Assembly (NCBI RefSeq): GCF_053078305.1 | Contig: NZ_CP166879.1 | Reading direction: 5' to 3' (one strand) | Length of the DNA stretch: 64,000 nt | Part shown: in pieces, positions 1 to 64,000 of the stretch | How the letters are laid out: each line of letters begins with the position of its first letter | Numbering within the stretch: the first letter of the stretch is position 1 | The notes under the pieces: generated by a model | The model's input: the letters and a program-made list of their open reading frames with translations, nothing else | What the model was told of the DNA's origin: nothing | Databases searched by the model: none | Translations under genes and position numbers: made by a program

Positions 1-222
1 CTGTGGGTCCCCAATTTCGGTGTCCAGGAATACATGGGTTATTCCGAACAAATGCTCGAAGTCTTCCCGCACAACTGGACTTTCGATAACGGCTATATGC
101 ATCCGGGAGACAAACCGGGTCTTGGCATCGAATTCGATGAAAAGCTGGCGGCGAAATATCCCTATGAACCTGCTTATCTGCCAGTCGCACGTCTGGAAGA
201 TGGCACGCTGTGGAACTGGTAA
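1..222 (+). CDS. rspA: RspA starvation-sensing protein (enolase-superfamily dehydratase), C-terminal part; 5' end outside window
   Basis: Frame open to window start; C-terminus ...[34 protein letters not shown]; immediately followed by rspB as in E. coli. Confidence 0.8.
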
Positions 223-233
223 GGAGTAAGATA

Positions 234-1253
234 ATGAAAAGCATATTAATTGAAAAACCGAATCAACTGGCGATTGTCGAACGTGAAATACCCACCCCGT
301 CAGCGGGTGAAGTTCGAGTAAAAGTAAAACTTGCCGGAATTTGTGGTTCAGATAGCCATATTTATCGTGGGCATAATCCTTTTGCGAAATATCCGCGCGT
401 CATTGGACATGAATTCTTTGGCGTCATTGATGCGGTGGGTGAAGGTGTGGCAAGCGCCAGAGTCGGTGAACGTGTTGCTGTCGATCCGGTGGTCAGCTGT
501 GGTCATTGCTATCCGTGCTCTATAGGTAAGCCGAACGTTTGTACGACACTGGCTGTATTAGGTGTGCACGCTGACGGTGGTTTCAGTGAATATGCCGTGG
601 TTCCGGCAAAAAATGCGTGGAAAATTCCTGAAGCAGTGGCCGATCAATATGCGGTGATGATCGAACCTTTTACCATTGCGGCTAACGTAACCGGTCATGG
701 TCAACCGACTGAAAATGATACCGTTCTGGTTTACGGTGCCGGTCCAATCGGCCTGACGATCGTTCAGGTATTAAAAGGCGTCTATAACGTTAAAAATGTG
801 ATTGTTGCCGATCGCATTGATGAACGACTGGAAAAAGCGAAAGAGAGCGGGGCTGACTGGGTGATTAATAACAGCCAGACACCGCTTGGCGAGATTTTCG
901 CTGAAAAAGGCATCAAGCCGACATTAATTATCGATGCGGCTTGTCATCCTTCTATCTTGAAAGAGGCCGTAACGCTGGCTTCTCCAGCGGCACGTATTGT
1001 ATTGATGGGGTTCTCCAGTGAACCGTCTGAAGTGATTCAGCAAGGAATTACCGGAAAAGAACTCTCTATTTTCTCTTCACGCTTAAATGCAAATAAATTT
1101 CCGGTCGTTATCGACTGGTTAAGTAAAGGGTTAATTAAACCAGAAAAATTAATTACCCATACGTTTGATTTTCAGCATGTTGCTGATGCCATTAGTTTAT
1201 TTGAACAGGATCAAAAACATTGCTGCAAAGTCTTACTCACTTTTTCTGAATAA
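234..1253 (+). CDS. rspB: RspB zinc-dependent alcohol dehydrogenase-family protein
   Basis: MKSILIEKP... with GxCGSD/GHE zinc-ADH motifs; AGGAG RBS before ATG at 234. Confidence 0.85.
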   Translation: MKSILIEKPNQLAIVEREIPTPSAGEVRVKVKLAGICGSDSHIYRGHNPFAKYPRVIGHEFFGVIDAVGEGVASARVGERVAVDPVVSCGHCYPCSIGKPNVCTTLAVLGVHADGGFSEYAVVPAKNAWKIPEAVADQYAVMIEPFTIAANVTGHGQPTENDTVLVYGAGPIGLTIVQVLKGVYNVKNVIVADRIDERLEKAKESGADWVINNSQTPLGEIFAEKGIKPTLIIDAACHPSILKEAVTLASPAARIVLMGFSSEPSEVIQQGITGKELSIFSSRLNANKFPVVIDWLSKGLIKPEKLITHTFDFQHVADAISLFEQDQKHCCKVLLTFSE

Positions 1254-1310
1254 TACCAATAACGGCGAGTAAGTAGTACGCATCTTACCTCTTTTTTAGA
1301 GATAACCATT

Positions 1311-1418
1311 ATGACAATAGAAAAACACGAAAGAAGCACTAAGGATTTGGTGAAAGCAGCGGTATCGGGATGGCTGGGCACTGCGCTTGAATTTATGGAT
1401 TTCAAGAGTCATGCATAG
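1311..1418 (+). pseudogene. 5' fragment of a host transporter-like gene (ydfJ-like) cut off by prophage integration
   Basis: 35-codon ORF MTIEKHERSTKDLVKAAVSGWLGTALEFMDFKSHA ends where prophage starts; identity to ydfJ is from memory. Confidence 0.35.
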
Positions 1419-1446
1419 TAACCATTTGATAAATATTAAATTAATT

Positions 1447-2721
1447 TTACCCCGCCTTGTTATGGGGCATGGTTGGGGCAAACTCGCTTAGCTGTGTATT
1501 TAACAGCGTTACCTGTGCATTATTATTTTCTGACATCCATTTTCCGTACACCTGAAACACCATTTGCGCATCGGCATGCCCCATCTGGTTTGCTATGAAT
1601 GCAGGATTAGCACCAGCTGTTAGCGACCAGCAGGCATAAGTATGTCTCGACTGATATGATTTTCGGTGGCGGAGTCCTGCTCGTTTTATTGCTGCGTCCC
1701 ACATCTGTCTTATTGAGTCAACAGTAAAATGGTCACCATAATTTTTTACTCTCGCTGACACTTCAGGTTGAAAAACAAAGGTGCATTTTTGTTTTTCTGT
1801 TCTGCCATACTCTCTGAGGTGAACATCAATGATATGCTCTTTGCTCAGTCTCGTTAGTGTCATCTGATTCTGGAGGGCCTCGATTGCTGGCTTAATAAGG
1901 TGAATTACACGATTAGTCCCCGCCTGTGTTTTTGGTACCGTAAAATGGTCTTTTGCTAAATTTCTCCTGATCATCATTGTTCCATTTTTCAGATCTATGT
2001 CCTCCCATCCAAGTGCACACAACTCACCAGGGCGAACGCCAGTATAAACAGAAACACACCACAAATTTTTGGCTTGCTGATTTCTGCACGCATCTATAAG
2101 GCGGATAAATTCCTCCCGCGAAAGAGGATCTGGAATGGTTCTTGATTCCTTTAATGGCGATATCCCCTTAAACGGATTATCTGCCAGGTAGCTGTTATCA
2201 ACACCAAACTGGAACACGGCGTTAAGATTTGTCATGTAATTATTTACGGTAACAGCCGATCTCCCGGGTTGTGTAACAATATAGTTACTTTTGGGGATCT
2301 GGTATCCAGTCAGTAACTCTTTACGAACCTCCAGTAATTTTTCTTTATTAATCGATGAGGCAAGATTTTTTTCACCGATTATGCTCAGGATATTTTTGAT
2401 GACGGCACGGTATGTATTGAGTGAACTTCTGGCAACTTCGGCCTCTTTTAGTGCCAGAAATTTTTCGGCCAGTTCACCTATAGTCAAATTTTGTCTGGCT
2501 TCCCCAAATTTTTCCAGATTGTGGGAGTAGGGGAACTGTTTTGCGTAGTCAAAAATCCCCGTTTTTATTGCGTAACAAACAGAAGCGCGTAGTTCACCAG
2601 CGATGCGTCTGTTTTTTACTGTGTCAGGGACACCGAGGTTTTCCCTGACTCTTACGCCTTTATAAACAAACCAGATGCGTAATGTCCCCCCGTGTTTTTC
2701 TACGCCTGTCGGATATTTCAT
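1447..2721 (-). CDS. int: Tyrosine-type phage integrase
   Basis: 424 aa with C-terminal catalytic region (...HTYACWSL...); sits at prophage/host junction. Confidence 0.8.
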   Translation of the reverse strand: MKYPTGVEKHGGTLRIWFVYKGVRVRENLGVPDTVKNRRIAGELRASVCYAIKTGIFDYAKQFPYSHNLEKFGEARQNLTIGELAEKFLALKEAEVARSSLNTYRAVIKNILSIIGEKNLASSINKEKLLEVRKELLTGYQIPKSNYIVTQPGRSAVTVNNYMTNLNAVFQFGVDNSYLADNPFKGISPLKESRTIPDPLSREEFIRLIDACRNQQAKNLWCVSVYTGVRPGELCALGWEDIDLKNGTMMIRRNLAKDHFTVPKTQAGTNRVIHLIKPAIEALQNQMTLTRLSKEHIIDVHLREYGRTEKQKCTFVFQPEVSARVKNYGDHFTVDSIRQMWDAAIKRAGLRHRKSYQSRHTYACWSLTAGANPAFIANQMGHADAQMVFQVYGKWMSENNNAQVTLLNTQLSEFAPTMPHNKAG

Positions 2722-2755
2722 GCCAGCTTCTCTCGTTGATTAGTGTTGTTTTGGA

Positions 2756-3007
2756 TTAAGCAAGGTGACGTCTTGGCCTTGCCGATGCCTGACGCTCGAT
2801 CCAGCGATCAATTTCTTCCAGATTGTAAAAACATGGGCTGTTATCCCACGGCATGCCGTCATGAGCGACATGTTTATACTCTCTCCCTTCCATAAATGAT
2901 TTTTCCCTGGCTTTTTTCAGTGTTCCTTTTTTTATTCCTTTCAGCGCAATTAACTGCTCTTCAGATACCCATTTGCCGGGAGAGACAATCATGATTACTT
3001 CACTCAT
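2756..3007 (-). CDS. Putative excisionase / small DNA-binding protein
   Basis: 83 aa ORF immediately upstream of int on same strand; position-based call. Confidence 0.45.
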   Translation of the reverse strand: MSEVIMIVSPGKWVSEEQLIALKGIKKGTLKKAREKSFMEGREYKHVAHDGMPWDNSPCFYNLEEIDRWIERQASARPRRHLA

Positions 3008-3077
3008 CGCTTTTTATCTCTTACATCAGATGAGCGCCGGTTGCAGAATACCAGTCACAACCGGCGACGGTTGAACA

Positions 3078-5597
3078 TTAAAAATCAGCCTGATTCGGGA
3101 ACAGTTTTTGCCAGATAACTGAAACGTATTTTGCCTGGTAACGCGCATCGTGCAGGGCATTATGGCGTTCACCCTCAAATGTGATGACGTTGCGGGCATC
3201 GAAATCCATCACCAGTCCCAGGGCAACAATCGTTCTTACATCACGATCGTTGTAGTGACGCCACGGGCAGGGGATTTCTTGTCGTTTATATGAACGGCTT
3301 AAAATTACGTTGTCGAAGTTGGCTCCATTTCCCCAGACCTGAACAAAAAACTCACCGGAGTTTTCGTCTATAAATTCCCGTAATTGTAAAAGCGCATCAT
3401 CAAGCGGTATTCGATCAGCTAAAATGGCGGCACGGGCTTCGCCAGAGCGTTGAAGCCACCATTCGATGGTGCTTATGTCTACAGTGCCACCACATGTATC
3501 CATATCAATTATTTTGCTGAATTCTGGCCCCAGTTCTCCGGTTTGCGGATCGAAAAAGACTGCGCCTATTGAGGCTATTGGTGCGTCAGGATTTTTGCCC
3601 ATCGTTTCAAGGTCAATCATCAGGTGATCCCACATTCTGCTGGTGGATGTGCTTTCACGATGACCGTTCACCTTAATTAAGGGATTTGCTGTCTCGCCTG
3701 TTTCATTATTGCCATTGGCATGTTGATCGCCTTCGGTGCACTCCTTGTTCGGGTGTCCGGCACTTTCCATTTCCTCCAGATCTTTTTCCCGGGCTTCATC
3801 CTGGCTTTCTTCGTTGAATGTCTCCTGGTATGTTGCGTCGCCCATCACCGCGCCACAGTCAGGACAGTTGCCGCCACCGCTCTGACCGCAGGCGGTGCAG
3901 ACTTTTTCCTCTTCCTGTTGCGCTACTGGTTCGGATTGTTTCGTTTCTGGCTCGTCTTGTAACGCATTTTGGCTGTTTTGTTCTGCTTTCTGGTCGTTCT
4001 GTTCCGTTTCTTGCTGGTTCTGGTTCACAGAATCGCAGGTTTCAATCCCCTTAACCCATTTCGAATCATTCGGGTCGCTAATCCCTTCAACAAACTCACC
4101 ACGGGAAGCGGCAAGCAATTTGTCGGCATCTGGTCGACTGATGTCTGCTGCCTCCATAATTTTATTTACTTCTTCAGCAGTAACTTTTACCTGTGACTTG
4201 TCATCCAGCGGCTGCGGGTCCTGATGATGTTCAACTGTATCCGCTGCCATTGTTTCAGCCGTTGCCTGTTCATCTGCCATTGCGCCAGATGGCTGCGGTT
4301 TTTCTTCATCATCCTGTTTTCCTTCTTTTGTTACACGCTGAGGGATAGGGGCAGAGGAGCGACCGCAGGCAATATCCACGATTTCCGGATCAGGGTTGGC
4401 ATGATCGGTTTCGGTCAGTACTTTGTTCAGATATTCGGTAACACGGTGGGGAGTAGCCTCGATACCAATTGGTGCTTCTTTCACGGACGCAACTACTATC
4501 GCGCGGGAATAATCCAGGTGACCAGGCATGGCGATGAATTTGTCACGAAAAACAGAAAAGGGCGGCTTATTCTCTGAAACGATTTCTTCAATGCGTTTGG
4601 CGTGTGCCGGATGTGGATTGTAAATATCGATGTCCATTGAACGGGCCAGAACGCCAGCGGCAACGTCACGTTCCACTGACGCATCATCGTGGACAAAACC
4701 TTCACCGCGATCGGTAAGAATTCCTCCGCCAGCATTAGCGCCGGACGGGGTGCGATTGATTTCAGATACGCAATTTCCCTTTGCCCACTCTTTTGTCAAC
4801 AGCCCCTGATCAAGGTAGTCAGTCTTCATCCAGGTGGAAATGAACTTGTCGAATTCTGCCGGGCTGATACGGCGTGTTGTTGCGTGAGTGAATGCCTTTT
4901 CCACCGAATGCGCCAGTCTTCCAAGATGATGGTTTGTCAGCTTATCCAGCTCAGGATGCGAACGTACTGCAGTAAGCAGGCTCTGTATGTTTCCATCTTC
5001 CATATCCATTTCGATGCGGATCACGTCCTTGCGTTGTTCTGGTGTGGCGTGATGTTTGTATTTCTCGTCGAACTCCTGACCAAAGAAGTAGAGGTGCAGG
5101 AAGCGATGGGTAAGACTCAGGGTGGAGACGGGGATTTCACATTCAGGGCAGTCATCGTTGCTGTCCGGGGATTCGCTTTTATCTGCGTTCTCTGTCTGAG
5201 AGTCACTTTGTTCATCGCAGTCACGGCTGACACCTGTAACAGCTTCGCCGCTGGTATTGTCAGTGCTGGCAGGTTTGTCCTGAGCTGAAGGGGAAGGAGC
5301 TATAAATATCATTGTGATACCATCTTCCCCGCCTTTTTCGTAACGGTTGCAGAATTCAGTATCAAACACGCCTTCTGGAGGAAGGTCATTCACAACGGGT
5401 AAATGGACGCGAACAGGTTTTTTAAAGTCGTCCTCGTCATAATCATTATCATCCATTGCGGTAATGCAGCGGGAGATGGCAACAGATAATTTTTTTGCTG
5501 TAGTCCAGTAAAAACCACCTTTAATCCCAAGGCGTTTTCTGACCTTGTCATTTTTTGCTTCGCAATATAGTGCAAAAGTTTCTTTATCAGTGCTCAT
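3078..5597 (-). CDS. Large phage exonuclease with C-terminal DnaQ-like 3'-5' exonuclease domain
   Basis: 839 aa; C-terminus MIDLETMG...FDNVIL...HNALHDARY (DEDDh-like); acidic low-complexity linker and a Cys4 motif CTACG..CPDCG. Confidence 0.6.
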   Translation of the reverse strand: MSTDKETFALYCEAKNDKVRKRLGIKGGFYWTTAKKLSVAISRCITAMDDNDYDEDDFKKPVRVHLPVVNDLPPEGVFDTEFCNRYEKGGEDGITMIFIAPSPSAQDKPASTDNTSGEAVTGVSRDCDEQSDSQTENADKSESPDSNDDCPECEIPVSTLSLTHRFLHLYFFGQEFDEKYKHHATPEQRKDVIRIEMDMEDGNIQSLLTAVRSHPELDKLTNHHLGRLAHSVEKAFTHATTRRISPAEFDKFISTWMKTDYLDQGLLTKEWAKGNCVSEINRTPSGANAGGGILTDRGEGFVHDDASVERDVAAGVLARSMDIDIYNPHPAHAKRIEEIVSENKPPFSVFRDKFIAMPGHLDYSRAIVVASVKEAPIGIEATPHRVTEYLNKVLTETDHANPDPEIVDIACGRSSAPIPQRVTKEGKQDDEEKPQPSGAMADEQATAETMAADTVEHHQDPQPLDDKSQVKVTAEEVNKIMEAADISRPDADKLLAASRGEFVEGISDPNDSKWVKGIETCDSVNQNQQETEQNDQKAEQNSQNALQDEPETKQSEPVAQQEEEKVCTACGQSGGGNCPDCGAVMGDATYQETFNEESQDEAREKDLEEMESAGHPNKECTEGDQHANGNNETGETANPLIKVNGHRESTSTSRMWDHLMIDLETMGKNPDAPIASIGAVFFDPQTGELGPEFSKIIDMDTCGGTVDISTIEWWLQRSGEARAAILADRIPLDDALLQLREFIDENSGEFFVQVWGNGANFDNVILSRSYKRQEIPCPWRHYNDRDVRTIVALGLVMDFDARNVITFEGERHNALHDARYQAKYVSVIWQKLFPNQADF

Positions 5598-5689
5598 TGA
5601 TAAACCTCATTACTATTTTAAGGTTGTGCGAATCCCTGCCATTGCTGGCATTTTTAATCCGTTTGTATGGCGTTAATATGGCTGGTGGG

Positions 5690-5878
5690 TTATCCAGCCG
5701 GTATTTCGTTATTCAGGTACAGCGATACTTTTTTTAACGGGAGGCATTCGCCAGAAATTTTTTGCTCGTCTCTTGCACGGAGGCATGATTCTTTACTGGC
5801 ATAAATTCCGGTAATCACATTCTGTGGCTCACCCGTTATAAGAAAAACAGTCATTACCAGTGCAAATGCAGAAGTCAC
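5690..5878 (-). CDS. ydfD: YdfD-like small membrane/lysis protein
   Basis: 62 aa, hydrophobic N-terminus, sits directly downstream of dicB as in Qin. Confidence 0.5.
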   Translation of the reverse strand: MTSAFALVMTVFLITGEPQNVITGIYASKESCLRARDEQKISGECLPLKKVSLYLNNEIPAG

Positions 5879-6063
5879 TGCTGCCCCCCGAAAATACCAA
5901 GTTTAAGAAGGGCAATTCTGGAGAGTATGGAATTATCATTGAGAAGATAAGGCTCATATTTTCTCATCTTAATGGCATCTTCAGTAAACTCCCGGTTACT
6001 GAGCAGAACACCAATATCAAAACACCCTTCAGACGTATTAACGTTTGGTAATAACGTTTCCAT
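5875..6063 (-). CDS. dicB: DicB-like cell division inhibitor
   Basis: 62 aa METLLPNVNTSEGCFDIGV... closely matches DicB as I recall it. Confidence 0.75.
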   Translation of the reverse strand: METLLPNVNTSEGCFDIGVLLSNREFTEDAIKMRKYEPYLLNDNSILSRIALLKLGIFGGQQ

Positions 6064-6073
6064 TATCGCGTCC

Positions 6074-6631
6074 TCAACAATGAATTTTTAGTAATTGCTC
6101 CACAGTCATATTTTTAATTGCGCTCCGGTTTACAAGAGTCCAGCCTTGTTTCTCCAGATAAAACTGGAAGGTATCCAGGGTGCAGACCATTGCGCCGTCC
6201 GGAACGGTTTCAGTGAATTTGATATTGCCGTGTTCGTCGAGACGGATAACCAGGGTACGTCCGTCCCCGTGAATCATTTTGTCGGGAGACGGGGCGTTAT
6301 TCTGGCGCAGTTCTTTCTCCATGCGATCGAACTCAGCGATGTAGGCTTCTTTAAATGCAGCGGCTTTTTTGCCGGTGAAGCCCATCACCAGGAAAACGAA
6401 GCCGTTTTTGGTGATTTGGTACATGGGGCGTTTTTCGCCTTTGGCATCGGTGTAGGTAACCGACACAAAATTGTGTTCGTTAAAATTTGATGAGCAGTCT
6501 AAATTGCGAATTTTATCCAGTACTCGCTCGTGACGCTTACCAAAGAACTCTGCAATTGCAACAGACGTAGTGACAGCGCGACCATTTTTGATGGTTACGT
6601 CAGGGTGAGAAAGGGTAGGGATAGTAGCCAT
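6074..6631 (-). CDS. rha: Rha-family phage regulatory protein
   Basis: Internal start MATIPTLSHPDV... with AGAGG RBS; the N-terminal extension of the tracked ORF overlaps a terminator hairpin and is rejected. Confidence 0.6.
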   Translation of the reverse strand: MATIPTLSHPDVTIKNGRAVTTSVAIAEFFGKRHERVLDKIRNLDCSSNFNEHNFVSVTYTDAKGEKRPMYQITKNGFVFLVMGFTGKKAAAFKEAYIAEFDRMEKELRQNNAPSPDKMIHGDGRTLVIRLDEHGNIKFTETVPDGAMVCTLDTFQFYLEKQGWTLVNRSAIKNMTVEQLLKIHC

Positions 6632-6930
6632 AATGGCAGCCTCTTGGTTGAGTATTAATAACTCACCACCAAGGTTTTCCACGACCATAAGGGTGGTGAG
6701 ACGTACAGGGGTGGAAATACCGGTCAACCAAGAATCCGGCCAGCCTTGCGGCTGCCCTGCACGCCCCACCATAATCTGAATGTGGCTGTGCATTACGCAT
6801 AAAAAAACCGCCTGAGCGCGGTTATGCGCTTGATTGAATTCCGGGTTTCCACGCCCGGCACCCGCTTTATGAGGTGCAGATGAACTATAATTCCACCCGT
6901 TCTGGTTTTCAATAGCTACATTCAACATTT
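6632..6930 (-). promoter_or_regulatory. Structured leader with intrinsic-terminator hairpin upstream of rha; homologous to satellite leader at 35684-36045
   Basis: Hairpin ACCGCgctcagGCGGT plus U7 near 6795-6825; conserved blocks shared with second copy. Confidence 0.45.
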
Positions 6931-7119
6931 TCTCTTACCCTTCATCACCGAAGTGAACTTTGTTGATGCAGTGCCTGGTGCCTCCAGGTGACGTTAACCA
7001 GTTAACAATTAACGCCGGAATACAGAAGTATGCCCGTTACGCCCCGTAAAAGACCACTTTACGGTTTTAACTGTTCCGCGTGCGCTTAGCCGCATTCACC
7101 GCATCACAAAATTCACTTT

Positions 7120-7178
7120 AAAAAGGGTGGCAGAGCAGTCACGGAGTAGAACTGATGCCACCAAAGACTACACATGGG
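7120..7178 (-). ncRNA. dicF: DicF-like small RNA
   Basis: Minus strand reads ...ggtggcatcagttctactccgtgactgctctgccaccctttttaaagtgaattttgtgatg, matching recalled DicF core and downstream flank. Confidence 0.6.
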
Positions 7179-7428
7179 TATTGTGGCGGGGCTGTCACTT
7201 AAGCGTATGGTCAACCTGACAACCCGGTGCATTTTCTGGAGCAATGGAGGAAACCCCAGCCATACTTACCGCCGCGCCATTTCGCGGAGTGCCACAACCG
7301 GAAGCGCACGTTCGAAGAAATCTAACGACAAGCCTTCTAAGGGAAAGAGCTTCGCCGTACGCTTTCGCGTTATGCCCTGACTTTTCAGGGTAAATTAACC
7401 AGTGGCAACCTGTTTTTACTGGTGCTAA

Positions 7429-7581
7429 TCAGTTAGTGTTTCTTGCTAACCAGCGACGCGCGCCAGCTTCGGTTTTAAACTTTTTACTTTTGGTATACGT
7501 CATCGCGGTAAACGTGCCGTCCTGGTTAGGGAACACACCGCATACCAGAGATTCGTTGTTGCCAAGATTGAGCGTATCCAT
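7429..7581 (-). CDS. Small ydfA-like protein
   Basis: 50 aa from internal Met (MDTLNLGNNESLV...); first gene of dicB-type operon; identity tentative. Confidence 0.4.
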   Translation of the reverse strand: MDTLNLGNNESLVCGVFPNQDGTFTAMTYTKSKKFKTEAGARRWLARNTN

Positions 7582-7771
7582 GTTGACCTCATTTCCCCTT
7601 AACGCCGGGGTAGCGGAACTGTTTGCTGAGAACACCGTGCGGTGTCTTGATGGATGGTAATTTAGTTTTCTCATTGCGCTTGGTCAAATGTTTTTGATGA
7701 GAAATCTCAATATTTAATACAAAACAAAGCCAATACATTGAAATGTAAGGCTTTAAATTTTGTGAAGGGGG

Positions 7772-8179
7772 TTATTGATGTTTGTTACGTTTGCGAGCTT
7801 CTAGTAGCTCGGTGAATAGGCGATTAAAATTCTCAACGCGGGCACGGAGTTCGCTGATCTGTGCTTGCTGCTCTGATTTTGGAAGTGCGCGATACAATCG
7901 CAACATCTCCAACTCATCTTCCGATAAGTCTAAGGCGCTGTTGAGTGCAACTGGTGGATCTGGTGTTTTATCCTCGTCACCAAACAGTATCCAAGTTGGT
8001 GAACATTGCAATACCTCAGCTAGGCGATGCAAATTTTGCCCGCGCGGGGCTGTATGGTCGCTTTCCCATAGTGAAATTGATGAGCCAGATACGCCAGCAG
8101 CTTTGCTTAAATCGTTTTGACTTAAACCAACCTGTTTGCGTCTTTCTCTAATTCGTTGACCTAAAGTTTTCTCGTTCAT
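7772..8179 (-). CDS. dicA: DicA-like HTH (XRE) repressor
   Basis: 135 aa, N-terminal HTH, ...LQCSPTWILFGDEDK... as in DicA. Confidence 0.8.
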   Translation of the reverse strand: MNEKTLGQRIRERRKQVGLSQNDLSKAAGVSGSSISLWESDHTAPRGQNLHRLAEVLQCSPTWILFGDEDKTPDPPVALNSALDLSEDELEMLRLYRALPKSEQQAQISELRARVENFNRLFTELLEARKRNKHQ

Positions 8180-8256
8180 ATTTAGATATCTTAATAACCC
8201 TTGACTTGAGATTCCTTGAGTGATTACTATTGAGAAAACTCAAGCCTGGAGGGGTG

Positions 8257-8484
8257 ATGTTTAAATCAGACGTAATTAATTTTTATGGGACGAAAGCCAA
8301 AGTAGCGAAAGCTGCTGGTGTTGATCCATCTGCTGTTTCTCAATGGGGGGAACTGGTCCCTGAAGGTCGCGCGATGCGCCTGCAAGAGGCATCCGGCGGG
8401 GAGCTTCAGTATGACCCCAAAGTTTATGACGAATATCGTAAGACGAAGCGGGCGGGGCGGGTGAACAATGAAAATCACTCCTGA
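8257..8484 (+). CDS. dicC: DicC-like Cro-type regulator
   Basis: Divergent from dicA; ...LVPEGRAMRLQEASGGELQYDPKVYDEY...; GGAGGGG RBS. Confidence 0.7.
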   Translation: MFKSDVINFYGTKAKVAKAAGVDPSAVSQWGELVPEGRAMRLQEASGGELQYDPKVYDEYRKTKRAGRVNNENHS

Positions 8485-8989
8485 ACAGGTTTGCGAGGCT
8501 CTGGATGCCTGGGTATGCAGACCAGGAATGACACAGGAGCAGGCGACGATATTAATCACCGAAGCATTCTGGGATCTGAAAGAGCGCCCGAACATCGATG
8601 TTCAGCGTGTCACGTTTGATGATGGCGCGGTTGATCAACGGGCGCTTGGCGTTAACCGGGTGAAGATATTCGAACGCTGGAAGGCTATCGACACCAGGGA
8701 TAAGCGTGAAAAATTCACGGCGCTGATTCCGGCAATTATGGAGGCTATCCGGATTAGTGATTTCAGGTTGTACCGCGAAATTACTGACGGAAAAAGCATT
8801 ACGTACATGATTGCCGGGTTAAACAAAGAATATGGCGATGTGGTGGAGTCCGGGCTGCTTTTTGCAGATCCAGCTGTTGTGGAACGTGAGACAGACGAGC
8901 TTATAGAAAAAGCAATCGCTTTCAAGCGTGCCTATCGTCACCAGTACCAACAAAAAGCCGGATGGAATTATGAGCCTTCTTTTTGCTGA
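8468..8989 (+). CDS. YdaT-like (CII-like) regulatory protein
   Basis: 173 aa directly after Cro-like gene; resemblance to YdaT is from memory. Confidence 0.4.
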   Translation: MKITPEQVCEALDAWVCRPGMTQEQATILITEAFWDLKERPNIDVQRVTFDDGAVDQRALGVNRVKIFERWKAIDTRDKREKFTALIPAIMEAIRISDFRLYREITDGKSITYMIAGLNKEYGDVVESGLLFADPAVVERETDELIEKAIAFKRAYRHQYQQKAGWNYEPSFC

Positions 8990-9935
8990 ACGCCCGCTGG
9001 TTATAAACACACAGCTGGCGATGAAGATTGGTTTAAACGAAGCCATTGTGTTGCAGCAACTGCATTACTGGTTAAGGGATACCAGTTCCGGCATGGAATG
9101 TGATGGCGTTCGCTGGATTTACAACACAACGGAACAATGGCTGGAACAGTTTCCGTTCTGGTCAGAGTCAACGTTAAAGCGTGCGTTTGCAAGTCTGAAA
9201 GCGCTGGGGCTTTTGCGTAGCGAAAAGCTCAATAAATCGAAGCGTGATATGACTAATTTTTACACAATTAACTACGATAGCGCGCTTTTAGATGATGGCA
9301 AAGTGAACGAATCCATCGGGGCAAAATGCGCCACTCCATCAGGTCAAAATGACACGATGGAAGAGGTCAAAATGAAACGTTCCATTGGTTCAAAACGGCC
9401 CAATGTCATCAGGTCAAAATGGCCCGATGATCCTACAGAGAATACAACAGAGAATACAACAGAGAATAAAAAACTCTCTTGTCCGGACGCTTCGCAACCG
9501 GACGAGTTGACGGCTGAACAGGCGTTTTTAACCCGCCATCCTGATGCAGTTGTGTTCAGCGTGAAAAAACGCCAGTGGGGAACCCGGGAGGATTTGACAT
9601 GTGCGCAGTGGATCTGGGGGCGGGTTGTAAACCTGTACGAACAGGCTGCCAGTGACGATGGTGAGATCACGCGACCGAAAGAGCCCAACTGGACGGCGTG
9701 GGCCAATGACGTGCGCACAATGCGGATGCTGGATGGAAGAAGTCACAGACAAATTTGCGAAATGTTCAGTCGGGCACAACGGGATCCGTTCTGGATAAAA
9801 AACATCAAGAGCCCGGAAAAACTCCGTGAGAAATGGGATGAACTGGTTATTCGACTGTGGCGTGGTCCCGCGCAGCGTTGCGTGAATCATATTTCTGAAC
9901 CGGATACCGAAATTCCGCCGGGTTTCAGGGGGTAG
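8970..9935 (+). CDS. Replication initiator (O-like / replisome organiser)
   Basis: Precedes DnaC-like gene; internal 15-bp tandem repeats typical of ori inside O; start may be 8928. Confidence 0.6.
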   Translation: MSLLFAERPLVINTQLAMKIGLNEAIVLQQLHYWLRDTSSGMECDGVRWIYNTTEQWLEQFPFWSESTLKRAFASLKALGLLRSEKLNKSKRDMTNFYTINYDSALLDDGKVNESIGAKCATPSGQNDTMEEVKMKRSIGSKRPNVIRSKWPDDPTENTTENTTENKKLSCPDASQPDELTAEQAFLTRHPDAVVFSVKKRQWGTREDLTCAQWIWGRVVNLYEQAASDDGEITRPKEPNWTAWANDVRTMRMLDGRSHRQICEMFSRAQRDPFWIKNIKSPEKLREKWDELVIRLWRGPAQRCVNHISEPDTEIPPGFRG

Positions 9936-9941
9936 CGCACC

Positions 9942-10682
9942 ATGAAAAACATTACGTCAGGTGGTGTTCTGGCAAGAGTCAGCAGATTTGTGCCGCAGGA
10001 TGCAATCCCTCCGTACCGTACGGTGGCGGAGTGGCGGGAATGGCAGCTTGCTGAAGGGCGTAAGCGAAGCGAGGAGGTTAATCGTCTGAATCATCAGACG
10101 CGGGTTGAAAAAATCATTAACCGCTCCGGTATCCAGCTGCTTCACCGGAAGTGTACGTTCGGTAACTACCGGGTGCAGAACGATGGTCAGCGCCATGCCC
10201 TGAGTCAGGCGAAATCCATTGTGGCAGAGCTGGAAGGCGGCTGTACGAATTTTGTTTTCAGTGGCAGGCCTGGCACAGGAAAAAACCACCTGGCGGCGGC
10301 TATTGGCAACCACCTTCTGGCGAAAGGTCGCAGTGTGATTGTGATAACAGTGGCGGATGTGATGCTGGCGTTACATGGCAGCTACGACAACAAAAACTCG
10401 GGCGAAAAATTTTTGCAGGGATTGTGTGGCGTTGACCTGCTGGTACTGGATGAAATTGGCATGCAACGGGATACGCGTAATGAGCAGGTCACGCTTAATC
10501 AGATTGTTGACCGCAGAACGGCATCGTTACTCAGTGTGGGGATGCTGACAAATCTTAATCATGCAGCGATGAATACACTTCTCGGCGAGCGGGTAATGGA
10601 CCGCATGTCCATGAACGGTGGTCGCTGGGTGACTTTTAACTGGGAGAGCTGGCGTCCGAACGTCAGCCAGCACAGGAACTGA
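9942..10682 (+). CDS. DnaC-like helicase loader (P-like, IstB-type ATPase)
   Basis: Walker [16 protein letters not shown] and LLVLDEIG box. Confidence 0.8.
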
Positions 10683-10711
10683 GAAGTAATTTTTATCCGG
10701 AGGAAATTTTA

Positions 10712-11473
10712 ATGGAAACCGTATTGCATGCACTGAAAGCGATGGGTAAAGCCAATTCTGTTGAACTGGCGGCGCGGCTTGATATCAGCCGTGAAGAAGT
10801 TCTCAACGAACTGTGGGAACTCAAAAAAAATGGCGTTGTTGATAAAACGGGTCACACCTGGTTTCTGGCTGGTGAAGGTGAATCCGGGGTAACCGAAGAG
10901 CAGCCAGCACAGTCTGAAGTACCGGATGTGCTGACCGGGGAGGTCGAACAAAAAGTTACCGCGGACATGATGATTGAGTTTATCTGTCAGGATGGGGCTA
11001 AAACGTGTGAGGAACTGGCGGATAAGTTCGGTGTTAGCATTCGCAAGGTTGCTTCCACGTTGGCGGTCGTAACAGCAACGGGGCGCCTGGCACGCGTAAA
11101 TCAGAACGGTAAATTTCGTTACTGCATACCGGGCGCTGATTTACCGGCAGAGCCGGAAGCTGCATCCGTAGCGGAAACCGATGGTAAAGCCTTTCCTCAG
11201 CCAGCAGGTGTTGCGTTACCAGTCCGGGAAGCTGCAACACAGGAAGAAATAAAAACGGAAAGTGTGGCGGTCACAGTGCAGTCACAGCCGTCGTTCACCA
11301 GAAAGCATCCGGATGGTCTGATTTTACCATCGCTGCATGTGGCTAACCGCGAGCTGCGCCGGGCAAAAGGTCAGGTTCAGAAGTGGGAGCGAGTCTGCGC
11401 CGCGCTGCGGGAGCTGAACAAGTGCCGGGATATTCTCCGGGATATTACCGCCACCAGAGAACACCAGCGGTGA
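10712..11473 (+). CDS. Hypothetical phage protein
   Basis: 253 aa ORF with RBS, codon usage consistent with neighbours. Confidence 0.5.
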
Positions 11474-11532
11474 GTGGGTGGAAGACGTGGTGCCGGGCTG
11501 AAATTCTGATACTCCGGCAGTGCGCGGGAACA

Positions 11533-11787
11533 ATGAAGGTAAAAAGCATTGGCGCACTTATCGGACGAACTGAAGCGGCAGTGAGAACGAAGGCACGGGA
11601 GTTGGGCATCAGCATGATGTTACGTGGTGATTTTCACCCGTCGGCAAAATATTCACAACGTGATATTGAGCTGGCGCGGCAACTGCATCAGCGCGGTGTA
11701 CCCCGACGGGAAATTGCCGAAAAGTTCGGAATGAAGTTGCGCACAGTGAATAACTACGTTTATTTCGACAGGAGGGTTCAGGCGTGA
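11533..11787 (+). CDS. Small HTH-domain protein
   Basis: Start uncertain (ATG 11533 or upstream GTG). Confidence 0.4.
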   Translation: MKVKSIGALIGRTEAAVRTKARELGISMMLRGDFHPSAKYSQRDIELARQLHQRGVPRREIAEKFGMKLRTVNNYVYFDRRVQA

Positions 11788-12080
11788 GGGTGAGAATTTA
11801 TATCGCCGGTCCGATGACGGGATATGAAAATTTCAACCGCGAGGCGTTTCACAGGGCGGAAGAAGCACTGAAACGGGAAGGGCATACCGTTTTAAACCCG
11901 GCAGTACTTCCGGACGGGCTGACTCAGCCGCAGTACATGGATATTTGCATGGCAATGATTCGTTGTGTGGATGCGGTTTATATGCTGAAAGGCTGGCAGC
12001 GGTCGGCAGGCGCTAAGGCAGAGCTGGCACTGGCGGAGAAACTGGGGCATGCGGTGATTTATCAGGAGGTGGCTCAATGA
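11784..12080 (+). CDS. DUF4406 / nucleoside 2-deoxyribosyltransferase-like protein
   Basis: 98 aa, N-terminal RIYIAGPMTG motif. Confidence 0.55.
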   Translation: MRVRIYIAGPMTGYENFNREAFHRAEEALKREGHTVLNPAVLPDGLTQPQYMDICMAMIRCVDAVYMLKGWQRSAGAKAELALAEKLGHAVIYQEVAQ

Positions 12081-12538
12081 GAGAGGTTAACTATGAGGCG
12101 CTTCGTGAGGCAGCACAAAACTATCAGTCGACGCTGGCGTGGTATCAGGCTATCCCGGACAGCCCAAATGCTGAACGGGATTGTGATGCGGCTCTTGCTG
12201 CGTTTAAGCGTCACATCCGTCATCGGGAAGCGGATATTATCGCTGATTTGCTGGATGGACTGGAAGAAGCAAAATCACAACTCAACGAGCAACGTGAGTA
12301 TTACGAAGGTGTTATCTCGGATGGGAGTAAGCGCATTGCTGAACTGGAAGCGCGGGAAGTTCAATTACCGACTCGCTACGACCTTCGATATGGACACCCG
12401 ATAAATGCAGATGAGCGACAAGTCATGATACCTAAAGAAAATGGCAGTTGGCTTTACCTGATTGACCTAGAACACGCATTACGCGTCGCTGGCATTCGCA
12501 TCAAAGGAGAGGAGCATGGAAATAAAACCAGAGGATGA
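12077..12538 (+). CDS. Hypothetical phage protein
   Basis: 153 aa, start overlaps previous stop. Confidence 0.45.
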   Translation: MREVNYEALREAAQNYQSTLAWYQAIPDSPNAERDCDAALAAFKRHIRHREADIIADLLDGLEEAKSQLNEQREYYEGVISDGSKRIAELEAREVQLPTRYDLRYGHPINADERQVMIPKENGSWLYLIDLEHALRVAGIRIKGEEHGNKTRG

Positions 12539-12872
12539 GTTAAGCAATATCGTTTTATTTCCGGTAAAAGAGGATGACCCTCGTAATCAGGTTAATTTTC
12601 TTTATGAGCCATCGGAAAGACCATATTGTCATCACGCCTCTGTTCGGGTTGACGAAAAAGAGCGTCAGGTCCGCTGTAAAATCTGCGGTGCAGTTGTGGA
12701 GCCGTTTGACTGGATGCTCTCTGTGGCGAAAAGAGAAACCAGACTGGCAGATGATGTAAGGCTATTGCACCAGGAGGAACAGGAAAGGCGGAAAAATATA
12801 GAAAAGTTAATTCAGATTGAGCGTAACGCGAAAGCGCGGATACGCAGGGCGACAAAATCCAGAACTGAATAA
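12516..12872 (+). CDS. Hypothetical protein with Cys/His zinc-ribbon-like motif
   Basis: 118 aa; CHH...CKICG. Confidence 0.45.
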   Translation: MEIKPEDELSNIVLFPVKEDDPRNQVNFLYEPSERPYCHHASVRVDEKERQVRCKICGAVVEPFDWMLSVAKRETRLADDVRLLHQEEQERRKNIEKLIQIERNAKARIRRATKSRTE

Positions 12873-12922
12873 ATAAATTTAGCGCTGTAAATAAAATCTA
12901 ATCCTTAACTGGAGGTATATTT

Positions 12923-13135
12923 ATGTTAAATACACAGAAATCCATTAATGCGGAAAAATATAACGAGTGGGCAAGAAAATTCTCTGAGCAGATTTTTAAA
13001 ATTACTGGCGATGAGAATGCGGCAAAAAATGAATTAGAACCGTGGACGCCTGAAGGAGCCGACCCAAATTATTGCTGGAGGGAGGTTGATCCAGTTGATG
13101 CTGCAAATGAAGCTATGAGTTATCACAACGATTAA
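12923..13135 (+). CDS. Hypothetical protein
   Basis: 70 aa, GGAGG RBS. Confidence 0.35.
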   Translation: MLNTQKSINAEKYNEWARKFSEQIFKITGDENAAKNELEPWTPEGADPNYCWREVDPVDAANEAMSYHND

Positions 13136-13167
13136 TGTCAGGAGGCCGCCCGAAAGGGCGGTAATGA

Positions 13168-13386
13168 ATGGTCACATTATTTAGAAAAAAATATCCGCGA
13201 AAGAGTAGAACAACAGAATTTCTGTTTCTCATTCTGTTTATCGTGTTGATGATACCGATATCCCCGTTAATCCTAGTCTGGATAATCGGAAAAATAATTG
13301 AGCCAGTTATTGAATTGTATAACGACGTGGTATGGGCGTCATTCAACACACTGCACAATAAAATTAATCCGTATAAGGAAAGCTGA
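13168..13386 (+). CDS. Small membrane protein
   Basis: 72 aa with hydrophobic core. Confidence 0.3.
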   Translation: MVTLFRKKYPRKSRTTEFLFLILFIVLMIPISPLILVWIIGKIIEPVIELYNDVVWASFNTLHNKINPYKES

Positions 13387-13387
13387 T

Positions 13388-13753
13388 ATGGCACTGACGA
13401 AAAAACAACGCGCAGAACTGCGCATGAAGTTCGGTGGTCGCTGTGCTTATTGCGGCTGCGAACTTGGCGAAAAGTGGCATGCAGACCATGTAAAACCGGT
13501 CATTCGTTTTGATGGAAATATGCTTCACCAGGAACGTGACGATATATCCAACATGGTTCCGGCATGCCACCCATGCAATCTGCACAAGCATTGCAGTAGT
13601 CTGGAAGATTATCGGCGAATTATCAGTGATGGTCGTCGTGAATTCCTTGCGTCCGGGAAAGGCAAAGCGCTGGTTCGTATGGGATTGGTTGAAATGAAAT
13701 CTGACCCGGTTGTGTTCTGGTTTGAAAAATATCAAGAAGGGGCTACGGCATGA
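13388..13753 (+). CDS. HNH endonuclease
   Basis: CAYCG...HADHVKP...CHPCNLHK; AAGGAAAG RBS. Confidence 0.7.
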
Positions 13754-14094
13754 CGACTTTTACCAGAGAGCAGTTAATAGCTCACGCAGAGGAGACTATT
13801 GAAGCACAGAGACTGTGCATACCGGGCACAATCGACCATGACATCATCCGCACATATAAGATGGATATTGCTGTTCTGGAAATCGCACTGGTATCGCTGG
13901 CAGCAGAGCCAGCCGGTAAATTGCATGAATACAAACCAGTGGGATATCAGCGTCTGGTCGATGAGTTAACCATGCTGGTAAAGCAGTTAACCTGGCAACT
14001 GAGGAAAGCGAAGCCAGACTGCAAATTACCGGATAAGGCGATGAGTTATCTGGAGCGGAACGGACTGATAAGCGTGGAGGATATTTTACGATGA
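13750..14094 (+). CDS. Hypothetical phage protein
   Basis: 114 aa, translationally coupled. Confidence 0.45.
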
Positions 14095-14385
14095 CCTGGC
14101 CTGAAGCATTAACAACGGTAGGAATTGCGATGGCGGTGGCGCTGGTGGTGTATTCGATTTGCCGCTGGGGATAAAAACGGTTTGCGGGAAAAGGAGAGTT
14201 AAGTAGAATTGCAGCGGGTGCTTGAGGCTATCTGTCTCAGGCATGAACACCAAAAGGCAGATAGAGAAAAGCCCCAGTTAACATTACGCGTCCGGCAAGA
14301 CGCTTAACATTAATCTGAGGCTCAATCTGTGAACGGCAAATCTAGGTTAGCCTCTTACGCGCCGAAAGGCAAGGAGAAGCAGGCT

Positions 14386-14541
14386 ATGAAGCAGCAAAAG
14401 GCGATGTTAGTCGCCCTGATCGTCATCTGTATTACCGTCATTGTGACGGCACTGGTAACGAGGAAAGACCTCTGCGAGGTACGAATCCGAACCGGCCAGA
14501 CGGAGGTCGCTGTCTTCACAGCTTACGAACCTGAGGAGTAA
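14386..14541 (+). CDS. hok: Hok/Gef-family type I toxin
   Basis: 51 aa MKQQKAMLVALIVICITVIVTALVTRKDLCEVRIRTGQTEVAVFTAYEPEE; upstream in-frame extension resembles mok. Confidence 0.7.
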   Translation: MKQQKAMLVALIVICITVIVTALVTRKDLCEVRIRTGQTEVAVFTAYEPEE

Positions 14542-14643
14542 GAGACCAGGCGGGGGAGAAATCCCTCGCCACCTCTGATGTGCCAGGCATCCTCAACGCA
14601 CCCGCACTTAACATGCTTCGGCGGGTTTTGTTGTATTAGAATA

Positions 14644-14961
14644 TCAGGATATTACCTGGATCCCGTTTTTCTCGACAACTGAAAGAAGCCGAAGAGCTGC
14701 ACCTCCCGGGCGTTTCACTCCTCGTTCCCAGTCTGATATCAGGTTTTTACTGACGTTGAGGTATCTGGCAAAAACAGGTTGAGACAGATGCTCTCGTTCT
14801 CGCAGTGCACGGATCCTTTCTGGAGACATTACCGGCGCAGGCTGAAGACAAGTTTCATCGAATTCGCGCATAGTTTGTTTTGTGATTGCACCGATATCAT
14901 GGAGTGACTCCATCATTTCATGTACAGATGCAAGTGCATCACTGCGGTAATTTTTACTCAT
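14644..14961 (-). CDS. HTH (XRE-type) antitoxin of type II TA pair
   Basis: 105 aa, C-terminal HTH; overlaps upstream toxin gene by 8 nt. Confidence 0.65.
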   Translation of the reverse strand: MSKNYRSDALASVHEMMESLHDIGAITKQTMREFDETCLQPAPVMSPERIRALREREHLSQPVFARYLNVSKNLISDWERGVKRPGGAALRLLSVVEKNGIQVIS

Positions 14962-15325
14962 TGGGTACCTCCGTGAACTGGCCTTGTTGAATCAATTGTG
15001 CCAGCTGTTCATCAGTAAGATTGAGGACATGGGGAGCGGCTTTTCGAAAAGCATTTTCCTCTATAGCAGTGATATTCTCTCGTTCATTCTTTGCGTATGC
15101 GTAGATGAAAAAGGCTTTTTCTGCAACGCGGTAAAAAATTATTGTCCGGTAACCGCCTGATTTTCCGCCACCACTTCGGGCTAATCTTTGTTTAATGACA
15201 CCACTACCCAAATTTGCGGATATGATCCCCTTATCGGCCAGCTCCACGATTTTGCGCAGCGATTTATCGGAAATCCGATGTTTTCGGGCGAAACGTTCAA
15301 ACCAGGCGTTTTTGAAAATTCGCAT
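14954..15325 (-). CDS. RelE/ParE-superfamily toxin (HigB-like)
   Basis: 123 aa; ...GGYRTIIFYR...FIYAYAKNEREN...; toxin-first gene order. Confidence 0.65.
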   Translation of the reverse strand: MRIFKNAWFERFARKHRISDKSLRKIVELADKGIISANLGSGVIKQRLARSGGGKSGGYRTIIFYRVAEKAFFIYAYAKNERENITAIEENAFRKAAPHVLNLTDEQLAQLIQQGQFTEVPNE

Positions 15326-15503
15326 ACCTGCCTCTGCATTTTATATAACACATAGTGTTACACCATGTGGACTATGGAGGCAATCTTTATTTGAGAATGC
15401 TTGCTGATTTATCGGTGTTCAAAAAACAGACGTAATTCAGATTGTATAAACGGCAGACAGAAAAAGTCATTGTTCTTGCGCATAAAATCCTCAGATTTAC
15501 TGA

Positions 15504-15776
15504 GTGAAATGCGTCTCTTTTCATGGTTATAGTCCGAGAGAAGCGATAATGCATTTCATTTCCTTTACGTCAGGAGGTGTTGTGAAAATCCCAGCCAGTT
15601 TGATCCCGGGGTTTTATGAGAGCACGCGCCCGGTTGTTGTTTACAGAAACAGTGATGGTTCTTTTCAATGTGGTTTTGTTATGCGAAGTAATGAGGTTGT
15701 TGTAAGCCTTTCTCTTCTTTCTGAGGTAAGAGAGTTGGCAGGATTACCTGTTGATGATATTCAGAAGCAGCTATAA
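15504..15776 (+). CDS. Hypothetical protein
   Basis: 90 aa ORF, weak support. Confidence 0.3.
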   Translation: MKCVSFHGYSPREAIMHFISFTSGGVVKIPASLIPGFYESTRPVVVYRNSDGSFQCGFVMRSNEVVVSLSLLSEVRELAGLPVDDIQKQL

Positions 15777-15811
15777 AATCAGGCTGACTTGAACCGTCGC
15801 TGAGAAACACC

Positions 15812-16102
15812 GTGCCACCGGAGATCCCGATGGCGCACGATATCAAACATCACAATTCTGATACCGGCCCTGCCAGCAGGCACGGGCGGCGTTCTCACAC
15901 ATTCAAATCTGACTGGTTCCTGCATGACCCATGCACTGAAGAACAGGCCGAATGGCTGATTCAGTGCTACCGCAGACGCGGGTATAAGTTTGAGAAAGCC
16001 CTCAGTCTTGACCGTCGCCACTGGATAATCTCCGTCAGGCTCCCTTATTCCGAACGCCCACCGCGTCCGTCCCGTACATTCCAGCAGCGCATCTGGAGGT
16101 AA
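15812..16102 (+). CDS. Hypothetical protein
   Basis: 96 aa preceding the DUF968 gene. Confidence 0.35.
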   Translation: MPPEIPMAHDIKHHNSDTGPASRHGRRSHTFKSDWFLHDPCTEEQAEWLIQCYRRRGYKFEKALSLDRRHWIISVRLPYSERPPRPSRTFQQRIWR

Positions 16103-16103
16103 C

Positions 16104-17153
16104 GTGCGGGTATTACTTCGACCTGTTCTGGTACCGGAACTCGGGATGGTGCTCCTAAAGCCGGGCCGTGAATCAATGTCAGCATTCCATAACGGCAGAA
16201 TATTGGTGGAGCCGGAACCGAAAAACATGCGCGGTCTGCCGTCCGGAGTCGTTCCTGCCGTTCGACAGCCGCTGGCAGAGGATAAAACATTACTGCCATT
16301 TTTCAGCAACGAACGGGTGATTCGTGCTGCGGGTGGCGCTGGTGCACTGTCTGACTGGTTATTACGTCACGTGAAATCCTGCCAGTGGCCACACGGTGAT
16401 TATCATCACAGCGAAACTGTCATTCACCGTTACGGTACCGGCGCGATGGTGTTGTGCTGGCACTGCGACAACCAGCTGCGCGACCAGACATCAGAATCAC
16501 TCGATCAACTTGCTCAGCAGAATCTGGTTGCCTGGATGATTGACGTTATCCGTCACGCAATAAGCAGTACGCAGGAGAGGGAGTTATCGCTGGCCGAATT
16601 ATCCTGGTGGGCGGCCTGCAATCAGGTGGTGGATGCACTACCTGAGGCAGTAGCGCGTCGTTCGCTGGGATTACCAGCGGAAAAAATCCGCTCCGTATAC
16701 CGTGAGAGTGACATCGTACCGGGAGAACAGACAGCCATCAGCATACTGAAGCAGCGCACAAAAAATATTGCGCTGCCACTTCACGTCCACCAGCAACAAA
16801 ATCCACCACAGAAAAAAACGGTTGTCAGTATCGCCGTTGATCCGGAGTCTCCTGAATCGTTCATGAGGCGGCCTAAACGTCGCCGTTGGGTTAATGAGAA
16901 ATACACGCGCTGGGTAAAGACACAGCCGTGTGCGTGTTGTGGTAAGCCTGCTGACGATCCGCATCACCTGATTGGTCATGGTCAGGGGGGAATGGGGACA
17001 AAGGCCCACGATATTTTCACGCTACCGTTGTGCCGGGAGCACCACAACGAACTTCATGCAGACCCGCTGGAGTTTGAGAAAAAGTACGGCTCTCAGATTG
17101 AGTTAATTTTTCGTTTTCTTGATCACGCCTTTGCGACTGGCGTGCTCGGGTAA
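16104..17153 (+). CDS. DUF968-like phage protein with C-terminal HNH-like Cys/His cluster
   Basis: C-terminus CACCGKP..DPHH...LCREHHNELH. Confidence 0.6.
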   Translation: MRVLLRPVLVPELGMVLLKPGRESMSAFHNGRILVEPEPKNMRGLPSGVVPAVRQPLAEDKTLLPFFSNERVIRAAGGAGALSDWLLRHVKSCQWPHGDYHHSETVIHRYGTGAMVLCWHCDNQLRDQTSESLDQLAQQNLVAWMIDVIRHAISSTQERELSLAELSWWAACNQVVDALPEAVARRSLGLPAEKIRSVYRESDIVPGEQTAISILKQRTKNIALPLHVHQQQNPPQKKTVVSIAVDPESPESFMRRPKRRRWVNEKYTRWVKTQPCACCGKPADDPHHLIGHGQGGMGTKAHDIFTLPLCREHHNELHADPLEFEKKYGSQIELIFRFLDHAFATGVLG

Positions 17154-17165
17154 AAGAGGTGACTG

Positions 17166-17525
17166 ATGCTCATAGATTTGGTTTTACCTTACCCGCCGAC
17201 GGTGAACACTTACTGGCGACGCCGTGGCAGCACATATTTTGTATCAAAAGCAGGGGAGCGTTATCGCCGGGCAGTGGCACTTATTGTTCGCCAGCAGCGG
17301 CTGAAATTAAGCCTGTCCGGACGGCTGGCAATAAAAATTATTGCAGAGCCACCGGATAAGCGTCGTCGTGACCTGGACAATATTCTGAAAGCACCGCTGG
17401 ATGCGCTGACGCATGCGGGAGTGCTCATTGATGACGAGCAGTTTGATGAAATCAATATTGTACGTGGTCAGCTTGTTCCTGGTGGTCGGTTGGGTGTGAA
17501 GATTTACAAAATTGAGAGTGAGTGA
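17166..17525 (+). CDS. rusA: RusA Holliday-junction resolvase
   Basis: 119 aa; ...DLDNILKAPLDALTHAGVLIDDEQ... Confidence 0.8.
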   Translation: MLIDLVLPYPPTVNTYWRRRGSTYFVSKAGERYRRAVALIVRQQRLKLSLSGRLAIKIIAEPPDKRRRDLDNILKAPLDALTHAGVLIDDEQFDEINIVRGQLVPGGRLGVKIYKIESE

Positions 17526-18094
17526 GCGTAAATATGATATATCCGGAAATTACAGGCAAAAGCGGCGAACATTTACGCCTGAACACGCTGGAAGCAGTCT
17601 GGATCCAGGGGAAATTACGGATGTGGGGGCGGTGGTCGTATATCGGTGGGGGTAAATCCGGAAATATGTTTAACCGGTTACTGGTTTCGAAGAAGCTGAC
17701 GAAAACAGCAGTTAATGAGGTTTTACGCAGAATGAAGAAATCCGGGCTGGAAAAACCGGAACTTGAGGCATTTTTTCGGGATATGACCAGAGGGAAGCAG
17801 AAGAGCTGGTTGTCACATTGTACAGACACAGAGGCGTTGATTATTGATCGCGTTATCAGTGAGGTGCTTGGGGAATATCCCGGGCTAATCAATATTCTCC
17901 GGCAAAGGTACGAAGGACGGGGAATGAGCAAACTGAAAATGGCCGAAAGGTTAAATGCAGATCATCCTGAGTGGACGTTGGTTACGTGCAGACGCCGAAT
18001 TGATCAGTGGTTGGGGATATCTGAATTTATGTTACATGCCCCCATGCGTATGGCTTTTGTTACAGAGAAAAAAATGTTGCAAACTGATCAATAA
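17522..18094 (+). CDS. Putative late antiterminator Q
   Basis: Position after rusA and before a strong terminator and the late genes; call is positional. Confidence 0.5.
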   Translation: MSVNMIYPEITGKSGEHLRLNTLEAVWIQGKLRMWGRWSYIGGGKSGNMFNRLLVSKKLTKTAVNEVLRRMKKSGLEKPELEAFFRDMTRGKQKSWLSHCTDTEALIIDRVISEVLGEYPGLINILRQRYEGRGMSKLKMAERLNADHPEWTLVTCRRRIDQWLGISEFMLHAPMRMAFVTEKKMLQTDQ

Positions 18095-18162
18095 ACTGCT
18101 TCAATCCGTATAAGCTTCGCAAGGCTGTATCGCGAGGCGAAACGCAAGTTTTTTCGCACAAG

Positions 18163-18188
18163 GAAGCCACCGGAAGGTGGTTTTTTTG
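18163..18188 (+). terminator. Intrinsic terminator (tR'-like) downstream of Q
   Basis: GCCACCggaaGGTGG followed by U8. Confidence 0.5.
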
Positions 18189-18310
18189 TGTCCGTAATAT
18201 ACAGCAGCGCAATAAATTCGCTGGTGGTTATTAATACCGTTCTTTCAGCTTGCTGGCTTGTTCGACAAGAGTTATTGGTGTGTCACGTTAACCGGAAAAA
18301 GGAAAAAGAC

Positions 18311-18508
18311 ATGCTGAAACAGCAGGATATGACCGAAACCGCCAGAGTGGTGTTTAATGAATTAAGCGTCACAGAACCGGCGACAGTCGGGGAGATTGCG
18401 CAGAATACTTACCTTTCACGCGAACGCTGTCAGTTAATACTGACCCAGCTGGTTATGGCGGGTCTGGCAGACTATCAGTTCGGTTGTTACAGACGCCTTC
18501 AGTCCTGA
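18311..18508 (+). CDS. Small hypothetical protein
   Basis: 65 aa from internal Met of tracked ORF. Confidence 0.3.
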   Translation: MLKQQDMTETARVVFNELSVTEPATVGEIAQNTYLSRERCQLILTQLVMAGLADYQFGCYRRLQS

Positions 18509-18658
18509 AGGCTTTTTTATTTGTGGTAAATGGGCGGCTGGTGGGTGTTAGGGGCACTCACCAGCCATCTGCTCATGCGTCCGGATCACAAGCAAACCTC
18601 AGGCCCACTGCTTTGCGCAAAAGCAGAATGAGCCTATCAGAGACAGGCTTAATGATCC

Positions 18659-28227: not shown

Positions 28228-28454
28228 GCGACCTTATTATCCATGCGCGGTATTGTCGCCGTATTCCTGCATTAACAGAGACCGCAGCCCGACAGGGAGA
28301 CTCCTCTGCGCGAGTGTGCGGGGATAATCAAAAACGATACACACCGGGGTTTACCGCGTTAACGGAGCGCGGCGTTGTCCCCTCATGGTCGCTGGTCCGG
28401 TGCGATGGTGGAAGAAACTGGATTTTGTTGCAACTGATAATCATTATCATTTTC

Positions 28455-28530
28455 TCGGGTCCTTTCCGGCATATGGACCCGTTACGGGGCGGCGACCTCG
28501 CGGATTTTCACTATTTATGAAAATTTTCCG
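28455..28530 (+). other. Lambdoid cos site (cosN GGGCGGCGACCT at 28487-28498 plus flanks)
   Basis: ACGGGGCGGCGACCTCGCGG..TTTATGAAAATTTTCC matches lambda cos; CCGGACATG repeats downstream. Confidence 0.65.
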
Positions 28531-28681
28531 GGATCCATGTCCGGTTTCTCTGCAAGTTAACCATATGAAAAATATAAAAACATGCTTTCCATGAACCGGA
28601 CATGCGCAAAAAATAGACACTAAAACCGGACATGACCGGTTTTGTTGTGATTGTGAGGTGAGAGTTTTTGCGAGGTGAGGA

Positions 28682-29191
28682 GTGGCTACGCAGACTGAAG
28701 TTGCCAGGCATTTAAGTCTGACCGATCGCCAGCTTCGCAGATTGCAGAAATTGCCGGGTGCCCCGATATCGAATAAGCGAGGGCAACTGGATCTGGATGC
28801 CTGGCGCGATTTTTACATATCGTATCTGAGAAGAAGTAAAAACGATGTGCCTGATGGCGATAGCGAAGACGACTATGAGGAGAAATTGCTTATTGCCAGA
28901 TGGGAACTGACAGCAGAACAGGCTGTTACACAGCAGTTAAAAAATGAGGTGTCAAAAGGAAAACTTATTGACACCGGGTTCTGTATTTTTGCCCTCAGCA
29001 AGCTGGCAATGGCGTTATCCAGTACGCTTGATTCCATCCCTTTATCCATGCAGCGACAGTTTCCTGATTTAACACCGCGCCATCTTGACCATCTGAAAAC
29101 CCTTATTGCGAAGGGGGCAAATCAGTGTGCGCGGGCGGGGGATAAATTACCGGATTTACTCGATGAATATATCAGAGCAACAACTGAATAA
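28682..29191 (+). CDS. Terminase small subunit (Nu1-like)
   Basis: ...FCIFALSKLAMALSSTLDSIPLSMQRQFPDL... resembles lambda Nu1. Confidence 0.8.
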   Translation: MATQTEVARHLSLTDRQLRRLQKLPGAPISNKRGQLDLDAWRDFYISYLRRSKNDVPDGDSEDDYEEKLLIARWELTAEQAVTQQLKNEVSKGKLIDTGFCIFALSKLAMALSSTLDSIPLSMQRQFPDLTPRHLDHLKTLIAKGANQCARAGDKLPDLLDEYIRATTE

Positions 29192-31091
29192 TATGATGAG
29201 CGCTGTCACAACAGCATTACAGCCCCTGATAAGGGCATTGCCGGTGACGCCAGTTGAATGGGCTGATCAAAATTATTATCTGCCTAAAGAATCTTCATAT
29301 GGTGAGGGAGAATGGAAAACGCTGCCGTTCCAGATCGCCATCATGAACAGCATGGGGAATGATCAGATCCGGACTGTTAATCTGATTAAATCTGCCCGTG
29401 TTGGCTATACAAAGATGTTGCTGGGAGTCGCCGGGTATTTTATTGAGCATAAATCCCGAAACAGTCTGCTTTTTCAGCCCACGGATTCTGCCGCTGAAGA
29501 TTTTATGAAGTCTCACGTGGAGGCGACGATTCGCGATGTTCCCTGCCTGAAAAAACTTTCTCCCTGGCTGGGACGTAAACATCGTGATAATACCATCACG
29601 CTGAAACGCTTTTCATCGGGTGTGGGTTTCTGGTGCCTGGGTGGTGCGGCAGCAAAAAACTACCGTGAAAAATCCGTGGATGTGGTCTGCTATGACGAGC
29701 TTTCCTCGTTCGAGCCGGATGTTGAAAAAGAGGGCTCGCCAACCCTGCTGGGGGATAAGCGTATTGAGGGCTCGGTATGGCCAAAATCCATTCGCGGCTC
29801 GACGCCAAAAATAAAAGGTTCCTGCCAGATCGAAAAAGCGGCCAACGAGTCGGCGCATTTTATGCGTTTTTATGTGCCCTGCCCACACTGCGGGGAGGAG
29901 CAGTATCTGAAATTTGGCGATGAGTCCACGCCTTTTGGCCTTAAATGGGAGAAGGACAGCCCCGAAAGCGTTTTCTACCTCTGTGAACATCATGGCTGCG
30001 TGATCCATCAGTCTGAGCTTGACCAGAGCAACGGGCGGTGGATCTGTGAAAACACGGGGATGTGGACCCGTGATGGTCTGACGTTTTTCAGCGCTGCGGG
30101 TAATGAAATTCCACCGCCGCGCTCCATCACGTTCCACATCTGGACGGCGTACAGTCCGTTCACCACCTGGGTACAGATAGTCTATGACTGGCTGGATGCA
30201 CTGAAAGATCCCAACGGCGTGAAAACCTTTGTGAACACCACGCTGGGCGAGACCTGGGAAGAGGCCGTGGGCGAAAAACTCGATCACCAGGTGCTGATGG
30301 ATAAGGTTGTGCGTTACACAGCGGCGGTGCCTGCCCGGGTGGTTTATCTGACGGCGGGTATTGACTCGCAGCGAAACCGTTTTGAGATGTATGTCTGGGG
30401 ATGGGCTCCGGGAGAGGAAGCCTTTCTGGTGGATAAAATCATCATTATGGGGCGTCCCGATGAGGAAGAGACGCTGTTACGTGTGGATGCGGCGATCAAC
30501 AAAAAATACCGCCATGCAGACGGAACCGAAATGACCATTTCCCGTGTCTGCTGGGACACAGGGGGGATCGATGGCGAAATTGTCTATCAGAGGTCAAAAA
30601 AACACGGTGTTTTCCGGGTGCTGCCGGTAAAAGGTGCATCTGTTTATGGCAAGCCGGTGATCACCATGCCAAAAACCCGCAATCAGCGGGGCGTGTATCT
30701 GTGCGAAGTGGGGACGGACACCGCAAAAGAAATTCTCTATGCCCGTATGAAAGCCGATCCCACGCCTGCGGATGAAGCCACGTCGTATGCCATCCGTTTT
30801 CCTGATGATCCGGAGATTTTTTCGCAGACAGAGGCGCAGCAACTGGTGGCGGAAGAGCTTGTGGAGAAGTGGGAAAAAGGAAAGATGCGTCTGCTGTGGG
30901 ATAACAAAAAGCGGCGTAACGAAGCGCTGGACTGCCTGGTGTATGCCTACGCGGCATTACGTGTGTCCGTGCAACGCTGGCAGCTTGATCTGGCTGTACT
31001 GGCAAAATCCCGGGAAGAAGAGACGACCCGGCCAACCCTTAAAGAACTGGCAGCGAAGCTGTCCGGAGGAGTGAATGGTTACAGTCGCTGA
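29163..31091 (+). CDS. Terminase large subunit (gpA-like)
   Basis: MNISEQQLN...VEWADQNYYLPKES... collinear with lambda gpA. Confidence 0.85.
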   Translation: MNISEQQLNNMMSAVTTALQPLIRALPVTPVEWADQNYYLPKESSYGEGEWKTLPFQIAIMNSMGNDQIRTVNLIKSARVGYTKMLLGVAGYFIEHKSRNSLLFQPTDSAAEDFMKSHVEATIRDVPCLKKLSPWLGRKHRDNTITLKRFSSGVGFWCLGGAAAKNYREKSVDVVCYDELSSFEPDVEKEGSPTLLGDKRIEGSVWPKSIRGSTPKIKGSCQIEKAANESAHFMRFYVPCPHCGEEQYLKFGDESTPFGLKWEKDSPESVFYLCEHHGCVIHQSELDQSNGRWICENTGMWTRDGLTFFSAAGNEIPPPRSITFHIWTAYSPFTTWVQIVYDWLDALKDPNGVKTFVNTTLGETWEEAVGEKLDHQVLMDKVVRYTAAVPARVVYLTAGIDSQRNRFEMYVWGWAPGEEAFLVDKIIIMGRPDEEETLLRVDAAINKKYRHADGTEMTISRVCWDTGGIDGEIVYQRSKKHGVFRVLPVKGASVYGKPVITMPKTRNQRGVYLCEVGTDTAKEILYARMKADPTPADEATSYAIRFPDDPEIFSQTEAQQLVAEELVEKWEKGKMRLLWDNKKRRNEALDCLVYAYAALRVSVQRWQLDLAVLAKSREEETTRPTLKELAAKLSGGVNGYSR

Positions 31092-31281
31092 ACTGCAGGC
31101 GCTGCGTCAGGCGCGCCTTGATTTATTAACCGGTAAACGGGTGGTGTCTGTCCAGAAAGATGGTCGCAGAATTGAATATACGGCGGCCTCTCTGGATGAG
31201 CTTAACCGTGCGATCAATGATGCTGAGTTGGTACTGGGGACAACCCGCCGTCGCCGTCGTCCGCTGGGAGTGAGGTTATGA
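31075..31281 (+). CDS. Head-tail joining protein (gpW-like)
   Basis: 68 aa; ...LTGKRVVSVQKDGRRIEYTAASL... Confidence 0.8.
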   Translation: MVTVAELQALRQARLDLLTGKRVVSVQKDGRRIEYTAASLDELNRAINDAELVLGTTRRRRRPLGVRL

Positions 31282-32150
31282 AACGAACGCCTGTCCTGAT
31301 TGATGTGAACGGCGTTCCGCTTCGGGAGAGCCTAAGCTACAACGGGGGCGGCGCAGGATTTGGCGGGCAAATGGCAGAGTGGTTGCCACCCTCGCAGAGT
31401 GCCGATGCGGCCCTGCTGCCCGCGTTGCGTCTGGGGAATGCCCGTGCAGATGATCTGGTGCGCAATAACGGAATAGCGGCCAATGCGGTGGCCCTGCATA
31501 AGGATCACATTGTCGGGCATATGTTTCTGATTAGCTACCGTCCGAACTGGCGCTGGCTGGGGATGCGGGAGACCGCGGCAAAAAGTTTTGTCGATGAGGT
31601 GGAGGCGGCCTGGTCAGAATACGCAGAAGGGATGTTTGGTGAGATCGACGTGGAAGGGAAACGCACGTTTACGGAATTTATCCGTGAAGGTGTGGGCGTT
31701 CATGCGTTTAACGGCGAAATCTTTGTGCAGCCGGTCTGGGATACGGAGAGCACGCAACTGTTTCGTACGCGTTTTAAAGCCGTGAGTCCGAAACGGGTGG
31801 ACACGCCAGGACACGGTATGGGGAACCGTTTTCTGCGGGCCGGTGTGGAGGTCGATCGATATGGTCGTGCCGTTGCGTACCATATCTGTGAGGATGATTT
31901 TCCTCACTCCGGGAGTGGACGATGGGAACGGATCCCGCGTGAACTTCTCACCGGGCGTCCGGCCATGCTGCATATTTTCGAGCCGGTGGAGGACGGGCAG
32001 ACCCGTGGGGCCAATCAGTTTTACAGCGTCATGGAACGGCTGAAGATGCTCGATTCCCTGCAGGCAACACAGCTTCAGTCGGCCATTGTTAAAGCCATTT
32101 ATGTCTATCATCTCCCCGTAGTTGTCCGCATCGTTCGCCAACTCCACTGA
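31278..32150 (+). pseudogene. Portal protein (gpB-like), N-terminal ~275 codons, interrupted near 32102
   Basis: Portal homology stops at ...QSAIVKAIY; the last 16 codons are read-through into inserted DNA. Confidence 0.75.
32091..32103 (+). repeat. Left att core AAAGCCATTTATG
   Basis: Direct repeat of 43930-43942 (one mismatch). Confidence 0.5.
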
Positions 32151-32225
32151 AACCCTTGCTGCGGCTGGAATGTCGTTTTCCATACTTTTGATGACCGTTC
32201 ATCACACTTCCAGGTTTTCGCGGTT

Positions 32226-32285
32226 TTGTGTATTGCAATGTGTATTGCAAATTGGCGATCGGGATGGGTGTGTATTGCAAATCTC
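32226..32285 (+). repeat. Three TGTGTATTGCAA repeats (putative integrase arm sites)
   Basis: Same motif occurs twice at 43838-43862 near the other junction. Confidence 0.4.
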
Positions 32286-32298
32286 TTGAGGGCTGTTA

Positions 32299-33540
32299 AT
32301 GGCTATTGAAAACAAACTCAGTGACAAACTGTTAAAGAGTCTTGTCGGAAAACGGCAGGACAAACAAAAAACAATAGCGGATGGGCGCGGGTTGTCTGTG
32401 CGTGTAAGCATGGTTGGGGGGATCAGCTTTGTTTTTTACTATCGTCTTGGTGGCAGGGAATCCCCTCCGGTATGGCTTACACTTGGGCGCTATCCTGATA
32501 TGTCTCTTGCAACAGCCAGGCGCATGCGTGATCAGTGCCGTGAGTGGCTGGCTGAAAATCTGGACCCCCGCAGGCAAATAAAACTTGCCGCCGAAAAAAC
32601 CATGCAACCAGTGACCGTAAGGGATGCGCTGTTTTACTGGTACGACAATCACGCCACAACAGCCAGAAAAGAGCATGAATATTTAATAAAACGATTTGAA
32701 AAGCATATCTTCCCCTATATCGGTGATATGGCTATAGAACAGTGCAAATTACACACATGGCTTGCCGTCTTTGACAGGATCAAAAAAAATGCGCCTGTTA
32801 TGTCTGGTGCAATTTTTCTTGATATCAAACAGGCGTTGCGTTTTTGTCGCGTCAGGCAATACATCGCGTGCGATCCCTTTGGCGATATTAACGTAAGTTA
32901 TGTCGGGCGCTCATCCGGTATAAGGGATCGCGTTCTTAATATCAATGAAACAGCGGATGTATGGTCTTATGCTTACGGTAATAATTTGCTGACACTGTCA
33001 TCAATACATAACAGAAGAATAATGGTTATCTGCCTGGTGTTTGGTTGCCGTCAGCAGGAGGCGAGGTTATCCACATGGGACGAATGGGATTTAAAAAACT
33101 GGGTATGGACAGTCCCAAAAGAGCACAGCAAAAACAAGGAGGCCATAGTAAGGCCTGTTCCTGACGGCATAAAACAATGGCTCGTTAATCTTTACGCAGA
33201 AACAAAAAATCGCGGTTATGTTGTCGGTTGTGCTTTGCAAAGGGCGACAATAACAGGGGCTGCAAACAGAATATGCAGGCGTCTTGGTCATGATATTAAT
33301 GGCTTGTGGTGCATACATGATTTCAGGCGCACATTTTCCACTGCGCTTAATGATATGGGGGCGGATCCTTATATTGTCGAACTTCTTTTAGGTCATAAAG
33401 TGAAAGGGGTTGCCGGTGTTTACAATAAAAGCAGGCATATAAAGAAAAAACTTGAGGTGCTTAATATGTGGGTTAATTACCTTAATACGATAGCAGGATT
33501 TAACAACAACGTTATCGAGCTTAATAAAGAGGTGGTGTGA
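32299..33540 (+). CDS. int: P4-type tyrosine integrase
   Basis: 413 aa; N-terminal LSDKLLKSL...GRGLSVRV arm-binding domain; C-terminal ...LLGHK...VYNKS. Confidence 0.85.
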   Translation: MAIENKLSDKLLKSLVGKRQDKQKTIADGRGLSVRVSMVGGISFVFYYRLGGRESPPVWLTLGRYPDMSLATARRMRDQCREWLAENLDPRRQIKLAAEKTMQPVTVRDALFYWYDNHATTARKEHEYLIKRFEKHIFPYIGDMAIEQCKLHTWLAVFDRIKKNAPVMSGAIFLDIKQALRFCRVRQYIACDPFGDINVSYVGRSSGIRDRVLNINETADVWSYAYGNNLLTLSSIHNRRIMVICLVFGCRQQEARLSTWDEWDLKNWVWTVPKEHSKNKEAIVRPVPDGIKQWLVNLYAETKNRGYVVGCALQRATITGAANRICRRLGHDINGLWCIHDFRRTFSTALNDMGADPYIVELLLGHKVKGVAGVYNKSRHIKKKLEVLNMWVNYLNTIAGFNNNVIELNKEVV

Positions 33541-33541
33541 T

Positions 33542-33799
33542 ATGGCAATTTATTCTCTTGTTGATGAAAACGATTTGCGCACAATGAAGGACATTGATCG
33601 GTTCATTCGTGAAAAAGAGTGCATAGCACTTACCACGCTGGCAAACTCAACACGCTGGAAAATGGAGCAGGCAGGTAAATTCCCGCGACGTATCAAGATC
33701 GGTGAACGTGCGGCAGGGTATCGACTTTCAGAGGTTCAGGCATGGATCCGTGGTGAGTGGCATCCTGGATGGAAACCTGGAAAAACAAAACAGCAATAA
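33542..33799 (+). CDS. alpA: AlpA-family regulator / excisionase
   Basis: 85 aa; directly after int. Confidence 0.7.
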   Translation: MAIYSLVDENDLRTMKDIDRFIREKECIALTTLANSTRWKMEQAGKFPRRIKIGERAAGYRLSEVQAWIRGEWHPGWKPGKTKQQ

Positions 33800-33853
33800 C
33801 CAGTAAATAACGCCCCTCATCAAGAGGGGTTTTTGTCTATAGGGTAAAACGCG

Positions 33854-34432
33854 ATGAATAAAAATATTGCCGTGACGGGCAAGGGGTACGCTCGTCCAGT
33901 GAAAAAATTCTGTGATATTCGTGATCTTGTCGTTCTGCGCTTTGATGGTGTGAGCGTTCGCGTGGTGTATGTGAACGGCGATCCGTGGTTTGTTGCCGTT
34001 GACGTGTGCGCTGCGCTGGAAATTGTTGATCACAAGGTTGCGTTACGCCGTCTCGATGATGATGAAAAGGGGGAGTGTTTAATACCCACCCCAGGTGGAA
34101 ATCAAACAATGCGAACGGTATGCGAGTCAGGGTTCTACAAACTAATCGCCAGAAGTCGGAAAGCTGTTACTCCTGGCACGTTCGCCCGTCGTTTCAGTAA
34201 CTGGGTATTCAGAAATGTGATACCAGGTATCAGAAAAACGGGGGCTTATGGTATCCCGTGGGGGGCATTACAGGATTTTTCCCGCCGTAAAGAGCAATAT
34301 CAAATAAGTGCCAGCGAGAAGGGGAGGGAGCTACAGGCATGTAAGCGCAAAAAACGTGAACTGGAGGAAGAAGAAAAAAGGCTGATACGTGAATATCAGC
34401 CTGAGTTTTACTTTGGTGAGCGTATTCAGTAA
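33854..34432 (+). CDS. Bro-N-domain protein (antirepressor-like)
   Basis: ...VVYVNGDPWFVAVDVCAALEI... Bro-N signature. Confidence 0.65.
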   Translation: MNKNIAVTGKGYARPVKKFCDIRDLVVLRFDGVSVRVVYVNGDPWFVAVDVCAALEIVDHKVALRRLDDDEKGECLIPTPGGNQTMRTVCESGFYKLIARSRKAVTPGTFARRFSNWVFRNVIPGIRKTGAYGIPWGALQDFSRRKEQYQISASEKGRELQACKRKKRELEEEEKRLIREYQPEFYFGERIQ

Positions 34433-34895
34433 CCACACGCGGTGCTGATTATACGGTACATCGTGTTAACCGAGAAGCTACCCACCAGCAAGGCAAAATC
34501 TTCTGCTAAAAAATGACATATGGCCAGTCGTCCGGAAAGCATGAAATTTTACAAAAATGGAAAATGAAGATTTTTATTGTGCTGGTGGGTAAAAACAAAA
34601 AGCGCCCCGTTGCCGGAGCGCCCTTGTGAACAATTAACCTGCTGCGAAAAAATTGGATCAGTGCAGGGAAATTATATCAACTGTGTGAAGAAGCGCCACA
34701 ATTGCCAGTTTAGCTTTGCGGCGAACGCGTCAATAAAGAATATTCTTTCTTTAAATTCTGTTTGTGTATTTTTTCGTAGTTTTTCGTAGTTTTTCGTAAG
34801 GAGAAAGAGCGGCGCGTATGCACCGCTAAGGAGTTTATTTTCATGACTTATGCAGCTTTCAATCTTAGCACCGCCGTAGCTGGTGGACAAGGCTA

Positions 34896-35123
34896 TCAGC
34901 CAGGCGGTCGGTTTTTAGTGGCTTTTAACCGCCGTGGGTATTTCTCGACAAAATCTTCAAGGGCAAATTTTTCTGGTGGCACTAAGCGCGGCGCTGGTGG
35001 TGGTATTTTTGTTCTGGTTAGTTCTTCCTCAAGTCTGGCGCAGGCTTCTAACTGCCTTTGCCGGATGATTTCATCATCTTGCGTTTGCGTGTCTTGTATT
35101 GGTGATAGTGTGTTGTTGGTCAT
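34896..35123 (-). CDS. Hypothetical protein
   Basis: 75 aa ORF downstream of putative repressor; weak. Confidence 0.3.
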   Translation of the reverse strand: MTNNTLSPIQDTQTQDDEIIRQRQLEACARLEEELTRTKIPPPAPRLVPPEKFALEDFVEKYPRRLKATKNRPPG

Positions 35124-35180
35124 GATACTGCCCTGTAAAGCAATGCGCCGGAGTACCTCACGCCACGGCGCTGATAGTGA

Positions 35181-35501
35181 TTATTCTGATTCTTGGGTCT
35201 TGCGACGCTGGAGTTCTTCGCGTGCAACGGTGACAAGTTGCCCGATTTCTTCCGCTGCTTTGATGCCGATTTGTTCGACCTTAGCCAGAGCATCCAGTGA
35301 AGACACAAGGGGATTTTCTCCGCTGCCTTCTGCCTGGCGGCGGGCGATTTCACCGCGCATGGCGGTTACTATGAATCCGGCGTTGCTTTCACCGTCCAGT
35401 TTTACGGATTCCATGCCTTCAATAACATCATGCGGGATCCGAGCTGTCAGTGATTGTGATTTTGCGTTTTTTGAACCTGTAGCCATCTGTAATCCTCTCA
35501 A
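35181..35501 (-). CDS. Putative satellite regulator/repressor
   Basis: 106 aa, divergent from operator-like region. Confidence 0.4.
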   Translation of the reverse strand: MRGLQMATGSKNAKSQSLTARIPHDVIEGMESVKLDGESNAGFIVTAMRGEIARRQAEGSGENPLVSSLDALAKVEQIGIKAAEEIGQLVTVAREELQRRKTQESE

Positions 35502-35683
35502 TGAAAGTGTAAGACAATATACACATAAAAAGTCTTACATAAAAGCATTGACATGTAAGCCACCTATAAATAAAGTTACTTACACCTTGTTAATGCAAGG
35601 TGCAGAAACGACGAAACCCGGCAGTGCGCTAACACTAACCGGGCTTCTAACCACCAACGATAGAAAGCGTATCGAGGTAGCTA
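35502..35683. promoter_or_regulatory. Divergent control region with palindromic TGTAAGAC/GTCTTACA operators
   Basis: tgtaagacaatatacacataaaaagtcttaca and ttgacatgtaagcc...agttacttacac. Confidence 0.4.
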
Positions 35684-36045
35684 TGAGAAATCATACCACA
35701 CACCCGCAAGGGCGGGACTCGCACAACCTGAATAAATACATCTGGCGTTTTCTGGCCCGAAAAAACCAGTTGATCGCCAGTGTCGAAAATAGCTATGATT
35801 CCCGCGCACCTCATAAAACGGGTGCCGGGATTGGCGTCCTGGGCAAAACTGAAGCGCATAACACGCGCCCCGCGTGTTTTTTTGTGCCGCATAGTCACAC
35901 CTTATCAATGGTGGGCTGTACGGGGGCGGAGCAATCCGCGCCGGTTTCTTCAGTGTCCGGTTACGCCAACCCTGTACAGTCCGCCACCAGCGAAATTGGC
36001 GTTTCCGGTGGCGGTTATCTTAACCACACTGAGGAGGCTGCCAAC
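35684..36045 (+). promoter_or_regulatory. Structured leader with terminator hairpin; homologue of rha leader at 6632-6930
   Basis: Conserved blocks plus hairpin ACACGCGccccGCGTGT followed by U7. Confidence 0.45.
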
Positions 36046-36237
36046 ATGGCTACTATCCCTACCCTTGTACATTCTCAAACCGCCTTTCTCTGGCGCTTTA
36101 TCATCTTTGGCGCGTCAGACCATCAAATCATCCACGTCACCGCCTGGACGGAACGCGAAGCGCGTAGCCGTTGCCCGTCCGGTTGTGTTGCTGTATTCGC
36201 CGCCCGTATTCGTCAGGAGGTGTGCCATGTGCAATAA
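36046..36237 (+). CDS. Small ORF sharing its first seven codons (MATIPTL) with rha
   Basis: GAGGAGG RBS; 63 aa; N-terminal nucleotides identical to rha start. Confidence 0.3.
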   Translation: MATIPTLVHSQTAFLWRFIIFGASDHQIIHVTAWTEREARSRCPSGCVAVFAARIRQEVCHVQ

Positions 36238-36484
36238 AACCACACCGGACGCAGCCGCCGCGCTCACTACACTGATGCACGCGCTGATTGATATTTCTGT
36301 TATTGCTGACAGGGCGCATAAGCACGCCACCAGTGAAACAGAATATGCCGGGGCTTTCGTTCCTCATTCGCTGGCGGTTATGCAACTTAGTGCTGATATG
36401 GCGCTGAATGAGGCCAAAGCTATCCTGATTTCTGATTGTGAAAATGGGGGGGGGTTATGCGTGATGATCGTTTTAATGCCCTGA
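36227..36484 (+). CDS. Hypothetical protein
   Basis: 85 aa, CAGGAGG RBS. Confidence 0.35.
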   Translation: MCNKTTPDAAAALTTLMHALIDISVIADRAHKHATSETEYAGAFVPHSLAVMQLSADMALNEAKAILISDCENGGGLCVMIVLMP

Positions 36485-36678
36485 AACAGGAGTTTGATGG
36501 TGCGCCTGATGATGCAGGTGATGCGCTTTCGTCAATATCCGAACTGATAAGAGTGGCCTTTTTCTTACTTGGCACGAAAGAATATAAATCAACTGGAATA
36601 GACGTACTGAATATTACTGCTGATTATGCGGAATATATGGCAGAAGTGGATTTAAGAAAGATAACGGACAGGGGGTAA
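36457..36678 (+). CDS. Hypothetical protein
   Basis: 73 aa, coupled. Confidence 0.35.
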   Translation: MRDDRFNALKQEFDGAPDDAGDALSSISELIRVAFFLLGTKEYKSTGIDVLNITADYAEYMAEVDLRKITDRG

Positions 36679-36679
36679 T

Positions 36680-36913
36680 ATGCGTGATATTTACCACGAA
36701 ACAATAGACCGCGCATTTAGTGCCCTTGCTTACGCTGAAGGTATGTACGAAATATTGCAAATGTGTCTGGAAACATTTGGCGATAATGAGCGTGATGTAA
36801 AGAAGGCGCGGATTATTAAATCACTGATAACTCTCCTTGAACCTGTAATAACAGAGTTGCAGGAAATAGACTTATTGCACGACAGATATAACGAACAGCA
36901 CACCGGAGAATAA
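36680..36913 (+). CDS. Hypothetical protein
   Basis: 77 aa, coupled. Confidence 0.4.
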   Translation: MRDIYHETIDRAFSALAYAEGMYEILQMCLETFGDNERDVKKARIIKSLITLLEPVITELQEIDLLHDRYNEQHTGE

Positions 36914-36918
36914 AAATA

Positions 36919-37218
36919 ATGAAACTTAAATATCCTGGCTTAACTGCCAGTGGCAACACTCACCCTAAATTTACGCGCGGTGATATTTACCGCGACCAGT
37001 ACGGCGGCACGGTAATGATTAAGGGCGTGGCGGGACGGTGCGTAACTTACCGCCGTGAAGGCTACGAATATGATTGCGTGATGCCTGTTTATCAGTTCCG
37101 GCGTGATTTTTCTCTGGTACAGACCGCGCCGCATAACGTGCCCACCAGCAACGCCAGGGCACGGGCAAACATCCAGAAGCTGAAAACCATGATTAACGGA
37201 TTCAGGGGTAAAAAATGA
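36919..37218 (+). CDS. Hypothetical protein
   Basis: 99 aa, stop overlaps helicase start. Confidence 0.4.
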   Translation: MKLKYPGLTASGNTHPKFTRGDIYRDQYGGTVMIKGVAGRCVTYRREGYEYDCVMPVYQFRRDFSLVQTAPHNVPTSNARARANIQKLKTMINGFRGKK

Positions 37219-38624
37219 AACTGGCACCGAACGTAAAACGATTACCGAAAGATAAATACACCGAAGCGGTTATTTTTGCGGGTATTGATGCTCACTCATT
37301 CGCAGAGCATTACATCATTGCACAGGCCAAAAAAGCAGGCGATCCAGTCCCTCCCGTTTATCTGGGGCGTTATCAGTTAAGCGAACTGGATAACCTCCAG
37401 ATTGTTGATGATGGGCGATACAGGGCGACGGTGATACGCGCCGGAAATATTGAAGAGCCGCAGCTGTTAACCATCGCCACGAAACTGGCGAGCGCCGGAG
37501 TCCAGGAGGCGCGGCTACTTTCTGAAAATTTCGAATTGCTGGAGGAATGGAGCGACCAGCTTCCACGGCTTAGGGAGGCATGGGAACGCGGGGAAAGCCT
37601 GGTCATGAAAAAAATTCCCCAGCGAAAAACCACGCTACCGATGAGCGTTGGATCTACCGGATACGACACACAGCTTGATTACGTGGTAAAGGGGATTATT
37701 CCGGCATCGTCGCTTTGCAGCATATACGGGGCGAGCGGTTCCTATAAATCATTCCTTGCCGGATCGTGGGCGTGTCACGTTTCCACGGGCCGCCAGTGGG
37801 GAGGCCGCAGGGTGGCGCATGGCGCTGTTCTCTATGTGGTTGGTGAAGGCGGTATCGGCGTTCCGCGTCGTGTAAAAGCCTGGGAGGTTGTGCACGGTGA
37901 GCAGGTGAAAAATCTGTATCTGGTAAACCGTCCCATCTTTCCGGCTGTCCCGCTTGATGTTGATGAACTGGTTATTGCTGCCAGTCAGGTGGAGAGGGAA
38001 ACGGGTAAACCTGTTCGCATGATTATTCTGGACACGCTGGCGCGTTGCTTTGGCGGCAATGATGAAAATGACTCCCGCGACATGGGGGCATTTATCCGTG
38101 GTTGTGACGAGCTTAAACGGCGCACAGGGGCTACGGTGCTGGTGGTTCACCATTCCGGCAAGGATGAAACAAAGGGGGCGCGTGGTTCCAGTGCATTTCG
38201 TGCATCACTGGACGCTGAATACCGGATACGCAGGGAGGACGCAGGAAGCGAAGCGCTGGTTATCTCATGCACCAAAATGAAGGACGCGGAGGAACTCAAA
38301 GAGGCTGCCTATGATTTGCGGGTGGTGGAGCTTTTTACCGACGCTGACGGGGAGTTAATTACGTCGCTGGTGGTGGTGGATAAGCCGCGCCCTCCCGTTG
38401 AACTGGAGCGCATCGAGGAGGCAGGCAACAAGACGGAAAACCATACCGCGCTATGGGGGTGCATCCGTTCACGCACACAGAACGGCGACAAGTGCACGAT
38501 CCCGCTGTTACGTGACGATATGAAAAAGCTGGGGTATGACACAAAACACCTTAAACGATGGTTAGCCAAACTGGAAAAAGACGACGTGATCTACATTGAC
38601 GGTGATGATGTAGGACCACTGTAA
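37215..38624 (+). CDS. Replicative ATPase/helicase (RecA/DnaB-like NTPase domain)
   Basis: 469 aa; Walker A GASGSYKS, Walker B ILDTL, ...VVHHSGKDETKGARGSSA... Confidence 0.75.
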   Translation: MKLAPNVKRLPKDKYTEAVIFAGIDAHSFAEHYIIAQAKKAGDPVPPVYLGRYQLSELDNLQIVDDGRYRATVIRAGNIEEPQLLTIATKLASAGVQEARLLSENFELLEEWSDQLPRLREAWERGESLVMKKIPQRKTTLPMSVGSTGYDTQLDYVVKGIIPASSLCSIYGASGSYKSFLAGSWACHVSTGRQWGGRRVAHGAVLYVVGEGGIGVPRRVKAWEVVHGEQVKNLYLVNRPIFPAVPLDVDELVIAASQVERETGKPVRMIILDTLARCFGGNDENDSRDMGAFIRGCDELKRRTGATVLVVHHSGKDETKGARGSSAFRASLDAEYRIRREDAGSEALVISCTKMKDAEELKEAAYDLRVVELFTDADGELITSLVVVDKPRPPVELERIEEAGNKTENHTALWGCIRSRTQNGDKCTIPLLRDDMKKLGYDTKHLKRWLAKLEKDDVIYIDGDDVGPL

Positions 38625-38826
38625 AAAGTGGGCATTAAAAGTGGGAAAGGTGGGCGATTTAACGTAATTTTAACAAAATCACCCACTTTCCCACGTGTAT
38701 ATATCCCAAAAAGTGGGCACTAAAAAAATACCTATGAAACAAGATGATATAAATCCCAAACTTCCCACGTTGGACGAAGTGGGAAAACGTAAAAAGTGGG
38801 CGAAAAAAGTGGGTAGAGGTGGGCGA
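38625..38826 (+). repeat. Iteron array (AAGTGGG-type repeats), putative satellite ori
   Basis: About nine AAGTGGG / CCCACTT copies immediately downstream of helicase gene. Confidence 0.5.
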
Positions 38827-39078
38827 ATGACTCAAAAACACAGAGACAGAACAGAGCCAAAATATAAAGCGTTAGACATGACAGAGCACGCTTTAAAGGT
38901 GGCAATCAGGGTAATAGACCGCCACACGCGGGAAGGATACGCGAAGGAACATCCCGACCTGATAAGCGCATTCATGACCACAGCGGCGGCAAACTTTGCC
39001 ACGCTGACAGAACGGGAGATAGCCGAAGCGGAACAGGTAACAACCATCAACGTTAAAACCGGAGAGGTGGAATCATGA
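38827..39078 (+). CDS. Hypothetical protein
   Basis: 83 aa from MTQKHRDR; upstream part of tracked ORF lies on iterons and is rejected. Confidence 0.35.
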   Translation: MTQKHRDRTEPKYKALDMTEHALKVAIRVIDRHTREGYAKEHPDLISAFMTTAAANFATLTEREIAEAEQVTTINVKTGEVES

Positions 39079-39485
39079 CAGCACAGATAGCCGCTTACGG
39101 GCGGCTGGTGGACGACCCGCAGGTAAAACAAACCAGCAAGGGCACACCGATGACGCTGGCGCGTATGGCGGTATCTCTGCCATGCAGCCAGGCACAGGAC
39201 GGGCAGGCTACGTTATGGCTATCAGTGATGGCATTTGGTAAGCAGGCCGACTTCCTGGCTAAACATCAAAAAGGCGATGTTGCCAGCGTATCCGGCACGA
39301 TGCAGGTAAGCCAGTGGACCAGACAGAACGGGGAAACGCGGCAGGGTTATCAGGTTATTGCAGACAGTGTAATCAGTGCCCGTGCTGCCCGTCCTGGCGG
39401 GAGCAGACGTACAACCACAGGCACACAGGGTAATCAGCCACCAGCGGGAGGCGATGACCCTTACGGTGACGGTATTCCGTTCTGA
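39075..39485 (+). CDS. SSB-like single-strand DNA-binding protein
   Basis: OB-fold-like N-terminus, Gly/Pro-rich tail ending DDPYGDGIPF. Confidence 0.55.
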   Translation: MTAQIAAYGRLVDDPQVKQTSKGTPMTLARMAVSLPCSQAQDGQATLWLSVMAFGKQADFLAKHQKGDVASVSGTMQVSQWTRQNGETRQGYQVIADSVISARAARPGGSRRTTTGTQGNQPPAGGDDPYGDGIPF

Positions 39486-39495
39486 GGGGGTGACG

Positions 39496-39768
39496 ATGGT
39501 ACATGACCGCATAGCGGAGGAACTCGAGGCAAAAGGCTTTTACCGGAGGGCGGCGGCGCGATGGGGTGAAGTTATGCAGCTGGTGGAGACAGACAAGGAA
39601 CGGCATCAGGTTACGATGCGACGGCTGGAATGTTCCAGGAAGGCACAGAGGCCACCGGAGCCGCCGGATAACTTCGGAGACCTGAAAAAAGCAGTAGATC
39701 GCACTTATGCCGAAATGGGTATGGATGGTGTAAGCGATGAAATATGGCGTAATTACCCAGACAGCTAA
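39496..39768 (+). CDS. Hypothetical protein
   Basis: 90 aa, GAGGGGG RBS. Confidence 0.35.
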   Translation: MVHDRIAEELEAKGFYRRAAARWGEVMQLVETDKERHQVTMRRLECSRKAQRPPEPPDNFGDLKKAVDRTYAEMGMDGVSDEIWRNYPDS

Positions 39769-39774
39769 TCAACA

Positions 39775-39846
39775 GCCGGAGAAATCCGGCTTTTTTGTAC
39801 CCAAAAAAAGCCCGATAAGTACAGGAGGCATCTTATCGGGCTTTTG
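39775..39846 (+). terminator. Two tandem intrinsic terminators ending the replication operon
   Basis: GCCGGAGAAATCCGGC+U6 and GCCCGATAAG...CTTATCGGGC+U4. Confidence 0.5.
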
Positions 39847-40007
39847 CATATGAGGTTTTTTTGGTGCACTGACACACATGATCGGGGTAATCATTTCATA
39901 ATTTGCAACACAACTCAACATCATTGCACAAAATGCAATCCTGATTATAATCAGAGCTGGATGAACATCCAGTTCTGATTTTTTAAGTCAAAGAGGAATT
40001 TCTTACT

Positions 40008-40214
40008 ATGGCTGAAGAGAAAAAAGGCGGTGTTTCGGTGTACATAAGCCCCGAAATCGTGGAGGTGCTCAAGCAGCGCCACAAAAAAAACTATGAGGCT
40101 GGCGTAGCGGCTGGACTGGATCCGCTGATGACGCCGGAGCCGTCGATAGGTTCACTTGTGCGCTCTTATTTACTTGCGGCGCTTGGGATGCATAAAAATT
40201 ATGGTGGTGAATAA
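40008..40214 (+). CDS. Hypothetical protein preceding capsid gene
   Basis: 68 aa, AGAGGAA RBS. Confidence 0.4.
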   Translation: MAEEKKGGVSVYISPEIVEVLKQRHKKNYEAGVAAGLDPLMTPEPSIGSLVRSYLLAALGMHKNYGGE

Positions 40215-41269
40215 TGACAGTAAAAGCAATGGCACTTACAACTAACCAGCTTTTCGCGTACCTGAATCGCGGGGATATTGCAGAATTTAAATTCAGTCCG
40301 CTGTTTACCACGCTGTTTTTCCCGAACGTGGCGACCTTCAACACCCAGAACATCATGCTGGACACCCTGGACATTGAAGAGGTTACGATGTCAGCGTTCT
40401 GTTCGCCTATGGTGGGTAGTCAGGTCCAGCGCGATAAAGGGTACGAAACCAGCACGATTAAACCAGGCTACATGAAACCCAAACACGAAATCGATCCAAC
40501 AAAAACCATCATGCGCATGGCTGGAGAAGATCCGGCACAGCTTAACGACCCTACCTACCGCCGTATGCGCCTGATTACTGGCAACATGCGCCGCCAGATA
40601 AACGCCATTAAAGCGCGCGTGGAATGGCTGGCGGTGAATGCGATAACGACCGGAAAAAACATCATTGAGGGCGAAGGCATAGAACGCTATGAAATCGACT
40701 GGAAAATACCGGAAAACTGCATCATAGAGCAGGCCAAGGGTAAAAAATGGTCCGAGCATGATAAAGATATTTACGATCCAATCTATGACATCGAACTATA
40801 CGCAGATCAGGCAGGTTGCCCCGCCAACGTCATGATTATGGGCGCTGAGGTATGGCGCACGTTACGCAGCTTTAAAAAATTCCGCGAACTGTACGATCTT
40901 TCCCGTGGTTCAGAATCCGCCGCAGAACTGGCCTGTAAAAACCTGGGTGAAGTAGTGAGCTTTAAAGGCTATCTGGGCGATATTGCCCTTATCGTCTATT
41001 CCGGCAAATACACTGACAGCGACGGTACCGAAAAATATTTCCTTGAGCCTGATTTGCTGGTCCTGGGTAACACCAACAATAAAGGGCTGGTGGCCTATGG
41101 TGCGATTATGGATCAGGAAGCGGTAAGAACGGGCGCAACGCAAAACATGTTCTACCCGAAAAACTGGATTGAAGACGGCGATCCGGCGATTGAGTACGTT
41201 CAGACGCACAGCGCACCGCAGCCGGTACCGGCAGATATTCGCAAATTTGTTACCGTCAAAATTGCTTAA
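40214..41269 (+). CDS. Major capsid protein paralog (gpE-like) encoded by satellite
   Basis: Shares blocks PGYMKPKHE, GEDPAQLNDP.YRR, VVSFKGY.GD.A.VV, DGTEKY with prophage E at 46646. Confidence 0.8.
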   Translation: MTVKAMALTTNQLFAYLNRGDIAEFKFSPLFTTLFFPNVATFNTQNIMLDTLDIEEVTMSAFCSPMVGSQVQRDKGYETSTIKPGYMKPKHEIDPTKTIMRMAGEDPAQLNDPTYRRMRLITGNMRRQINAIKARVEWLAVNAITTGKNIIEGEGIERYEIDWKIPENCIIEQAKGKKWSEHDKDIYDPIYDIELYADQAGCPANVMIMGAEVWRTLRSFKKFRELYDLSRGSESAAELACKNLGEVVSFKGYLGDIALIVYSGKYTDSDGTEKYFLEPDLLVLGNTNNKGLVAYGAIMDQEAVRTGATQNMFYPKNWIEDGDPAIEYVQTHSAPQPVPADIRKFVTVKIA

Positions 41270-41280
41270 CGGGGGATTCT

Positions 41281-41616
41281 ATGGACACTCCATACATTGA
41301 GTTATTTGCAGGCAGTCAGCAGGTATCCACGACGCTGGTACATTTTGCCGCTGATGCTGGCGTTATTCAGGAATTTACCCCGCTGATGCTGGCGGACAAT
41401 GGCGAGTTTAAGCCGTGGGATGGTCAGGAATCTGGCAAGGCTGTTTATCTGACCTCGTACCCCGTGGACACGTCAAAGCAGAAATCAGCACAGTGTTACA
41501 AGACGGGGATATTTAATATCGCCGCCGTAAACTGGCCTGAGAGCGCCGACACTGACGCGAAAAAATGCGCCGCCTTTGCGGGTTCTGGCGTATCCGTTCA
41601 GCCGCTGGCGCGATAA
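41281..41616 (+). CDS. Head decoration protein paralog (gpD-like)
   Basis: 111 aa; TPLMLADNG..KPWDGQ and YKTGIF motifs shared with prophage D. Confidence 0.7.
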   Translation: MDTPYIELFAGSQQVSTTLVHFAADAGVIQEFTPLMLADNGEFKPWDGQESGKAVYLTSYPVDTSKQKSAQCYKTGIFNIAAVNWPESADTDAKKCAAFAGSGVSVQPLAR

Positions 41617-41628
41617 GCAGGGGAAACG

Positions 41629-42042
41629 ATGGCAACGAATGAAAGCATCATGGCGCTACCGCTGGCGAGTAAATTTAAAGCAGAAGCGCGGGCAATGGCT
41701 GACAGAGGTTTATCAACCTACGAGGCCGTATATCAACTCAACAAACTGGAAGAGCAGGACAAGCCGCGCGCTGATGCGATTATGGCGCTTCATGAACATA
41801 ACGACTATCAGCCGCTGTTACGTGCAATGGCAAACGTGCCATGTATTAGCGTCGATAATGCTCGTGAAATCCTGAACATGACCATAGAGCAGGAGCGCCC
41901 AAAGGTTGCGCCGGAGCTTACCGCAGCCTTTGAAAACTTTATGGACATGCACAGCCCGAAAGCCGTATCACCCGGCATGGCATACGACGGCAGAAACCAG
42001 GGCGATGAAGGCGACGTCGATCGCATACTGAAAACCATCTGA
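41629..42042 (+). CDS. Scaffold-like protein (Nu3-like C-terminus)
   Basis: C-terminus ...AAFENFMDMHSPKAV... parallels prophage C/Nu3 tail ...ALFEHFMANHSPAAV... Confidence 0.5.
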   Translation: MATNESIMALPLASKFKAEARAMADRGLSTYEAVYQLNKLEEQDKPRADAIMALHEHNDYQPLLRAMANVPCISVDNAREILNMTIEQERPKVAPELTAAFENFMDMHSPKAVSPGMAYDGRNQGDEGDVDRILKTI

Positions 42043-42072
42043 CATAAGGCCGGAGAAATCCGGCTTTTTTTA

Positions 42073-42150
42073 CGGGTCCTTTCCGGCATATGGACCCGTT
42101 ACGGGGCGGCGACCTCGCGGTTTTTCGCTATTTATGAGCTTTTTTCGGGT
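42073..42150 (+). other. Satellite cos site (cosN 42104-42115)
   Basis: About 48 bp identical to prophage cos (GGGTCCTTTCCGGCATATGGACCCGTTACGGGGCGGCGACCTCGCGG), then divergent. Confidence 0.65.
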
Positions 42151-42236
42151 GCTGGTGGTGGTTTTGTTGTTCGCTCTATCTCTATGAATAAAAAGGGAAA
42201 GATAAAACCAATACACCAACCTGAAACATTACTTAA

Positions 42237-42791
42237 GTGGGGATATTGATGAAATCGCACCTGATGAACAAAAAAAACATGGCGCAAAGCTGCCGTGTAA
42301 GTGCGACAGCGTTCGACAAGTGGGGAGTGACTCCCGTTGAACGTAAAGGACGCGAGGCTTTTTACGATGTTGCCAGCGTGATAGACAATCGGGTAAGCAA
42401 TGCAATTAACCAGGTTACAAACGACAAAGGCGAGATTGATGATGATGAACTCTTACGAGTCAGGATCAGATTACTGACCGCCCAGGCTGAGGCGCAGGAA
42501 CTTAAAAACGAGCGCGATCGCGGTGACGTAATTGATACTGAGTTTTGCCTGTACGCGCTTTCAAAGCTGGCGAGTCAGATTTCTTCAATCATGGACAGTT
42601 TGCCGCTTACCATGCAAAGGCGCTTCCCGCAGATTACTCCCGCTATGCTGGATGGGCTTAAAAGGGAAGTGGTTAAAGCCTGTAATGCCAGTGCCACAGT
42701 TGCCGACAACCTCCCGAAGATACTGGCTGATTACCTGATGGAAACTACCGGAGACGTACCGGAGAAGTTGCTACAGAAGAAAGGCGAGTAA
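42237..42791 (+). CDS. Terminase small subunit homolog (Nu1-like; possible packaging redirector)
   Basis: ...FCLYALSKLASQISSIMDSLPLTMQRRFPQI... parallels Nu1. Confidence 0.65.
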   Translation: MGILMKSHLMNKKNMAQSCRVSATAFDKWGVTPVERKGREAFYDVASVIDNRVSNAINQVTNDKGEIDDDELLRVRIRLLTAQAEAQELKNERDRGDVIDTEFCLYALSKLASQISSIMDSLPLTMQRRFPQITPAMLDGLKREVVKACNASATVADNLPKILADYLMETTGDVPEKLLQKKGE

Positions 42792-42959
42792 CAGACGCGC
42801 AATTATTGAACAAAAGTAAGGCCCGACATGAAATCACCCAAAAATGCCTTTTTCATGCGTTTGTATGTCTGACCTTTTACGGTTTCGATATTATAAAAAA
42901 CAAATAGTTACGCTCGAGAGGTACCGACACGCATTTTTCAGGAAAATTTTCATAAACAG

Positions 42960-43020
42960 ATAAAAACCGCGAGGTCGCCGCCCCGTAACGGGCCATAATT
43001 CCAGGAAGGACCCGACGACA
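42960..43020 (-). other. Second, inverted cos-like site (cosN complement 42972-42983)
   Basis: Minus strand reads CCCGTTACGGGGCGGCGACCTCGCGG...TTTATGAAAATTTTCC. Confidence 0.5.
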
Positions 43021-43047
43021 CCAGGCTATCAGAACGATGAGGGCACA

Positions 43048-43329
43048 ATGACAGAAGCCGAACTACTGGGATTAATCCGCTACGTTACCGGAATCAGCCA
43101 GCAGCATGACGAACAGGCCACGCAGCCGGACAGCGTGACCGCTGAAAATTATGCGCGTGTTGTTGCTGAGGTGATGCGCCGTGATGGTATCCAGCTTAAT
43201 GATGCAGATATGCGCGACATACGGATCCGCGTTCTTGAAATGCTGGCCTACCGTCGCCGCGTGCAGACGTACAGGGAAAAAGCAAAAATAACGTACCAGT
43301 GGAAGAAGCCGGAGCGATTACGGCGGTAA
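43048..43329 (+). CDS. Hypothetical protein
   Basis: 93 aa. Confidence 0.35.
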   Translation: MTEAELLGLIRYVTGISQQHDEQATQPDSVTAENYARVVAEVMRRDGIQLNDADMRDIRIRVLEMLAYRRRVQTYREKAKITYQWKKPERLRR

Positions 43330-43929
43330 CTTGCTGATATTCCCGATAACGCAAAATTGCGCTCTGTCCTAACCCGTTGATATTTTCGGGAACAGCCAAC
43401 GGCTGAGGCCGGAACAACGATTATCTTTCAGATAGTCAGAGCTACGAAATTTTCGTAGTTTAATTACTCGCCAGTTTATCGTTAACTCGTTGATATTTTC
43501 GGTAACCTCAATTTGAGGAGATCGGAAACATAACCCTTCACATTCTGAATGGTTATAATGACCACTCAGACCATCAAGGCAACCATAACGAACATCGTTA
43601 CGGTTGGAGCTTTTACCCCACTGGGGGGAAGGTGCACATCTGGATCATCATTACCGTGATCAAGGGTATGTAAAACCCACCAGCCTGATTAACTGTTAAC
43701 CGGAAAAAAGCCAGGTAGCCAATCTCGATATGGGGATCCCCATATCGACATTAACGCCCCCTAGAACTGCGCATATCTGCATATAAAAACATCCACCAGC
43801 TTTATGACGGATGCCGCTCATCTGATAAATAATCGTGTATTGCAATGTGTATTGCGACTCCTTTAAACGATAGGTTTGAGCATTCGTAATGTACTGTTTT
43901 TAAATTTTATTTTTTCCTGTCTTTTCATA

Positions 43930-43942
43930 AAAGCCATGTATG
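43930..43942 (+). repeat. Right att core AAAGCCATGTATG
   Basis: Direct repeat of 32091-32103. Confidence 0.5.
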
Positions 43943-44709
43943 CAGCGACGATTGAAAGTGAACTTGATACCGAAAAGGCCTTTGAATATATCGCCGGTGC
44001 GCCGCAGGGGCAGAAGGATAATCCGCTTATTAATATTCTGGATAAGTTCTCCACCTGGTATGACACGAATATCGTGACGCTGGGCGGTGTCAAAATTCCG
44101 CACCTTTTCCCCGGTGATGATCTGAAACTTCAGACCGCGCAGGATTCAGACAATGGATTTTCGGCGCTTGAACAGGCGCTGCTGCGGTATATCGCCGCCG
44201 GTCTTGGCGTTTCCTACGAACAGTTGTCCCGTGATTACTCGAAGGTCAGTTATTCAAGTGCCCGCGCCTCCGCCAATGAGTCGTGGCGCTATTTTATGGG
44301 ACGACGAAAATTTATTGCAGCCCGGCTGGCCACGCAGATGTTTTCCTGCTGGCTGGAAGAGGCACTTCTTCGGGGGATTATCCGTCCGCCACGGGCACGT
44401 TTTGATTTTTATCAGGCGCGTTCAGCCTGGTCGCGGGCAGAGTGGATTGGCGCAGGAAGAATGGCCATTGACGGGCTCAAGGAGGTCCAGGAATCAGTGA
44501 TGCGCATTGAGGCCGGACTGAGCACGTATGAGAAAGAGCTGGCGCTGATGGGTGAGGATTATCAGGACATTTTCCGCCAGCAGGTCAGGGAATCCGCAGA
44601 GCGGGAAAAAGCCGGACTCTCACGTCCGGTGTGGATAGCGCAGGCGTATCAGCAGCAGATAGCAGAGAGCCGCAGGCCGGAAGAGGAGACAACACCACGT
44701 GAGACGTAA
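43930..44709 (+). pseudogene. Portal protein (gpB-like), C-terminal ~256 codons
   Basis: Resumes at ...AATIESELDTEKAFEYIAGAPQGQ...; the tracked ORF start at 43876 lies in inserted DNA. Confidence 0.75.
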
Positions 44710-46204
44710 TCTTTCACACATTATTGCCGCAGCATTCAATGAACCGCTGCTTCTGGAGCCCGCCTATGCGCGGGTTTTCTTTTGCGCGCTCGGGCGCGAG
44801 ATGGGGGCAGCAAGTCTTTCGTTACCACAACAGCAGGTACAGCTTGATGCTCCCGGGATGCTGGCTGAAACGGACGAGTACATGGCCGGAGGTAAACGAC
44901 CGGCCCGTGTTTACCGGGTGGTGAACGGTATTGCGGTACTGCCGGTGACCGGCACGCTGGTGCACCGGCTGGGTGGTATGCGGCCATTTTCCGGAATGAC
45001 AGGCTATGACGGCATTGTTGCCTGTCTTCAGCAGGCAATGGCGGACACCTCTGTCCGGGGCGTACTGCTGGATATTGACAGTCCGGGCGGGCAGGCCGCC
45101 GGTGCGTTTGACTGCGCTGACATGATTTACCGCCTCCGGCAGCAGAAGCCGGTCTGGGCACTGTGTAATGACACGGCCTGTTCTGCGGCCATGCTGCTGG
45201 CGTCGGCCTGCTCCCGACGGCTGGTTACCCAGACATCCCGTATCGGCTCCATTGGCGTGATGATGGGCCATGTCAGCTATGCCGGTCATCTGGCGCAGGC
45301 CGGAGTGGATATCACGCTGATTTATGCCGGGGCGCATAAGGTGGATGGCAATCAGTTTGAAGCGTTGCCGTCAGAGGTTCGCCAGGACATGCAGCAGCGG
45401 ATTGATGCGGCGCGCCGGATGTTTGCCGAAAAAGTGGCGATGTATACGGGGCTGTCTGTGGAAGCTGTCACGGGGACAGAGGCTGCCGTTTTTGAAGGTC
45501 AGTCCGGTATTGAAGCCGGGCTGGCGGATGAATTAATCAATGCGTCGGATGCCATCAGTGTGATGGCTGCGGCGTTGAACACACATGATACAGGAGGCAC
45601 TATGCCGCAATTAACTGCAACGGAAGCCGCCGCGCAGGAGAACCAGCGAGTGATGGGGATCCTGACGTGTCAGGAAGCGAAAGGACGTGAACAGCTTGCC
45701 ACGATGCTGGCAGGACAACAGGGCATGAGCGTTGAACAGGCCCGGGCGATTCTGGCCGCGGCGGCACCACAGCAGCCGGTGGCATCCGCGCAGAGTGAAG
45801 CCGATCGCATTATGGCGTGTGAAGAAGCTAAAGGTCGTGAACAACTGGCGGCAACGCTGGCGGCGATGCCGGATATGACGGTGGAAAAAGCCCGCCCGAT
45901 CCTGGCGGCTTCACCGCAGGTGGATGCCGGCCCCTCACTCCGTGATCAGATTATGGCTCTGGATGAGGCAAAAGGGGCTGAGGCGCAGGCTGAACAGCTG
46001 GCTGCCTGCCCGGGAATGACAGTGGAGAGCGCCCGGGCTGTGCTGGCTGCGGGATCAGGTAAGGCAGAACCGGTTTCTGCATCAACAACCGCCCTGTTTG
46101 AACATTTCATGGCGAACCATTCACCGGCAGCCGTGCAGGGTGGCGTGTCACAGACGTCGGCAGACGGTGATGCGGACGTGAAAATGCTCATGGCCATGCC
46201 ATGA
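44699..46204 (+). CDS. Head protease/scaffold (gpC with in-frame Nu3-like C-terminus)
   Basis: S49-type peptidase region ...DIDSPGGQAAG...; three ~36-aa tandem repeats near C-terminus. Confidence 0.8.
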   Translation: MRRNLSHIIAAAFNEPLLLEPAYARVFFCALGREMGAASLSLPQQQVQLDAPGMLAETDEYMAGGKRPARVYRVVNGIAVLPVTGTLVHRLGGMRPFSGMTGYDGIVACLQQAMADTSVRGVLLDIDSPGGQAAGAFDCADMIYRLRQQKPVWALCNDTACSAAMLLASACSRRLVTQTSRIGSIGVMMGHVSYAGHLAQAGVDITLIYAGAHKVDGNQFEALPSEVRQDMQQRIDAARRMFAEKVAMYTGLSVEAVTGTEAAVFEGQSGIEAGLADELINASDAISVMAAALNTHDTGGTMPQLTATEAAAQENQRVMGILTCQEAKGREQLATMLAGQQGMSVEQARAILAAAAPQQPVASAQSEADRIMACEEAKGREQLAATLAAMPDMTVEKARPILAASPQVDAGPSLRDQIMALDEAKGAEAQAEQLAACPGMTVESARAVLAAGSGKAEPVSASTTALFEHFMANHSPAAVQGGVSQTSADGDADVKMLMAMP

Positions 46205-46240
46205 AGTCAGTGCTGACCATCAATATGAGGTTTTTACAAT

Positions 46241-46588
46241 ATGGTAACGAAAACCATCACTGAACAACGTGCGGAAGTACGTATTTTTGCCGGTAATGAT
46301 CCGGCTCATACCGCCACAGGCAGCAGCGGGATTTCTCAGGCAACACCGGCACTGACGCCCCTGATGCTGGATGAAGCCAGCGGGAAACTGGTGGTCTGGG
46401 ACGGACAGAAAGCCGGTAATGCGGCTGGCATACTGGTACTGCCGCTTGAAGGCACAGAGACGGTGCTGACGTATTACAAGTCGGGGACCTTTGCGACGGA
46501 GGCAATCCGCTGGCCTGAAAGTGTGGATGAACACAAAAAGGCCAACGCCTTTGTCGGCACAGCCCTGAGTCACGCGGCGCTGCCGTAA
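46241..46588 (+). CDS. Head decoration protein (gpD-like)
   Basis: 115 aa; ...NDPAHTATGS...TPLMLDEASGKLVVWDGQ...YKSGTF... Confidence 0.8.
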   Translation: MVTKTITEQRAEVRIFAGNDPAHTATGSSGISQATPALTPLMLDEASGKLVVWDGQKAGNAAGILVLPLEGTETVLTYYKSGTFATEAIRWPESVDEHKKANAFVGTALSHAALP

Positions 46589-46645
46589 CACGTTATCAGG
46601 CCACCGCGTTGGCCTGACTGATTTCTGAATGAAAGGAACTGATTT

Positions 46646-47674
46646 ATGGGATTGTTTACGACCCGCCAGTTACTCGGTTATACCGAACAAAAAGTGAAAT
46701 TTCGTGCGCTGTTTCTGGAGCTGTTTTTCCGCCGTACGGTGAATTTCCACACCGAAGAGGTGATGCTGGATAAAATTACCGGAAAAACGCCGGTGGCAGC
46801 CTATGTCTCCCCGGTTGTTGAAGGAAAAGTGCTGCGTCATCGTGGTGGTGAAACCCGCGTGTTGCGTCCGGGCTACGTCAAGCCGAAACACGAATTTAAT
46901 TACCAGCAGGCGGTGGAGCGCCTTCCCGGTGAAGATCCGGCGCAACTGAACGACCCGGCCTACCGTCGTCTGCGTATCATCACTGATAACCTCAAACAGG
47001 AAGAGCATGCCATTGTCCAGGTGGAGGAAATGCAGGCGGTGAATGCCGTGCTGTATGGCAAATACACCATGGAAGGGGAGCAGTTTGATACTGTCGAGGT
47101 GGATTTCGGGCGCTCTGAAGGAAATAACATTGAGCAGGCTGACGGTAAAAAATGGTCTGAGCAGGACCGTGATACGTTTGATCCGACGCATGATATTGAC
47201 CTCTACTGCGATCAGGCCAGCGGTCTTGTGAATATCGCCATTATGGACGGTACGGTCTGGCGTCTGCTGAATGGCTTTAAGTTGTTCCGCGAAAAACTGG
47301 ATGCCCGTCGCGGCTCAAATTCACAACTCGAAACAGCAGTGAAAGACCTGGGGTCGGTGGTGTCCTTCAAGGGGTATTACGGCGATCTGGCCATTGTGGT
47401 GGCGAAAACGTCTTATGTGGCAGAGGACGGTACCGAAAAACGTTATCTGCCGGAGGGCACGCTGGTCCTGGGAAATACGTCAGCGGAGGGCATCCGTTGC
47501 TATGGTGCCATTCAGGATGCGCAGGCGTTGTCCGAAGGTGTGGTGGCCTCTTCCCGTTATCCGAAACACTGGATGACCGTGGGCGATCCGGCCCGTGAAT
47601 TCACCATGACGCAGTCCGCGCCGCTGATGGTGCTGCCGGATCCGGATGAGTTTGTGGTGGTACAGGTGAAATAA
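46646..47674 (+). CDS. Major capsid protein (gpE-like)
   Basis: 342 aa collinear with lambda gpE. Confidence 0.9.
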   Translation: MGLFTTRQLLGYTEQKVKFRALFLELFFRRTVNFHTEEVMLDKITGKTPVAAYVSPVVEGKVLRHRGGETRVLRPGYVKPKHEFNYQQAVERLPGEDPAQLNDPAYRRLRIITDNLKQEEHAIVQVEEMQAVNAVLYGKYTMEGEQFDTVEVDFGRSEGNNIEQADGKKWSEQDRDTFDPTHDIDLYCDQASGLVNIAIMDGTVWRLLNGFKLFREKLDARRGSNSQLETAVKDLGSVVSFKGYYGDLAIVVAKTSYVAEDGTEKRYLPEGTLVLGNTSAEGIRCYGAIQDAQALSEGVVASSRYPKHWMTVGDPAREFTMTQSAPLMVLPDPDEFVVVQVK

Positions 47675-47725
47675 TCCGGGAGCGGGGGCGAAATGCCCCC
47701 GTGTCTTTTTTCACAGGGGGCTGAG

Positions 47726-48109
47726 ATGGCAACAAAAGAAGAAAATCTGAATCGTCTTCGTCAACTGGCTGGTCTGCTGGGGCGCGAGGCGGATATGTCG
47801 GGGAGTGCTGCGGATATTGCTCTGCGTGTGTCTGAGTGGGAAGAGGAGCTTGCAGCTTCCCGGGAGGGCATTATGCACTCTGATGAGAGCGGGTCTGATC
47901 AAAATGACACAGACGATGGTGAGCAGTTGAACAACACGGATTCTCCGGATGATGTTAAAGCCGTCCGGGTACGGAAGTGCCTGCAAGTGATGGGGTATTG
48001 CCCGGAGACAGGTCGTCCCGTTGAGCTGGCGTTACGGGGTATGCGTGTTCTGGTGCCATCATCACTGGCAACGGCCATGATACAGCACGGAACGGCTGAA
48101 TATGCGTGA
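47726..48109 (+). CDS. gpFI-like DNA packaging protein
   Basis: Start at MATKEENLNRLRQLAG; upstream extension rejected. Confidence 0.7.
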   Translation: MATKEENLNRLRQLAGLLGREADMSGSAADIALRVSEWEEELAASREGIMHSDESGSDQNDTDDGEQLNNTDSPDDVKAVRVRKCLQVMGYCPETGRPVELALRGMRVLVPSSLATAMIQHGTAEYA

Positions 48110-48455
48110 TTTTCAGAATGCCTTTGATGCTGCCCTCGCCGGGGTGGACAGTACGATCGTTGAAGTGATGGGGATCCGTGCGCAGTTCACCTCCGGTGCA
48201 CAGCGTGGCGGCGAAGTTCAGGGGGTTTTTGACGATCCGGAGTCGCTGGGTTTTGCCGGTGGCGGGGTCCGTATTGAAGGAAGCAGCCCGTCATTATTTG
48301 TGCGGACGGATACGGTGCGTGCTGTGCGGCGTGGTGACACGCTGACCATTAACGGCGAGATGTTCTGGGTGGATCGTGTTTCTCCGGATGACGGGGGCAG
48401 CTGTTATCTCTGGCTCAACCGTGGGCAACCACCCGCTGTTAACCGGCGACGATAA
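48102..48455 (+). CDS. gpFII-like head-tail connector
   Basis: ...GSSPSLFVRTD.VR..RRGDTLTI....FWVDRVSPDDGGSC.LWL.RG.PPAVNRRR. Confidence 0.8.
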   Translation: MRDFQNAFDAALAGVDSTIVEVMGIRAQFTSGAQRGGEVQGVFDDPESLGFAGGGVRIEGSSPSLFVRTDTVRAVRRGDTLTINGEMFWVDRVSPDDGGSCYLWLNRGQPPAVNRRR

Positions 48456-48470
48456 ACGCAGGGTGAAATT

Positions 48471-48953
48471 ATGGCGATAAAAGGGCTTGATCAGGCGATT
48501 GATAATCTGAGCCGGGTTCGTAAAAACGCCATTCCTGCTGCTTCAGCAATGGCCATTAACCGCGTGGCCACAACGGCAATAAATCAGTCTGCGTCACAGG
48601 TTGCCCGTGAGACAAAGGTACGCCGGAAACTGGTAAAGGAAAGGGCCAGGCTGAAAAGGGCCACGGTAAAAAATCCGCAGGCCAGAATCAAAGTTAACCG
48701 GGGGGATTTGCCTGTAATCAGGCTGGGTAATGCGCGGGTTGTCCTGTCCCGACGCAGGCGACGTAAAAAGGGGCAGCGTTCATCCCTGAAAGGTGGCGGC
48801 AGTGTGCTTGTGGTGGGTAACCGTCGCATTCCCGGCGCGTTTATTCAGCAACTGAAAAATGGGCGGTGGCATGTCATGCAGCGTGTGGCCGGGAAAAACC
48901 GTTACCCCATTGATGTGGTAAAAATCCCGATGGCGGTGCCTGTAACCAGGTAA
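48471..48953 (+). pseudogene. Minor tail protein Z-like, truncated at codon ~157
   Basis: Near-identical to lambda gpZ up to ...VVKIPMAVP then diverges and stops; lambda gpZ is ~190 aa. Confidence 0.75.
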
Positions 48954-49245
48954 ATCATTTGATACCGACAAGGGTTTTAGTGAAAGGAGGTGAAATCACC
49001 TGTAAGATACTGAAATAAAACAGGTGATCGATGATTCTGGAGGTTGTTTAGTTTTGATACTGATTAAATAAAATCCGGTATAAAATTAAGGTATCGGCAA
49101 CAAATTTGATACTGCACATACTGCTTATGGACGTTTTTAAAAGTACTTAAAATGTCTTTTATGCTAAAAAGTTTATATCAATATCGATCTGGTCACAAAT
49201 CAAGTTGAAAGTGCTCGCTAAGTGCATAGCCTGGGCTTCATGGGG
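48941..49245 (+). repeat. Putative Mu-like left end (attL) with repeated TTTGATACYG motifs
   Basis: Motif at least four times in about 200 bp; begins 5'-TG where Z homology ends. Confidence 0.45.
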
Positions 49246-49764
49246 TTACGCTTTGGCTTCTTTATGGGTTAAATTGAAATGATGCTCCTTGGTTTCATCT
49301 CCCTCGAAAATCTCTCTAACCTTTTGATCTGATAAATTATTAAGGCTCAATGCTGCCAGGCGTCGAATACCTGTTAAAGCGATCAACTCTTGATTCTCTT
49401 GATTGCAGAATTCCAGCAATTTTTCTACCCCTTTCCTTCTCAAGGTGTAAATAACTAATTCTTGCTCTTCTTGGCTCAAAGTGTCGATGAGTTCGAGCAA
49501 CTCGCTATTGCCACCGTTCTTTTGAGGGGGCTGGTGTTTTATTTCTGCACTACCTGTAATGATGGAAACAACATGTGCAGGTAAGTCGCTTAAACGGTAG
49601 GCAAATGCTCTCCCTCTGATACCAGGTGTAGTTACCGAACGTTTTTCCCATCCTTCATTTTTTGCTCGTTTATGAAGCCCAGCCAGAGATGAAGGAAGAC
49701 CTCCAACCCCCAACAAGTCACTGGCAAGGATCCATTCTTGGTCAAGGATCATATCAAACTCCAT
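49246..49764 (-). CDS. Mu c-like repressor
   Basis: N-terminal ...LPSSLAGLHKRAK... domain shared with the transposase N-terminus. Confidence 0.7.
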   Translation of the reverse strand: MEFDMILDQEWILASDLLGVGGLPSSLAGLHKRAKNEGWEKRSVTTPGIRGRAFAYRLSDLPAHVVSIITGSAEIKHQPPQKNGGNSELLELIDTLSQEEQELVIYTLRRKGVEKLLEFCNQENQELIALTGIRRLAALSLNNLSDQKVREIFEGDETKEHHFNLTHKEAKA

Positions 49765-49981
49765 TTGATATTAACTTTTGTTTATATCTTTTATGCGGTT
49801 TATTTCAAAAATAACTCAATAAAAAACAAATAGATACAGAGCAAATTTAAAAATTTGAAATTAACCAGTTGATATTTACTAAGTTAATATCTAACATATC
49901 AAACATACACTAGTGAGTAACTCAATAGAGTAGCACACATGAGTAATAAAGTTTGCCATAGAAAGTACACAGGGGGCCATT

Positions 49982-50227
49982 GTGAGTCTTATTGAAGATT
50001 GGTCTTCCGCCGATATAAAGGCAGCCTTAGAAAAACGCGATACCAATTTGTCACGTTTATCAAGGGAAAATAATTTGCAGCCTAGGACTTTGGGTAATGC
50101 TTTGCGAGTTCCCTACCCTAAAGGTGAAAAGATAATTGCTAGGGCTATAGGTGTAGAGCCACAGGTTATTTGGCCTACTAGATATGAACGACGTGCGCGG
50201 AGGAAATATGTGGGTTGCAATGACTGA
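49982..50227 (+). CDS. ner: Ner-like DNA-binding regulator
   Basis: 81 aa; ...LSRLSRENNLQPRTLGNAL...KGEKIIARAIGVEPQVIWPTRY. Confidence 0.7.
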   Translation: MSLIEDWSSADIKAALEKRDTNLSRLSRENNLQPRTLGNALRVPYPKGEKIIARAIGVEPQVIWPTRYERRARRKYVGCND

Positions 50228-52292
50228 ATTGATTTCATTCAGTGACCTACCTAGTTCTTTGGCAGGTCTGCACAAAAAAGCAAAGAGGGAAGCGTGGAAA
50301 ACGCGGCTAAAACCAGGGGTAAAAGGGAAAGTTTTAGAGTGTGAAATAGGAGCTTTGCCTTTAACTGTTCAGCAGGCAGTACGCGAACGCCATGCCCTGC
50401 AACTGATGACGCAAAAAGCCGATGAATCACCGGCTCCGGTGGTGACAAAGGCCAGACGCTCACCTGCCGTGGTTGATGCGGTGGAGGCATATCGCGGATC
50501 ACCCCAACTGATGGTCGAACGCCTCAATGCCCTGACTGAAAATCAGCGCCAGGTGGCTGATGCACGAATCGCGATCGTCAGCGAAGTTCTGAAAGTCGCG
50601 CAACAACCTGGTTTCAGCTGTGCGAAGGCTATCCGGTTTATCGTTGACAACCTGGCACGTTCGCAGTTGGACGAGCGCATTGTGGCAATGGTTGAGACGG
50701 CGAACGCCAAAAAGGGAAACAGCCGCGCGTTAAGTGAAATCACGCTGAAACGCTGGATTGCGGCCTTTAACAAGGCGCAGAACGCCGCTGAACGCCTGCT
50801 TTTACTGGCACCGGGTAAGCGCCAGGAAATAAAAGCCGAAGATATTAACTGGCTGCCCGAATTTCTGGCGCAGTATCGCCAGTCAAACGGCCGACCAATG
50901 ACCGAGGCTTACGAGGATTTTGTCGCTGAATGGCAGCACCGGCACGCCGATGAGCCTTATATGCTCGATATCATGCCGTCTTATGACACCATTCGCCGCG
51001 CAATGAAGAAACTGCCGGAAGTGGTGAAACAAAAAGGCCGGGTGACCGGCAGTGAATACCGCCAGCTTGAGGGATTCACGCGCCGCGACTGGTCAAAAAT
51101 GCCGGTGAATTATGTCTGGATTGGTGACGGTCACGGCATGAAGCTGAAATGCGCACACCCGGTTCACGGTCGGCCATTTGCACCGGAAGTGACCTTTGTT
51201 ATCGACGGTGGCACGCGCTTTGTGGTGGGCTGGAGCCTTGACCTGGCTGAAAATGTTTTCGCCGTAGCCGGTGCCATACAGCACGGCATTCGCCATCACG
51301 GCAAACCGTTTCTGTATTACTCGGATAACGGCTCCGGGGAAACCGCCGACATCCTGGATAAGGAGGTTGTGGGGATACTGCCGCGACTGGGGATTAATCA
51401 CCCGACCGGGATTGCCGGTAATCCGCAGGGACGAGGCATTATCGAACGGCTTAACCGCACATTACCGATGCGCATAGCCCGTAAATACCGCACCTATTTC
51501 GGGAAAGGTGCAGATCGCGAGACGTTACGCAAAACCAACCGCGATTTACGCTCGGCATTTACTGCCCTGCAACAGGGCAAACGGCTGAACGCCCGGCAGC
51601 AGTCAGCGATGCGTGATTTACCGTCCTGGTCTGAACTGATTGATGCCATTCGTGACGGTGTTGAGTGGTACAACAACCGGCCGCACGATGAATTACCGGT
51701 GAAGCCGAACGGCAAGCATTACAGCCCGGCGGAGTTCAGAAAAAAACGCCTGGCGGAAGAGGACACGGAAATTGAATGGCTGTCCGATGTTGAGCTGCGG
51801 GATATGTTCCGGCCGATGGTGGAACGCCCTGTAAGACGCTGTGAAATACGCTGGCTGAATAATATTTACTACGCGCCCGAGCTGCGTGACGAGCATGGTC
51901 GTAAGGTGCTTATCAGCTATGACATTCATGATGCCGAACGAATTACCGTACGTCGCCTGGATGGCAGCGTGATTTGCGAGGCGGTATGGGACGGTAATAA
52001 ACGCGAAGCCTTCCCGGTTAGCGCGGAATACTACAAACAGCAGCAACGCCTTAAAGGCATGCGTAAACGCGCAGAGGAAAAAATCCGTGATGCCGAGGAT
52101 GAGGTTGTCAACGTGCTGGAGCACAAGCCGCAGGAGCCCTGGCTGGAAAACATATACCGCCCTGTGGGTAATACGGTGACCGTTCAGCAACCGGTCGCTG
52201 ACGATGAACCTGATGAAGAATACGAGCGTAATTTCCAGCGGGGATTGCAGTTGCTGGAAGCGAAATTAAAAGAAAATGACCCGCTGGCCTGA
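50208..52292 (+). CDS. MuA-like DDE transposase
   Basis: About 695 aa; repressor-like N-terminal domain; GGAGG RBS; start overlaps ner. Confidence 0.85.
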   Translation: MWVAMTELISFSDLPSSLAGLHKKAKREAWKTRLKPGVKGKVLECEIGALPLTVQQAVRERHALQLMTQKADESPAPVVTKARRSPAVVDAVEAYRGSPQLMVERLNALTENQRQVADARIAIVSEVLKVAQQPGFSCAKAIRFIVDNLARSQLDERIVAMVETANAKKGNSRALSEITLKRWIAAFNKAQNAAERLLLLAPGKRQEIKAEDINWLPEFLAQYRQSNGRPMTEAYEDFVAEWQHRHADEPYMLDIMPSYDTIRRAMKKLPEVVKQKGRVTGSEYRQLEGFTRRDWSKMPVNYVWIGDGHGMKLKCAHPVHGRPFAPEVTFVIDGGTRFVVGWSLDLAENVFAVAGAIQHGIRHHGKPFLYYSDNGSGETADILDKEVVGILPRLGINHPTGIAGNPQGRGIIERLNRTLPMRIARKYRTYFGKGADRETLRKTNRDLRSAFTALQQGKRLNARQQSAMRDLPSWSELIDAIRDGVEWYNNRPHDELPVKPNGKHYSPAEFRKKRLAEEDTEIEWLSDVELRDMFRPMVERPVRRCEIRWLNNIYYAPELRDEHGRKVLISYDIHDAERITVRRLDGSVICEAVWDGNKREAFPVSAEYYKQQQRLKGMRKRAEEKIRDAEDEVVNVLEHKPQEPWLENIYRPVGNTVTVQQPVADDEPDEEYERNFQRGLQLLEAKLKENDPLA

Positions 52293-52363
52293 AATAAAAA
52301 AATAACCCGAGCGGCGACTCAGGTTATTTGATTAAACAAGGTATCAAATGAAAGGTTAATAAT

Positions 52364-53296
52364 ATGACTGATATTAACGATGTAATCAAGACCATTGATG
52401 AACTTATTGATGGCGGCGTACTGACGCAGTATGCCATCGCCAGAGAGGCGGGAATTTCCGACGGCACATTATCGGCTTTCCGTAAGGGAAAATATAAAGG
52501 CGATAACGCTGCTGTGGCTGCTTCCCTGCGTTCCTGGTATGAGAACTGGAATAAACAAAGCGCACTGCCGGAACCGCCGCAGTTTGTGGAAACGCAGACA
52601 GTCCAGGAGCTGCGCACACTGTTTCAGGCGGTTCGTCTGATGGGCTGTATTAACGTTATTGTGGGCGTACCGGGTGTGGGTAAAACGGCCACTGCCCGTA
52701 ATTACTGCCAGGAGCAACCAAACACCTGGATGATCACCCTGTCACCCGCGCACTCCAGCGTCACGGAGTGTCTGCTGGAGCTGGCCGATGCGCTGGGGAT
52801 TGATTACACCCGCGCGAACAAAGGGGCATTATCCCGCGCCATCCGCCGTCGCCTGATGGGAACGCGTGGACTGGTGATTGTGGATGAGGCGGATCATCTT
52901 GGTATTGACGGTCTGGAGCAACTCCGGGCAATTCAGGACGCCACGGGGATCGGGATGGTGCTTATTGGTAACCCGCGCGGATTGTTTAAAGGTGGACGCC
53001 GCGCCTTTGATGATTTATCGCGCCTGTTCAGCCGTCTTGCCCGTACAAAACAACTTCGCAAGGCCAAAAAGGCGGATGTGCTGGCCATTGCCAGTGCGTG
53101 GGGGATCAGTGGTGAGGCCGAGCTGGCCGTCATGCAGGCTATCGCTGAAAAGCCGGGAGCGTTACGCGTTCTGACACATACGCTTAACCAGGCGTGGCTC
53201 ACCGCCAGCGGTGAAGGCGCGGCGCTGACAGAAAAACATATTAATGCGGCCTTTAAAGAGGTTTATACCAACCCTGAATTACTCTCACAGGTGTGA
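52364..53296 (+). CDS. MuB-like AAA+ ATPase
   Basis: Walker A VGVPGVGKT, Walker B VIVDEADHL. Confidence 0.85.
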   Translation: MTDINDVIKTIDELIDGGVLTQYAIAREAGISDGTLSAFRKGKYKGDNAAVAASLRSWYENWNKQSALPEPPQFVETQTVQELRTLFQAVRLMGCINVIVGVPGVGKTATARNYCQEQPNTWMITLSPAHSSVTECLLELADALGIDYTRANKGALSRAIRRRLMGTRGLVIVDEADHLGIDGLEQLRAIQDATGIGMVLIGNPRGLFKGGRRAFDDLSRLFSRLARTKQLRKAKKADVLAIASAWGISGEAELAVMQAIAEKPGALRVLTHTLNQAWLTASGEGAALTEKHINAAFKEVYTNPELLSQV

Positions 53297-53520
53297 TTAT
53301 GGCGGTATTTAATATTCCTGATATTTACGGACGCTTTTACCTGGTTAATTTCGATAACGTGAAGGTGATTTCACTGGCCGAAAATAAAGAATGTGGCGAT
53401 TTACTTTTTGAATTTAATGACCGCACACGAATGGTGATATCTGCCGGACTTGATCGCGAAGGTGCGACAGACGTTTACAGCGGAATATGCCGTTCTGTTG
53501 GTGCGAAACAAGTCAGCTAA
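53293..53520 (+). CDS. Small early protein (kil position)
   Basis: 75 aa immediately after B; positional. Confidence 0.35.
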   Translation: MIMAVFNIPDIYGRFYLVNFDNVKVISLAENKECGDLLFEFNDRTRMVISAGLDREGATDVYSGICRSVGAKQVS

Positions 53521-53787
53521 ATGAGGTGTTATATGAATATGCAATCCTGCGGTAACAAAATGAATTTATTCGACTCCCTGAACAGCGCGCGCCGTCTGAC
53601 CGAACTTGCCGGTGCGGTACTGGAACGCAGTAAGCGCTATCCGCAACGTTTTGCACTGAAAACCACGCCGCCGGTAGGCAACGTGCAGGGAACCGGTGAA
53701 ATTGAAATCACCATACAGACCAACGGCCTGCGCCGCCGTGTGAAGGCCACCCGCATCAGCGGCTGCACGGTTTACTGGGAGGTGTGA
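53521..53787 (+). CDS. Hypothetical early protein
   Basis: 88 aa. Confidence 0.3.
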   Translation: MRCYMNMQSCGNKMNLFDSLNSARRLTELAGAVLERSKRYPQRFALKTTPPVGNVQGTGEIEITIQTNGLRRRVKATRISGCTVYWEV

Positions 53788-53864
53788 GGTGAAAAAAAAA
53801 TCTCATTGCATGGGCGTGGTCGAGTGGTCTTATTGAGTTTGGTTACGTCCTGCCGGAAGGTGCA

Positions 53865-54071
53865 TTGCCGATAGTTGCCGGAAAGCCTGCCACGGTACGG
53901 CATGTGATTGAGGTTATGGCGCGTCATGGACGTGATGAACAGGAGCAGTTACTGGTTCCGGGGATACCGGAAGCGGTGACGGAGGAAGAAGCCTTTAATG
54001 CCATGATTCGGTTCTGCCGTGAGGTCAGACGCCGGGTCAGTTATCCAAACAGAACGAGGACCAGAGGATGA
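53865..54071 (+). CDS. Hypothetical early protein
   Basis: 68 aa. Confidence 0.3.
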   Translation: MPIVAGKPATVRHVIEVMARHGRDEQEQLLVPGIPEAVTEEEAFNAMIRFCREVRRRVSYPNRTRTRG

Positions 54072-54340
54072 GTAAAGTCGTACGCATTATTTTCGAATAC
54101 AAGGAGCACGTTATCCATAAAAACGCGGATGGAACAGTGCGCATGGGGATAAGTCTGGACATACGTTCAACCGGGATAAAGCAGAAAGGTGATGGACCTG
54201 CCATGATTTTTGGGGTGGTTATGCTCGCGGAAAGCAGAGACTTTGCTGAACTTGTGGCAATGAAAGCCAGTGCGCTCATGAAAGATATGAGCATGCGTTC
54301 CGGGGTTATTAAAGGTAATGAATTTAATCAGCAGGGGTAA
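54068..54340 (+). CDS. Hypothetical early protein (paralog A)
   Basis: MSKVVRIIFEYKEHV... Confidence 0.4.
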   Translation: MSKVVRIIFEYKEHVIHKNADGTVRMGISLDIRSTGIKQKGDGPAMIFGVVMLAESRDFAELVAMKASALMKDMSMRSGVIKGNEFNQQG

Positions 54341-54344
54341 TTCC

Positions 54345-54638
54345 ATGAGCAAAGTACGCGTTATTTTTGAATTTAAGCATGTTTCGCATGACGAAAAACC
54401 GGCAGGCAATGACTGTGTTGAAGTGCATGAAAAGATTGGTGTGGATGTAAAAACAGAACGTGATACGAATAACAGGCCGACGTCACTCTGTGACGTTTAT
54501 GTAAGTATTCTCCAGTATCACAGTCCTGAAATTATTCAGTTTCTCTCAGCGGAATTTCAGGCATCTGTACAGGCTTTTGGGGCGGATGCCATCATTAAAC
54601 GCCACCGCGTGCATAAAGCATCAGGCACACTGCAATAA
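54345..54638 (+). CDS. Hypothetical early protein (paralog B)
   Basis: MSKVRVIFEFKHVSH...; same N-terminal signature as previous gene. Confidence 0.4.
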   Translation: MSKVRVIFEFKHVSHDEKPAGNDCVEVHEKIGVDVKTERDTNNRPTSLCDVYVSILQYHSPEIIQFLSAEFQASVQAFGADAIIKRHRVHKASGTLQ

Positions 54639-54649
54639 GGAAAAACAAA

Positions 54650-55180
54650 ATGGCAAAACGCGTTACAAAATTAAAGGCCGCAGCAGAGGCGGCACCGCAG
54701 ACCCGTGAAGAGGTCAGCCGCGATATCCGCACCCTGGGCGATATTCAGCGAGAGGCGCTGCGCCTGGAAACAGCGATGAATGATGAAGTGGCAGAAATCA
54801 CCGCCCGTTATACGCCGCAGATTGAAAACCTTAAAAAAGAAATCAAAGTGCTTTTTAAGGGGATTCAGGACTGGTGCAAAACCAACCGTGATGAGCTGAC
54901 GAACGGCGGCAAAACCAAAACTGCCAATCTGACCACCGGAACAGTGTCATGGCGGCTGGGAAATCCATCATGCAGCGTCAGCCGTGATGTGGAAGGTGTG
55001 ATTGAAATGCTGCGCCGTATGGGGCTTGAGCGATTCATCCGCACGAAAGAGGAAGTGAACAAGGAAGCGGTCCTGGCGGAGCCGGATGCAGTGAAAGGCA
55101 TTGCCGGTATTAAGGTGAATAAAGGCGCTGAAAGTTTTTATGTCGAGCCTTTTGAACAGGACGCCGGACTGAATAAATAA
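54650..55180 (+). CDS. gam: Gam-like host-nuclease inhibitor
   Basis: ...IGDIQREALRLETAMNDEVAEI...ANRDELTNGGKTKTANL...RFIRTKEEVNKEA... matches Mu Gam. Confidence 0.85.
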   Translation: MAKRVTKLKAAAEAAPQTREEVSRDIRTLGDIQREALRLETAMNDEVAEITARYTPQIENLKKEIKVLFKGIQDWCKTNRDELTNGGKTKTANLTTGTVSWRLGNPSCSVSRDVEGVIEMLRRMGLERFIRTKEEVNKEAVLAEPDAVKGIAGIKVNKGAESFYVEPFEQDAGLNK

Positions 55181-55277
55181 CACCGCATTAAATCTTTAAA
55201 TATCACATCGTTTTAAGTATGGCGCTCGCGTCAGGGGACTGTCTGCGCCTGTAAACTGAAAATAAGGAACAGGATAT

Positions 55278-55820
55278 ATGGCATATTTTTATTTCAAATT
55301 AGACCGTGTGCAGACAAATAAATATTTCACCAAATATCAACAGACTGTTTTACCGCTACGCAACAGTATTCTTCGGGCATTACTGAAAAATACAGGCGCT
55401 GCCGGATTGCGCTTAAAGCCGTTTGCCATGGACGTAATCAGTGAGTTTTATTTTTCTGGTACTCTGCCTGCGGGCTGGCGTAAGCGCGATGATGTGGCTT
55501 TTATCGGGGACGGACCGTGCTTTATTGCCAGACCTGATGAGTCATGCCCTGAAGGACCGGCGATTGCCGCAATGATTGAAGCCGCTGAACGCGAGTTAAG
55601 AAAGCGTCCTGATTTCCTTGTCTGGCTCTGTGAAAAGCTGGGGGTAATGAGAATCCCCTCCATGTTTAACATGGACTCCTGGTGGACCCCGTCGCTCTCC
55701 CGTGATGCCCTGTGCGTGGTGTTTAAAGTAGGCGCTTATGGCAGGGAAATAAAAGGGGGTATTCCTGAAGAATGCCAGGAGATTAAACATTCTGAATATG
55801 TGGCGCTGACGGAGGAATAA
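55278..55820 (+). CDS. Hypothetical early protein
   Basis: 180 aa. Confidence 0.4.
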   Translation: MAYFYFKLDRVQTNKYFTKYQQTVLPLRNSILRALLKNTGAAGLRLKPFAMDVISEFYFSGTLPAGWRKRDDVAFIGDGPCFIARPDESCPEGPAIAAMIEAAERELRKRPDFLVWLCEKLGVMRIPSMFNMDSWWTPSLSRDALCVVFKVGAYGREIKGGIPEECQEIKHSEYVALTEE

Positions 55821-55823
55821 TTC

Positions 55824-56357
55824 ATGATTGATGCAAAAGTGCTTGAAGGGGTTAAAAACTGGCTGAGTATTTACGGGCGTCTGACCTGCGGAGTTCTGGC
55901 TGAAAAAATGAATATGCCGCCATCCTCGATGGTTTATTTTCTGCGTGATGCGGTTGATGCCGGGGTGCTGACGGAATGTAACGGTTTTTATGATATTCCG
56001 CGTCCCCGCCCGGTGCAGCCGGTTCGTCGCAAATGCAGCCAGGAGTCTGCGGCTGATGATGTTCAGTGGTGCAGCTTCAGAAAATCCCTGCCGTGGATTG
56101 AGGGGCATGATATTCCGTCGATGGCGTGGGAATTTGCTCAGGGCATACTGACCTGTGAAACCGTTTATGTGGTGGCTGAAGTTGATGAGCAGGCCATGAA
56201 AGAAGGCGTGCCCCAGTTTGTGATGGCGTATATCGACATACGCCTGGGTGTCATTATCTGCGGTTTAAGCGGCTGGAATATCACCTCGCGCGTTCTGCGT
56301 TACCTGATTGTTGACCGGACGGCCGCGCCTGCCGGGATATCTGCGGAGGTGGCGTAA
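55824..56357 (+). CDS. Hypothetical early protein
   Basis: 177 aa. Confidence 0.4.
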   Translation: MIDAKVLEGVKNWLSIYGRLTCGVLAEKMNMPPSSMVYFLRDAVDAGVLTECNGFYDIPRPRPVQPVRRKCSQESAADDVQWCSFRKSLPWIEGHDIPSMAWEFAQGILTCETVYVVAEVDEQAMKEGVPQFVMAYIDIRLGVIICGLSGWNITSRVLRYLIVDRTAAPAGISAEVA

Positions 56358-56872
56358 TGTTCTTTAAAACATCAAACCCTTCCGCGCTGGCCGCGTGGCA
56401 AAAATATCAGCAGGACTGCCAGAAAGTTAAGGATGAGGCAAAACGCCTTGAGGCCGTGCTGAATGTTGCGTGCCGGTCGGTATTTGTATCCGGTATCAGT
56501 GGCTTTTGTTTTAAAGGGCTGCGCTTTATGGATGACAAATATCCTTTTCATCGCGACTTATGGCGAAAACCGACTGCGTCGAATGGCTGGAGCTGCACAC
56601 CGCGCACATCACGTATTCCCAAAGCCCTGCGCGTTGCCTCTGACGAACTTAACAGTCTGTGGCGTGAATATTCGCCCGTCACGTATGCCAGAACCGATGC
56701 ACTGTTGTTCTGGCTGGGTATTGATTTCTCGGCAATCATGTTTGGCCCTGTGAAGTGGTTCTGCGTTGACGATGTGATTTACCTTGAGTGCGGCGTAAAA
56801 CCCGCAAATCAGAAAATGACCGAAATTCTGTCTGATGAGTTTTATGCTGCTGAAAAGCGAGTCAGGGGGTGA
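56357..56872 (+). CDS. Hypothetical early protein
   Basis: 171 aa, coupled. Confidence 0.4.
   Translation: MFFKTSNPSALAAWQKYQQDCQKVKDEAKRLEAVLNVACRSVFVSGISGFCFKGLRFMDDKYPFHRDLWRKPTASNGWSCTPRTSRIPKALRVASDELNSLWREYSPVTYARTDALLFWLGIDFSAIMFGPVKWFCVDDVIYLECGVKPANQKMTEILSDEFYAAEKRVRG

Positions 56873-64000: not shown

Follow-up and report, generated by a model that had tools for sequence, protein, structure and literature searches.

A hok/mok/sok toxin-antitoxin module of the HokD/HokW clade, very probably intact, in a lambdoid prophage

The hok/mok/sok (parB) locus of plasmid R1 is the mechanistic paradigm for toxin-antitoxin loci of this kind. In R1 the mok reading frame is out of frame with that of hok. 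The mechanism of the R1 locus is known: the mRNA is activated by 3' exonucleases, RNase III cleaves the duplex, and the RNAs differ in stability (PMC9841398). A phage-borne system, hokW-sokW, was tested in prophage Sp5 in 2021 by Takada et al. (PMC8621323). HokW was shown to be membrane-damaging and toxic on expression and to arrest growth, and it is neutralized by the cis-encoded sokW RNA, which has 71 nt of complementarity, is detected by Northern blotting and acts with partial dependence on RNase III and Hfq. Mutation of the sokW -10 element released HokW toxicity. Upon mitomycin C treatment sokW RNA vanished and HokW built up in the inner membrane in a RecA-dependent manner, and deletion of hokW-sokW delayed growth arrest and halved phage release (PMC8621323). 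More broadly, a recent survey reports that hok genes are about four-fold enriched in prophages, and the introduction of a bioRxiv preprint (10.1101/2025.08.07.668861) states that some chromosomal hok loci do not give post-segregational killing.

The locus described here lies in a 64,000-nucleotide stretch of DNA from contig NZ_CP166879.1 (the window), in which a reading of the letters alone (the original prediction) had placed a hok/mok-type type I toxin locus. The defining features of such a locus that can be read from sequence, namely a Hok-family toxin, an overlapping mok frame with a Shine-Dalgarno sequence of its own, the conserved structure of the leader, end-pairing of tac with fbi, and an antisense promoter and hairpin for Sok, were found in the right position and with the right spacing. 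Very probably the locus is a hok/mok/sok type I toxin-antitoxin module that belongs to the HokD/HokW clade, is intact, and resides in a lambdoid prophage. Many lambdoid prophages of E. coli carry such a module. The module is an ordinary one, known in kind, of which nearly identical copies are already in databases, and it presents nothing new. Two alignments were used. The reference alignment consisted of the window plus ten loci (hokD-like chromosomal and plasmid loci, 933W hokW, hokC, and R1-type IncFII hok), whereas the second consisted of 100 unique IMG/VR loci recovered by the motif GCCTCTTAC-N11-13-CAAGGAGAAG.

Over the locus the window and hokW/mokW/sokW of Stx2 phage 933W/Sakai prophage Sp5 (AF125520; PMC8621323) share 91% of their DNA sequence, and the Hok proteins are 88% identical. 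The 933W record annotates mokW, hokW, and 'SokW antisense RNA' in the homologous region, and the two loci have in common an in-frame mok of 70 codons, the tac, ucb, dcb, and fbi elements, an 18-nt extension of the Sok hairpin, the position of the Sok promoter, and carriage by a lambdoid prophage. They differ in the allele of the Sok 5' tail and its target (AACGGCAAAUCU in the window versus CUGAACACAUGU in hokW) and in the mok start codon (GTG versus ATG). Moreover, the sequences downstream of fbi are unrelated and the flanking genes differ.

Comparison with R1 gave the same set of elements in the same order: tac, 5' stem, ucb, Sok hairpin, mok Shine-Dalgarno sequence, mok start, dcb, hok Shine-Dalgarno sequence, hok, 3' hairpin, and fbi. 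The two also have in common the boxes GCTTGAGGC, GCCTCTTAC, and CAAGGAGAAG, and the tac/fbi pairing differs in a compensatory manner (GGCGC/GCGCC in R1 versus GGGUGC/GCACCC in the window). In contrast, R1 Hok is only 43% identical to the window protein, the R1 Sok hairpin is 18 nt shorter, and the R1 locus is borne by a plasmid, not a prophage. The gene for which HokD is named, hokD (relF) of E. coli K-12, lies in the Qin prophage as part of the relBE operon and is not known to have a mok/sok leader of its own, and thus the architecture found in the window is nearer to that of hokW than to that of K-12 hokD.

The toxin gene occupies 14386-14541 on the plus strand, where the sequence and the list of open reading frames give an ATG at 14386, a stop at 14541, and a product of 51 residues, MKQQKAMLVALIVICITVIVTALVTRKDLCEVRIRTGQTEVAVFTAYEPEE. 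Its assignment to the Hok family, made in the original prediction, was borne out by profile searches. The protein aligned with positions 1-42 of the 42 positions of Pfam HOK_GEF (PF01848) at 83.9 bits (E 5.8e-24; the gathering score is 22 bits) and matched PHROG 251 'MokW-like host killing' with E 7e-33. It is 100% identical to WP_000813267.1, which is named 'HokD' in RefSeq/PGAP, and 86% identical to HokC. Note that its scores with the NCBIfam models for Hok stayed below the curated thresholds (48.6 bits versus 73 for the NF007279 subfamily and 39.5 versus 89 for NF007290, HokA), and the PGAP name presumably derives from another naming rule. The length of about 50 residues, the N-terminal hydrophobic helix, and the C-terminal family signature TRK-LCE...G..EVA.F..YE are all present. 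Residues invariant among HokD, HokW, HokC, R1 Hok, and the window protein include C15, T25, R26, K27, L29, C30, E31, R35, G37, E40, V41, A42, F44, Y47, and E48. The Shine-Dalgarno sequence of hok, AGGAG (14372-14376, plus strand), lies within the invariant CAAGGAGAAG, 9 nt 5' of the hok ATG. As to toxicity, HokD figures among the earlier-characterized toxic controls of the bioRxiv preprint (10.1101/2025.08.07.668861), where 42 of 45 tested homologs were toxic.

The codon of Tyr47 followed by G (UACG, 14524-14527, plus strand) is a candidate site for A-to-I editing by TadA, which would convert Tyr to Cys. The hexamer UACGAA (14524-14529), which holds this codon, is invariant in the alignment, and the introduction of the same preprint (10.1101/2025.08.07.668861) states that in hokC/D/E the equivalent codon is converted to Cys by TadA. 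The RNA around the candidate site formed no strong local hairpin and folded no better than shuffled sequences. Editing of the window codon is thus put forward as a lead from the literature only.

The predicted hok promoter, read from the sequence, consists of a -35-like TTTGCG (14181-14186), a 17-nt spacer, and a -10 element TAGAAT (14204-14209), all on the plus strand. Most of the aligned loci, hokC included, have a TAnAAT hexamer equally far from the conserved GGGTGCTTGAGG, and the R1-type sequence has TATGAT at this position. In the window TAGAAT stands seven bases 5' of GGGTGCTTGAGG, and the positions of these two elements put the start of the mRNA at about 14216. The full-length hok mRNA would then be about 420 nt (14216-14636, plus strand), with its start placed by the start of the Rfam model and the conserved GGGUGCUUGAGG. 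A generic strict-consensus scan for promoters and terminators over 13900-15500 detected no signal of either hok or Sok. As these signals are weak by consensus and the scan was negative, the promoters and terminators were assigned by homology and conservation.

The Rfam scan that had been proposed as a check of the leader was positive. RF01794 'sok antitoxin (CssrC)' matched 14216-14391 over its full length (model positions 1-157) at 109.7 bits and E 4.8e-24, against a gathering score of 59 bits. However, the match is on the hok-sense (plus) strand and ends at the hok AUG, and what it supports is therefore the leader of hok and not a transcript of Sok. The strand of this 'sok' match should not be copied as the strand of the antitoxin. 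Relative to the model, the alignment placed an insertion of 16-18 nt in the second hairpin of the window sequence.

The mRNA begins with tac, the translational activator element GGGUGCUUGAGG (14216-14227), which is nearly invariant in the 100 unique loci. It pairs with fbi when the full-length RNA is folded and with ucb when the leader is folded by itself, and it forms a local hairpin in the 3'-truncated RNA. The fold-back inhibitory element fbi, CCUCAACGCACCC (14591-14603), can form 12 bp with tac, interrupted by a single bulged base, and is the sole match complementary to tac in the whole window. When loci are compared, the variation (C/T) falls on the bulged base. In the minimum-energy fold of 14216-14636 (-161.8 kcal/mol, z -4.6) the first 12 nt pair with fbi, and GCCCCAG (14271-14277) pairs with CUGAGGC (14315-14321), which buries the mok Shine-Dalgarno sequence. 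The former segment belongs to ucb, the anti-Shine-Dalgarno box AAGCCCCAG (14268-14277), which pairs either with the mok Shine-Dalgarno region or with tac. Upon removal of the last 60 nt the predicted 5' end refolded locally into a structure resembling the 5' metastable hairpin described for R1. When the leader (14216-14275) was folded alone, a tac/ucb stem formed around an inner hairpin (-24.1 kcal/mol, z -3.7). In both this fold and the Rfam consensus 14268-14274 pairs with tac. These three states, full-length, truncated, and leader, are those described for R1 hok mRNA (PMC9841398).

Between these elements lie the leader stem, in which 14228-14237 pairs with 14255-14264, and a long hairpin (14275-14317, plus strand). 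Farther downstream is the dcb box GCCUC (14350-14354), which is invariant in 19 alleles and pairs with GAGGC at 14317-14321, the mok Shine-Dalgarno region. The local target hairpin that results (14312-14358) folded at -14.4 kcal/mol with z -2.9. When the 19 alleles of this hairpin were analyzed with RNAalifold, only the invariant outer GAGGC/GCCUC stem was common to all, and the inner part lacked consistent covariation. The G+C-rich 3'-UTR hairpin GGCGGGGGAGAAAUCCCUCGCC (14549-14570) was present in both the full-length and the truncated folds.

Compensatory changes were found in three helices. In the 5' stem the pair 14230-14262 is AU in 77, GC in 19, and UA in 1 of the 100 unique loci, and the pair 14236-14256 is CG in 94 and UA in 4. 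Those of the long (Sok) hairpin are 14277-14315, 14279-14312, and 14280-14311, and those of the 3' hairpin are 14553-14566, 14555-14564, and 14556-14563. The tac and fbi positions were paired in 95-100% of the 100 unique loci. Since these positions are invariant, they show no covariation within the clade, which neither supports nor contradicts the pairing.

An antisense Sok gene over the 5' leader had been expected, and evidence for one was found on the minus strand in the form of homology to 933W sokW, promoter-like hexamers, and a terminator hairpin. Read on that strand, the predicted Sok promoter (14344-14372) has a -35 element TTGCCT (14372-14367), a 17-nt spacer, and a -10 element TAACCT (14349-14344). 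Its columns are conserved and its position agrees with the sokW start annotated in 933W; it is followed by a G at 14337 on the minus strand, near which the RNA would start. The predicted Sok RNA is about 71 nt long (14267-14337, minus strand), with both ends transferred by alignment from the 933W sokW annotation, and consists of a 5' tail with about 14 unpaired nt (14337-14324), an interrupted hairpin of 20-odd bp (14323-14269), and a U-rich tail. It folded at -32.2 kcal/mol (z -5.0), and none of 200 shuffled sequences was as stable. Across the HokD/HokW clade the tip of this hairpin carries 18 nt that hokC and R1 lack, and these are seen as the insertion in the Rfam alignment.

The in-frame upstream extension resembling mok was also as predicted. 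The mok reading frame (14329-14541, plus strand) has 70 codons, begins with GTG at 14329, shares the stop of hok at 14541, and was recognized from the list of open reading frames and by its homology to 933W mokW. Its Shine-Dalgarno sequence, GAGG (14317-14320), lies 8 nt 5' of the start codon within GAGGC, which is invariant in all aligned loci. The start codon is the exception to this conservation. It is ATG in all 119 IMG/VR copies and in all ten reference loci, including relatives that share the target allele of the window, and GTG in the window only.

The GTG codon bears on whether the module is an attenuated or decaying copy, in which this start and an eroded terminator reduce or uncouple expression and the locus is drifting towards silence, as relics such as several of the hok loci in the E. 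coli K-12 chromosome have done. We consider this unlikely. A start codon unique among about 129 relatives could indeed lower toxin expression. However, GUG is a valid start codon, the change from A to G retains a base pair of the target hairpin (A-U becomes G-U), and in the R1 saturation screen loss-of-function changes in the mok start codon were confined to positions 2 and 3, its authors not expecting an AUG-to-GUG change in hok to inactivate since the start stays valid (PMC9841398). Given this screen and the validity of GUG as a start, the locus is probably still functional, possibly at a lower output.

The functional unit extends farther than the original prediction had it. There is a locus at 14180-14600 as proposed, but the unit reaches about 14636, with fbi (14591-14603) and the terminator lying at or past the proposed end. 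Most relatives have the terminator ACCCGCUUCGGCGGGUUUU with a stability of -13 to -15 kcal/mol. In the window the terminator (14600-14636, plus strand), recognized by comparison with relatives and by folding, is a degenerate form of CCCGC...GCGGG followed by UUUUGUUG. Its 5' arm reads CATGC instead of CCCGC, a change of CC to AT also found in E. coli strain FHI_NMBU_10, and what is left is a weak alternative hairpin (-9.2 kcal/mol, z -0.2) no better than shuffled sequences. Disrupted relatives also exist: in p22AR0118B homology is lost upstream of fbi, beside an IS421 transposase, and the related locus L131 itself breaks off inside the hok Shine-Dalgarno sequence. Against decay, 933W hokW lacks this terminator entirely and yet that locus works, so the weakened terminator should not be disabling. 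Moreover, an identical Hok occurs elsewhere, and none of the remaining elements is damaged.

Within its lambdoid prophage the module is an accessory element of the early region, which runs from replication to nin. With a 601-nt locus query, megablast gave matches in 4942 of 5426 complete E. coli genomes, the matched gene being labeled hokD among the matches listed. At blastn sensitivity related sequence, mokC/hokC included, was found in 5425 of the 5426. With a 24-kb query the best of these complete genomes was about 96% identical over 83% of the query, and the window itself is therefore absent from that collection. The best E. coli match, 97.6% identical in DNA, is in a prophage of strain FHI_NMBU_10, where replication and ea22-like genes lie upstream and DUF968, RusA, and DUF1133 genes downstream. 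That locus, named 'hokD' by PGAP, has the identical Hok, the same target allele, weakened terminator, and upstream gene, and the same adjoining RelE/HTH pair, but its mok start is ATG.

This adjoining pair had been noted as a type II toxin-antitoxin pair on the other strand, and domain matches agree. A RelE-type toxin gene (14954-15325, minus strand; PF06296, E 5.8e-47) comes first and overlaps by 8 nt an HTH_3 antitoxin gene (14644-14961, minus strand; E 1e-7). Among proteins of solved structure, the closest sequence matches in the PDB were HigB-2 (E 3e-4) for the toxin and HigA-2 (E 7e-8) for the antitoxin, and the neighbor thus appears to be a HigB-2/HigA-2-like pair. PADLOC reported no defence-system model for either Hok or the RelE-type toxin, and its HTH matches were generic.

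It could be argued that hok/sok and the convergent HigB-2/HigA-2-like pair form one two-toxin unit, for example if hok transcription continued past the weak terminator and ran antisense to the higA-like gene, or if read-through went in the opposite direction. Only about 10 nt separate the hok U-tract from the antitoxin stop at 14644, and the weakened terminator is confined to the neighbor-bearing lineage, with CATGC in the window and in the related locus L002 and an intermediate CCTGC in L109. However, of about 130 related loci only 3 have the pair next to hok, each module is complete alone, and a section title of the bioRxiv preprint (10.1101/2025.08.07.668861) reports that hok is not enriched near defence systems. 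Because adjacency is this rare and most E. coli matches stop at about 14638, as expected of independent cassettes, we treat the two modules as independent and their adjacency as incidental. A composite unit with the type II pair was rejected on the rarity of the adjacency, and we regard it as very improbable. We give still less credence to a module devoid of antisense regulation, with Hok a holin-like lysis helper made from a phage early transcript and the Sok features merely a conserved leader, since, although the Rfam match is on the sense strand only, the Sok promoter hexamers are poor relative to consensus (4/6 and 3/6), and the locus shares its orientation with the neighboring plus-strand open reading frames up to 14094, the minus-strand hairpin with its U-tract is far more stable than shuffles (z -5.0) and has compensatory changes, and the 91%-identical hokW locus has a Northern-detected sokW whose promoter mutation released toxicity (PMC8621323).

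For the intact module that we favor, the mechanism can be inferred with high confidence from R1 and hokW-sokW. Transcription from a weak promoter is predicted to yield a hok mRNA about 420 nt long, whose initial 12 nt (tac) would pair with fbi near the 3' end, and in this closed form the ribosome-binding site of mok would be paired with ucb. Folding predicts that removal of the 3' end lets the 5' end refold, and the leader alone is predicted to take the tac/ucb structure of the Rfam model. A promoter on the opposite strand, inside the mok start region, would give the Sok RNA of about 71 nt, the 5' tail of which should be complementary to the region of the mok start. As in R1, slow 3' trimming would activate the stable hok mRNA, and abundant, short-lived Sok would pair with it, the duplex being destroyed by RNase III. 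Should Sok synthesis stop, ribosomes would translate mok, and hok by coupling. The triggers may be loss of the element, shut-off of host transcription by an infecting phage, or prophage induction. The 51-residue Hok would then insert in the inner membrane, collapse the membrane potential, and kill or lyse the cell. By analogy with hokW-sokW, the nearest relative that was tested, the role of the module is most likely killing or help with lysis at prophage induction, and/or stabilization of the prophage.

The segment in which Sok would recognize its target is hypervariable. In the 100 unique loci, column entropy inside the mRNA was highest in the patch 14322-14345, which comprises the Sok 5' tail and its target, that is, the mok start and first codons. 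The patch has 16 discrete alleles, of which that of the window, AACGGCAAATCT, is the second commonest, and loci otherwise about 95% identical carry sharply distinct alleles (at least 16). Such diversity could reflect either selection for Sok/hok pairs that do not cross-react or mere lack of constraint. We propose tentatively, as the less likely of outcomes, that the patch of about 15 nt after the mok start might be a specificity code under diversifying selection, by which the hok/sok copies of co-resident prophages avoid silencing one another. Among IMG/VR contigs from the same genome, an allele was shared in 1 of 12 pairs versus 0.11 expected at random (P = 0.61), a comparison that has no power. 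A search of species-representative genomes for the target allele of the window, with either ATG or GTG, gave a single match, on a contig binned as a Lachnospiraceae MAG; this copy has an ATG mok start and breaks off inside the hok Shine-Dalgarno sequence, and it carries no information on recurrence of the GTG variant. Were the specificity code real, each prophage would keep a private addiction or induction switch.

Beyond correct annotation, the importance of the locus is small. Standard annotation marks only the hok coding sequence and leaves mok, the Sok gene, fbi, and the terminator (to about 14636) unannotated. For the organism, a lysogen that carries this prophage probably gains an extra killing or lysis function upon induction.

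The patch at 14322-14345, which covers the Sok 5' tail and the first mok codons, is hypervariable: it occurs as 16 discrete alleles, the rest of the loci being approximately 95% identical. The patch may encode Sok/hok specificity. When the patch alleles of loci from the same genome were compared to look for mutual exclusion, 1 of only 12 pairs shared an allele, where a fraction of 0.11 was expected at random. The mok start at 14329 is GTG in the window and, as ATG is present in all 119 IMG/VR copies and all 10 reference loci compared, the GTG is a private substitution.

An E. coli-type hok leader having the same target allele as the window was found at 6800-7082 of SFGN01000096.1 (locus L131), a contig assigned to a 'Lachnospiraceae' MAG. 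This leader stops inside the hok SD with unrelated sequence beyond, and the contig is probably mis-binned or chimeric, or else the locus is disrupted. In the plasmid-borne hokD-like locus of p22AR0118B (L009), homology ends about 415 nt in, just upstream of fbi (the 3' element that pairs with the mRNA 5' end), and an IS421 transposase adjoins the breakpoint. Some K-12 hok loci are likewise broken by IS insertion downstream of hok.

Downstream, hok converges with a HigB-2/HigA-2-like type II TA pair on the minus strand (14644-15325), with about 10 nt separating the hok U-tract from the antitoxin stop codon. The 123-aa PF06296 toxin is encoded upstream of a 105-aa HTH antitoxin and the two genes overlap by 8 nt. 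Only 3 of about 130 related hok loci adjoin this pair. On the other side, a plus strand ORF (14091-14174) encodes a hydrophobic 27-residue peptide for which a search for a family match found none. Its start codon overlaps the stop codon of the preceding 114-aa gene (ATGA) and its end lies 6 nt before the hok -35 element; it could encode another small membrane peptide besides Hok. A 151-aa HNH endonuclease (PHROG 2118, E 4e-57), which also gave weak PtuB-like matches in PADLOC, is encoded on the plus strand (13298-13753) two genes upstream from hok.

Elsewhere in the window are two isrK plus C4 antisense RNA modules, one on the minus strand (6689-7176), which DicF adjoins, and one on the plus strand (35806-35991). 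The modules are inverted relative to one another and share only about 68% identity across 273 nt. This pattern points to the presence in the window of two distinct regulatory regions of prophage type, or of two separate prophages. An element of about 80 nt is present in three copies of 88-90% identity (28450-28532, 42067-42149, and 42941-43015), one of which is inverted. The plus strand segment 19758-21049 carries a cluster of tRNA-Met(CAT), tRNA-Arg(TCG), and tRNA-Arg(TCT) and, after it, the sRNA STnc100 (140.9 bits). Further downstream is a 660-aa ORF, the counterpart of which in relatives is a SASA-family esterase. This arrangement resembles that of Stx-phage-like prophages. The stxA product is about 315-319 aa, and no ORF of that size lies between the tRNAs and the 660-aa ORF.

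Within hok itself, the Tyr47 codon lies in an invariant UACG (14524-14527). A preprint reports TadA A-to-I editing that converts Tyr to Cys in hokC, hokD, and hokE (bioRxiv 10.1101/2025.08.07.668861). Judged by its match to that editing context, the UACG is a candidate TadA site. If the Tyr47 codon is edited, the toxin would gain a second cysteine at its C-terminal end.

Follow-up and report, generated by a model that had tools for sequence, protein, structure and literature searches.

PF06296 ("RelE") is the Pfam family of HigB-2 from Vibrio cholerae, in which the toxin gene precedes the antitoxin gene and the toxins cleave mRNA in a ribosome-dependent manner; the 2025 survey of the RelE/ParE superfamily keeps it distinct both from PF05016, to which RelE of E. 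coli K-12 belongs, and from the HigB families PF05015 and PF09907, and also records that V. cholerae higBA-2 stabilises plasmids (PMC11980606). The active-site residues of HigB-2 were defined by mutagenesis as R51, R64, Y82 and K84 (PMC5416850). The same paper describes the N-terminal segment of HigA-2 as a disordered element that neutralises the toxin, and distinguishes HigB of the Rts1 type from HigB-2 by the layout of the active site and the mode of antitoxin binding (PMC5416850). The footprinted operator of V. cholerae HigA-2, TGTACGC-N5-GCGTACA, is a single 7-N5-7 repeat lying across the -10 element (PMC11006873).

We analysed a stretch of 64,000 nucleotides from contig NZ_CP166879.1 (NCBI RefSeq assembly GCF_053078305.1), referred to below as the window. 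It contains two genes that very probably make up a type II toxin-antitoxin operon of HigBA-2 type, carried as autonomous cargo on the opposite strand of a lambdoid E. coli prophage. The elements of the module are as follows.

14954..15325, minus strand: higB-2-type toxin gene, an ORF of 123 aa with an ATG start, of the PF06296 "RelE" family.
14644..14961, minus strand: higA-2-type antitoxin gene, an ORF of 105 aa with an ATG start, encoding an XRE helix-turn-helix protein.
14954..14972, minus strand: gene junction, comprising an 8-nt overlap and a GGAGG Shine-Dalgarno sequence, read from the sequence.
15331..15335, minus strand: AGAGG Shine-Dalgarno-like element, 5 nt 5' of the toxin ATG, read from the sequence.
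15344..15362, minus strand: operator-like inverted repeat TGTAACA-CTATG-TGTTATA, from pattern match and family conservation.

The preliminary description of this DNA had placed a RelE/HigB-like toxin 5' of an XRE-HTH antitoxin at 14644-15325, with the toxin gene first and an overlap of 8 nt. Coordinates, order and overlap are all exact and the gene anatomy is established; the strand, which had not been given, is minus. The overlap occupies 14961..14954 (coding strand, ATGAGTAA), and the GGAGG Shine-Dalgarno sequence for the antitoxin sits at 14972..14968, within the 3' end of the toxin gene; translation of the two genes is probably coupled at this overlap. The module is slightly AT-richer than its surroundings (GC 0.459 vs 0.502 for the window).

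A profile search, proposed earlier as a check, matched the toxin to PF06296 along the entire profile (positions 1-120 of 120, E = 5.8e-47, 159.3 bits against a cut-off of 27), with no other Pfam family at E<=0.01, and the antitoxin to HTH_3 above the cut-off (E = 1e-07). The RelE/HigB-like toxin and XRE-HTH antitoxin are thus borne out by these matches, and the assignment narrows to the HigB-2/HigA-2 type; family membership is established. The two ORFs lie far beyond chance, given these profile matches and the presence of the exact proteins in public collections. The exact toxin is RefSeq WP_044191309.1, "type II toxin-antitoxin system RelE/ParE family toxin", and the exact antitoxin is present on at least 1,000 contigs, where its annotation goes no further than HTH protein or DNA-binding regulator. 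NCBIfam holds no specific model for the toxin and returned one spurious sub-threshold SDR match. The toxin family is large, with 2,270 clusters at 50% identity reaching E<=1e-3.

When the PDB was searched with the toxin by phmmer, V. cholerae HigB-2 alone was matched (E = 3e-4); a profile of 76 family members raised this match to E = 7e-9 and brought in E. coli RelE marginally (E = 0.76). The HMMER alignment sets R47, R60, Y77 and K79 of the toxin against R51, R64, Y82 and K84 of HigB-2, and conservation of the catalytic residues in the family is established: K45, R60 and K79 do not vary among the 76 diverse members, in which R47 reaches at least 90% conservation. Position 77 is tyrosine in the window and phenylalanine in most close relatives; two residues before it, on the same strand face, is an invariant tyrosine, Y75. 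The toxin is predicted, by analogy with HigB-2, to be a ribosome-dependent mRNA endonuclease. It probably adopts a RelE-like fold, an assignment that we base on sequence since the predicted structure is poor (AF2 model from a 30-sequence alignment, pLDDT 61, core below 50) and the fold search was uninformative (Foldseek of this low-confidence model against the PDB gave only noise, best E 1.6).

The antitoxin carries its XRE helix-turn-helix at residues ~44-99, and its best solved relative is HigA-2, both by sequence (7e-8) and by profile (3e-9). Its AF2 model is good (pLDDT 82), the top Foldseek matches are the HigA-2 entries 5jaa and 5j9i, and the C-terminal domain of the model superimposes on HigA-2 with an rmsd of 1.0-1.5 Å over 62-63 residues (target TM-score 0.81-0.85 for 5j9i). 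The N-terminal ~45 residues are strongly conserved in 20 homologues and modelled as two helices (pLDDT 58-86). Alignments to HigA-2 begin at residue 44, with no detectable sequence similarity between the two N-termini, and therefore a neutralising role of the N-terminal region of the antitoxin, which we consider probable, is drawn from analogy with HigA-2. Other resemblances of this protein are generic: NCBIfam matches (the MqsA family, PRK10072, DicA, NadS and others) all fall below the cut-offs, so none was used for naming, and PADLOC-DB 2.0 returned for the antitoxin only general HTH matches such as RmrA, control protein and capH.

The helix-turn-helix also resembles P22 C2 and the controller proteins of restriction-modification systems, which raises the question of whether the two genes belong together at all, or whether the HTH protein is a phage regulator of the Cro/CI type that happens to adjoin an unrelated small protein. 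We give this reading practically no credence. The repressor/Cro region of the prophage itself lies elsewhere, apart from the module, and both partners find their best match in one solved toxin-antitoxin complex. Moreover, the overlapping pair is conserved across phyla and outside phages: the toxin-then-HTH arrangement recurs with an 8-nt overlap on a Halomonas chromosome, in Salmonella lambdoid prophages and on many phage contigs, and with a 23-nt overlap in a cyanobacterium. An antitoxin-like ORF lies just 3' of the toxin in 52 of 56 phage-contig loci (IMG/VR). Conserved pairing is therefore established, and we treat the two genes as a single HigBA-2-type operon in what follows.

The two partners are not equally conserved. 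When 14644-15325 of the window was compared with loci L002, L004, L006, L008 and L030, the antitoxin proved more conserved than the toxin of the same loci (67-76% vs 58-61% identity), and at L030 the toxin is 85% and the antitoxin 99% identical. Toxin-antitoxin pairs usually show the opposite, a hint either of additional constraint on the antitoxin or of recombination within the module. Among 38 phage-contig copies of the enterobacterial type, 24 are intact and 14 (L036-L049) have a frameshifted toxin gene, in at least four distinct alleles with the shift near codons 5-17, near 32, near 95 or at both 15 and 95; some of these frameshifts may be artefacts of assembly. All 38 copies keep an intact antitoxin ORF, which is 99-100% identical in the 14 toxin-broken ones. 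Phage PhiR12_3 (PV340552.1; L010:4300-4800) likewise combines a frameshifted toxin with an intact antitoxin. That the toxin is lost repeatedly while the antitoxin is kept fits what would be expected, judging from these sequences, if free toxin harms the cell, and the toxin-broken copies may be orphan antitoxins or anti-addiction copies.

Could the toxin then be functionally inert, with the conserved HTH protein as the real product, acting as a regulator or an anti-addiction factor? The imbalance in identity described above is what such a reading would predict, as is an antitoxin kept at 99-100% identity where the toxin is only 75-85% identical or broken. However, the toxin ORF in the window is full length with all key residues present, and its product matches a RefSeq protein exactly and shares 100% identity with that of an intact phage-contig copy (L012). 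We consider an inert toxin highly improbable for the window, and retain the reading of a presumably active HigB-2-type toxin with its antitoxin.

What controls the expression of the pair? A 19-bp inverted repeat, TGTAACA-CTATG-TGTTATA (15362..15344), lies 18 nt 5' of the toxin ATG; it has 7-N5-7 geometry, overlaps A/T-rich -10-like hexamers and is the single match in the window, vs 0.08 expected by chance. We found it by eye and by pattern search; a repeat finder with a 6-nt seed missed this imperfect palindrome. Its conservation is established, as E. coli O157, phage PhiR12_3 and Salmonella loci all keep it 5' of the toxin gene despite differing flanks. Across the family, 32 of 48 unique upstream regions contain a T.T-anchored 7-N5-7 repeat within 70 nt of the toxin start, vs 2.8% of random windows, and the half-sites covary symmetrically between subfamilies (TGTAACA/TGTTAYA, TATGCGC/GCGCAYA and TATGCCC/GGGTATA). 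Autoregulation by the antitoxin is supported because the repeat is conserved, covaries and shares the geometry of the HigA-2 operator, and comparison of the sequences thus supports 15344..15362 as a putative HigA-2-type autoregulatory site.

The flanking signals are less distinct. A consensus scan detected no sigma-70 promoter adjoining the repeat or the toxin start, and inspection by eye gave no confident assignment of -35 and -10 hexamers around the repeat; the sole minus-strand promoter match, at 15470..15441, falls beyond the stretch that is conserved in other copies. A scan for a terminator 3' of the antitoxin was also negative. Overlapping the operator-like repeat, and displaced from it by 6 bp in the upstream direction, is a second inverted repeat, ACATGGT-GTAAC-ACTATGT (15344-15368, minus strand; 6/7 complementary and perfect in L039), which may represent another register for binding or mere internal periodicity of the sequence.

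The prophage setting proposed in the preliminary description agrees with the phage gene content of the window and with the annotation of close relatives. The window is a lambdoid prophage with genes for an integrase, a RecE-like exonuclease, a repressor-type HTH protein, a DnaC-like replication protein, a Q antiterminator, a DNA methylase, a lysozyme and a gpA terminase, and close relatives in EHEC O157 and O145 genomes are annotated alike. EHEC prophages commonly carry the module, and of 5,426 complete E. coli genomes 202 contain 80% or more of a 1-kb query with the module at its centre. The phage genes around it all lie on the plus strand, therefore transcription of the minus-strand module runs against theirs. 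Phage vB_EcoS-689R5 is homologous up to 14629, where the hok transcript region ends, and again from 15827 onwards, which marks 14630-15826 as a swappable cargo slot; in vB_EcoS-689R5 the slot holds a different gene, for a hypothetical protein of 131 aa. The slot in the window also contains a plus-strand ORF of 90 aa (15504-15776) without a Pfam match. In phage PhiR12_3 a copy of 14655-15362 alone, 79% identical, sits in another part of the genome, which shows that the module with its operator moves as a unit of ~0.7 kb. The type II module faces a type I system, hokD/sok, tail to tail, and 102 bp separate the two stop codons.

14216-14391, plus strand: sok (Rfam, 109.7 bits).
14329-14541, plus strand: ORF with a Hok/Gef Pfam domain, hokD itself occupying about 14386-14541.

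The adjacency of hokD/sok and the type II pair means that two addiction-type systems share one prophage slot.

Several other features of the window may be recorded here. An isrK and C4 antisense RNA pair is present in two copies, at 6689-6877 (minus strand) and 35806-35991 (plus strand), ~29 kb apart and above the Rfam gathering score, which points either to duplication of an antirepressor-immunity module or to another segment of phage origin. Further Rfam features at 7125-7176 (minus), 19758-20006 (plus) and 20837-21049 (plus) are DicF sRNA, three tRNA genes and STnc100 sRNA. The three tRNA genes lie 3' of the Q antiterminator and the DNA methylase, a late-region layout typical of Stx-type lambdoid phages, and between the tRNAs and 21647 there is no ORF of at least 120 aa save one of 167 aa. 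Beyond the prophage, five ORFs of similar size (171-183 aa) follow one another at 54650-57427 on the plus strand and may form a chromosomal operon flanking it.

The remark in the preliminary description that such modules often serve abortive infection or stabilisation is a general one. That the module occupies a variable cargo slot and runs counter to the phage operon also invites the view that its main role is phage defence, by abortive infection or superinfection exclusion, with the mRNase freed when an invading phage shuts off host transcription or degrades the antitoxin. Relatives within the RelE superfamily do defend (HigB-type TAC systems and PD-lambda-2), and T4 exclusion has been reported for the neighbouring hok/sok family. 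Nevertheless, the toxin gave no matches among the defence-system models of PADLOC-DB 2.0, our literature search found no defence report on members of PF06296, and the family also occupies ordinary chromosomal sites and the Vibrio superintegron, where stabilisation has been shown. The many toxin-dead phage copies argue, too, against strong selection for defence. Overall, defence against superinfecting phages is a plausible alternative, though we regard it as an unlikely main role. In a more elaborate version, the HigBA-2 module beside hokD/sok would be a superinfection-defence unit triggered by phage transcription shut-off, and the toxin-dead alleles would be counter-defence orphan antitoxins that neutralise the resident toxin; this we hold to be very unlikely. 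What the pair most likely serves, alongside hokD/sok, is the selfish maintenance of itself and of the prophage.

A mechanism for such maintenance can be proposed by analogy with the V. cholerae homologue. The operon would be transcribed leftward from its own promoter, and the toxin would bind the ribosomal A site and cut mRNA under translation, leading to growth arrest. The N-terminal ~45 residues of the antitoxin would wrap round the toxin and block it, while the C-terminal helix-turn-helix of the dimeric antitoxin would bind TGTAACA-N5-TGTTATA and repress the operon. Should the supply of antitoxin fail, upon loss of the element or shut-off of transcription, the more stable toxin would be freed.

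The pair is already annotated publicly and its family is characterised both structurally and biochemically, so the system as such is already known, although a literature search found no experimental studies on the E. coli pair. The labels could be sharpened, with higB-2/higA-2-like in place of the generic "RelE/ParE toxin" and "HTH domain protein", and the likely operator could be marked. Beyond correct annotation the significance is small. Since the module is common in EHEC prophages and stands beside hok/sok, it could offer a handy natural test of prophage stabilisation vs phage exclusion, for which the alleles with a dead toxin and an intact antitoxin are natural controls.

Among the known systems, several were considered and set aside. 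Three-component TAC systems do not apply, as a third gene is absent: the hokD terminator comes directly after the antitoxin. Acinetobacter baumannii HigBA2 was not taken as a relative, since the paper on it notes hardly any homology with other RelE systems. MqsRA is also toxin-first, and the antitoxin HTH is weakly similar to the C-terminal domain of MqsA (PF15731 0.0033 and TIGR03830 3e-8, both below cut-off; Foldseek match 3gn5); however, the antitoxin has no N-terminal domain of the zinc-binding CxxC kind, the toxin is not MqsR and the scores lie below the curated cut-offs. HigBA of Rts1/Proteus vulgaris and of E. coli K-12 shares with the module the toxin-first order, an HTH antitoxin and a ribosome-dependent mRNase, but the toxin has no match at E<=0.01 to the Rts1-type HigB (PF05015) or HigB_toxin (PF09907) families. 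RelBE of E. coli K-12 (Qin prophage) and the ParE family belong with the toxin to the RelE/ParE BECR superfamily; RelBE is likewise prophage-borne, and ribosome-dependent mRNA cleavage at the A site is expected in both cases. K-12 relBE presumably also adjoins hokD. In K-12 RelBE, though, the antitoxin gene comes first and its product RelB is a ribbon-helix-helix protein rather than an XRE HTH protein, and canonical RelBE/ParDE was rejected on the lack of a PF05016 match, the reversed order and the XRE HTH antitoxin.

The nearest system of solved structure is V. cholerae HigB-2/HigA-2 (superintegron; PDB 5JAA, 5JA8, 5J9I and 8A0X), even if the likeness is remote (toxin E = 3e-4; HTH domain 35% identical), the toxin in the window is 13 aa longer than HigB-2 at the C-terminus and the host element is a lambdoid prophage here vs an integron cassette there. 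The toxin is likewise of PF06296 and encoded first, and the catalytic Arg, Arg, Tyr and Lys of HigB-2 are conserved in it. The antitoxins are collinear, with an N-terminal segment followed by the XRE HTH (44-99 here vs 38-93 in HigA-2; 105 vs 104 aa), and the operator of HigA-2 is likewise a 19-bp 7-N5-7 repeat starting with TGTA, its half-site TGTACGC differing from TGTAACA here.

What the first reader, a model, noticed from the sequence alone, without database searches (positions are those of the whole stretch)
28455..43020. Three cos sites: helper cos, an identical cosN copy in the satellite, and a second inverted cos in the satellite
Prophage cos (28487-28498 core) and satellite cos (42104-42115) share about 48 identical bp around cosN, but the downstream cosB-like regions differ; the satellite has its own Nu1-like gene right after its cos. 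A further cos-like sequence lies in inverted orientation at 42960-43020, so the TerS-like gene is bracketed by inverted cos copies. This fits redirection of helper terminase; the inverted copy could be a decoy or a recombination scar.
Basis: partly seen in the sequence, partly recalled or inferred. Interest (0 to 1): 0.6.

Follow-up and report, generated by a model that had tools for sequence, protein, structure and literature searches.

The report
Two-cos packaging module of embedded satellite
A small satellite element sitting inside the portal gene of a lambda-like prophage carries two opposed copies of the phage DNA-packaging site around its own small-terminase gene, an arrangement already published for the E. 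coli island EcCICFT073; here the second copy turns out to be a complete packaging site of a different phage type (phage 21).

Summary
Three lambda-type cos sites exist: helper cos (cosN 28487-28498), a direct satellite copy (42104-42115; 48 bp identical to the helper) and an inverted satellite copy (cosN 42972-42983, minus strand). The last two bracket a full-length Nu1-family terS (42249-42791).

The satellite (32099-43937) is a helper-embedded PICI in the prophage portal gene, a configuration published in 2023. Its packaging module has the same layout as EcCICFT073 cos1-rppA-cos2 (published 2018/2019), with terS in place of rpp.

Points I did not find in the papers read:
- The inverted cos is a complete phage-21-type cos (R4/cosQ, cosN, I2, R3, I1, R2, R1).
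- The "divergent" cosB of EcCICFT073 cos2 is 91-98% identical to this window's prophage cosB.
- In all 54 paired modules (52 IMG/VR loci plus the window and EcCICFT073) the two cos sites carry different cosB classes.
- The segment between the cos cores is swapped between satellites and is found in both orientations.
- Some second cos sites have a different cosN.
- Nine close embedded relatives lack the inverted copy.

Most likely mechanism (inferred, not shown): satellite TerS plus helper TerL act at the private cos, and the inverted cos is a route for helpers of another specificity. It is a new member of a known kind, of moderate interest.

The parts
28450..28645 (+). Helper prophage cos ('cos1'). 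Sub-sites: cosQ GGGTCCT 28457-28463; cosN 28487-28498; I2-like 28516-28529. cosB of class 'X' has R-like boxes CATGTCCGGTTT at 28536-28547, inverted copies at 28594-28604 and 28624-28634, and ATGACCGGTTTT at 28632-28643.
   Evidence: The cosB is 91-98% identical to the cosB of EcCICFT073 cos2.
28682..29191 (+). Helper small terminase (169 aa, Nu1 family, distinct N-terminal DNA-binding region).
   Evidence: PHROG 57/1790. 48% identical to the satellite TerS over the C-terminal 115 aa only.
29106..31091 (+). Helper large terminase (gpA-like). The likely start is MNISEQQ at about 29163.
   Evidence: ORF list. N-terminus aligns with lambda gpA.
31278..32098 (+). 5' part of the helper portal gene B, interrupted by the satellite. 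The 3' part is 43938-44709.
   Evidence: TIGR01539 portal_lambda matches profile positions 1-244 in the left ORF and 239-457 in the right ORF. Joining at the AAAGCCAT cores gives one 530-aa ORF.
32099..43937 (+). Helper-embedded PICI satellite, 11,839 bp, co-oriented with the helper late operon. att cores AAAGCCAT lie at 32091-32098 and 43930-43937.
   Evidence: Gene content: int 32299-33540; AlpA-like 33542-33799; Bro/anti-repressor 33854-34432 and 34843-36237; isrK 35806-35882 plus C4 RNA 35904-35991; primase/helicase 37215-38624; SSB 39075-39485; major capsid 40214-41269; head decoration 41281-41616; 137-aa protein 41629-42042.
32228..32248 (+). Doubled motif GTGTATTGCAATGTGTATTGC. The second copy is at 43835-43855. 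This is not the att core.
   Evidence: D7. It matches the HE-PICI attP motif tgTGTATTGCantgTGTATTGCa at the published spacing (PMC10111431).
42049..42071 (+). Terminator-like hairpin GCCGGAGAAATCCGGC plus a T run, directly upstream of the satellite direct cos. An identical copy lies at 39775-39796.
   Evidence: (D6).
42067..42248 (+). Satellite direct cos ('cos2', equivalent to EcCICFT073 cos1). cosQ 42074-42080; cosN 42104-42115. The private cosB has an R3-like box TGGTGGTGGTTT at 42153-42164 (positions +50 to +61 from cosN) and an inverted related box CCAATACACCAACC at 42208-42221.
   Evidence: The box is in the same register as the phage N15 R3 GGTTGTTGTTTAAT. This cosB class accompanies all 24 terS cassettes.
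42249..42791 (+). Satellite small terminase, 180 aa from the ATG (ORF listing gives 184 aa from the GTG at 42237). Full-length Nu1 family, including the C-terminal region that binds TerL in lambda.
   Evidence: PF07471; PHROG 57. 35-40% identical to the helper TerS, lambda Nu1 and phage 21 gp1, and 14% to RppA. Best phage relative is N15 gp1 at 46%. dN/dS 0.11-0.18 against six relatives; intact in 24/24.
42818..43014 (-). Satellite inverted cos ('cos3', equivalent to EcCICFT073 cos2): a complete phage-21-type cos. R4/cosQ 43014-43003; cosN 42983-42972; I2 42954-42940; R3 42934-42919; I1 42912-42898; R2 42876-42861; R1 42833-42818.
   Evidence: 80% identity to the phage 21 cos segment over 172 nt (H18). 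Sub-sites were mapped on the annotated features of M81255: R1 16/16, R3 13/16, R2 13/16, I2 13/15, I1 12/15.
43048..43329 (+). Conserved 93-aa satellite gene (PHROG 1561, function unknown), the right-hand neighbour of the packaging module.
   Evidence: It is homologous to the gene after cos2 in EcCICFT073.

Best explanation
The 11.8-kb element is a helper-embedded PICI inserted in portal gene B of a lambdoid prophage. Its packaging module is the EcCICFT073-type two-cos module, with a full-length Nu1-family terS where EcCICFT073 has rppA.

All three cos sites keep the same cosQ and the same 12-nt cosN. A lambda-type large terminase could therefore nick any of them. Specificity lies in cosB, which differs at each site.

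1. The helper TerS reads the helper cosB (class X).
2. The satellite TerS has an N15-gp1-like DNA-binding end and a helper-like C-terminal end. It is inferred to bind the private, N15-like R3 box next to the direct cos and to recruit the helper's TerL. This would divert packaging to satellite concatemers without helper TerS.
3. The inverted cos is a complete phage-21-type cos. It is inferred to let lambdoid phages of that other specificity package the satellite with their own unmodified terminase, in the opposite direction.

Inferred reason for the opposed orientation: termination needs cosQ ahead of cosN. Each packaging series would then end only at a like-oriented cos, and every particle would receive a whole genome. 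Direct repeats would instead lose the cassette by recombination, or by start-at-one, stop-at-the-other packaging.

A shown side effect: the segment between the cos cores is exchanged between satellites and is found in both orientations.

Shown here: the anatomy, the homologies, the distribution, the class combinations and the inversions. Inferred: the protein-DNA and TerS-TerL pairings, and use of the inverted cos by other helpers.
For: - **Identity of the element.** The portal gene is split and is restored in silico. The HE-PICI doubled motif is present. Gene zones match the published layout.
- **Same module as EcCICFT073.** CFT073 has cosN at 2559 (+), rppA at 2660-3094 and cosN at 3298 (-). 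Homology between the two satellites stops at 42147 and resumes at 42943, i.e. at the cos cores. The published cos1 is the copy directly upstream of rppA.
- **Published function.** Both EcCICFT073 cos sites allow transduction of a plasmid. RppA-TerS reads the cosB of cos1 only.
- **TerS paired with the direct cos.** The cosB class next to terS is the same in 24/24 cassettes, while the far cosB varies among three classes. The TerS DNA-binding motif AFDKWGV.PVE and the R3-like box both resemble N15. N15 cosB is R3-only (PMC9026076).
- **TerL recruitment.** The C-terminal region is retained, unlike in Rpp. It is closest to the resident helper TerS: 18/42 identical, against 13/41 for lambda and 13/37 for phage 21.
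- **Independence from helper cosB.** The same satellite lineage (integrase 99-100% identical) sits in helpers with lambda-type, X-type or N15-type cosB.
- **The inverted cos is a real cos of another specificity.** All phage 21 sub-sites are present.
- **The second cos is not a scar.** EcCICFT073 cos2 cosB equals this window's prophage cosB. The two cosB classes differ in 54/54 paired modules. Gene-less cassettes carry an X-type plus an N15-type cos. In L105 and L080 the second cos has a different cosN. L033 carries a captured phage left end, including 24 codons of an X-type terS.
Against: - There is no experiment on this element.
- The TerS-TerL fit rests on 43% identity over about 42 residues.
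- Nine embedded relatives with near-identical integrase, and six PICIs in the wider sample, have terS with a single cos. L003 shows a partial deletion of the inverted cos. The inverted cos is therefore dispensable.
- Deleting the equivalent cos2 in EcCICFT073 increased transfer by lambda and phi80. No helper that needs it has been shown.
- The 21-like cosB is only 77% identical to phage 21 overall, and R3 and R2 each differ at 3 of 16 positions.
- In no composite examined does a satellite cos match the resident helper's cosB. The proposed alternative helper is therefore hypothetical here.
- The 21-like version of the inverted cos was seen only in this genome, in two copies of the satellite.
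- The resident helper is also interrupted by a Mu-like prophage in its gpZ-like gene.
Confidence: 0.55

Rival explanations
1. The inverted cos is a passenger left by the way packaging cassettes are captured and exchanged. These routes are recombination or cohesive-end joining at the conserved cos cores. It has no selected role in packaging.
For: - Homology breakpoints between satellites fall exactly in the cos cores.
- Cassettes are inverted between otherwise collinear satellites.
- L033 carries a captured phage left end with a terS fragment.
- Single-cos terS satellites are common among the closest embedded relatives.
- Deleting cos2 improved EcCICFT073 transfer.
Against: - All sub-sites of a phage 21 cos are retained; R1 is 16/16.
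- Each alternative class keeps mutually consistent R boxes.
- The partner classes are never the same, 54/54.
- The pair is present in 52 of 80 sampled loci; about 13 of the 80 could not be scored because the contig ends or the downstream stretch does not align.
- The cloned EcCICFT073 cos2 is functional.
Confidence: 0.2
2. The inverted cos is a decoy or interference device. It attracts the terminase of competing 21-type phages and causes cuts or opposed packaging runs that waste their packaging capacity.
For: - It has a phage-type cosB that does not match the resident helper.
- PICIs of this family are known to interfere with helper packaging.
- Its removal changes transfer efficiency in EcCICFT073.
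Against: - Initiation at an intact cos on a replicating satellite concatemer would package satellite DNA. That is transfer rather than waste.
- Plasmids carrying cos2 are transduced.
- Interference in this family is already explained by Rpp.
- A single copy per 11.8 kb is a weak sink.
Confidence: 0.1
3. The inverted cos pair is an inversion switch. Flipping the cassette turns terS on or off relative to late transcription and swaps which cos faces which way, giving two packaging states within a population.
For: - The gene-less 536-bp cassette is found in both orientations: 4 versus 4 loci, plus one 542-bp variant in the second orientation. Reverse-complement identity is 98-99.6%, with collinear flanks.
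- A terS-bearing cassette is inverted between L087 and L088.
Against: - In this family, all 44 cassettes that carry terS or rpp have the gene co-oriented with the late genes. This points to rare events filtered by selection, not frequent switching.
- No invertase gene is nearby.
- The arms share only 26-48 bp of uninterrupted identity.
Confidence: 0.1

Closest known systems
EcCICFT073 cos1-rppA-cos2 packaging module (Fillol-Salom et al. 2018, PMC6092414; 2019, PMC6739421)
   Same: The flanking genes are the same (major capsid, head decoration, 137-aa protein on the left; 93-aa gene on the right). One cos lies directly upstream of the specificity gene and an inverted cos lies downstream. cosQ and cosN are shared with lambdoid helpers, and both cosB sequences differ from the helper.
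   Different: The gene slot holds a full-length Nu1-family TerS with its C-terminal region, instead of the shorter Rpp (14% identity). The private cosB is N15-like. The second cosB is 21-like here and X-type in CFT073.
Helper-embedded PICIs (Tommasini, Mageeney, Williams 2023, PMC10111431)
   Same: Integrated in, and co-oriented with, lambdoid late gene B. The doubled TGTATTGC motif is at the published spacing. The zones match: int/AlpA, Bro with C4-type RNA, replication, and late genes including a capsid gene.
   Different: That paper's model element 11capE lacks terS and shares 258 bp of cos, cosB included, with its helper. This element has its own terS, and neither of its cosB sequences matches the helper. 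The paper's cos discussion, as found by term search, covers only this shared 258-bp sequence.
TerS-encoding E. coli PICIs EcCIIHE3034 and EcCI18098 (PMC6092414)
   Same: They are described as E. coli PICIs that encode a TerS.
   Different: Their sequences were not compared here. They showed little or no transfer in that study, and their helpers are unknown.
Phage N15 gp1 and its R3-only cosB
   Same: N15 gp1 is the closest phage relative of the satellite TerS (46%), with a shared motif AFDKWGV.PVE. The R3-type box sits at the same distance from cosN.
   Different: The box differs at two positions (TGGTGGTGG versus AGGTTGTTG). N15 cosN differs (GGGCGGCGTCCG).
Phage 21 cos (M81255) and CFT073 prophage 4
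   Same: The inverted cos has the same order and spacing of R4, cosN, I2, R3, I1, R2 and R1.
   Different: It has no phage-21-type terminase gene behind it. It abuts the 3' end of the oppositely oriented satellite terS. cosB identity is 77%.
SaPI terminase redirection (SaPI TerS with pac; cos SaPIs such as SaPIbov5; SaPIbov4 with two putative cos sites)
   Same: A satellite-encoded small terminase pairs with the helper large terminase, and/or the satellite carries a copy of the helper cos. PMC6092414 mentions that SaPIbov4 has two putative cos sites.
   Different: Gram-positive elements with unrelated sequences and headful or HNH-dependent cos systems. This comparison rests on general knowledge and the cited text, not on a test here.

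Membership tests
Helper-embedded PICI (HE-PICI) | [quoted passage not shown] | tested here: met
   The portal profile TIGR01539 is split at about position 240. Joining at the AAAGCCAT cores gives a 530-aa ORF.
Helper-embedded PICI (HE-PICI) | Doubled motif tgTGTATTGCantgTGTATTGCa on both sides of the attP core at fixed spacing | tested here: met
   Copies at 32228-32248 (about 133 bp from the attL core) and 43835-43855 (about 85-95 bp from the attR core).
Helper-embedded PICI (HE-PICI) | Zones: int plus AlpA; Bro proteins with repressor RNA; replication; late genes | tested here: met
   PHROG hits. Rfam isrK and C4 at 35806-35991.
Helper-embedded PICI (HE-PICI) | Induction, excision and transfer dependent on the helper | not testable with these tools
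   This needs induction experiments.
EcCICFT073-type two-cos packaging module | cosQ and cosN as in lambdoid helpers, cosB different from the helper | tested here: met
EcCICFT073-type two-cos packaging module | One cos directly upstream of the specificity gene and a second cos downstream in the opposite orientation, between the 137-aa and 93-aa genes | tested here: met
   Same layout in CFT073 and in 52 of 80 related loci.
EcCICFT073-type two-cos packaging module | Specificity gene is rpp (short, lacks the TerL-binding end, works as a heterodimer with helper TerS) | tested here: not met
   The gene is a full-length Nu1 homologue, 14% identical to RppA. The module is the same; the specificity factor is of another type.
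Lambda-like cos site (applied to the inverted copy) | cosQ, cosN with the 12-nt end, and cosB with R3, IHF site, R2 and R1 in phage order | tested here: met
   Aligned to the annotated phage 21 features.
Lambda-like cos site (applied to the inverted copy) | Cut by terminase and used to start or end packaging | not testable with these tools
   Only the EcCICFT073 equivalent has been tested.
Nu1-family small terminase (satellite TerS) | Match to Phage_Nu1 across the oligomerisation and C-terminal regions | tested here: met
   PF07471, residues 33-149 on model positions 35-163 of 164. Alignment with lambda Nu1 and phage 21 gp1.
Nu1-family small terminase (satellite TerS) | Binds its own cosB and the helper large terminase | not testable with these tools
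   Inferred from co-conservation with the adjacent cosB and from C-terminal similarity.
Capsid-forming PICI (cf-PICI) | Encodes all proteins for capsid formation and packaging (abstract of bioRxiv 10.1101/2022.09.08.507074); from general knowledge this includes TerL, portal and protease | tested here: not met
   No such ORFs between 32099 and 43937. Only a capsid protein, a decoration protein, a 137-aa protein and TerS are present.

The most novel reading that the evidence does not exclude
The opposed cos pair is a modular, dual-specificity packaging cassette common to this whole PICI family. One cos is private, read through the satellite's own TerS or Rpp. The other is borrowed from a lambdoid phage of a different specificity class, sometimes with a different cohesive end. 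A satellite would thereby be mobilisable by two helper families. The shared cos cores act as joints at which cassettes are swapped and flipped. [quoted passage not shown]
Probability: 0.45. Interest if true: 0.6.

Novelty: new member of a known kind. Interest (0 to 1): 0.4.

Why it matters
Packaging-site choice decides which DNA leaves a cell in phage particles. These islands occur in roughly a tenth of complete E. coli genomes: 489 of 5,426 carry at least 80% of this module.

If the second cos is a route to a second family of helpers, the host and helper range of such islands is wider than transfer tests with one helper suggest. It would also turn an acknowledged open question about EcCICFT073 cos2 into simple deletion and helper-swap experiments.

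The element itself and the three-cos picture are not new.

Tried and rejected
- **Solved structures.** Sequence searches with both TerS proteins found nothing useful. NCBIfam gave no hit for the terminase, capsid or small satellite proteins; only the portal matched.
- **att core.** I first took the 21-nt direct repeat (32228/43835) as the att core. Joining there does not restore the portal. The real core is AAAGCCAT, and the repeat is the published arm-type doubled motif.
- **A third cosN-like hit.** An 11/12 match about 4 kb upstream in 17 related loci lies inside the primase gene. It has no cosQ, so I rejected it as chance.
- **Second cos versus a nearby helper in complete genomes.** The two loci fetched with wide flanks (H97, H100) were chromosomal PICIs with no prophage nearby. 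I switched to an integrase-based search of embedded relatives.
- **BLAST of cosB classes against the phage collection.** Results were weak: class 4 matched 73% to SerU-LTIIb, class 5 matched only over its R3 half, and class 6 had no hit. Class 6 was then recognised as N15-type by direct comparison, and in the helper of L098.
- **Independence of loci.** L010 and L090 are the window itself, and L005 and L089 are a second copy in the same genome. They are not independent support for the 21-like version.
- **Not attempted.** No structure prediction; it would not decide the question.

Full report

Yes. The lambda cohesive-end sequence GGGCGGCGACCT occurs three times in the window: 28487 (+), 42104 (+) and 42972-42983 (-). 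About 0.3 matches are expected by chance, even allowing one mismatch.

- The first two copies align over 83 nt at 90% identity. They share an unbroken identical run of 48 bp (28456-28503).
- The third copy (42941-43015) is 85% and 82% complementary to the other two over 72-75 nt.
- All three keep the cosQ heptamer GGGTCCT, at 28457, 42074 and 43013-43007 on the minus strand.
- Past the I2-like TTTATGA(A/G) stretch the three sequences diverge to 54-58% identity, which is background.
- The ORF between the two satellite copies (42249-42791) is a Nu1-family small terminase.

**2. What are the elements?**

*Helper.* The left cos belongs to a lambdoid prophage. It is followed by TerS (28682-29191), TerL, a gpW-like gene and a portal gene.

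*Satellite insertion.* The portal gene is split. TIGR01539 matches profile positions 1-244 in the ORF ending at 32150 and positions 239-457 in the ORF 43876-44709. Joining the two halves at an 8-bp core AAAGCCAT (32091-32098 and 43930-43937) gives a single 530-aa portal ORF. The inserted element is therefore 32099-43937, 11,839 bp.

*Satellite genes*:
- integrase and an AlpA-like excisionase/regulator
- two Bro/anti-repressor proteins, with isrK and C4 RNAs
- a primase-helicase, an SSB and a PerC-like activator
- a lambda-E-like major capsid protein and a D-like decoration protein
- a 137-aa protein, the terS module and a 93-aa protein

*Published equivalent.* This is the helper-embedded PICI configuration of Tommasini et al. 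(PMC10111431). The 21-nt repeat GTGTATTGCAATGTGTATTGC at 32228 and 43835 is their "doubled motif" at the published distances from the core. It is not the att core, as I first assumed. The element lacks TerL, portal and protease genes, so it is not a capsid-forming PICI.

**3. The packaging module is the published EcCICFT073 module.**

In CFT073 (locus L001) the order of genes is the same: capsid, decoration, a 137-aa homologue, rppA, a 93-aa homologue. cosN lies at 2559 (+) before rppA and at 3298 (-) after it. The supplement of the 2019 paper prints both sites. cos1 is the copy directly upstream of rppA, and cos2 is the other.

Published results:
- Both sites allow plasmid transduction by lambda and phi80.
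- cos1 is required for island transfer.
- The RppA-TerS heterodimer reads the cosB of cos1.
- Deleting cos2 increases transfer.
[quoted passage not shown]"

Neither the text of those papers nor the Murialdo and Feiss review (PMC9026076) discusses the orientation or the nature of the cos2 cosB.

The window satellite is about 92% identical to EcCICFT073 up to 42147, and about 84% identical again from 42943. The interval between the two cos cores is unrelated.

**4. The three cosB regions.**

- *Helper (class X).* The boxes are CATGTCCGGTTT at 28536, with inverted copies at 28594 and 28624.
- *Satellite inverted cos.* It matches the phage 21 cos segment at 80% over 172 nt. Mapped on the annotated features of M81255, it has R4/cosQ 10/12, I2 13/15, R3 13/16, I1 12/15, R2 13/16 and R1 16/16, in phage order and spacing. 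It is a complete phage-21-type cos with no 21-type terminase gene behind it. Its cosB runs up to the stop codon of the oppositely oriented terS.
- *EcCICFT073 cos2.* Its cosB was described as completely divergent. It is in fact 91-98% identical to this window's prophage cosB. The native helper of EcCICFT073, prophage 4, has a cos identical to phage 21. So in both genomes the satellite's second cos is a genuine phage cosB, but of a class other than the resident helper's.
- *Satellite direct cos.* Its cosB is short. It has TGGTGGTGGTTT at +50 to +61 from cosN and an inverted related box at 42208-42221. Phage N15 has GGTTGTTGTTTAAT in the same register, and N15 cosB is reported to be R3-only.

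**5. The satellite TerS.**

- It is 35-40% identical to the helper TerS, lambda Nu1 and phage 21 gp1 over its full length, and 14% identical to RppA.
- Similarity to the helper TerS is confined to the C-terminal 115 residues (48%).
- Its best phage relative is N15 gp1 (46%), sharing the N-terminal motif AFDKWGV.PVE.
- Unlike Rpp, it keeps the C-terminal region that binds TerL in lambda. That region is closest to the resident helper's: 18/42 identical, against 13/41 for lambda and 13/37 for phage 21.
- It is intact in 24 of 24 relatives, with dN/dS of 0.11-0.18 against the six compared.

**6. Survey of relatives.**

Eighty IMG/VR loci were fetched through the 137-aa protein. Of these, 52 have the opposed cosN pair. 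Eleven more end too close to the contig edge to score, and two have unaligned sequence after terS.

With the window and CFT073 added, there are 54 paired modules. Cassettes between the cores fall into these classes:

| Cassette | Length (bp) | Count |
|---|---|---|
| Gene-less | 536-542 | 9 |
| Gene-less | 637 | 1 |
| RppA (144 aa) | 751 | 12 |
| Rpp (146 aa) | 771-772 | 8 |
| TerS (180 aa) | 876-880 | 24 |

*cosB classes.* The cosB ends cluster into eight groups: the TerS-private class, 21-like, Rpp-private, X, a lambda-like variant (CAGATCCTTTCT boxes), a 21/lambda hybrid (CATGTCGTTTCT) and two N15-type groups.

*Pairings*:
- TerS-private with 21-like, lambda-variant or hybrid
- Rpp-private with X or N15-type
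- X with N15-type in the gene-less cassettes

The two classes in a module always differ (54/54).

*Inversion.* The gene-less cassette occurs in both orientations. L013, L022, L030 and L031 have one orientation; L014, L016, L021, L029 and L066 have the other. Reverse-complement identity is 98-99.6%, the flanks are collinear, and the breakpoints lie inside the cos core. A terS-bearing cassette is likewise inverted between two satellites of a sister subfamily, L087 and L088. All 44 terS or rpp cassettes of the main family are co-oriented with the late genes.

*Variants without a standard pair*:
- Six terS loci have a single cos; the terS stop is followed after about 10 bp by the 93-aa gene.
- L003 has a partial deletion that leaves the cosQ half of the inverted cos.
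- L033-type loci have one cos with X-type cosB and the first 24 codons of an X-type terS. This is a captured phage left end.
- In L080 and L105 the inverted cos has a different cosN from the direct one.

**7. Relation to the resident helper.**

A search with the integrase returned embedded relatives with 99-100% identical integrase, in portal genes of prophages with various packaging types:
- true lambda Nu1, gpA and cosB (L089, L097, L102, L111 and others)
- X-type cosB (the window)
- N15-type cosB (L098)
- lambda-type cosB with a variant cosN, GGGCGGAAGGCG (L104, L112)

Nine of these satellites carry terS with a single cos. In no composite does a satellite cos carry the helper's cosB class.

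L090 and L010 are the window itself (99.99% identity). L089 and L005 are a second copy of the same satellite, 99.76% identical over 11.6 kb. It lies in the same IMG genome, in the portal gene of a lambda-type prophage. The 21-like version of the inverted cos was seen only in these two copies.

**8. Mechanism.**

*Shown.* The anatomy, the homology to a functionally characterised module, the co-conservation of terS with the adjacent cosB, the diversity and internal coherence of the second cosB, and cassette exchange and inversion at the cos cores.

*Inferred.*
- (a) The satellite TerS binds the private N15-like box and recruits the helper TerL. This would make packaging independent of the helper's TerS and cosB. 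It fits the same satellite lineage living in lambda-type, X-type and N15-type helpers.
- (b) The inverted cos lets phages of another specificity package the island with their own terminase, in the opposite direction.
- (c) The opposed orientation keeps genomes whole, because termination needs cosQ ahead of cosN (established lambda biology). Direct repeats would instead delete the cassette.

*Cost.* The rise in transfer when EcCICFT073 cos2 was deleted fits a cost of a second cuttable site when the helper in use does not need it. The frequent loss of the inverted cos among embedded relatives fits the same cost.

*Rivals.* A passenger of cassette capture (0.2), a decoy (0.1) and an inversion switch (0.1).

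**9. Verdict.**

The finding is accurate and the general interpretation is sound. However, the helper-embedded satellite, the shared cosN with different cosB, and the two-cos layout are all published. The added value lies in four points:
- identifying the second cos as a complete cos of another phage class
- showing that EcCICFT073 cos2 carries an X-type phage cosB
- showing that the two classes always differ
- showing that the cassette is mobile and invertible

Together these make the open "why two cos sites" question directly testable. Novelty: new member of a known kind. Interest: 0.4.

Noticed in passing
window 48941-64000 (and the ORF 48471-48953): A Mu-like transposable prophage is inserted in the helper's gpZ-like gene. 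Its genes include a repressor-like ORF (49246-49764, minus strand), a MuA-like transposase (50184-52292), a MuB-like protein (52364-53296) and Gam (54650-55180). The gpZ-like gene ends prematurely at 48953, and the Mu-like end starts near 48941 (TGTAACCAGG...). The helper is thus interrupted twice and may be unable to make infectious particles.
   Followed up: partly
L089/L005 (IMGVR_UViG_2617271340_000010) versus window 31975-43537: The same genome holds a second copy of this satellite, 99.76% identical over 11,563 bp. It lies in the portal gene of a different prophage that has true lambda Nu1, gpA and cosB.
   Followed up: partly
L104 2310-2390 and 14560-14680; L112 6106-6181 and 18855-18975: In two embedded composites the helper cosN is GGGCGGAAGGCG while the embedded satellite keeps GGGCGGCGACCT. 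Satellite and resident helper do not even share the cohesive-end sequence. This is unexplained.
   Followed up: no
window 42153-42161 versus L001 2612-2620 (EcCICFT073 cos1, bp 55-63): The R3-like box of the satellite direct cos (TGGTGGTGG, +50 to +58) is the reverse complement of the proposed Rpp-binding R3-PICI core ACCACCACC (+55 to +63) of EcCICFT073 cos1. The two DNA-binding domains look unrelated. This may be coincidence.
   Followed up: no
window 35806-35991 (+) and 6689-6877 (-): The satellite and the helper prophage each carry an isrK plus C4 antisense RNA pair, a P1/P7-type immunity RNA (Rfam). This suggests possible regulatory cross-talk between the two. DicF (7125-7176), sok (14216-14391), three tRNAs (19758-20006) and STnc100 (20837-21049) are also in the prophage.
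   Followed up: no
window 39775-39796 and 42049-42070: Two identical terminator-like hairpins (GCCGGAGAAATCCGGC plus a T run) lie in the satellite late region. The second is immediately upstream of the direct cos and terS. terS expression may therefore need antiterminated read-through or its own promoter.
   Followed up: no
window 34990-35014 versus 42148-42172: A 25-nt sequence inside the Bro-zone ORF (GGCGCTGGTGGTGGTATTTTTGTTC) is 88% identical to the R3-like part of the direct cos cosB (D3). This may be chance or a second TerS-binding site.
   Followed up: no
L087 3421-3544 / 4337-4460; L088: A sister satellite subfamily uses another cosN (ACACCGGGGGTAGCCATACGCGC). It has the same opposed-cos layout around a 194-aa lambda/21-like terS. 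In E. coli U90 that terS lies on the strand opposite to the late genes.
   Followed up: partly
window 26580-27515: A DNA methyltransferase gene (PHROG 67) lies in the helper between the lysis region and cos.
   Followed up: no

What the first reader, a model, noticed from the sequence alone, without database searches (positions are those of the whole stretch)
32226..32285. TGTGTATTGCAA repeats at both satellite ends (second set 43838-43862)
Three copies are near the left junction and two near the right; this is the expected layout of integrase arm-type binding sites and independently marks the element boundaries.
Basis: seen in the sequence. Interest (0 to 1): 0.4.

Follow-up and report, generated by a model that had tools for sequence, protein, structure and literature searches.

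The report
Integrase arm repeats of embedded satellite
The repeated word TGTGTATTGCAA at both ends of a phage satellite that sits inside its helper phage's portal gene is real, conserved and most likely the docking site for the satellite's integrase, but this exact motif was already published in 2023.

Summary
There are three exact TGTGTATTGCAA copies at 32227-32280 and two one-mismatch copies at 43834-43857, all on the + strand. All five carry the 8-bp core TGTATTGC.

They lie in the two arms of the attachment site of an 11.8-kb satellite inserted in, and co-oriented with, a lambda-like portal gene. The 8-bp crossover core AAAGCCAT is at 32091-98 and 43930-37, and joining there restores a 530-aa portal ORF.

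The tandem 12-bp pair sits 128 bp inside the left core and 72 bp inside the right core. The satellite integrase has an N-terminal arm DNA-binding domain (PF13356).

The motif is the only invariant block in both arms across integrases down to about 51% identity, and it stays invariant when the target site changes. It was present in 76 of 76 related loci.

Related integrases have the same architecture with other words: phage P4 (annotated arm repeats) and hpt satellites (GGTGTATCACT).

Integrase arm-type sites are the best reading (about 0.78). AlpA binding is not excluded.

This is already known. Tommasini, Mageeney and Williams 2023 (PMC10111431) described these helper-embedded satellites, this doubled motif and its spacing, and left the binding protein open. 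Interest is low.

The parts
32227..32250 (+). Left (int-proximal) doubled motif: two head-to-tail 12-bp units, TGTGTATTGCAA TGTGTATTGCAA
   Evidence: Exact copies. They start 128 bp after the attL core. This is the invariant block in a 7-way alignment of left arms. Present in 76 of 76 related loci.
32269..32280 (+). Third, single copy of TGTGTATTGCAA, 18 bp after the pair and 18 bp before the int ATG
   Evidence: Exact. Kept at the same +30 spacing in relatives with at least 69% integrase identity while the 18-bp spacer diverges. Absent in the Citrobacter and Klebsiella site groups. In the capsid-site group an extra degenerate copy lies upstream of the pair instead.
43834..43857 (+). Right (int-distal) doubled motif: CGTGTATTGCAA TGTGTATTGCGA
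   Evidence: One mismatch each, with the core TGTATTGC exact. Ends 72 bp before the attR core. This is the invariant block in a 6-way alignment of right arms.
32091..32098 (+). attL crossover core AAAGCCAT (left boundary of the satellite)
   Evidence: 8-bp identity with attR. In E. coli SCEC020022 both cores read AAGGCGAT, following that helper's portal allele. The reconstructed attP has CATAA / TTATG inverted repeats around a 7-bp AAGCCAT.
43930..43937 (+). attR crossover core AAAGCCAT (right boundary of the satellite)
   Evidence: Joining 31278-32098 to 43938-44709 gives an uninterrupted 530-aa portal ORF.
32299..33540 (+). Satellite tyrosine integrase, 413 aa, with an N-terminal arm DNA-binding domain
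   Evidence: Pfam PF13356 (residues 7-94, E=4e-17), PF22022 and PF00589. The N-domain matches solved integrase N-domains 3JU0 and 3JTZ.
33542..33799 (+). AlpA-family protein (likely excision factor); the alternative candidate binder of the motif
   Evidence: Pfam PF05930, E=5e-14. Co-inherited with int in all relatives.
32190..32203 (.). Conserved palindrome GATGAccgtTCATC in the left arm, 23 bp upstream of the doubled motif; candidate accessory-protein site
   Evidence: Retained in relatives with at least 69% integrase identity while neighbouring bases diverge. Function not tested.
31278..32098 (+). N-terminal part of the helper prophage portal gene (lambda B cognate), interrupted by the satellite
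   Evidence: ORF and translation. Annotated as a partial phage portal protein in the E. coli counterpart. In-silico excision restores the ORF.
43938..44709 (+). C-terminal part of the helper portal gene

Best explanation
The repeats are most likely the arm-type binding sites of the attachment site of a helper-embedded satellite (HE-PICI).

In the excised circle, attP reads in this order:
- a tandem pair of 12-bp units
- 72 bp of spacer
- the core, a 7-bp overlap AAGCCAT between CATAA and TTATG
- 128 bp of spacer
- a second tandem pair
- 18 bp of spacer
- a single copy
- 18 bp of spacer
- the int start codon

The proposed mechanism follows the lambda Int model. The satellite integrase binds two kinds of DNA. 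Its catalytic and core-binding domains bind the core in attP and in the phage portal gene. Its N-terminal arm-binding domain (PF13356) binds the TGTATTGC words. Four integrase protomers would then bridge four half-sites on two arms to the two cores and form the recombination complex.

After integration, one pair stays in attL and one in attR, which is why the word appears at both ends in one orientation. The copies next to the int start probably also let the integrase repress its own gene, as shown for KplE1 IntS and proposed for ICEMlSymR7A IntS.

Shown here: position, geometry, conservation, domain content and precise boundaries. Inferred: which protein binds, the stoichiometry and the autoregulation.
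For: 1. The repeats sit on both arms, co-oriented, at fixed distances from the core. The gap is 127-128 bp on the left and 68-72 bp on the right in five elements at two different portal sites. The capsid-site and hpt elements have similar spacing.
2. The integrase has the PF13356 arm DNA-binding domain, with solved homologues 3JU0 and 3JTZ.
3. Phylogenetic footprint. 17 of 28 invariant columns in the left-arm alignment and 18 of 27 in the right-arm alignment fall in the doubled motif, against mean column identities of 58% and 54%.
4. The motif was found in 76 of 76 related loci. Only one doubled copy was found outside an arm position.
5. The word stays invariant while the core changes: AAAGCCAT, ATTAAGGATTAT (a second portal site) and AACCCAAGCA (capsid gene). 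The integrase N-domain is more conserved (64-69%) than the rest of the protein (47-52%).
6. The motif follows the int-alpA module, not the cargo. Replication, capsid and terminase genes differ between carriers. About 3000 E. coli genomes hold satellites related in cargo whose similarity to this one stops at window positions 35020 and 43760, so their int region and right end differ.
7. Other integrases of the P4 group have the same architecture with other words. P4 has annotated 'attP arm sequence repeat' pairs TTGGGGGCATAA on both arms. hpt cf-PICIs have GGTGTATCACT or CGTGTATCAAT pairs on both arms.
8. ICEMlSymR7A IntS, which I recall as a P4-family integrase, has five putative arm motifs, TGKTGGTATC, all needed for integration. 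Its excision factor binds one separate 40-bp site (PMC11963761).
9. In KplE1, integrase arm sites overlap the int promoter and give autorepression (PMC2951348).
Against: - No binding experiment exists. The paper that first described the motif lists the integrase arm domain, AlpA or an unknown protein as possible binders.
- AlpA is inherited together with the integrase and splits into the same clades as the motif words, so covariation cannot separate the two candidates.
- No IHF consensus was found in either arm, so how the arms would be bent to the core is not explained.
- No sigma-70 consensus promoter was found upstream of int, so the autoregulation step has no mapped promoter.
- The 12-bp unit spacing differs from the roughly 10-11 bp of lambda's adjacent arm sites (my recollection).
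Confidence: 0.78

Rival explanations
1. The doubled motif is bound by the satellite's AlpA protein (excision factor and transcription regulator), not by the integrase. AlpA oligomers on both arms would shape the excision complex or control int transcription.
For: - AlpA (PF05930) is encoded next to int in every HE-PICI examined.
- AlpA is 58-70% conserved across site groups, and it diverges between the HE and hpt clades in step with the motif word.
- Direct repeats about one helical turn apart are typical of excision-factor sites (abstract of PMC7498355, listed).
- The published description keeps this option open.
Against: - In the one characterised system read here (RdfS in ICEMlSymR7A), the excision factor binds a single region on one arm, distinct from the putative arm sites. 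In KplE1 the TorI sites on attL are likewise separate from the integrase arm sites. From my recollection, lambda Xis also binds one arm only. Here identical pairs lie on both arms.
- No further copies occur at internal promoters of the satellite, as would be expected for a regulator.
- In P4 the equivalent repeats are annotated as arm repeats, and I found no copies with fewer than 3 mismatches elsewhere in P4, including the region of the late promoters that Vis regulates according to my recollection.
- The integrase has a dedicated arm-binding domain that would otherwise have no candidate site.
Confidence: 0.13
2. The repeats are operator or promoter elements for int expression only (the word contains TTGCAA, which resembles a -35 hexamer). 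The right-end copies would then be a by-product of att-site duplication or serve a second promoter.
For: - The left copies lie 18-72 bp upstream of the int ATG.
- TTGCAA matches TTGACA at 4 of 6 positions (read from the sequence).
- A weak promoter-like site at 43804-43833 abuts the right pair.
Against: - The consensus scan found no promoter upstream of int. The right-end hit is no more than the shuffles give (2 found, 1.6 expected).
- The distance from pair to ATG varies from 13 to 51 bp between groups, while the distance from pair to core is fixed. The constrained partner is therefore the core, not the gene start.
- The right pair is equally conserved although no satellite gene follows it.
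Confidence: 0.05
3. The repeats are replication-origin iterons, packaging (cos) elements, or a chance or slippage duplication.
For: The units are tandem and short. The satellite does contain other iteron-like repeats and cos sites.
Against: - The motif is kept in elements with different replication proteins (RepA-like helicase versus D5-type primase) and different or absent small terminases.
- The cos sites and iteron-like repeats are elsewhere (42104-15, 42972-83, 38623-38808).
- Chance is excluded by the counts and by conservation.
Confidence: 0.02

Closest known systems
Doubled motif tgTGTATTGCantgTGTATTGCa of helper-embedded PICIs (Tommasini, Mageeney and Williams 2023, NAR Genom Bioinform 5:lqad036, PMC10111431)
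   Same: Same sequence, same tandem 12-bp doubling and the same two co-oriented copies flanking the attP centre. The paper gives 132 +/- 2 bp downstream, and I measure 132.5 bp from core centre to motif start. The element type also matches: integrated in and co-oriented with a lambda-like late gene, with an int-alpA module, a Bro-N zone with C4/isrK RNAs, a replication zone and captured late genes.
   Different: Nothing essential. The third single copy next to int in this portal-site subgroup is not mentioned in the paper's main text. For the upstream copy the paper gives 81 +/- 2 bp, whereas I measure 76.5 bp to the motif end and 99.5 bp to its start, so the reference points probably differ. 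The paper calls the motif unique to HE-PICIs. That holds for the word, but the architecture recurs in hpt cf-PICIs and in P4.
Phage P4 attP arm sequence repeats (annotated in NC_001609)
   Same: 12-bp units in head-to-tail pairs on both sides of the core, co-oriented with int. The proximal pair is 112 bp and the distal pair 53 bp from a 20-bp core, and an extra copy lies at the int start. The integrase has the same PF13356 + PF22022 + PF00589 architecture, and Vis is an AlpA-family protein.
   Different: The word is TTGGGGGCATAA, not TGTGTATTGCAA. The integrase is only 24-36% identical. P4 targets a chromosomal gene rather than a phage late gene. P4's extra copy is inverted, whereas here it is direct.
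Arm-type sites of lambda Int (P1, P2, P'1-P'3), KplE1 IntS and ICEMlSymR7A IntS
   Same: Several short repeats lie on both arms of a roughly 250-300 bp attP, distinct from the core-type sites. The count is five with a 2+3 split, as in lambda (my recollection) and ICEMlSymR7A (five sites). The int-proximal sites overlap the int upstream region, which gives autorepression in KplE1.
   Different: Lambda Int uses a different N-domain family (my recollection). Here all copies are co-oriented and the pairs have a strict 12-bp spacing. No IHF consensus was found. No binding data exist for this element.

Membership tests
Arm-type integrase-binding sites (heterobivalent tyrosine integrase attP) | Repeats lie in both arms of attP, outside the crossover core | tested here: met
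   The core is at 32091-98 and 43930-37. The repeats lie 128-189 bp inside the left core and 72-95 bp inside the right core. The boundaries are validated by restoring a 530-aa portal ORF.
Arm-type integrase-binding sites (heterobivalent tyrosine integrase attP) | Sequence differs from the core-type sites | tested here: met
   The reconstructed attP core is CATAA-AAGCCAT-TTATG. The arm word is TGTATTGC.
Arm-type integrase-binding sites (heterobivalent tyrosine integrase attP) | The cognate integrase has a separate N-terminal arm-binding domain | tested here: met
   PF13356 Arm-DNA-bind_3, residues 7-94, E=4e-17. PDB 3JU0 and 3JTZ N-domains match.
Arm-type integrase-binding sites (heterobivalent tyrosine integrase attP) | Sites are conserved with the integrase lineage and independent of cargo | tested here: met
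   76 of 76 loci. The motif is the invariant block in the arm alignments. Cargo differs between carriers.
Arm-type integrase-binding sites (heterobivalent tyrosine integrase attP) | Direct binding by the integrase N-domain, and a requirement for recombination | not testable with these tools
   This needs a gel shift or footprint and attP mutagenesis. The literature found leaves the binder open.
HE-PICI doubled motif (Tommasini et al. 2023) | Sequence tgTGTATTGCantgTGTATTGCa | tested here: met
   TGTGTATTGCAATGTGTATTGCAA on the left and CGTGTATTGCAATGTGTATTGCGA on the right, compared with the paper's text.
HE-PICI doubled motif (Tommasini et al. 2023) | Two co-oriented copies at fixed distances from the attP centre (about 81 bp upstream, about 132 bp downstream) | tested here: met
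   132.5 bp downstream, to the motif start. Upstream, 76.5 bp to the motif end and 99.5 bp to its start, so the paper's reference point is uncertain.
HE-PICI doubled motif (Tommasini et al. 2023) | [quoted passage not shown] | tested here: met
   The portal gene is split at codon 274. Terminase and gpW lie upstream and the S49 protease downstream, all on the + strand.
Phage P4 attP arm repeats | 12-bp units in tandem pairs on both arms, co-oriented with int | tested here: met
Phage P4 attP arm repeats | Repeat word TTGGGGGCATAA | tested here: not met
   The word here is TGTGTATTGCAA. This is the same architecture but not the same site family.
Excision-factor (Xis/AlpA-type) binding sites | Clustered on one arm only, which gives directionality | tested here: not met
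   Identical pairs lie on both arms. In ICEMlSymR7A the excision factor binds one 40-bp region.
Excision-factor (Xis/AlpA-type) binding sites | Direct repeats about one helical turn apart | tested here: inconclusive
   The 12-bp head-to-tail spacing is compatible with this, but it is equally found in the annotated P4 arm repeats.
Replication iterons or cos sites | Co-inheritance with the replication or packaging module | tested here: not met
   The motif is kept across different replication and terminase modules. The cos sites and iteron-like repeats lie elsewhere.

The most novel reading that the evidence does not exclude
The doubled word may not be simply an integrase arm site. It could be a platform used by AlpA, alone or together with the integrase N-domain, whose occupancy is set by helper late-operon read-through into int-alpA. 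That would tie satellite excision to helper late transcription and help explain why this integrase clade keeps retargeting phage late genes.

A milder version is that the fixed-geometry 12-bp tandem pair is a conserved chassis of the whole P4-like integrase group (P4, hpt cf-PICIs, HE-PICIs). Each subclade would have its own 8-bp word, which would allow the core specificity to change freely.
Probability: 0.12. Interest if true: 0.45.

Novelty: already known. Interest (0 to 1): 0.2.

Why it matters
The finding correctly locates the recombination machinery of a satellite that lives inside its helper phage's portal gene. That arrangement delays helper portal expression until the satellite excises (abstract of PMC10111431). 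However, the element class, this exact motif and its spacing were published in 2023, so nothing new is opened.

- A conserved third copy lies next to int in the portal-site subgroup.
- The same tandem-pair architecture, with different words, occurs in hpt cf-PICIs and in phage P4. This strengthens the integrase arm-site reading over the AlpA reading.
- The integrase N-domain is more conserved than the rest of the protein across site groups, matching an invariant arm word and changing cores.

The identity of the binding protein remains an open question that a bench experiment could settle.

Tried and rejected
- A scan of genome contigs with the single integrase found no relatives. Relatives were obtained instead through the protein database, contig look-ups and an alignment-based scan of viral contigs.
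- The sigma-70 promoter scan upstream of int found nothing. The right-end hit is at background level, so no promoter claim is made.
- A search for the IHF consensus WATCAANNNNTTR, allowing one mismatch, found nothing in either arm.
- I tried to separate the integrase N-domain from AlpA as the binder by covariation. Both proteins split into the HE and hpt clades in the same way, so the test is uninformative.
- A sixth TGTATTGC inside int (32856-63, - strand) was considered as a counterpart of P4's intragenic repeat. It is lost in four of the seven relatives checked, so it was rejected as a coding-sequence coincidence.
- Replication iterons, cos sites and slippage duplication were rejected because the motif follows only the int-alpA module.
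- I looked for a fis-site PICI for comparison. The relatives retrieved all turned out to be hpt-site elements, so the paper's statement that fis PICIs lack the motif was not checked.

Full report
**Observation**

The word TGTGTATTGCAA occurs exactly at 32227-38, 32239-50 and 32269-80. It occurs with one mismatch at 43834-45 (CGTG...) and 43846-57 (...GCGA). All five copies are on the + strand, and the 8-bp core TGTATTGC is exact in all five.

From base composition the window should hold 0.007 exact copies and 0.28 copies with at most one mismatch. It holds 3 and 5, and shuffles gave at most one.

**What the element is**

The repeats belong to an 11,839-bp insertion in a lambda-like portal gene.
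- Upstream lie the terminase large subunit (29106-31091), a gpW-like gene and the first 273 codons of the portal gene.
- Downstream lie the rest of the portal gene (to 44709) and an S49 protease/scaffold gene.

Comparison with an E. coli counterpart in a different helper places the junctions at an 8-bp core, AAAGCCAT, at 32091-98 and 43930-37. In that E. coli locus both cores read AAGGCGAT, following the helper's own portal allele. Joining the window sequence at the core restores a 530-aa portal ORF that is 61% identical end to end to an intact 533-aa portal.

The insertion encodes the following, all co-oriented with the helper late operon:
- integrase (PF13356 + PF22022 + PF00589)
- AlpA
- a Bro-N protein
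- isrK/C4 RNAs
- a RepA-like helicase
- SSB
- a lambda E-like capsid protein
- a D-like decoration protein
- a Nu1-like small terminase

**Geometry**

In the reconstructed attP the order is: tandem pair, 72 bp, core, 128 bp, tandem pair, 18 bp, single copy, 18 bp, int ATG. The core is a 7-bp AAGCCAT between CATAA and TTATG. The repeats therefore bracket the element from inside rather than marking its ends.

Integrase homologues form a graded series.

| Source | Integrase identity | Target site | Left copies | Right copies |
|---|---|---|---|---|
| Edwardsiella tarda | 88% | portal | 3 exact | 2 exact |
| Serratia (decayed remnant) | 76% | portal | 3 | right end lost |
| Metagenome contig | 69% | portal | 3 | 2 |
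| Citrobacter | 55% | second portal site, core ATTAAGGATTAT | 2 | 2 |
| Klebsiella | 51% | ClpP-type protease-capsid fusion gene | 2 | 2 |
| E. coli | 53% | capsid gene, core AACCCAAGCA | tandem pair plus a degenerate extra copy | pair |

In the Edwardsiella element the spacers and flanks have diverged while the repeats are exact.

In multiple alignments of the arms, the motif accounts for 17 of 28 invariant columns on the left and 18 of 27 on the right. Mean column identities are 58% and 54%.

In 80 IMG/VR loci found with an integrase alignment:
- all 76 with at least 200 bp upstream of int carry TGTATTGC-N4-TGTATTGC within 200 bp of int;
- 43 also show the right-hand pair about 10-10.8 kb downstream;
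- only one doubled copy lies elsewhere.

The 4-nt linkers vary. The 8-bp words do not.

**What the motif tracks**

The replication, capsid and terminase modules differ among carriers. About 3000 E. coli genomes hold satellites related in cargo whose similarity to this one stops at window positions 35020 and 43760, so their int region and right end differ. The motif therefore follows the int-alpA module.

Across site groups the integrase N-domain is 64-69% identical, against 47-52% for the rest of the protein. This fits an invariant arm word and changing cores. AlpA is also conserved (58-70%) and splits into the same clades, so covariation cannot exclude it as the binder.

**Comparison with relatives outside the clade**
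- hpt-site cf-PICIs (integrase 45% identical) carry their own 12-bp tandem pair, CGGTGTATCACT twice or CGTGTATCAAT twice. It sits just upstream of int and again near the hpt-side junction, with similar spacing of 135 and 63 bp.
- The GenBank record for phage P4 annotates 12-bp 'attP arm sequence repeat' features as tandem pairs on both sides of the core (TTGGGGGCATAA type, at 112 and 53 bp) plus a copy at the int start. P4 Int has the same three-domain architecture, and P4 Vis is an AlpA-family protein.
- ICEMlSymR7A IntS has five putative arm motifs, TGKTGGTATC, all required for integration. Its excision factor binds one separate 40-bp region, and IntS is proposed to repress its own gene (PMC11963761).
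- In KplE1, integrase arm sites overlap the int promoter and give autorepression (PMC2951348).

These parallels favour the integrase arm domain as the binder. They also suggest that the copies next to int give autoregulation.

**Prior art**

The element class and the motif are published. Tommasini, Mageeney and Williams (NAR Genom Bioinform 2023, PMC10111431) describe helper-embedded PICIs at 14 sites in lambda-like late genes. They report the doubled motif tgTGTATTGCantgTGTATTGCa in two co-oriented copies, 81 +/- 2 bp upstream and 132 +/- 2 bp downstream of the attP centre. They suggest binding by the arm domains of an integrase tetramer, by AlpA or by an unknown protein. My measurement of 132.5 bp downstream agrees with theirs.

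**Weak points**
- No binding data exist.
- No IHF consensus was found in the arms.
- No consensus promoter was found upstream of int.
- The promoter-like site abutting the right pair is at background level.

**Verdict**

The novelty class is already known, and interest is low.

Three small additions go beyond the paper's main text:
- the conserved third copy in this portal-site subgroup;
- the recurrence of the architecture, with other words, in hpt cf-PICIs and P4;
- the greater conservation of the N-domain compared with the rest of the integrase.

Noticed in passing
window 42073-42144 and 42943-43014 (cosN 12-mers at 42104-15 + and 42972-83 -); helper cos at 28487-98: The satellite carries two lambda-type cos sites (exact GGGCGGCGACCT) in inverted orientation. 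They sit inside 72-nt inverted-repeat arms that flank its Nu1-like small terminase gene (42237-42791). The helper has its own cos upstream of Nu1. A locus with a 100% identical integrase (L015) has the same pair, while the E. coli relative L001 has only the direct copy. The paper's main text does not mention this.
   Followed up: partly
window 35806-35882 and 35904-35991 (+): Rfam isrK (66 bits) and C4 antisense RNA (77.6 bits) hits, which are the P4 CI/seqA-type immunity RNA pair. The 464-aa ORF at 34843-36237 that overlaps them is probably spurious. This is known for some HE-PICIs, according to the paper.
   Followed up: partly
window 38623-38808: Three copies of AAAAAGTGGGCAYTAAAA, 83-85 bp apart, start at the end of the RepA-like helicase gene. 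They are a likely replication-origin iteron set.
   Followed up: no
window 32190-32203: The palindrome GATGAccgtTCATC lies in the left att arm, 23 bp upstream of the doubled motif. It is kept in relatives with at least 69% integrase identity while its surroundings diverge. It is a candidate site for AlpA or another accessory protein.
   Followed up: partly
window 43721-43752: A near-perfect 16+16 palindrome (15 of 16 positions pair), AATCTCGATATGGGGA/TCCCCATATCGACATT, lies about 80 bp upstream of the right doubled motif. It is nearly conserved in the E. coli counterpart (one substitution). Function unknown.
   Followed up: no
window 39775-39796 and 42049-42070: An exact 22-nt duplicate, GCCGGAGAAATCCGGCTTTTTT (a terminator-like hairpin plus T run), occurs at two module boundaries in the satellite.
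   Followed up: no
window 34757-34798; 43370-43414 and 43483-43527: A 10-bp tandem repeat, TTTTTCGTAG, lies in the Bro zone. Separately, a pair of 45-nt direct repeats (73% identical) lies in the non-coding stretch after the last satellite ORF. Neither is explained.
   Followed up: no
window 41629-42042 versus 44699-46204: The C-terminus of the satellite 137-aa ORF (FENFMDMHSPKAVSPG...GDVDRILKTI) resembles the C-terminus of the helper protease/scaffold protein (FEHFMANHSPAAVQGG...GDADVKMLMAMP). This suggests a captured Nu3-like scaffold segment next to the satellite's own capsid and decoration genes.
   Followed up: no
L010/L011 (E. coli GDSC2239PM), L095, L096: cf-PICIs at the hpt site have their own 12-bp tandem pair (GGTGTATCACT or CGTGTATCAAT). 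In L010/L011 it is seen on both att arms with HE-PICI-like spacing. For L095 and L096 only the int-proximal arm was examined. The doubled-repeat architecture is therefore not unique to HE-PICIs; only the word is.
   Followed up: yes
L056, about 2.98 kb upstream of int: This is the one doubled motif found outside the expected arm positions among the 80 related loci. It may be the end of a second or tandem element.
   Followed up: no
window 19758-20009: A tRNA-Met, tRNA-Arg(TCG), tRNA-Arg(TCT) cluster lies in the helper prophage upstream of the late region.
   Followed up: no

What the first reader, a model, noticed from the sequence alone, without database searches (positions are those of the whole stretch)
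34740..34805. Tandem TTTTTCGTAG repeats, with related motifs and CGTTGATATTTTCGG direct repeats near the right end (43360-43510)
Three tandem 10-bp repeats lie in the region between the Bro-N gene and the putative repressor; a palindromic CTACGAAA/TTTCGTAG pair and two copies of CGTTGATATTTTCGG lie near the right end. These are candidate binding sites for a satellite regulator.
Basis: seen in the sequence. Interest (0 to 1): 0.35.

Follow-up and report, generated by a model that had tools for sequence, protein, structure and literature searches.

The report
Orphaned excisionase-type repeat array in satellite
The three 10-bp repeats are real and look like the helically phased docking sites that small excisionase/regulator proteins (AlpA, TorI, Xis) use in phage satellites. 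Here they sit beside only a stub of their original alpA gene, so this is a fairly ordinary regulatory element whose present activity is uncertain.

Summary
TTTTTCGTAG, TTTTTCGTAG and TTTTTCGTAA lie at 34770-34799, the palindrome CTACGAAATTTTCGTAG at 43442-43458, and CGTTGATATTTTCGG at 43375 and 43488.

The host element is an 11.8-kb helper-embedded PICI satellite inserted in the portal gene of a lambdoid prophage, a type described in 2023.

The array belongs to a rare cassette found in 6 of 5426 complete E. coli genomes. The cassette is: the last ~17 bp of an alpA gene, the array, a hairpin, then the ribosome-binding site and ATG of a long P4 eta-like ORF that runs across the isrK/C4 immunity RNAs.

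In related satellites the homologous array has TTGTTCG units. The same 10-bp-phased units recur at attL and attR (next to the integrase arm sites), in the int-alpA region, and upstream of the capsid operon (8 phased pairs versus 0.23 in shuffles). Experimentally defined TorI sites are GTTCG at exactly this spacing.

Best reading: a binding array for an AlpA-type recombination directionality factor and regulator. All three window units carry T instead of G at position 3, so the array may be re-tuned to the resident AlpA or may be a relic.

The right-end motifs are real and conserved, but they are separate features and do not co-vary with the array.

The parts
34770..34799 (+). Tandem array of three 10-bp units: TTTTTCGTAG, TTTTTCGTAG, TTTTTCGTAA. 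TRF calls 34766-34798.
   Evidence: Homologous arrays: L002 TTGTTCGTAG/TTGTTCGCGG/TTGTTCGTTA, L004 TTGTTTGTAG/TTGTTCGTGA, L015 TTGTTCGGAG/TTGTTCGCGG/TTGTTCGTTA.
34721..34737 (+). Stub of the 3' end of an alpA gene (GCGAACGCGTCAAT plus the former stop codon, now AAA). The recombination joint lies at 34706/34707.
   Evidence: Alignment A3. In L004 the same sequence encodes the last codons (...ERVN*) of an intact 64-aa PF05930 AlpA.
34808..34827 (.). GC-rich hairpin AGCGGCGCGTATGCACCGCT, terminator-like for the minus-strand YlcI/75-aa operon.
   Evidence: minus-strand terminator-like site. The sequence is identical in L002, L004 and L015.
34827..34845 (+). Shine-Dalgarno sequence TAAGGAG, a 9-nt spacer, and the ATG of the long eta-like ORF.
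   Evidence: Conserved in L002, L004 and L015.
34843..36237 (+). 464-aa open frame, P4 eta/kil-like. It runs antisense to the YlcI/75-aa genes, spans the isrK and C4 RNAs, and ends in an Icd/Kil-like peptide.
   Evidence: Pfam Phage_ASH at residues 318-411. The frame is also open in L002 (460 aa), L004 (304 aa) and EcCICFT073 (428 aa). The P4 parallel is described in PMC10111431.
35806..35991 (+). isrK-like element (35806-35882) and C4/CI-type immunity RNA (35904-35991).
   Evidence: Rfam: 66.0 and 77.6 bits, both above the gathering scores.
33542..33799 (+). Resident alpA gene (85 aa, PF05930). It is 44-50% identical to the AlpAs of the elements that carry TTGTTCG arrays.
32214..32233 (+). 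attL arm: phased pair GTTTTCGCGG TTTTGTGTAT directly 5' of the doubled integrase arm motif. In L014 the first unit is TTTTTCGCGG.
   Evidence: Local-shuffle p ~0.04.
32227..32250 (+). Doubled HE-PICI arm motif TGTGTATTGCAA x2 in attL. The crossover core AAAGCCATTTATG is at 32091-32103.
   Evidence: The published motif and its 81/132-bp spacing rule are in PMC10111431.
43911..43930 (+). attR arm: phased T-rich pair TTTTTCCTGT CTTTTCATAA abutting the crossover core (43930-43942).
   Evidence: Local-shuffle p ~0.05. Conserved in L014.
43834..43857 (+). Doubled arm motif in attR.
43442..43458 (.). Palindrome CTACGAAATTTTCGTAG. A separate feature, not shown to be related to the array.
   Evidence: Conserved in L005-L008 and absent from L001, L009, L013 and L014.
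43325..43527 (+). Three copies of the module TAACnnGyTGATATTyyCGrnAAC plus a short hairpin, starting at 43325, 43368 and 43481.
   Evidence: (D4).

Best explanation
The array is a set of helically phased direct-repeat sites for an AlpA-family winged-helix protein. AlpA is the satellite's recombination directionality factor and transcriptional activator, and it works like TorI, Vis, Xis, Cox and Apl.

Origin (shown). The array came in as part of a mobile ~250-bp module: a Bro-gene fragment, an alpA 3' stub, the array, a hairpin, and the RBS/ATG of the eta-like ORF. [quoted passage not shown]

Proposed role (inferred). The array lies about 44 bp upstream of the start codon of the long ORF, and translation of that ORF should carry RNA polymerase through the C4/isrK immunity terminators, as in P4. 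AlpA oligomerising on the array would then control transcription entering that ORF, either as an activator-dependent promoter or by modulating read-through at the adjacent hairpin.

Current state (inferred). All three units in this window read TTTTTCG where relatives read TTGTTCG. This fits either re-tuning to the resident AlpA, whose own att arms carry T-rich phased pairs, or homogenisation by slippage of a site that is no longer used.

Status of each step. Shown: the anatomy, the homology, and the distribution of arrays in relatives. Inferred: that AlpA is the binder. Speculative: the regulatory outcome.
For: 1. The three units are exactly 10 bp apart and in the same orientation.
2. Alignment A3 shows positional homology to the arrays of L002 and L004. 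L004 has an intact PF05930 alpA ending 46 bp upstream of its first full unit.
3. In L008, phased TTGTTCG pairs number 8 against 0.23 in shuffles. They lie at attL (4-6 units abutting the doubled GGTGTAGTYAAT arm motif), after alpA, upstream of the capsid operon, and at attR. L009 has 5 pairs against 0.15.
4. EcCICFT073 carries 5 phased units in the int-alpA intergenic region, plus 4 at attL and 2 at attR. Its alpA promoter region is reported to be AlpA-activated (PMC6092414).
5. The capsid-upstream triple array is the conserved block in an otherwise diverged intergenic region across three elements (A5).
6. The doubled arm motifs occur only at att arms, whereas the arrays also occur at internal regulatory regions. 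This fits a regulator rather than the integrase.
7. Experimentally mapped TorI sites are GTTCG/GATCG/GTCCG, with three at an exact 10-bp period in KplE1 attL. Apl sites are likewise described as direct repeats one helical turn apart (abstract of PMC7498355).
8. Ten-bp-phased arrays also lie upstream of alpA in Klebsiella and Citrobacter satellites (L023, L024). Among periods that are not multiples of three, period 10 is the most enriched around 37 alpA loci.
9. The T-rich phased pairs in both att arms of this HE-PICI type have p ~0.045 each in local shuffles.
Against: - No binding data exist for any PICI AlpA in the literature searched.
- The G at unit position 3 is nearly invariant in the relatives' arrays but is T in all three window units.
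- The cognate alpA is only a stub here, and also in L002 and L015. In those two elements the array kept TTGTTCG units despite different resident AlpAs, so co-variation with the resident AlpA is not general.
- 64 E. coli genomes carry the same int-alpA-BroN module without the cassette, so the array is dispensable for this satellite type.
- No sigma-70-like promoter is predicted next to the array on either strand.
- The att-arm T-rich pairs are weak matches (11/14) in AT-rich DNA.
Confidence: 0.5

Rival explanations
1. Functionless relic. The array was once an AlpA site set, but in this element it merely rides between the alpA stub and the hairpin/RBS/ATG that the eta-like ORF needs. Its perfect units reflect recent replication slippage, not selection.
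For: - The cognate alpA is reduced to ~17 bp.
- Copy number varies between elements, 2 in L004 against 3 in the others.
- Units 1 and 2 are identical, as expected after slippage.
- The otherwise conserved G at position 3 is lost in all units.
- Satellites with the same int-alpA lack the cassette entirely.
- The cassette is rare: 6 of 5426 genomes.
Against: - The three-unit array has persisted in three contexts with different int/alpA modules, with ~8% divergence around it.
- The change to T3 parallels the T-rich phased pairs at this satellite type's own att arms.
Confidence: 0.3
2. A function that needs no sequence-specific binding protein. One option is intrinsically bent DNA: three T5-6 tracts phased at 10 bp. 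The other is a U-rich leader (UUUUUCGUAG x3) in read-through mRNA that enhances translation of the eta-like ORF, for example through ribosomal protein S1 or Hfq.
For: - T6/T5/T5 tracts at an exact 10-bp period are the textbook arrangement for A-tract curvature (established knowledge).
- The array lies 28-73 nt upstream of a strong RBS, and no plus-strand terminator separates it from the upstream genes.
Against: - Homologous arrays (TTGTTCG) lack A/T tracts of 4 or more, so curvature is not the conserved property.
- The same units occur at att arms and promoters, where a DNA-level protein site is expected.
- The RNA fold of 34740-34870 shows nothing beyond the hairpin (z = 0.74).
Confidence: 0.1
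3. One satellite regulator (the 106-aa YlcI/YnfO-type protein or another repressor) binds both the left array and the right-end palindrome and direct repeats, linking the two ends of the element.
For: - The exact 9-mer TTTTCGTAG is shared between the array and the palindrome half-site.
- The palindrome is conserved across elements that are only ~79% identical around it.
- By sequence inspection, the YlcI/YnfO protein looks like a ribbon-helix-helix DNA binder (my inference; Pfam gave no hit).
Against: - The palindrome is unchanged in elements whose arrays are TTGTTCG-type (L008), and it is absent from others that have arrays (L009, L013).
- The 9-mer match has a chance expectation of about 0.09.
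- The CGTTGATATTTTCGG repeats belong to an unrelated module family.
- No array units occur in the divergent promoter region 35500-35800, where a repressor's operator would be expected.
Confidence: 0.07
4. Replication iterons bound by the satellite's initiator.
For: - Short direct repeats are typical of iterons.
- The P4 alpha-protein iteron TGTTCACC (recalled from memory) resembles some relatives' units such as TTGTTCAC.
Against: - The array is 2.4 kb upstream of the replicase gene.
- A separate iteron-like set (AAAAAGTGGGC, about 84-bp spacing) lies just after the RepA helicase gene at 38623-38808, the usual PICI ori position.
- The same arrays occur in elements with three different replicases: RepA helicase, primase, and DUF927.
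Confidence: 0.02

Closest known systems
TorI binding sites in attL of the KplE1/CPS-53 prophage (E. coli K-12)
   Same: Both are direct repeats with a (G/T)TTCG-type core at an exact 10-bp period, three in a row, placed next to integrase arm-type sites. Binding also regulates transcription: TorI represses intS (PMC2951348; sequence read).
   Different: TorI is only 15-26% identical to these AlpAs and does not reach the PF05930 threshold. The window units read TTTCG, not GTTCG. The window array is internal, 2.6 kb from attL, not in an att arm.
Satellite phage P4 Vis (an AlpA homologue) with the eta/kil nested ORF and CI RNA immunity
   Same: The gene order is the same: int, then alpA/vis, then a long translated ORF containing the immunity RNA (C4/isrK hits), ending in a Kil/Icd-like peptide. 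Vis is both an excisionase and a regulator of the promoters of this region (my knowledge, plus PMC10111431).
   Different: According to PMC10111431, in P4 eta is translationally coupled to vis. Here an array plus a hairpin separate the alpA stub from the ORF start. The ORF also overlaps two antisense genes (YlcI/YnfO and a 75-aa gene) for which I recall no P4 counterpart.
Apl (phage 186), Cox (P2) and Xis (lambda) binding arrays
   Same: All are recombination directionality factors that bind several direct repeats one helical turn apart, both at att and at a promoter region (abstract of PMC7498355; established knowledge).
   Different: The protein families and site sequences differ. Those arrays overlap known promoters, whereas no promoter is predicted at this array.
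AlpA of EcCICFT073 and cf-PICI EcCIEDL933
   Same: Same protein family (44-50% identical), same satellite architecture, and two cosN copies. [quoted passage not shown] Phased TTGTTYS units lie in that promoter region and in both att arms.
   Different: No AlpA operator has been defined in the papers I could search. EcCICFT073 has no array between alpA and its long ORF, which starts 53 nt after alpA.

Membership tests
RDF (excisionase/AlpA/TorI-type) binding-site array | Several co-oriented direct repeats spaced one helical turn (10-11 bp) apart | tested here: met
   Three units start at 34770, 34780 and 34790, period 10, 95% matches.
RDF (excisionase/AlpA/TorI-type) binding-site array | Unit core matches sites defined for a related RDF or the element's other sites (GTTCG / TTGTTCG) | tested here: inconclusive
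   Homologous arrays in L002, L004 and L015 carry GTTCG, as TorI sites do. The window units read TTTCG, with T for G at the otherwise near-invariant position.
RDF (excisionase/AlpA/TorI-type) binding-site array | The same units recur in the att arms beside integrase arm-type sites | tested here: inconclusive
   Clearly met in the relatives L008, L009, L001 and L013. In the window only weak T-rich pairs are present, at 32214 and 43911 (11/14 matches, p ~0.045 each).
RDF (excisionase/AlpA/TorI-type) binding-site array | A cognate RDF gene in the same element | tested here: met
   A PF05930 AlpA lies at 33542-33799 (E = 5e-14). However, the alpA originally adjacent to the array survives only as a ~17-bp stub.
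RDF (excisionase/AlpA/TorI-type) binding-site array | Physical, cooperative binding by the RDF | not testable with these tools
   This needs EMSA, footprinting or ChIP.
Helper-embedded PICI (HE-PICI; Tommasini et al. 2023) | Integrated inside a lambda late-gene cognate of a prophage, co-oriented with it | tested here: met
   The lambda-family portal gene is split: Pfam profile positions 2-241 match at 31278-32150 and positions 235-354 at 43876-44709. Terminase lies upstream and an S49 protease downstream.
Helper-embedded PICI (HE-PICI; Tommasini et al. 2023) | Doubled tgTGTATTGCa motif about 81 bp upstream and 132 bp downstream of the attP crossover | tested here: met
   The motifs lie at 43834-43857 and 32227-32250. 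The cores AAAGCCATKTATG at 43930 and 32091 give the published spacings.
P4/P1-type RNA immunity with nested eta/kil ORF | C4/CI-type RNA and its target-like element inside a long translated ORF that ends in Kil/Icd | tested here: met
   Rfam C4 scores 77.6 bits and isrK 66 bits. The 464-aa frame is open across them and carries a Phage_ASH domain. The frame is also open in three relatives.
P4/P1-type RNA immunity with nested eta/kil ORF | Translation of the long ORF suppresses immunity-dependent termination | not testable with these tools
   Inferred from P4 (Forti et al. 1999, as cited in PMC10111431).
Replication-origin iterons | Located at or next to the replicase gene, and specific to the replicase type | tested here: not met
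   The array is 2.4 kb upstream of repA. A different repeat set lies at 38623-38808. The arrays occur with three different replicase types.

The most novel reading that the evidence does not exclude
After module shuffling, the array was re-tuned to a new master regulator. All three units switched from TTGTTCG to TTTTTCG, matching the T-rich phased pairs in the att arms of this HE-PICI type (TTTTTCGCGG in attL of L014, TTTTTCC/CTTTTCA in attR). The array would then be a live AlpA operator controlling entry into the eta/immunity ORF. More broadly, phased TTGTTCG 'AlpA boxes' would define the so far unmapped AlpA regulon of PICIs and cf-PICIs: attL, attR, the alpA promoter, and the capsid operon.
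Probability: 0.2. Interest if true: 0.45.

Novelty: new member of a known kind. Interest (0 to 1): 0.3.

Why it matters
AlpA is the switch that a helper phage flips to induce Gram-negative PICIs and cf-PICIs, yet I found no defined AlpA operator in the searchable literature. The phased TTGTTCG/GTTCG arrays seen here at att arms, in the alpA promoter region and upstream of the cf-PICI capsid operon give a concrete and testable candidate for that operator, and so for the AlpA regulon. For this window the yield is modest. The array is one rare, possibly vestigial instance, and it illustrates how small regulatory cassettes are shuffled between satellites.

Tried and rejected
- Right-end region as the packaging site: rejected. 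The exact lambda cosN sequence GGGCGGCGACCT lies elsewhere, at 42104 (+) and 42972 (-), with the prophage's own copy at 28487. The 43330-43900 region has no match in the phage collection.
- Array or right-end motifs as a known RNA: no Rfam hit at E <= 1. Folding 34740-34870 is unremarkable, z = 0.74.
- Sigma-70 promoter at the array: none predicted on either strand.
- Array as part of the integrase arm sites: rejected. The doubled arm motifs are distinct and occur only at the att arms.
- Wider sampling of the cassette. The exact hairpin/RBS 25-mer gave 0 hits in 100,044 species-representative genomes and 1 metagenome contig, L015.
- The 93-aa and 184-aa right-end proteins: no solved-structure relatives, so no clue to what binds the right-end modules.
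- The 34433-34706 stretch. I first read it as non-coding DNA with a minus-strand small RNA. It is at least partly a fragment of a Bro-network ORF that is in frame in EcCICFT073. The small-RNA idea remains untested.

Full report
**Observation**

The array is real. Positions 34770-34799 read TTTTTCGTAG TTTTTCGTAG TTTTTCGTAA, preceded by a partial T-rich copy. Tandem Repeats Finder reports period 10, 3.3 copies, 95% matches and score 59.

The right-end motifs are also present. The palindrome CTACGAAATTTTCGTAG lies at 43442-43458. There are two exact copies of CGTTGATATTTTCGG, at 43375 and 43488, against 0.14 expected.

With one mismatch allowed, TTTTCGTAG is not enriched in the window: 16 matches against 14.4 expected. 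The sequence link between the left array and the right-end palindrome therefore rests on a single extra exact 9-mer.

**Context**

The element is a phage satellite inserted in the lambda-family portal gene of a lambdoid prophage.
- The portal N-terminal part is at 31278-32150 and the C-terminal part at 43876-44709.
- Terminase lies upstream and an S49 protease downstream.

The satellite encodes, in order:
- integrase (32299-33540), AlpA (33542-33799, PF05930) and Bro-N (33854-34432);
- a minus-strand YlcI/YnfO-type gene and a 75-aa gene;
- an Icd-like peptide, a RepA helicase and SSB;
- capsid and decoration proteins, and a TerS-like protein.

It matches the helper-embedded PICIs of Tommasini, Mageeney and Williams (PMC10111431).
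- Their doubled motif tgTGTATTGCa occurs at 32227-32250 and 43834-43857.
- With the cores AAAGCCATKTATG at 32091 and 43930, the published 132-bp and 81-bp spacings are reproduced.
- Rfam finds isrK and C4/CI-type immunity RNAs at 35806-35991, both above their gathering scores.

**What the array sits in**

Only 6 of 5426 complete E. coli genomes carry the 34700-34890 cassette. By contrast, 64 genomes carry the same int-alpA-BroN module in a portal gene without it.

Alignment with three homologues (L002, L004, and the metagenome contig L015) gives the following anatomy.
- 34721-34737 is the last ~17 bp of an alpA gene. Its stop codon TAA has become AAA.
- The array follows.
- Next comes an invariant hairpin (34808-34827), which is terminator-like for the minus-strand operon.
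- Then come TAAGGAG and an ATG at 34843.

In L004 the alpA gene is intact (64 aa, PF05930), and a two-unit array (TTGTTTGTAG TTGTTCGTGA) lies about 45 bp downstream of its stop codon.

In the window, L002 and L015, the same module lies behind three different int/alpA modules. That module comprises a Bro fragment, the stub, a three-unit array, the hairpin and the start codon. It therefore moves as a unit.

The ATG at 34843 opens a 464-aa frame.
- The frame runs antisense to the YlcI and 75-aa genes and across isrK and C4.
- It ends in the Icd/Kil-like peptide and carries a Phage_ASH domain.
- The frame stays open in L002 (460 aa), L004 (304 aa) and EcCICFT073 (428 aa, starting 53 nt after alpA).

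This matches the P4 arrangement summarised in PMC10111431, in which translation of eta, downstream of the alpA homologue vis, prevents immunity-dependent termination.

**What the homologous arrays are**

In the relatives the units are TTGTTCG-N3. The same 10-bp-phased units recur at specific places.
- L008 has 8 phased pairs against 0.23 in dinucleotide shuffles:
  - attL has 4-6 units ending 3 bp before the doubled GGTGTAGTYAAT motif;
  - further arrays lie after alpA and upstream of the capsid operon;
  - attR has 3 units next to the doubled motif.
- L009 has 5 pairs against 0.15.
- EcCICFT073 has 5 phased units in the int-alpA intergenic region, plus 4 at attL and 2 at attR. Its alpA promoter region is reported to be AlpA-activated (PMC6092414).

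Three further observations point to a regulator rather than the integrase.
- The capsid-upstream triple array is the conserved block in an otherwise diverged spacer across three elements.
- The doubled motifs occur only in the att arms, as expected for integrase arm sites.
- The arrays also occur at internal regulatory regions.

Comparable sites are known experimentally. TorI sites in KplE1 attL are GTTCG/GATCG/GTCCG, and I read three of them at an exact 10-bp period in the K-12 sequence. Apl sites are likewise described as direct repeats one helical turn apart.

Beyond E. coli:
- Klebsiella and Citrobacter satellites carry runs of 3-5 ten-bp-phased units upstream of alpA;
- around 37 alpA loci, period 10 is the most enriched period that is not a multiple of three.

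I therefore read these arrays as AlpA-type RDF/regulator sites. The papers I could search define no AlpA operator.

**Is the window's array active?**

This is uncertain. All three units carry T where relatives have a nearly invariant G.

Evidence that the array is still in use:
- The resident AlpA is 44-50% identical to the AlpAs of TTGTTCG-type elements and differs in the presumed recognition region.
- The att arms of this HE-PICI type carry T-rich phased pairs. The attL pair is GTTTTCGCGG TTTTGTGTAT (TTTTTCGCGG in L014), directly 5' of the arm motif. The attR pair is TTTTTCCTGT CTTTTCATAA, abutting the core. Each has p ~0.045 in local shuffles.
- These pairs allow the reading that the array was re-tuned to the resident AlpA.

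Evidence that it is a relic:
- L002 and L015 kept TTGTTCG units behind other AlpAs.
- Units 1 and 2 are identical, as slippage would produce.
- No promoter is predicted at the array.
- Sister elements lack the cassette altogether.

A relic, or an effect through DNA bending or a U-rich leader, therefore remains credible.

**Right-end motifs**

The right-end region is not the packaging site. Exact cosN copies lie at 42104 and 42972, as inverted 72-nt arms flanking the TerS-like gene. EcCICFT073 is reported to have two cosN copies as well.

The 43330-43830 non-coding region is shared by satellites with different integrases and different packaging modules.

The palindrome is conserved in L005-L008. 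It is absent from L001, L009, L013 and L014, and it does not change with the array type.

The CGTTGATATTTTCGG copies are the cores of a ~40-nt module.
- The module reads TAACnnGyTGATATTyyCGrnAAC followed by a 4-6-bp hairpin.
- The hairpin stems differ in sequence but stay paired: GCAAAATTGC, AGCCAACGGCT, CCTCAATTTGAGG, CCCCCATTGGGGG, CCTGCAATGCAGG.
- It occurs 2-7 times per element, always on the plus strand.
- Its function is unknown.

**Verdict**

The array is best classed as a new, possibly vestigial, member of the known class of RDF binding arrays. The right-end motifs are separate conserved features. Interest is modest. The most useful product is a testable candidate AlpA operator for PICIs and cf-PICIs.

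Noticed in passing
window 31278-32150 and 43876-44709 (element about 32104-43929): The satellite interrupts the lambda-family portal gene of a lambdoid prophage. It is a helper-embedded PICI of the kind described in PMC10111431. 64 of 5426 E. coli genomes carry the same int-alpA in a portal gene.
   Followed up: yes
window 42104-42115 (+), 42972-42983 (-), 28487-28498 (+): Two exact lambda cosN copies, in inverted 72-nt arms (42073-42144 and 42943-43014), flank the satellite's TerS-like gene. The prophage's own cosN is at 28487. Two cosN copies were reported for EcCICFT073; the inverted arrangement around the gene is notable.
   Followed up: partly
window 34843-36237 (+): A 464-aa open frame runs antisense to two annotated genes and across the isrK and C4 RNAs, ending in an Icd/Kil-like peptide. 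It is kept open in four diverged elements although most of the predicted protein looks like nonsense. This suggests selection for translation itself, as for P4 eta.
   Followed up: partly
window 43325-43527; L008 14169-14550; L014 21792-22130; L013 14651-14850: A family of ~40-nt modules (TAACnnGyTGATATTyyCGrnAAC plus a small hairpin with co-varying stems) is repeated 2-7 times on one strand. It lies after the conserved 93-aa gene at the right end of PICIs that have different integrases and packaging modules. Function unknown.
   Followed up: partly
window 43560-43760: A highly conserved terminal non-coding block is shared by all right ends compared. It includes a 32-bp near-perfect palindrome, AATCTCGATATGGGGA/TCCCCATATCGACATT, at 43721-43752. 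No Rfam or phage match.
   Followed up: no
window 34598-34681 (- strand): An extended -10 promoter-like TGATATAAT (plus-strand 34670-34681) is followed about 45 nt later by a strong intrinsic terminator (34625-34598, then TTTTTGTTTTT). This could give a ~70-nt minus-strand RNA. The stretch is 93-99% conserved in many E. coli genomes, but it is also an in-frame part of the long ORF in EcCICFT073.
   Followed up: partly
window 38623-38808: AAAAAGTGGGC repeats about 84 bp apart lie directly after the RepA helicase gene. This is the likely replication origin.
   Followed up: no
window 39923-39952: An inverted repeat ATTGCACAAAATGCAAT overlaps the -35 region of a TGATTATAAT extended -10 promoter upstream of the capsid operon. 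The same arrangement is present in EcCICFT073. The ATTGCA half-sites resemble the TGTATTGCAA arm motif.
   Followed up: no
window 39775-39796 and 42049-42070: Two identical terminator hairpins (GCCGGAGAAATCCGGCTTTTTT) bracket the capsid module.
   Followed up: no
window 19758-20009: A tRNA-Met(CAT)/Arg(TCG)/Arg(TCT) cluster. From my own knowledge, such clusters are typical of the late regulatory region of lambdoid and Stx-type prophages.
   Followed up: no
L023 3474-3670 (K. pneumoniae ATCC 13883); L024 444-650: Upstream of alpA there are three consecutive 10-bp-phased arrays with different units: CATTCAACAG x4-5, GACACGTAAC x3 and TGTTCATCA x5.
   Followed up: no
L003 1735-2904 (E. coli RM10466): A related satellite with a different AlpA type (HTH_17-like) is inserted in a prophage terminase large-subunit gene.
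   Followed up: no

What the first reader, a model, noticed from the sequence alone, without database searches (positions are those of the whole stretch)
35502..35683. Divergent operator region with nested palindromes in the satellite
Between the putative repressor (minus strand) and the leader/replication operon (plus strand) lie TGTAAGAC...GTCTTACA and TGTAAG..CTTACA palindromes, the layout of a repressor-controlled genetic switch.
Basis: seen in the sequence. Interest (0 to 1): 0.35.

Follow-up and report, generated by a model that had tools for sequence, protein, structure and literature searches.

The report
Repressor-operator switch of a phage satellite
The flagged stretch is the control region of a phage satellite: four evenly spaced binding sites for a small, uncharacterised ribbon-helix-helix repressor encoded next door cover two back-to-back promoters, and beside them lies a small antisense RNA gene, which together point to a candidate for the repressor not yet identified in Gram-negative phage-inducible islands.

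Summary
The palindromes are real. They are four copies of an 11-bp unit (GTG-N5-CAC type, core TGTAAGAC) centred at 35512, 35535, 35558 and 35580. Orientation alternates, and the array is mirror-symmetric about about 35546.

O3 and O4 cover the spacer and the -10/+1 of a strong rightward promoter (TTGACA-17-TAAAGT). O1 and O2 sit in the equivalent places of a weaker leftward promoter.

The leftward gene (ATG 35486, 101 aa) belongs to the uncharacterised YlcI/YnfO family. Modelling gives a ribbon-helix-helix dimer.

In 31 related satellite loci from at least 12 genera, the layout is constant but the inner 5 bp of all sites change together. They change in step with the DNA-facing beta-strand residues of this protein, not with AlpA or the first rightward gene. 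That supports a repressor-operator switch.

The module is also present in EcCICFT073, the model Gram-negative PICI, whose repressor was called "unclear" in 2018.

The right third of the interval (35600-35685, minus strand) is not operator. It encodes a conserved SymR-like antisense RNA over the ribosome-binding site of the first rightward gene.

All of this is computational; no binding or expression was measured.

The parts
35181..35486 (-). Gene for a 101-aa YlcI/YnfO-family protein. Residues 10-51 form the ribbon-helix-helix domain, residues about 52-93 are a helix-hairpin-helix-like insert, and the tail RRKTQESE is conserved. This is the proposed repressor.
   Evidence: - NCBIfam NF041551: 71.1 bits against a cut-off of 30. 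phrog_6522: E=5e-59.
- 256 homologues across Enterobacterales.
- pN/pS is 0.13-0.21.
- The insert resembles the Hef HhH domain at E=0.008.
34896..35123 (-). 75-aa ORF downstream of the repressor gene, separated by a conserved 57-nt spacer. Function unknown; probably co-transcribed.
   Evidence: - An ORF of 57-65 aa is annotated in the same position in L003 and L007-L010 and in EcCICFT073.
- It shares the motif FALE(D/Q)F with the EcCICFT073 ORF.
- No family hit in Pfam, NCBIfam or PHROGs.
- It is absent from several loci.
34598..34625 (-). Terminator-like hairpin with a 12-bp stem and a T run. Likely end of the leftward repressor transcription unit.
35507..35517 (.). Operator O1, GTGTAAGACAA. 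It overlaps the -10/+1 of the putative leftward promoter.
   Evidence: -.
- A cognate site lies at the same position, centre about 27 nt from the start codon, in nearly all classes.
35516..35521 (-). Putative -10 of the leftward promoter P_L, TATATT on the minus strand. No good -35 is present.
   Evidence: - The element CAGTATAC / CAATATAC is conserved in about all loci whatever the operator class ('common words').
- It was not called by the consensus scan, so confidence is low.
35530..35540 (.). Operator O2, AAGTCTTACAT, inverted relative to O1.
   Evidence: -.
- It is found at about 49 nt in long-form (HhH-containing) loci and is usually absent in loci with the 59-aa short form.
35548..35553 (+). 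-35 hexamer TTGACA of the rightward promoter P_R.
   Evidence: -: 10 of 12 matches with a 17-nt spacer.
- TTGAC(A/G) sits at a fixed position in the 32 loci.
35553..35563 (.). Operator O3, ATGTAAGCCAC. It starts on the last base of the -35 and fills the promoter spacer.
35571..35576 (+). -10 hexamer TAAAGT of P_R. The predicted +1 is about 35583-35585.
   Evidence: -.
- The boundary of leader homology at query position 402, which is 35582, in many E. coli elements coincides with the predicted start.
35575..35585 (.). Operator O4, GTTACTTACAC, inverted. It overlaps the -10 and +1 of P_R.
35583..35602 (+). Hairpin CACCTTG-N6-CAAGGTG at the 5' end of the P_R transcript.
   Evidence: -, I5.
- The arms vary with compensation in relatives, for example CACCAT...ATGGTG in L021.
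- Role not tested.
35600..35685 (-). SymR-like cis-antisense small RNA. It has two hairpins; the second is followed by a U-rich tail and acts as terminator. It is complementary to the 5' UTR, Shine-Dalgarno and start codon of the first rightward ORF.
   Evidence: - Rfam SymR RF01809: 32.8 bits, below the gathering score of 61, E=2.4e-4 in a 621-nt search.
- RNAalifold on 29 loci gives -21.5 kcal/mol with 85 G.U and 1 A.C on the minus strand, against -9.3 kcal/mol with 1 G.U and 14 A.C on the plus strand.
- 9 of 14 pairs carry compensatory changes.
- Model R1 built from it finds K-12 symR as the only non-self hit, 27.3 bits, E=5e-4.
35690..35698 (-). Putative extended -10 promoter (TGGTATGAT on the minus strand) of the antisense RNA.
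   Evidence: It is conserved as TGnTAnnAT in loci whose first ORF begins MRNHTTH/MLNHTTH. This is inferred, not mapped.
35683..35760 (+). Start of the first rightward ORF, an icd-like N-terminus [25 protein letters not shown]. In this window it runs on in frame through the RNA genes.
   Evidence: -: relatives have a 66-67 aa Icd-like protein starting here.
- SD GAGG lies at 35675-35678.
35806..35882 (+). isrK-like RNA element with an intrinsic terminator.
   Evidence: Rfam RF01394, 66 bits against a gathering score of 50. Terminator 35860-35878.
35904..35991 (+). C4/CI-type antisense immunity RNA.
   Evidence: - Rfam RF01695, 77.6 bits against a gathering score of 45.
- Its loop UUUCUUCAGUGU pairs 12 of 12, counting G.U, with 36026-36037.
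36026..36237 (+). Target of the C4-like RNA (ACACUGAGGAGG, containing the SD) and the icd-like gene (ATG 36046, 63 aa).
   Evidence: NCBIfam NF033153, 58.9 bits against a cut-off of 25. Pairing shown.

Best explanation
**What it is**
- Window 35487-35590 is the divergent control region of a phage satellite, a helper-embedded PICI lying between att repeats at 32228 and 43855.
- Two back-to-back promoters fire outwards from a centre near 35546.
- P_R (TTGACA 35548-53, TAAAGT 35571-76) drives a long rightward operon: leader, icd-like gene(s), DUF4222, RepA-type helicase, SSB and the late genes.
- A weaker P_L (-10 TATATT, 35521-35516) drives the 101-aa YlcI/YnfO-family gene.

**How it most likely works**
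- The protein is a ribbon-helix-helix dimer. It inserts its two-stranded sheet (residues 10-18; DNA-facing S12, T14, R16) into the major groove of 11-bp units of the form GTG-TAAGA-CAC.
- Four units lie 22-23 bp apart, about two helical turns, in alternating orientation.
- O3 and O4 occupy the spacer and the -10/+1 of P_R, so occupancy should exclude RNA polymerase and keep the replication operon silent.
- O1 and O2 occupy the same places at P_L, which should give negative autoregulation.
- The HhH-like insert of the long form may bridge neighbouring dimers, because the O2 site goes with that insert.
- Leaky P_R transcripts would meet a second block. This is a constitutive SymR-like antisense RNA (35685 to 35600, minus strand) covering the ribosome-binding site of the first gene.
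- In this element there is a third block: a C4-type RNA that pairs with the SD of the second icd-like gene.
- Derepression is most likely tied to the helper through alpA/Bro-N expression or through antiterminated helper late transcription reading in from the interrupted portal gene.

**Shown versus inferred**
- Shown: the sites, their geometry, the fold prediction, the covariation and the RNA covariation.
- Inferred: binding, repression, autoregulation, the role of the HhH insert and the route of induction.
For: **The sites and promoters**
1. The sites are real and clustered.
2. P_R scores 10 of 12. Its -35 and a TAnnnT -10 at 17-18 nt are kept in all 32 loci.
3. Site centres lie at about 27, 49, 72 and 94 nt from the start codon in every specificity class.

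**Covariation with the protein**
4. All copies within a locus change together. They track the beta-strand motif KSQ-x1-x2-x3-x4-R:
   - S[LV]T[AV]R goes with GTGTAAGACAC (window, L001, L002, L007, L013, L019, L021, L022, L030).
   - L[TF]TVR goes with GTGTGTTTCA (L003, L006, L014, L029).
   - MTT[ILV]R goes with TGTATATCAC, and in L018 with the variants GTGTATGTCAG / GTGAAATACAC (L005, L018, L025, L031).
   - QISIR goes with GTGTGATTCA (L015, L026).
   - ALKAR goes with GTGGGCCACAC (L008, L010, EcCICFT073).
   - QLNAR goes with GTGCGATTCAC (L009, L020).
   - TVAAR goes with GTGTTYAACAC (L011, L012).
   - xKN[IV]R goes with GTGTG(C/T)AT (L004, L016, L017, L028).
   - MISTR goes with GTGTAGTCA (L027).
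5. In 27 non-redundant loci, pairs of the same class share 17.1 operator-region 7-mers against 4.5 for different classes. Permutation gives p<=1e-4. Correlation with the rest of the RHH domain is only rho=0.12.
6. Natural swaps point the same way:
   - The window and L003 proteins are about identical after residue 23 but have unrelated operators.
   - The window and L007/L019/L021 proteins are only about 50-60% identical over the rest of the RHH domain (residues 18-51) and lack the insert, yet share the beta-strand and the operator.
   - The swapped cassette is 35421-35619.

**Other candidates excluded**
7. L004 and L006 have the identical AlpA (WP_000953272.1) but different operators.
8. The icd-like N-terminus is the same across six operator classes.

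**The protein**
9. The RHH fold is supported, and by weak PF07704 matches in 33 of 44 members.
10. The gene is under purifying selection.

**Local action**
11. Operator-like 11-mers elsewhere in the window are at chance level, 18 found against 10.6 expected. The regulator therefore looks local.
Against: - No binding, footprint, transcript or reporter data exist for any member. No paper in the searched library addresses the YlcI/YnfO family.
- The beta-strand codons lie only 35-50 bp from the operators. Part of the association could therefore reflect physical linkage within one recombination cassette. The concerted change of 3-5 dispersed copies argues against pure linkage but does not by itself name the binder.
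- One exception exists: L024 (QLNARF) has GGTATTCAC sites, not GTGCGATTCAC. Residues outside x1/x3 must therefore also matter.
- P_L has no recognisable -35 and was not called by the scan.
- In EcCICFT073, over-expression of AlpA alone triggers excision and runaway replication (PMC6092414). Any RHH repression must therefore be overridable by AlpA-dependent events. It may be a secondary rather than the master control.
- 22-23 bp spacing between single 11-bp sites is unusual for RHH repressors. From my own knowledge, these usually bind adjacent sites 7-11 bp apart.
Confidence: 0.75

Rival explanations
1. The repeats are operators, but for a different protein: AlpA, the Bro-N protein, the Icd-like product, a helper-phage protein or a host factor. 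On this view the YlcI/YnfO-family gene is merely adjacent.
For: - AlpA is the experimentally established activator of EcCICFT073 genes (PMC6092414).
- Bro-N, AntA or Rha-type DNA-binding proteins are encoded just upstream in many loci.
- Covariation with the nearby beta-strand codons could be linkage.
Against: - An identical AlpA goes with different operators in L004 and L006.
- The Icd-like N-terminus is constant across six operator classes.
- Bro/Ant genes are absent or of unrelated type in many loci, while the array is always present.
- A conserved host factor cannot explain class-specific cores.
- The only constant neighbour is the RHH gene. Its variable residues are those predicted to face DNA.
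Confidence: 0.08
2. The RHH gene and the small ORF downstream of it form a type II toxin-antitoxin (addiction) pair. The repeats would serve only its autoregulation, and their overlap with the rightward promoter would be incidental.
For: - The weak Pfam match is to the PSK/Rv0623 antitoxin family.
- A small co-oriented ORF follows at a conserved 57-nt distance in several loci.
Against: - The downstream ORF is missing in many loci: L004-L006, L011, L012 and others.
- It has no toxin-family match.
- It is separated by 57 nt rather than overlapping.
- O3 and O4 sit at exactly the spacer and the -10/+1 of P_R in all loci, which indicates selection for control of P_R.
Confidence: 0.07
3. The array is an architectural or centromere-like site bound by the RHH protein, as with omega or ParG on plasmids, or it is an activator site. 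Its main role would be something other than repression of P_R.
For: - There is a periodic array of 3-5 sites at about two-turn spacing.
- The best match of the dimer model is TraY, an architectural relaxosome RHH protein.
- From my own knowledge, RHH proteins such as omega double as repressors and centromere binders.
Against: - No partition ATPase or relaxase is encoded nearby.
- The sites coincide with core promoter elements of two divergent promoters, the classic geometry of repression.
- The satellite is maintained integrated.
Confidence: 0.05
4. The palindromes are chance features of an A+T-rich promoter region.
For: A look-elsewhere simulation gives 2.7% for any 6-mer reaching 4 copies in 182 nt, which is not overwhelming on its own.
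Against: The positions are conserved. There are class-specific concerted changes in 32 loci from at least 12 genera, with p<=1e-4.
Confidence: 0.01

Closest known systems
Phage P22 immI region: Mnt and Arc ribbon-helix-helix repressors at the divergent P_ant / P_mnt promoters (my own knowledge of the Susskind and Sauer literature)
   Same: - Small RHH repressors are encoded beside a short intergenic region with two divergent, closely apposed promoters.
- Operators overlap core promoter elements, and autoregulation is combined with repression of the opposite operon.
- Mnt also carries a C-terminal oligomerisation extension, as the long form here carries an extra domain.
   Different: - There is no detectable sequence relationship.
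- The sites here are single 11-bp units spaced 22-23 bp apart in an array of 3-5, not one 17-21 bp operator bound by a tetramer.
- The controlled operon encodes icd-like and replication genes, not an antirepressor.
- The C-terminal extension is HhH-like, not a coiled coil.
Stl / Rpr master repressors of SaPIs and other Gram-positive PICIs (PMC6092414)
   Same: - The position in the element is the same: divergently transcribed from the excision/replication operon, next to the int side, with the operators in the intergenic region.
- The proposed role is the same: keeping the island silent until a helper acts.
   Different: - Stl proteins are much larger, from my own knowledge HTH-type, and are inactivated by direct binding of helper proteins. 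Here the protein is a 59-101 aa RHH.
- The published inducer pathway in Gram-negative PICIs runs through AlpA.
- No helper antirepressor is known.
Phage P1/P7 immI (c4-icd-ant) and satellite P4 CI RNA immunity (Rfam RF01695, RF01394; PMC10111431)
   Same: - The window carries a C4-family RNA (77.6 bits) and an isrK-like element upstream of an icd-like gene.
- The C4 loop is complementary to the icd-like SD.
- The general idea is the same: a toxic cell-division inhibitor is placed first in the operon under RNA control.
   Different: - That module lies outside the flagged interval and is optional. Only the window, L001 and L004 had it; 18 of the 20 other loci scanned did not.
- The protein operator array and the cis-antisense RNA, which are constant, have no counterpart in P1 immI or P4 as I know them.
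SymE/SymR of E. coli K-12 (Rfam RF01809; my own knowledge of Kawano, Aravind and Storz 2007)
   Same: - The antisense RNA is about 77-85 nt and overlaps the start codon of the gene on the other strand.
- It has two hairpins. The second has a near-identical apical sequence (GUGUUAGCGCAC here, GUGUUGGCGCAC in SymR) and acts as terminator.
- Detection is reciprocal between the models.
- The target gene is also under a protein repressor at the transcriptional level, LexA there and the RHH protein here.
   Different: - It scores below Rfam's gathering threshold (32.8 against 61).
- The target ORF is icd-like, not SymE.
- It lies in a satellite, not in the hsd/mcr region.
- Expression of the RNA has not been shown.
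YlcI (DLP12) and YnfO (Qin) of E. coli K-12, the namesakes of NCBIfam NF041551
   Same: They share the N-terminal 42-residue domain. K-12 YlcI shows the same strand-helix-helix pattern and is also divergently oriented from its neighbour, nohD.
   Different: - K-12 ylcI faces the cos/terminase region of a lambdoid prophage.
- Its upstream region has no GTG-N5-CAC array.
- Its function is unknown.
Immunity (imm) cassettes of lambdoid phages (my own knowledge)
   Same: A short mosaic cassette carries both the repressor's recognition element and its operators, is exchanged as a unit and defines discrete specificities. Here it is about 200 bp, 35421-35619, with at least 9 classes.
   Different: - The repressor is RHH, not HTH.
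- Only the first 22 codons are swapped.
- No cro-like partner was identified.

Membership tests
YlcI/YnfO family (NCBIfam NF041551) | HMM score above the curated cut-off | tested here: met
   71.1 bits against a cut-off of 30, residues 9-50 matching profile positions 1-42 of 42. PGAP names all homologues this way.
Ribbon-helix-helix (MetJ/Arc/CopG) DNA-binding superfamily | Strand-helix-helix topology of about 45 residues | tested here: met
   - AF2: extended 11-18, helices 19-28 and 35-55.
- Foldseek's top hit is Arc 1par, but it is not significant.
Ribbon-helix-helix (MetJ/Arc/CopG) DNA-binding superfamily | Intertwined dimer with a two-stranded antiparallel sheet | tested here: met
   - This is a prediction only.
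- A linked tandem copy folds with pTM 0.71 and strands 10-18 and 81-89.
Ribbon-helix-helix (MetJ/Arc/CopG) DNA-binding superfamily | Sequence membership in a curated RHH family (Pfam clan) | tested here: not met
   - No Pfam hit at E<=0.01.
- PF07704 is matched weakly by 33 of 44 members, with best E=0.00098, below the gathering score.
- The PDB profile search finds no RHH relative.
Ribbon-helix-helix (MetJ/Arc/CopG) DNA-binding superfamily | Sequence-specific binding to repeated sites through beta-strand side chains | tested here: inconclusive
   Covariation of x1/x3 beta-strand residues with the operator core is strong, with one exception, L024. There is no binding assay, and linkage is a caveat.
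Repressor-operator switch with divergent promoters (P22 immI / lambda-like) | Operators overlapping the core elements of both promoters | tested here: met
   - O3 and O4 lie over the spacer and the -10/+1 of P_R.
- O1 and O2 lie at mirror positions over the putative P_L. P_L itself is only weakly supported.
Repressor-operator switch with divergent promoters (P22 immI / lambda-like) | Repression and derepression demonstrated | not testable with these tools
   This needs reporter, EMSA or footprint experiments and transcript mapping.
PICI master repressor (Stl/Rpr-like role) | Divergent from the replication operon; silences it; relieved by the helper | tested here: inconclusive
   - The position is met in 32 loci, including EcCICFT073.
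- Silencing and helper relief are untested.
- AlpA over-expression alone induces EcCICFT073.
SymR antitoxin RNA (Rfam RF01809) | Score at or above the gathering threshold | tested here: not met
   32.8 bits against 61. The reciprocal model R1 finds K-12 symR at 27.3 bits, E=5e-4. It works like SymR and may be a distant relative, but I do not file it as a member.
SymR antitoxin RNA (Rfam RF01809) | Cis-antisense to the start codon and RBS of the opposite gene, with a conserved two-hairpin structure on the antisense strand | tested here: met
   - Strand asymmetry: 85 G.U and 1 A.C on the minus strand against 1 G.U and 14 A.C on the plus strand.
- 9 of 14 pairs are compensatory.
- The geometry matches K-12 symE/symR.
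C4 antisense RNA (Rfam RF01695), context only | Score above the gathering threshold and complementarity to the downstream RBS | tested here: met
   77.6 bits against 45. 12 of 12 pairing to 36026-36037.
Helper-embedded PICI (PMC10111431), context only | [quoted passage not shown] | tested here: met
   - The portal ORF is split at 32150 / 43876.
- 21-bp att repeats lie at 32228 and 43835.
- Gene order is confirmed.

The most novel reading that the evidence does not exclude
YlcI/YnfO-family ribbon-helix-helix proteins may be the immunity repressors of Gram-negative PICIs, cf-PICIs and helper-embedded PICIs, which have not so far been identified.
- The gene is small and was probably overlooked. 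It is present in the model element EcCICFT073 but is not mentioned in the papers read here.
- It comes in at least 9 interchangeable specificity cassettes, each consisting of 22 codons plus a periodic operator array.
- It forms the first tier of a three-tier lock on a toxic icd-like gene and the replication operon: protein repressor, SymR-like cis-antisense RNA and optional C4-type RNA.
- Helper-dependent AlpA/Bro expression, or antiterminated helper late transcription, would be what opens the lock.
Probability: 0.35. Interest if true: 0.7.

Novelty: new member of a known kind. Interest (0 to 1): 0.55.

Why it matters
**The open question it addresses.** Gram-negative phage-inducible chromosomal islands spread virulence and defence genes. 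[quoted passage not shown]

**What this analysis adds**
- It identifies a concrete candidate repressor gene and its operators, with a residue-to-base specificity table.
- The same module occurs in the laboratory model EcCICFT073, so the question is directly testable with existing strains.
- It gives a first functional hypothesis for the YlcI/YnfO 'y-gene' family.
- It suggests that the discrete cassettes define satellite immunity groups.
- It uncovers a conserved SymR-like antisense RNA that standard annotation misses.

**If wrong.** The region is still a well-defined promoter array useful for annotating these islands.

Tried and rejected
**Searches that failed or found nothing**
The single-protein scan gave only 9 loci, so I added 10 more through exact-protein look-ups.
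- Pfam gave no hit for the repressor at E<=0.01.
- Foldseek against the PDB was not significant, though Arc ranked first.
- The PDB sequence profile found no RHH relative, only an HhH similarity for the insert.
- Literature searches for YlcI/YnfO, for an RHH repressor in PICIs and for SymR in satellites found nothing relevant. This is absence in that library only.

**Ideas tested and dropped**
- A helper-encoded YlcI/YnfO homologue that might titrate the repressor: none in the window (tblastn).
- A cognate operator array upstream of K-12 ylcI: absent.
- A wider regulon: operator-like 11-mers elsewhere in the window are at chance level. The TGTAAG copies at 32403/32476 and 25882-26688 were judged to be chance.
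- Simple read-through from alpA as the induction route is made less likely by a strong terminator right after alpA at 33812-33830, unless transcription is antiterminated.

**Uninformative outputs**
- The RNA.duplexfold output for C4 pairing was uninformative. I replaced it with a direct complementarity scan.

**Considered and rejected**
- The 'ash family protein' reading of 35683-36045. It is a translation of the isrK/C4 RNA genes.
Full report
**1. Observation**

The sequence at 35502-35590 contains TGTAAG or its complement four times: 35508 (+), 35534 (-), 35554 (+) and 35579 (-).

The repeat finder reports several pairings:
- an inner pair, CTTACAT/ATGTAAG;
- an outer 10-nt pair, AAAGTGTAAG/CTTACACCTT.

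The set is therefore nested about a centre near 35546.

The word occurs 28 times in the 64 kb, so four copies in 77 bp is about 100-fold above local expectation. A stricter look-elsewhere simulation gives 2.7%.

**2. Context**

The region lies in an 11.6-kb satellite bounded by a 21-bp direct repeat at 32228-32248 and 43835-43855. The satellite splits a lambdoid prophage portal gene: the N-terminal part ends at 32150 and the C-terminal part resumes at 43876.

Gene order:
- integrase and AlpA;
- a Bro-N protein;
- two minus-strand small genes;
- icd-like genes and DUF4222;
- a RepA-type helicase and SSB;
- a PerC/ANR-like protein;
- major capsid, decoration protein and small terminase.

This is the 'helper-embedded PICI' configuration described in PMC10111431. 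The late genes resemble those of EcCICFT073. That paper notes C4/isrK immunity RNAs in such elements but no protein repressor.

**3. Anatomy of the interval**

A consensus scan finds one strong promoter, TTGACA (35548-35553), 17 nt, TAAAGT (35571-35576), on the plus strand.

Read as 11-mers, the repeats are:

| Site | Sequence | Coordinates | Orientation |
|---|---|---|---|
| O1 | GTGTAAGACAA | 35507-35517 | forward |
| O2 | AAGTCTTACAT | 35530-35540 | inverted |
| O3 | ATGTAAGCCAC | 35553-35563 | forward |
| O4 | GTTACTTACAC | 35575-35585 | inverted |

- The centres are 23, 23 and 22 bp apart.
- O3 begins on the last base of the -35. O4 covers the end of the -10 and the predicted start site.
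- On the other strand a conserved TATATT/TATACT element (35521-35516) sits in the mirror position relative to O1 and O2. I take it as the -10 of a leftward promoter. It has no good -35 and was not called by the scan, so this part is weak.

**4. The minus-strand gene**

- The ORF most likely starts at ATG 35486, where an AGGA precedes it and where all homologues start, and not at TTG 35501.
- It matches NCBIfam YlcI_YnfO_N (71 bits, cut-off 30), has 256 homologues across Enterobacterales, and shows pN/pS of 0.13-0.21.
- Its sequence has the strand-helix-helix pattern with a G-E-S-N motif before helix B.
- The 42 residues inserted after the RHH domain in the long form resemble a helix-hairpin-helix motif (Hef, E=0.008). 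A 59-aa short form lacks them.

**5. Comparative test**

I collected 31 related loci (32 control regions with the window):
- 12 from complete E. coli genomes;
- 9 from other genera by a genome scan;
- 10 by exact-protein look-up.

I also examined EcCICFT073 itself. Every locus has the same layout: int-alpA side, the divergent RHH gene, about 197 bp, then the first rightward ORF.

- The -35 TTGAC(A/G), a TAnnnT -10 and the site positions (centres about 27, 49, 72, 94 and sometimes 116 nt from the start codon) are constant.
- The frame GTG...CA(C) of the sites is largely constant, but the inner bases differ between loci. All copies within a locus differ together.
- The inner bases follow the beta-strand motif KSQ-x1x2x3x4-R, in which x1 and x3 should face the DNA. 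The nine classes are listed under 'evidence for'.
- In 27 non-redundant loci, same-class pairs share 17.1 operator 7-mers against 4.5 for other pairs. Permutation gives p<=1e-4, and the rest of the RHH domain hardly predicts operator similarity (rho 0.12).
- Natural swap experiments agree. The window and L003 proteins are nearly identical after residue 23 but have different strands and unrelated operators. The window and L007/L019/L021 (Superficieibacter, Xenorhabdus) proteins differ in form and are only about 50-60% identical over the rest of the RHH domain (residues 18-51). They nevertheless share the strand and the operator GTGTAAGACAC.
- The exchanged cassette is 35421-35619, that is codons 1-22 plus the operators.
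- AlpA and the icd-like product do not covary.

Caveats:
- The codons and the sites are physically linked.
- L024 is an exception.
- Nothing has been measured.

**6. Mechanism proposed**

The RHH dimers occupy O3 and O4 and so block RNA polymerase at P_R. They occupy O1 and O2 and so limit their own synthesis.

O2 is present in most long-form loci and absent in short-form loci, apart from a displaced site in L011/L012. I therefore suggest that the HhH insert helps neighbouring dimers, two helical turns apart, to cooperate. This is inference.

How the lock is opened is unknown.
- Published work shows that AlpA is an activator whose over-expression alone triggers excision and replication of EcCICFT073, and that helpers induce alpA.
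- A terminator follows alpA (33812-33830) and another ends the leftward unit (34625-34598).
- In this helper-embedded element, antiterminated late transcription entering from the portal gene could read through both and across the switch.
- Alternatively the Bro-N/AntA-type proteins encoded between alpA and the repressor gene could act as antirepressors.

Neither route is tested.

**7. The right third of the interval is something else**

From about 35600 to 35685 the sequence is conserved in nearly all loci, even those with unrelated operators.

- A permissive Rfam search gives a sub-threshold hit to SymR on the minus strand (32.8 bits).
- Consensus folding of 29 loci is far better on the minus strand (-21.5 against -9.3 kcal/mol). 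The paired columns hold 85 G.U and 1 A.C on the minus strand, but 1 G.U and 14 A.C on the plus strand. This identifies the folded strand.
- 9 of 14 pairs show compensatory changes.
- A covariance model built from these sequences finds, in 162 kb of other sequence, only the annotated symR of K-12, in register (27.3 bits, E=5e-4).
- A conserved extended -10 (TGGTATGAT, 35698-35690, minus strand) would start the RNA at the complement of the start codon.
- The second hairpin with its U-rich tail would terminate it.

I conclude that a SymR-like cis-antisense RNA covers the SD and start codon of the first rightward ORF. It fails Rfam's membership threshold, so I describe it as SymR-like in working, not as a member.

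Further downstream, an isrK-like element and a C4-type RNA precede a second icd-like gene, and the C4 loop pairs 12 of 12 with that gene's SD. This third layer is optional in the family.

**8. Comparison and novelty**

- In logic and geometry the switch is closest to P22 immI (Arc/Mnt).
- In role it is closest to the Stl/Rpr repressors of Gram-positive PICIs.
- The cassette behaviour recalls lambdoid imm regions.
- It differs in protein family, in the periodic single-unit array and in the stacked RNA controls.

Within the literature I could search, neither the YlcI/YnfO family nor a protein repressor of Gram-negative PICIs has been characterised. The gene carries late-assigned locus tags in CFT073, which suggests it was not in the original annotation.

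I rate it a new member of a known kind of system. Interest is moderate to good because it makes an open question in satellite biology directly testable.

**9. Verdict**

- Observation: confirmed.
- Interpretation: supported with refinements.
- Confidence that these are operators of the adjacent RHH protein controlling P_R: 0.75.
- Confidence that an antisense RNA is encoded at 35600-35685: about 0.7.

Noticed in passing
window 35600-35698 (minus strand): A conserved SymR-like cis-antisense RNA gene with an extended -10 promoter lies opposite the 5' UTR, SD and start codon of the first rightward ORF. It is also present in EcCICFT073 (L033 8769-8855, minus strand). It is not annotated and falls below Rfam's threshold.
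   Followed up: yes
window 32150-43876; att repeats 32228-32248 and 43835-43855: The whole satellite is inserted in, and co-oriented with, the portal gene of a lambdoid prophage. This is the helper-embedded PICI arrangement of PMC10111431. It carries its own E-type major capsid, decoration protein and small terminase, like EcCICFT073.
   Followed up: partly
window 35683-36237 (+) and 34843-36237 (+): A 185-codon frame without stops runs from the first icd-like start, through the isrK-like and C4-like RNA genes, into the second icd-like gene. Pfam 'Phage_ASH' (PF10554) and phrog_29966 match this translation. The 'ash family protein' annotation therefore looks like a protein reading of RNA genes.
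   Followed up: partly
window 35334-35208 (codons 52-93 of the repressor gene); loci L007-L012, L018-L021: The family has a 101-aa form with a 42-residue HhH-like insert and a 59-aa form without it; both end in RRKAKEQE-like tails. The extra operator at about 49 nt goes with the long form.
   Followed up: partly
window 34896-35123 (-) and 34598-34625 (-): A 75-aa ORF of unknown function follows the repressor gene after a conserved 57-nt spacer and shares the motif FALE(D/Q)F with the ORF in the same position in EcCICFT073. A strong terminator follows it. A toxin role was considered and thought unlikely.
   Followed up: partly
window 35583-35602 (+): The hairpin CACCTTG-N6-CAAGGTG lies at the predicted 5' end of the rightward transcript, with compensatory variants in relatives. 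In some relatives a fifth operator copy lies here, at about 116 nt.
   Followed up: partly
window 6689-7176 (-): A second C4 RNA (79.8 bits) and isrK (68.4 bits) pair lies next to DicF (61.1 bits). This is presumably another prophage immunity or cell-division-inhibition region.
   Followed up: no
window 14216-14391 (+): A full-length sok antitoxin RNA match (109.7 bits), implying a hok/sok-type type I toxin-antitoxin locus.
   Followed up: no
window 19758-21049 (+): Three tRNA genes (Met-CAT, Arg-TCG, Arg-TCT) are followed by STnc100. The region 19500-32150 resembles the late regions of Stx-converting and PhiR12-type lambdoid phages at 87-93% identity.
   Followed up: partly
L035 6252-6834 (E. 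coli K-12 DLP12): K-12 ylcI, namesake of the family, is also RHH-like in sequence. It is divergent from nohD across the cos region but has no GTG-N5-CAC operator array upstream.
   Followed up: partly
window 33812-33830 (+): A strong terminator-like hairpin lies immediately after alpA. Expression of the downstream Bro-N gene from the alpA promoter would therefore need read-through or antitermination.
   Followed up: no
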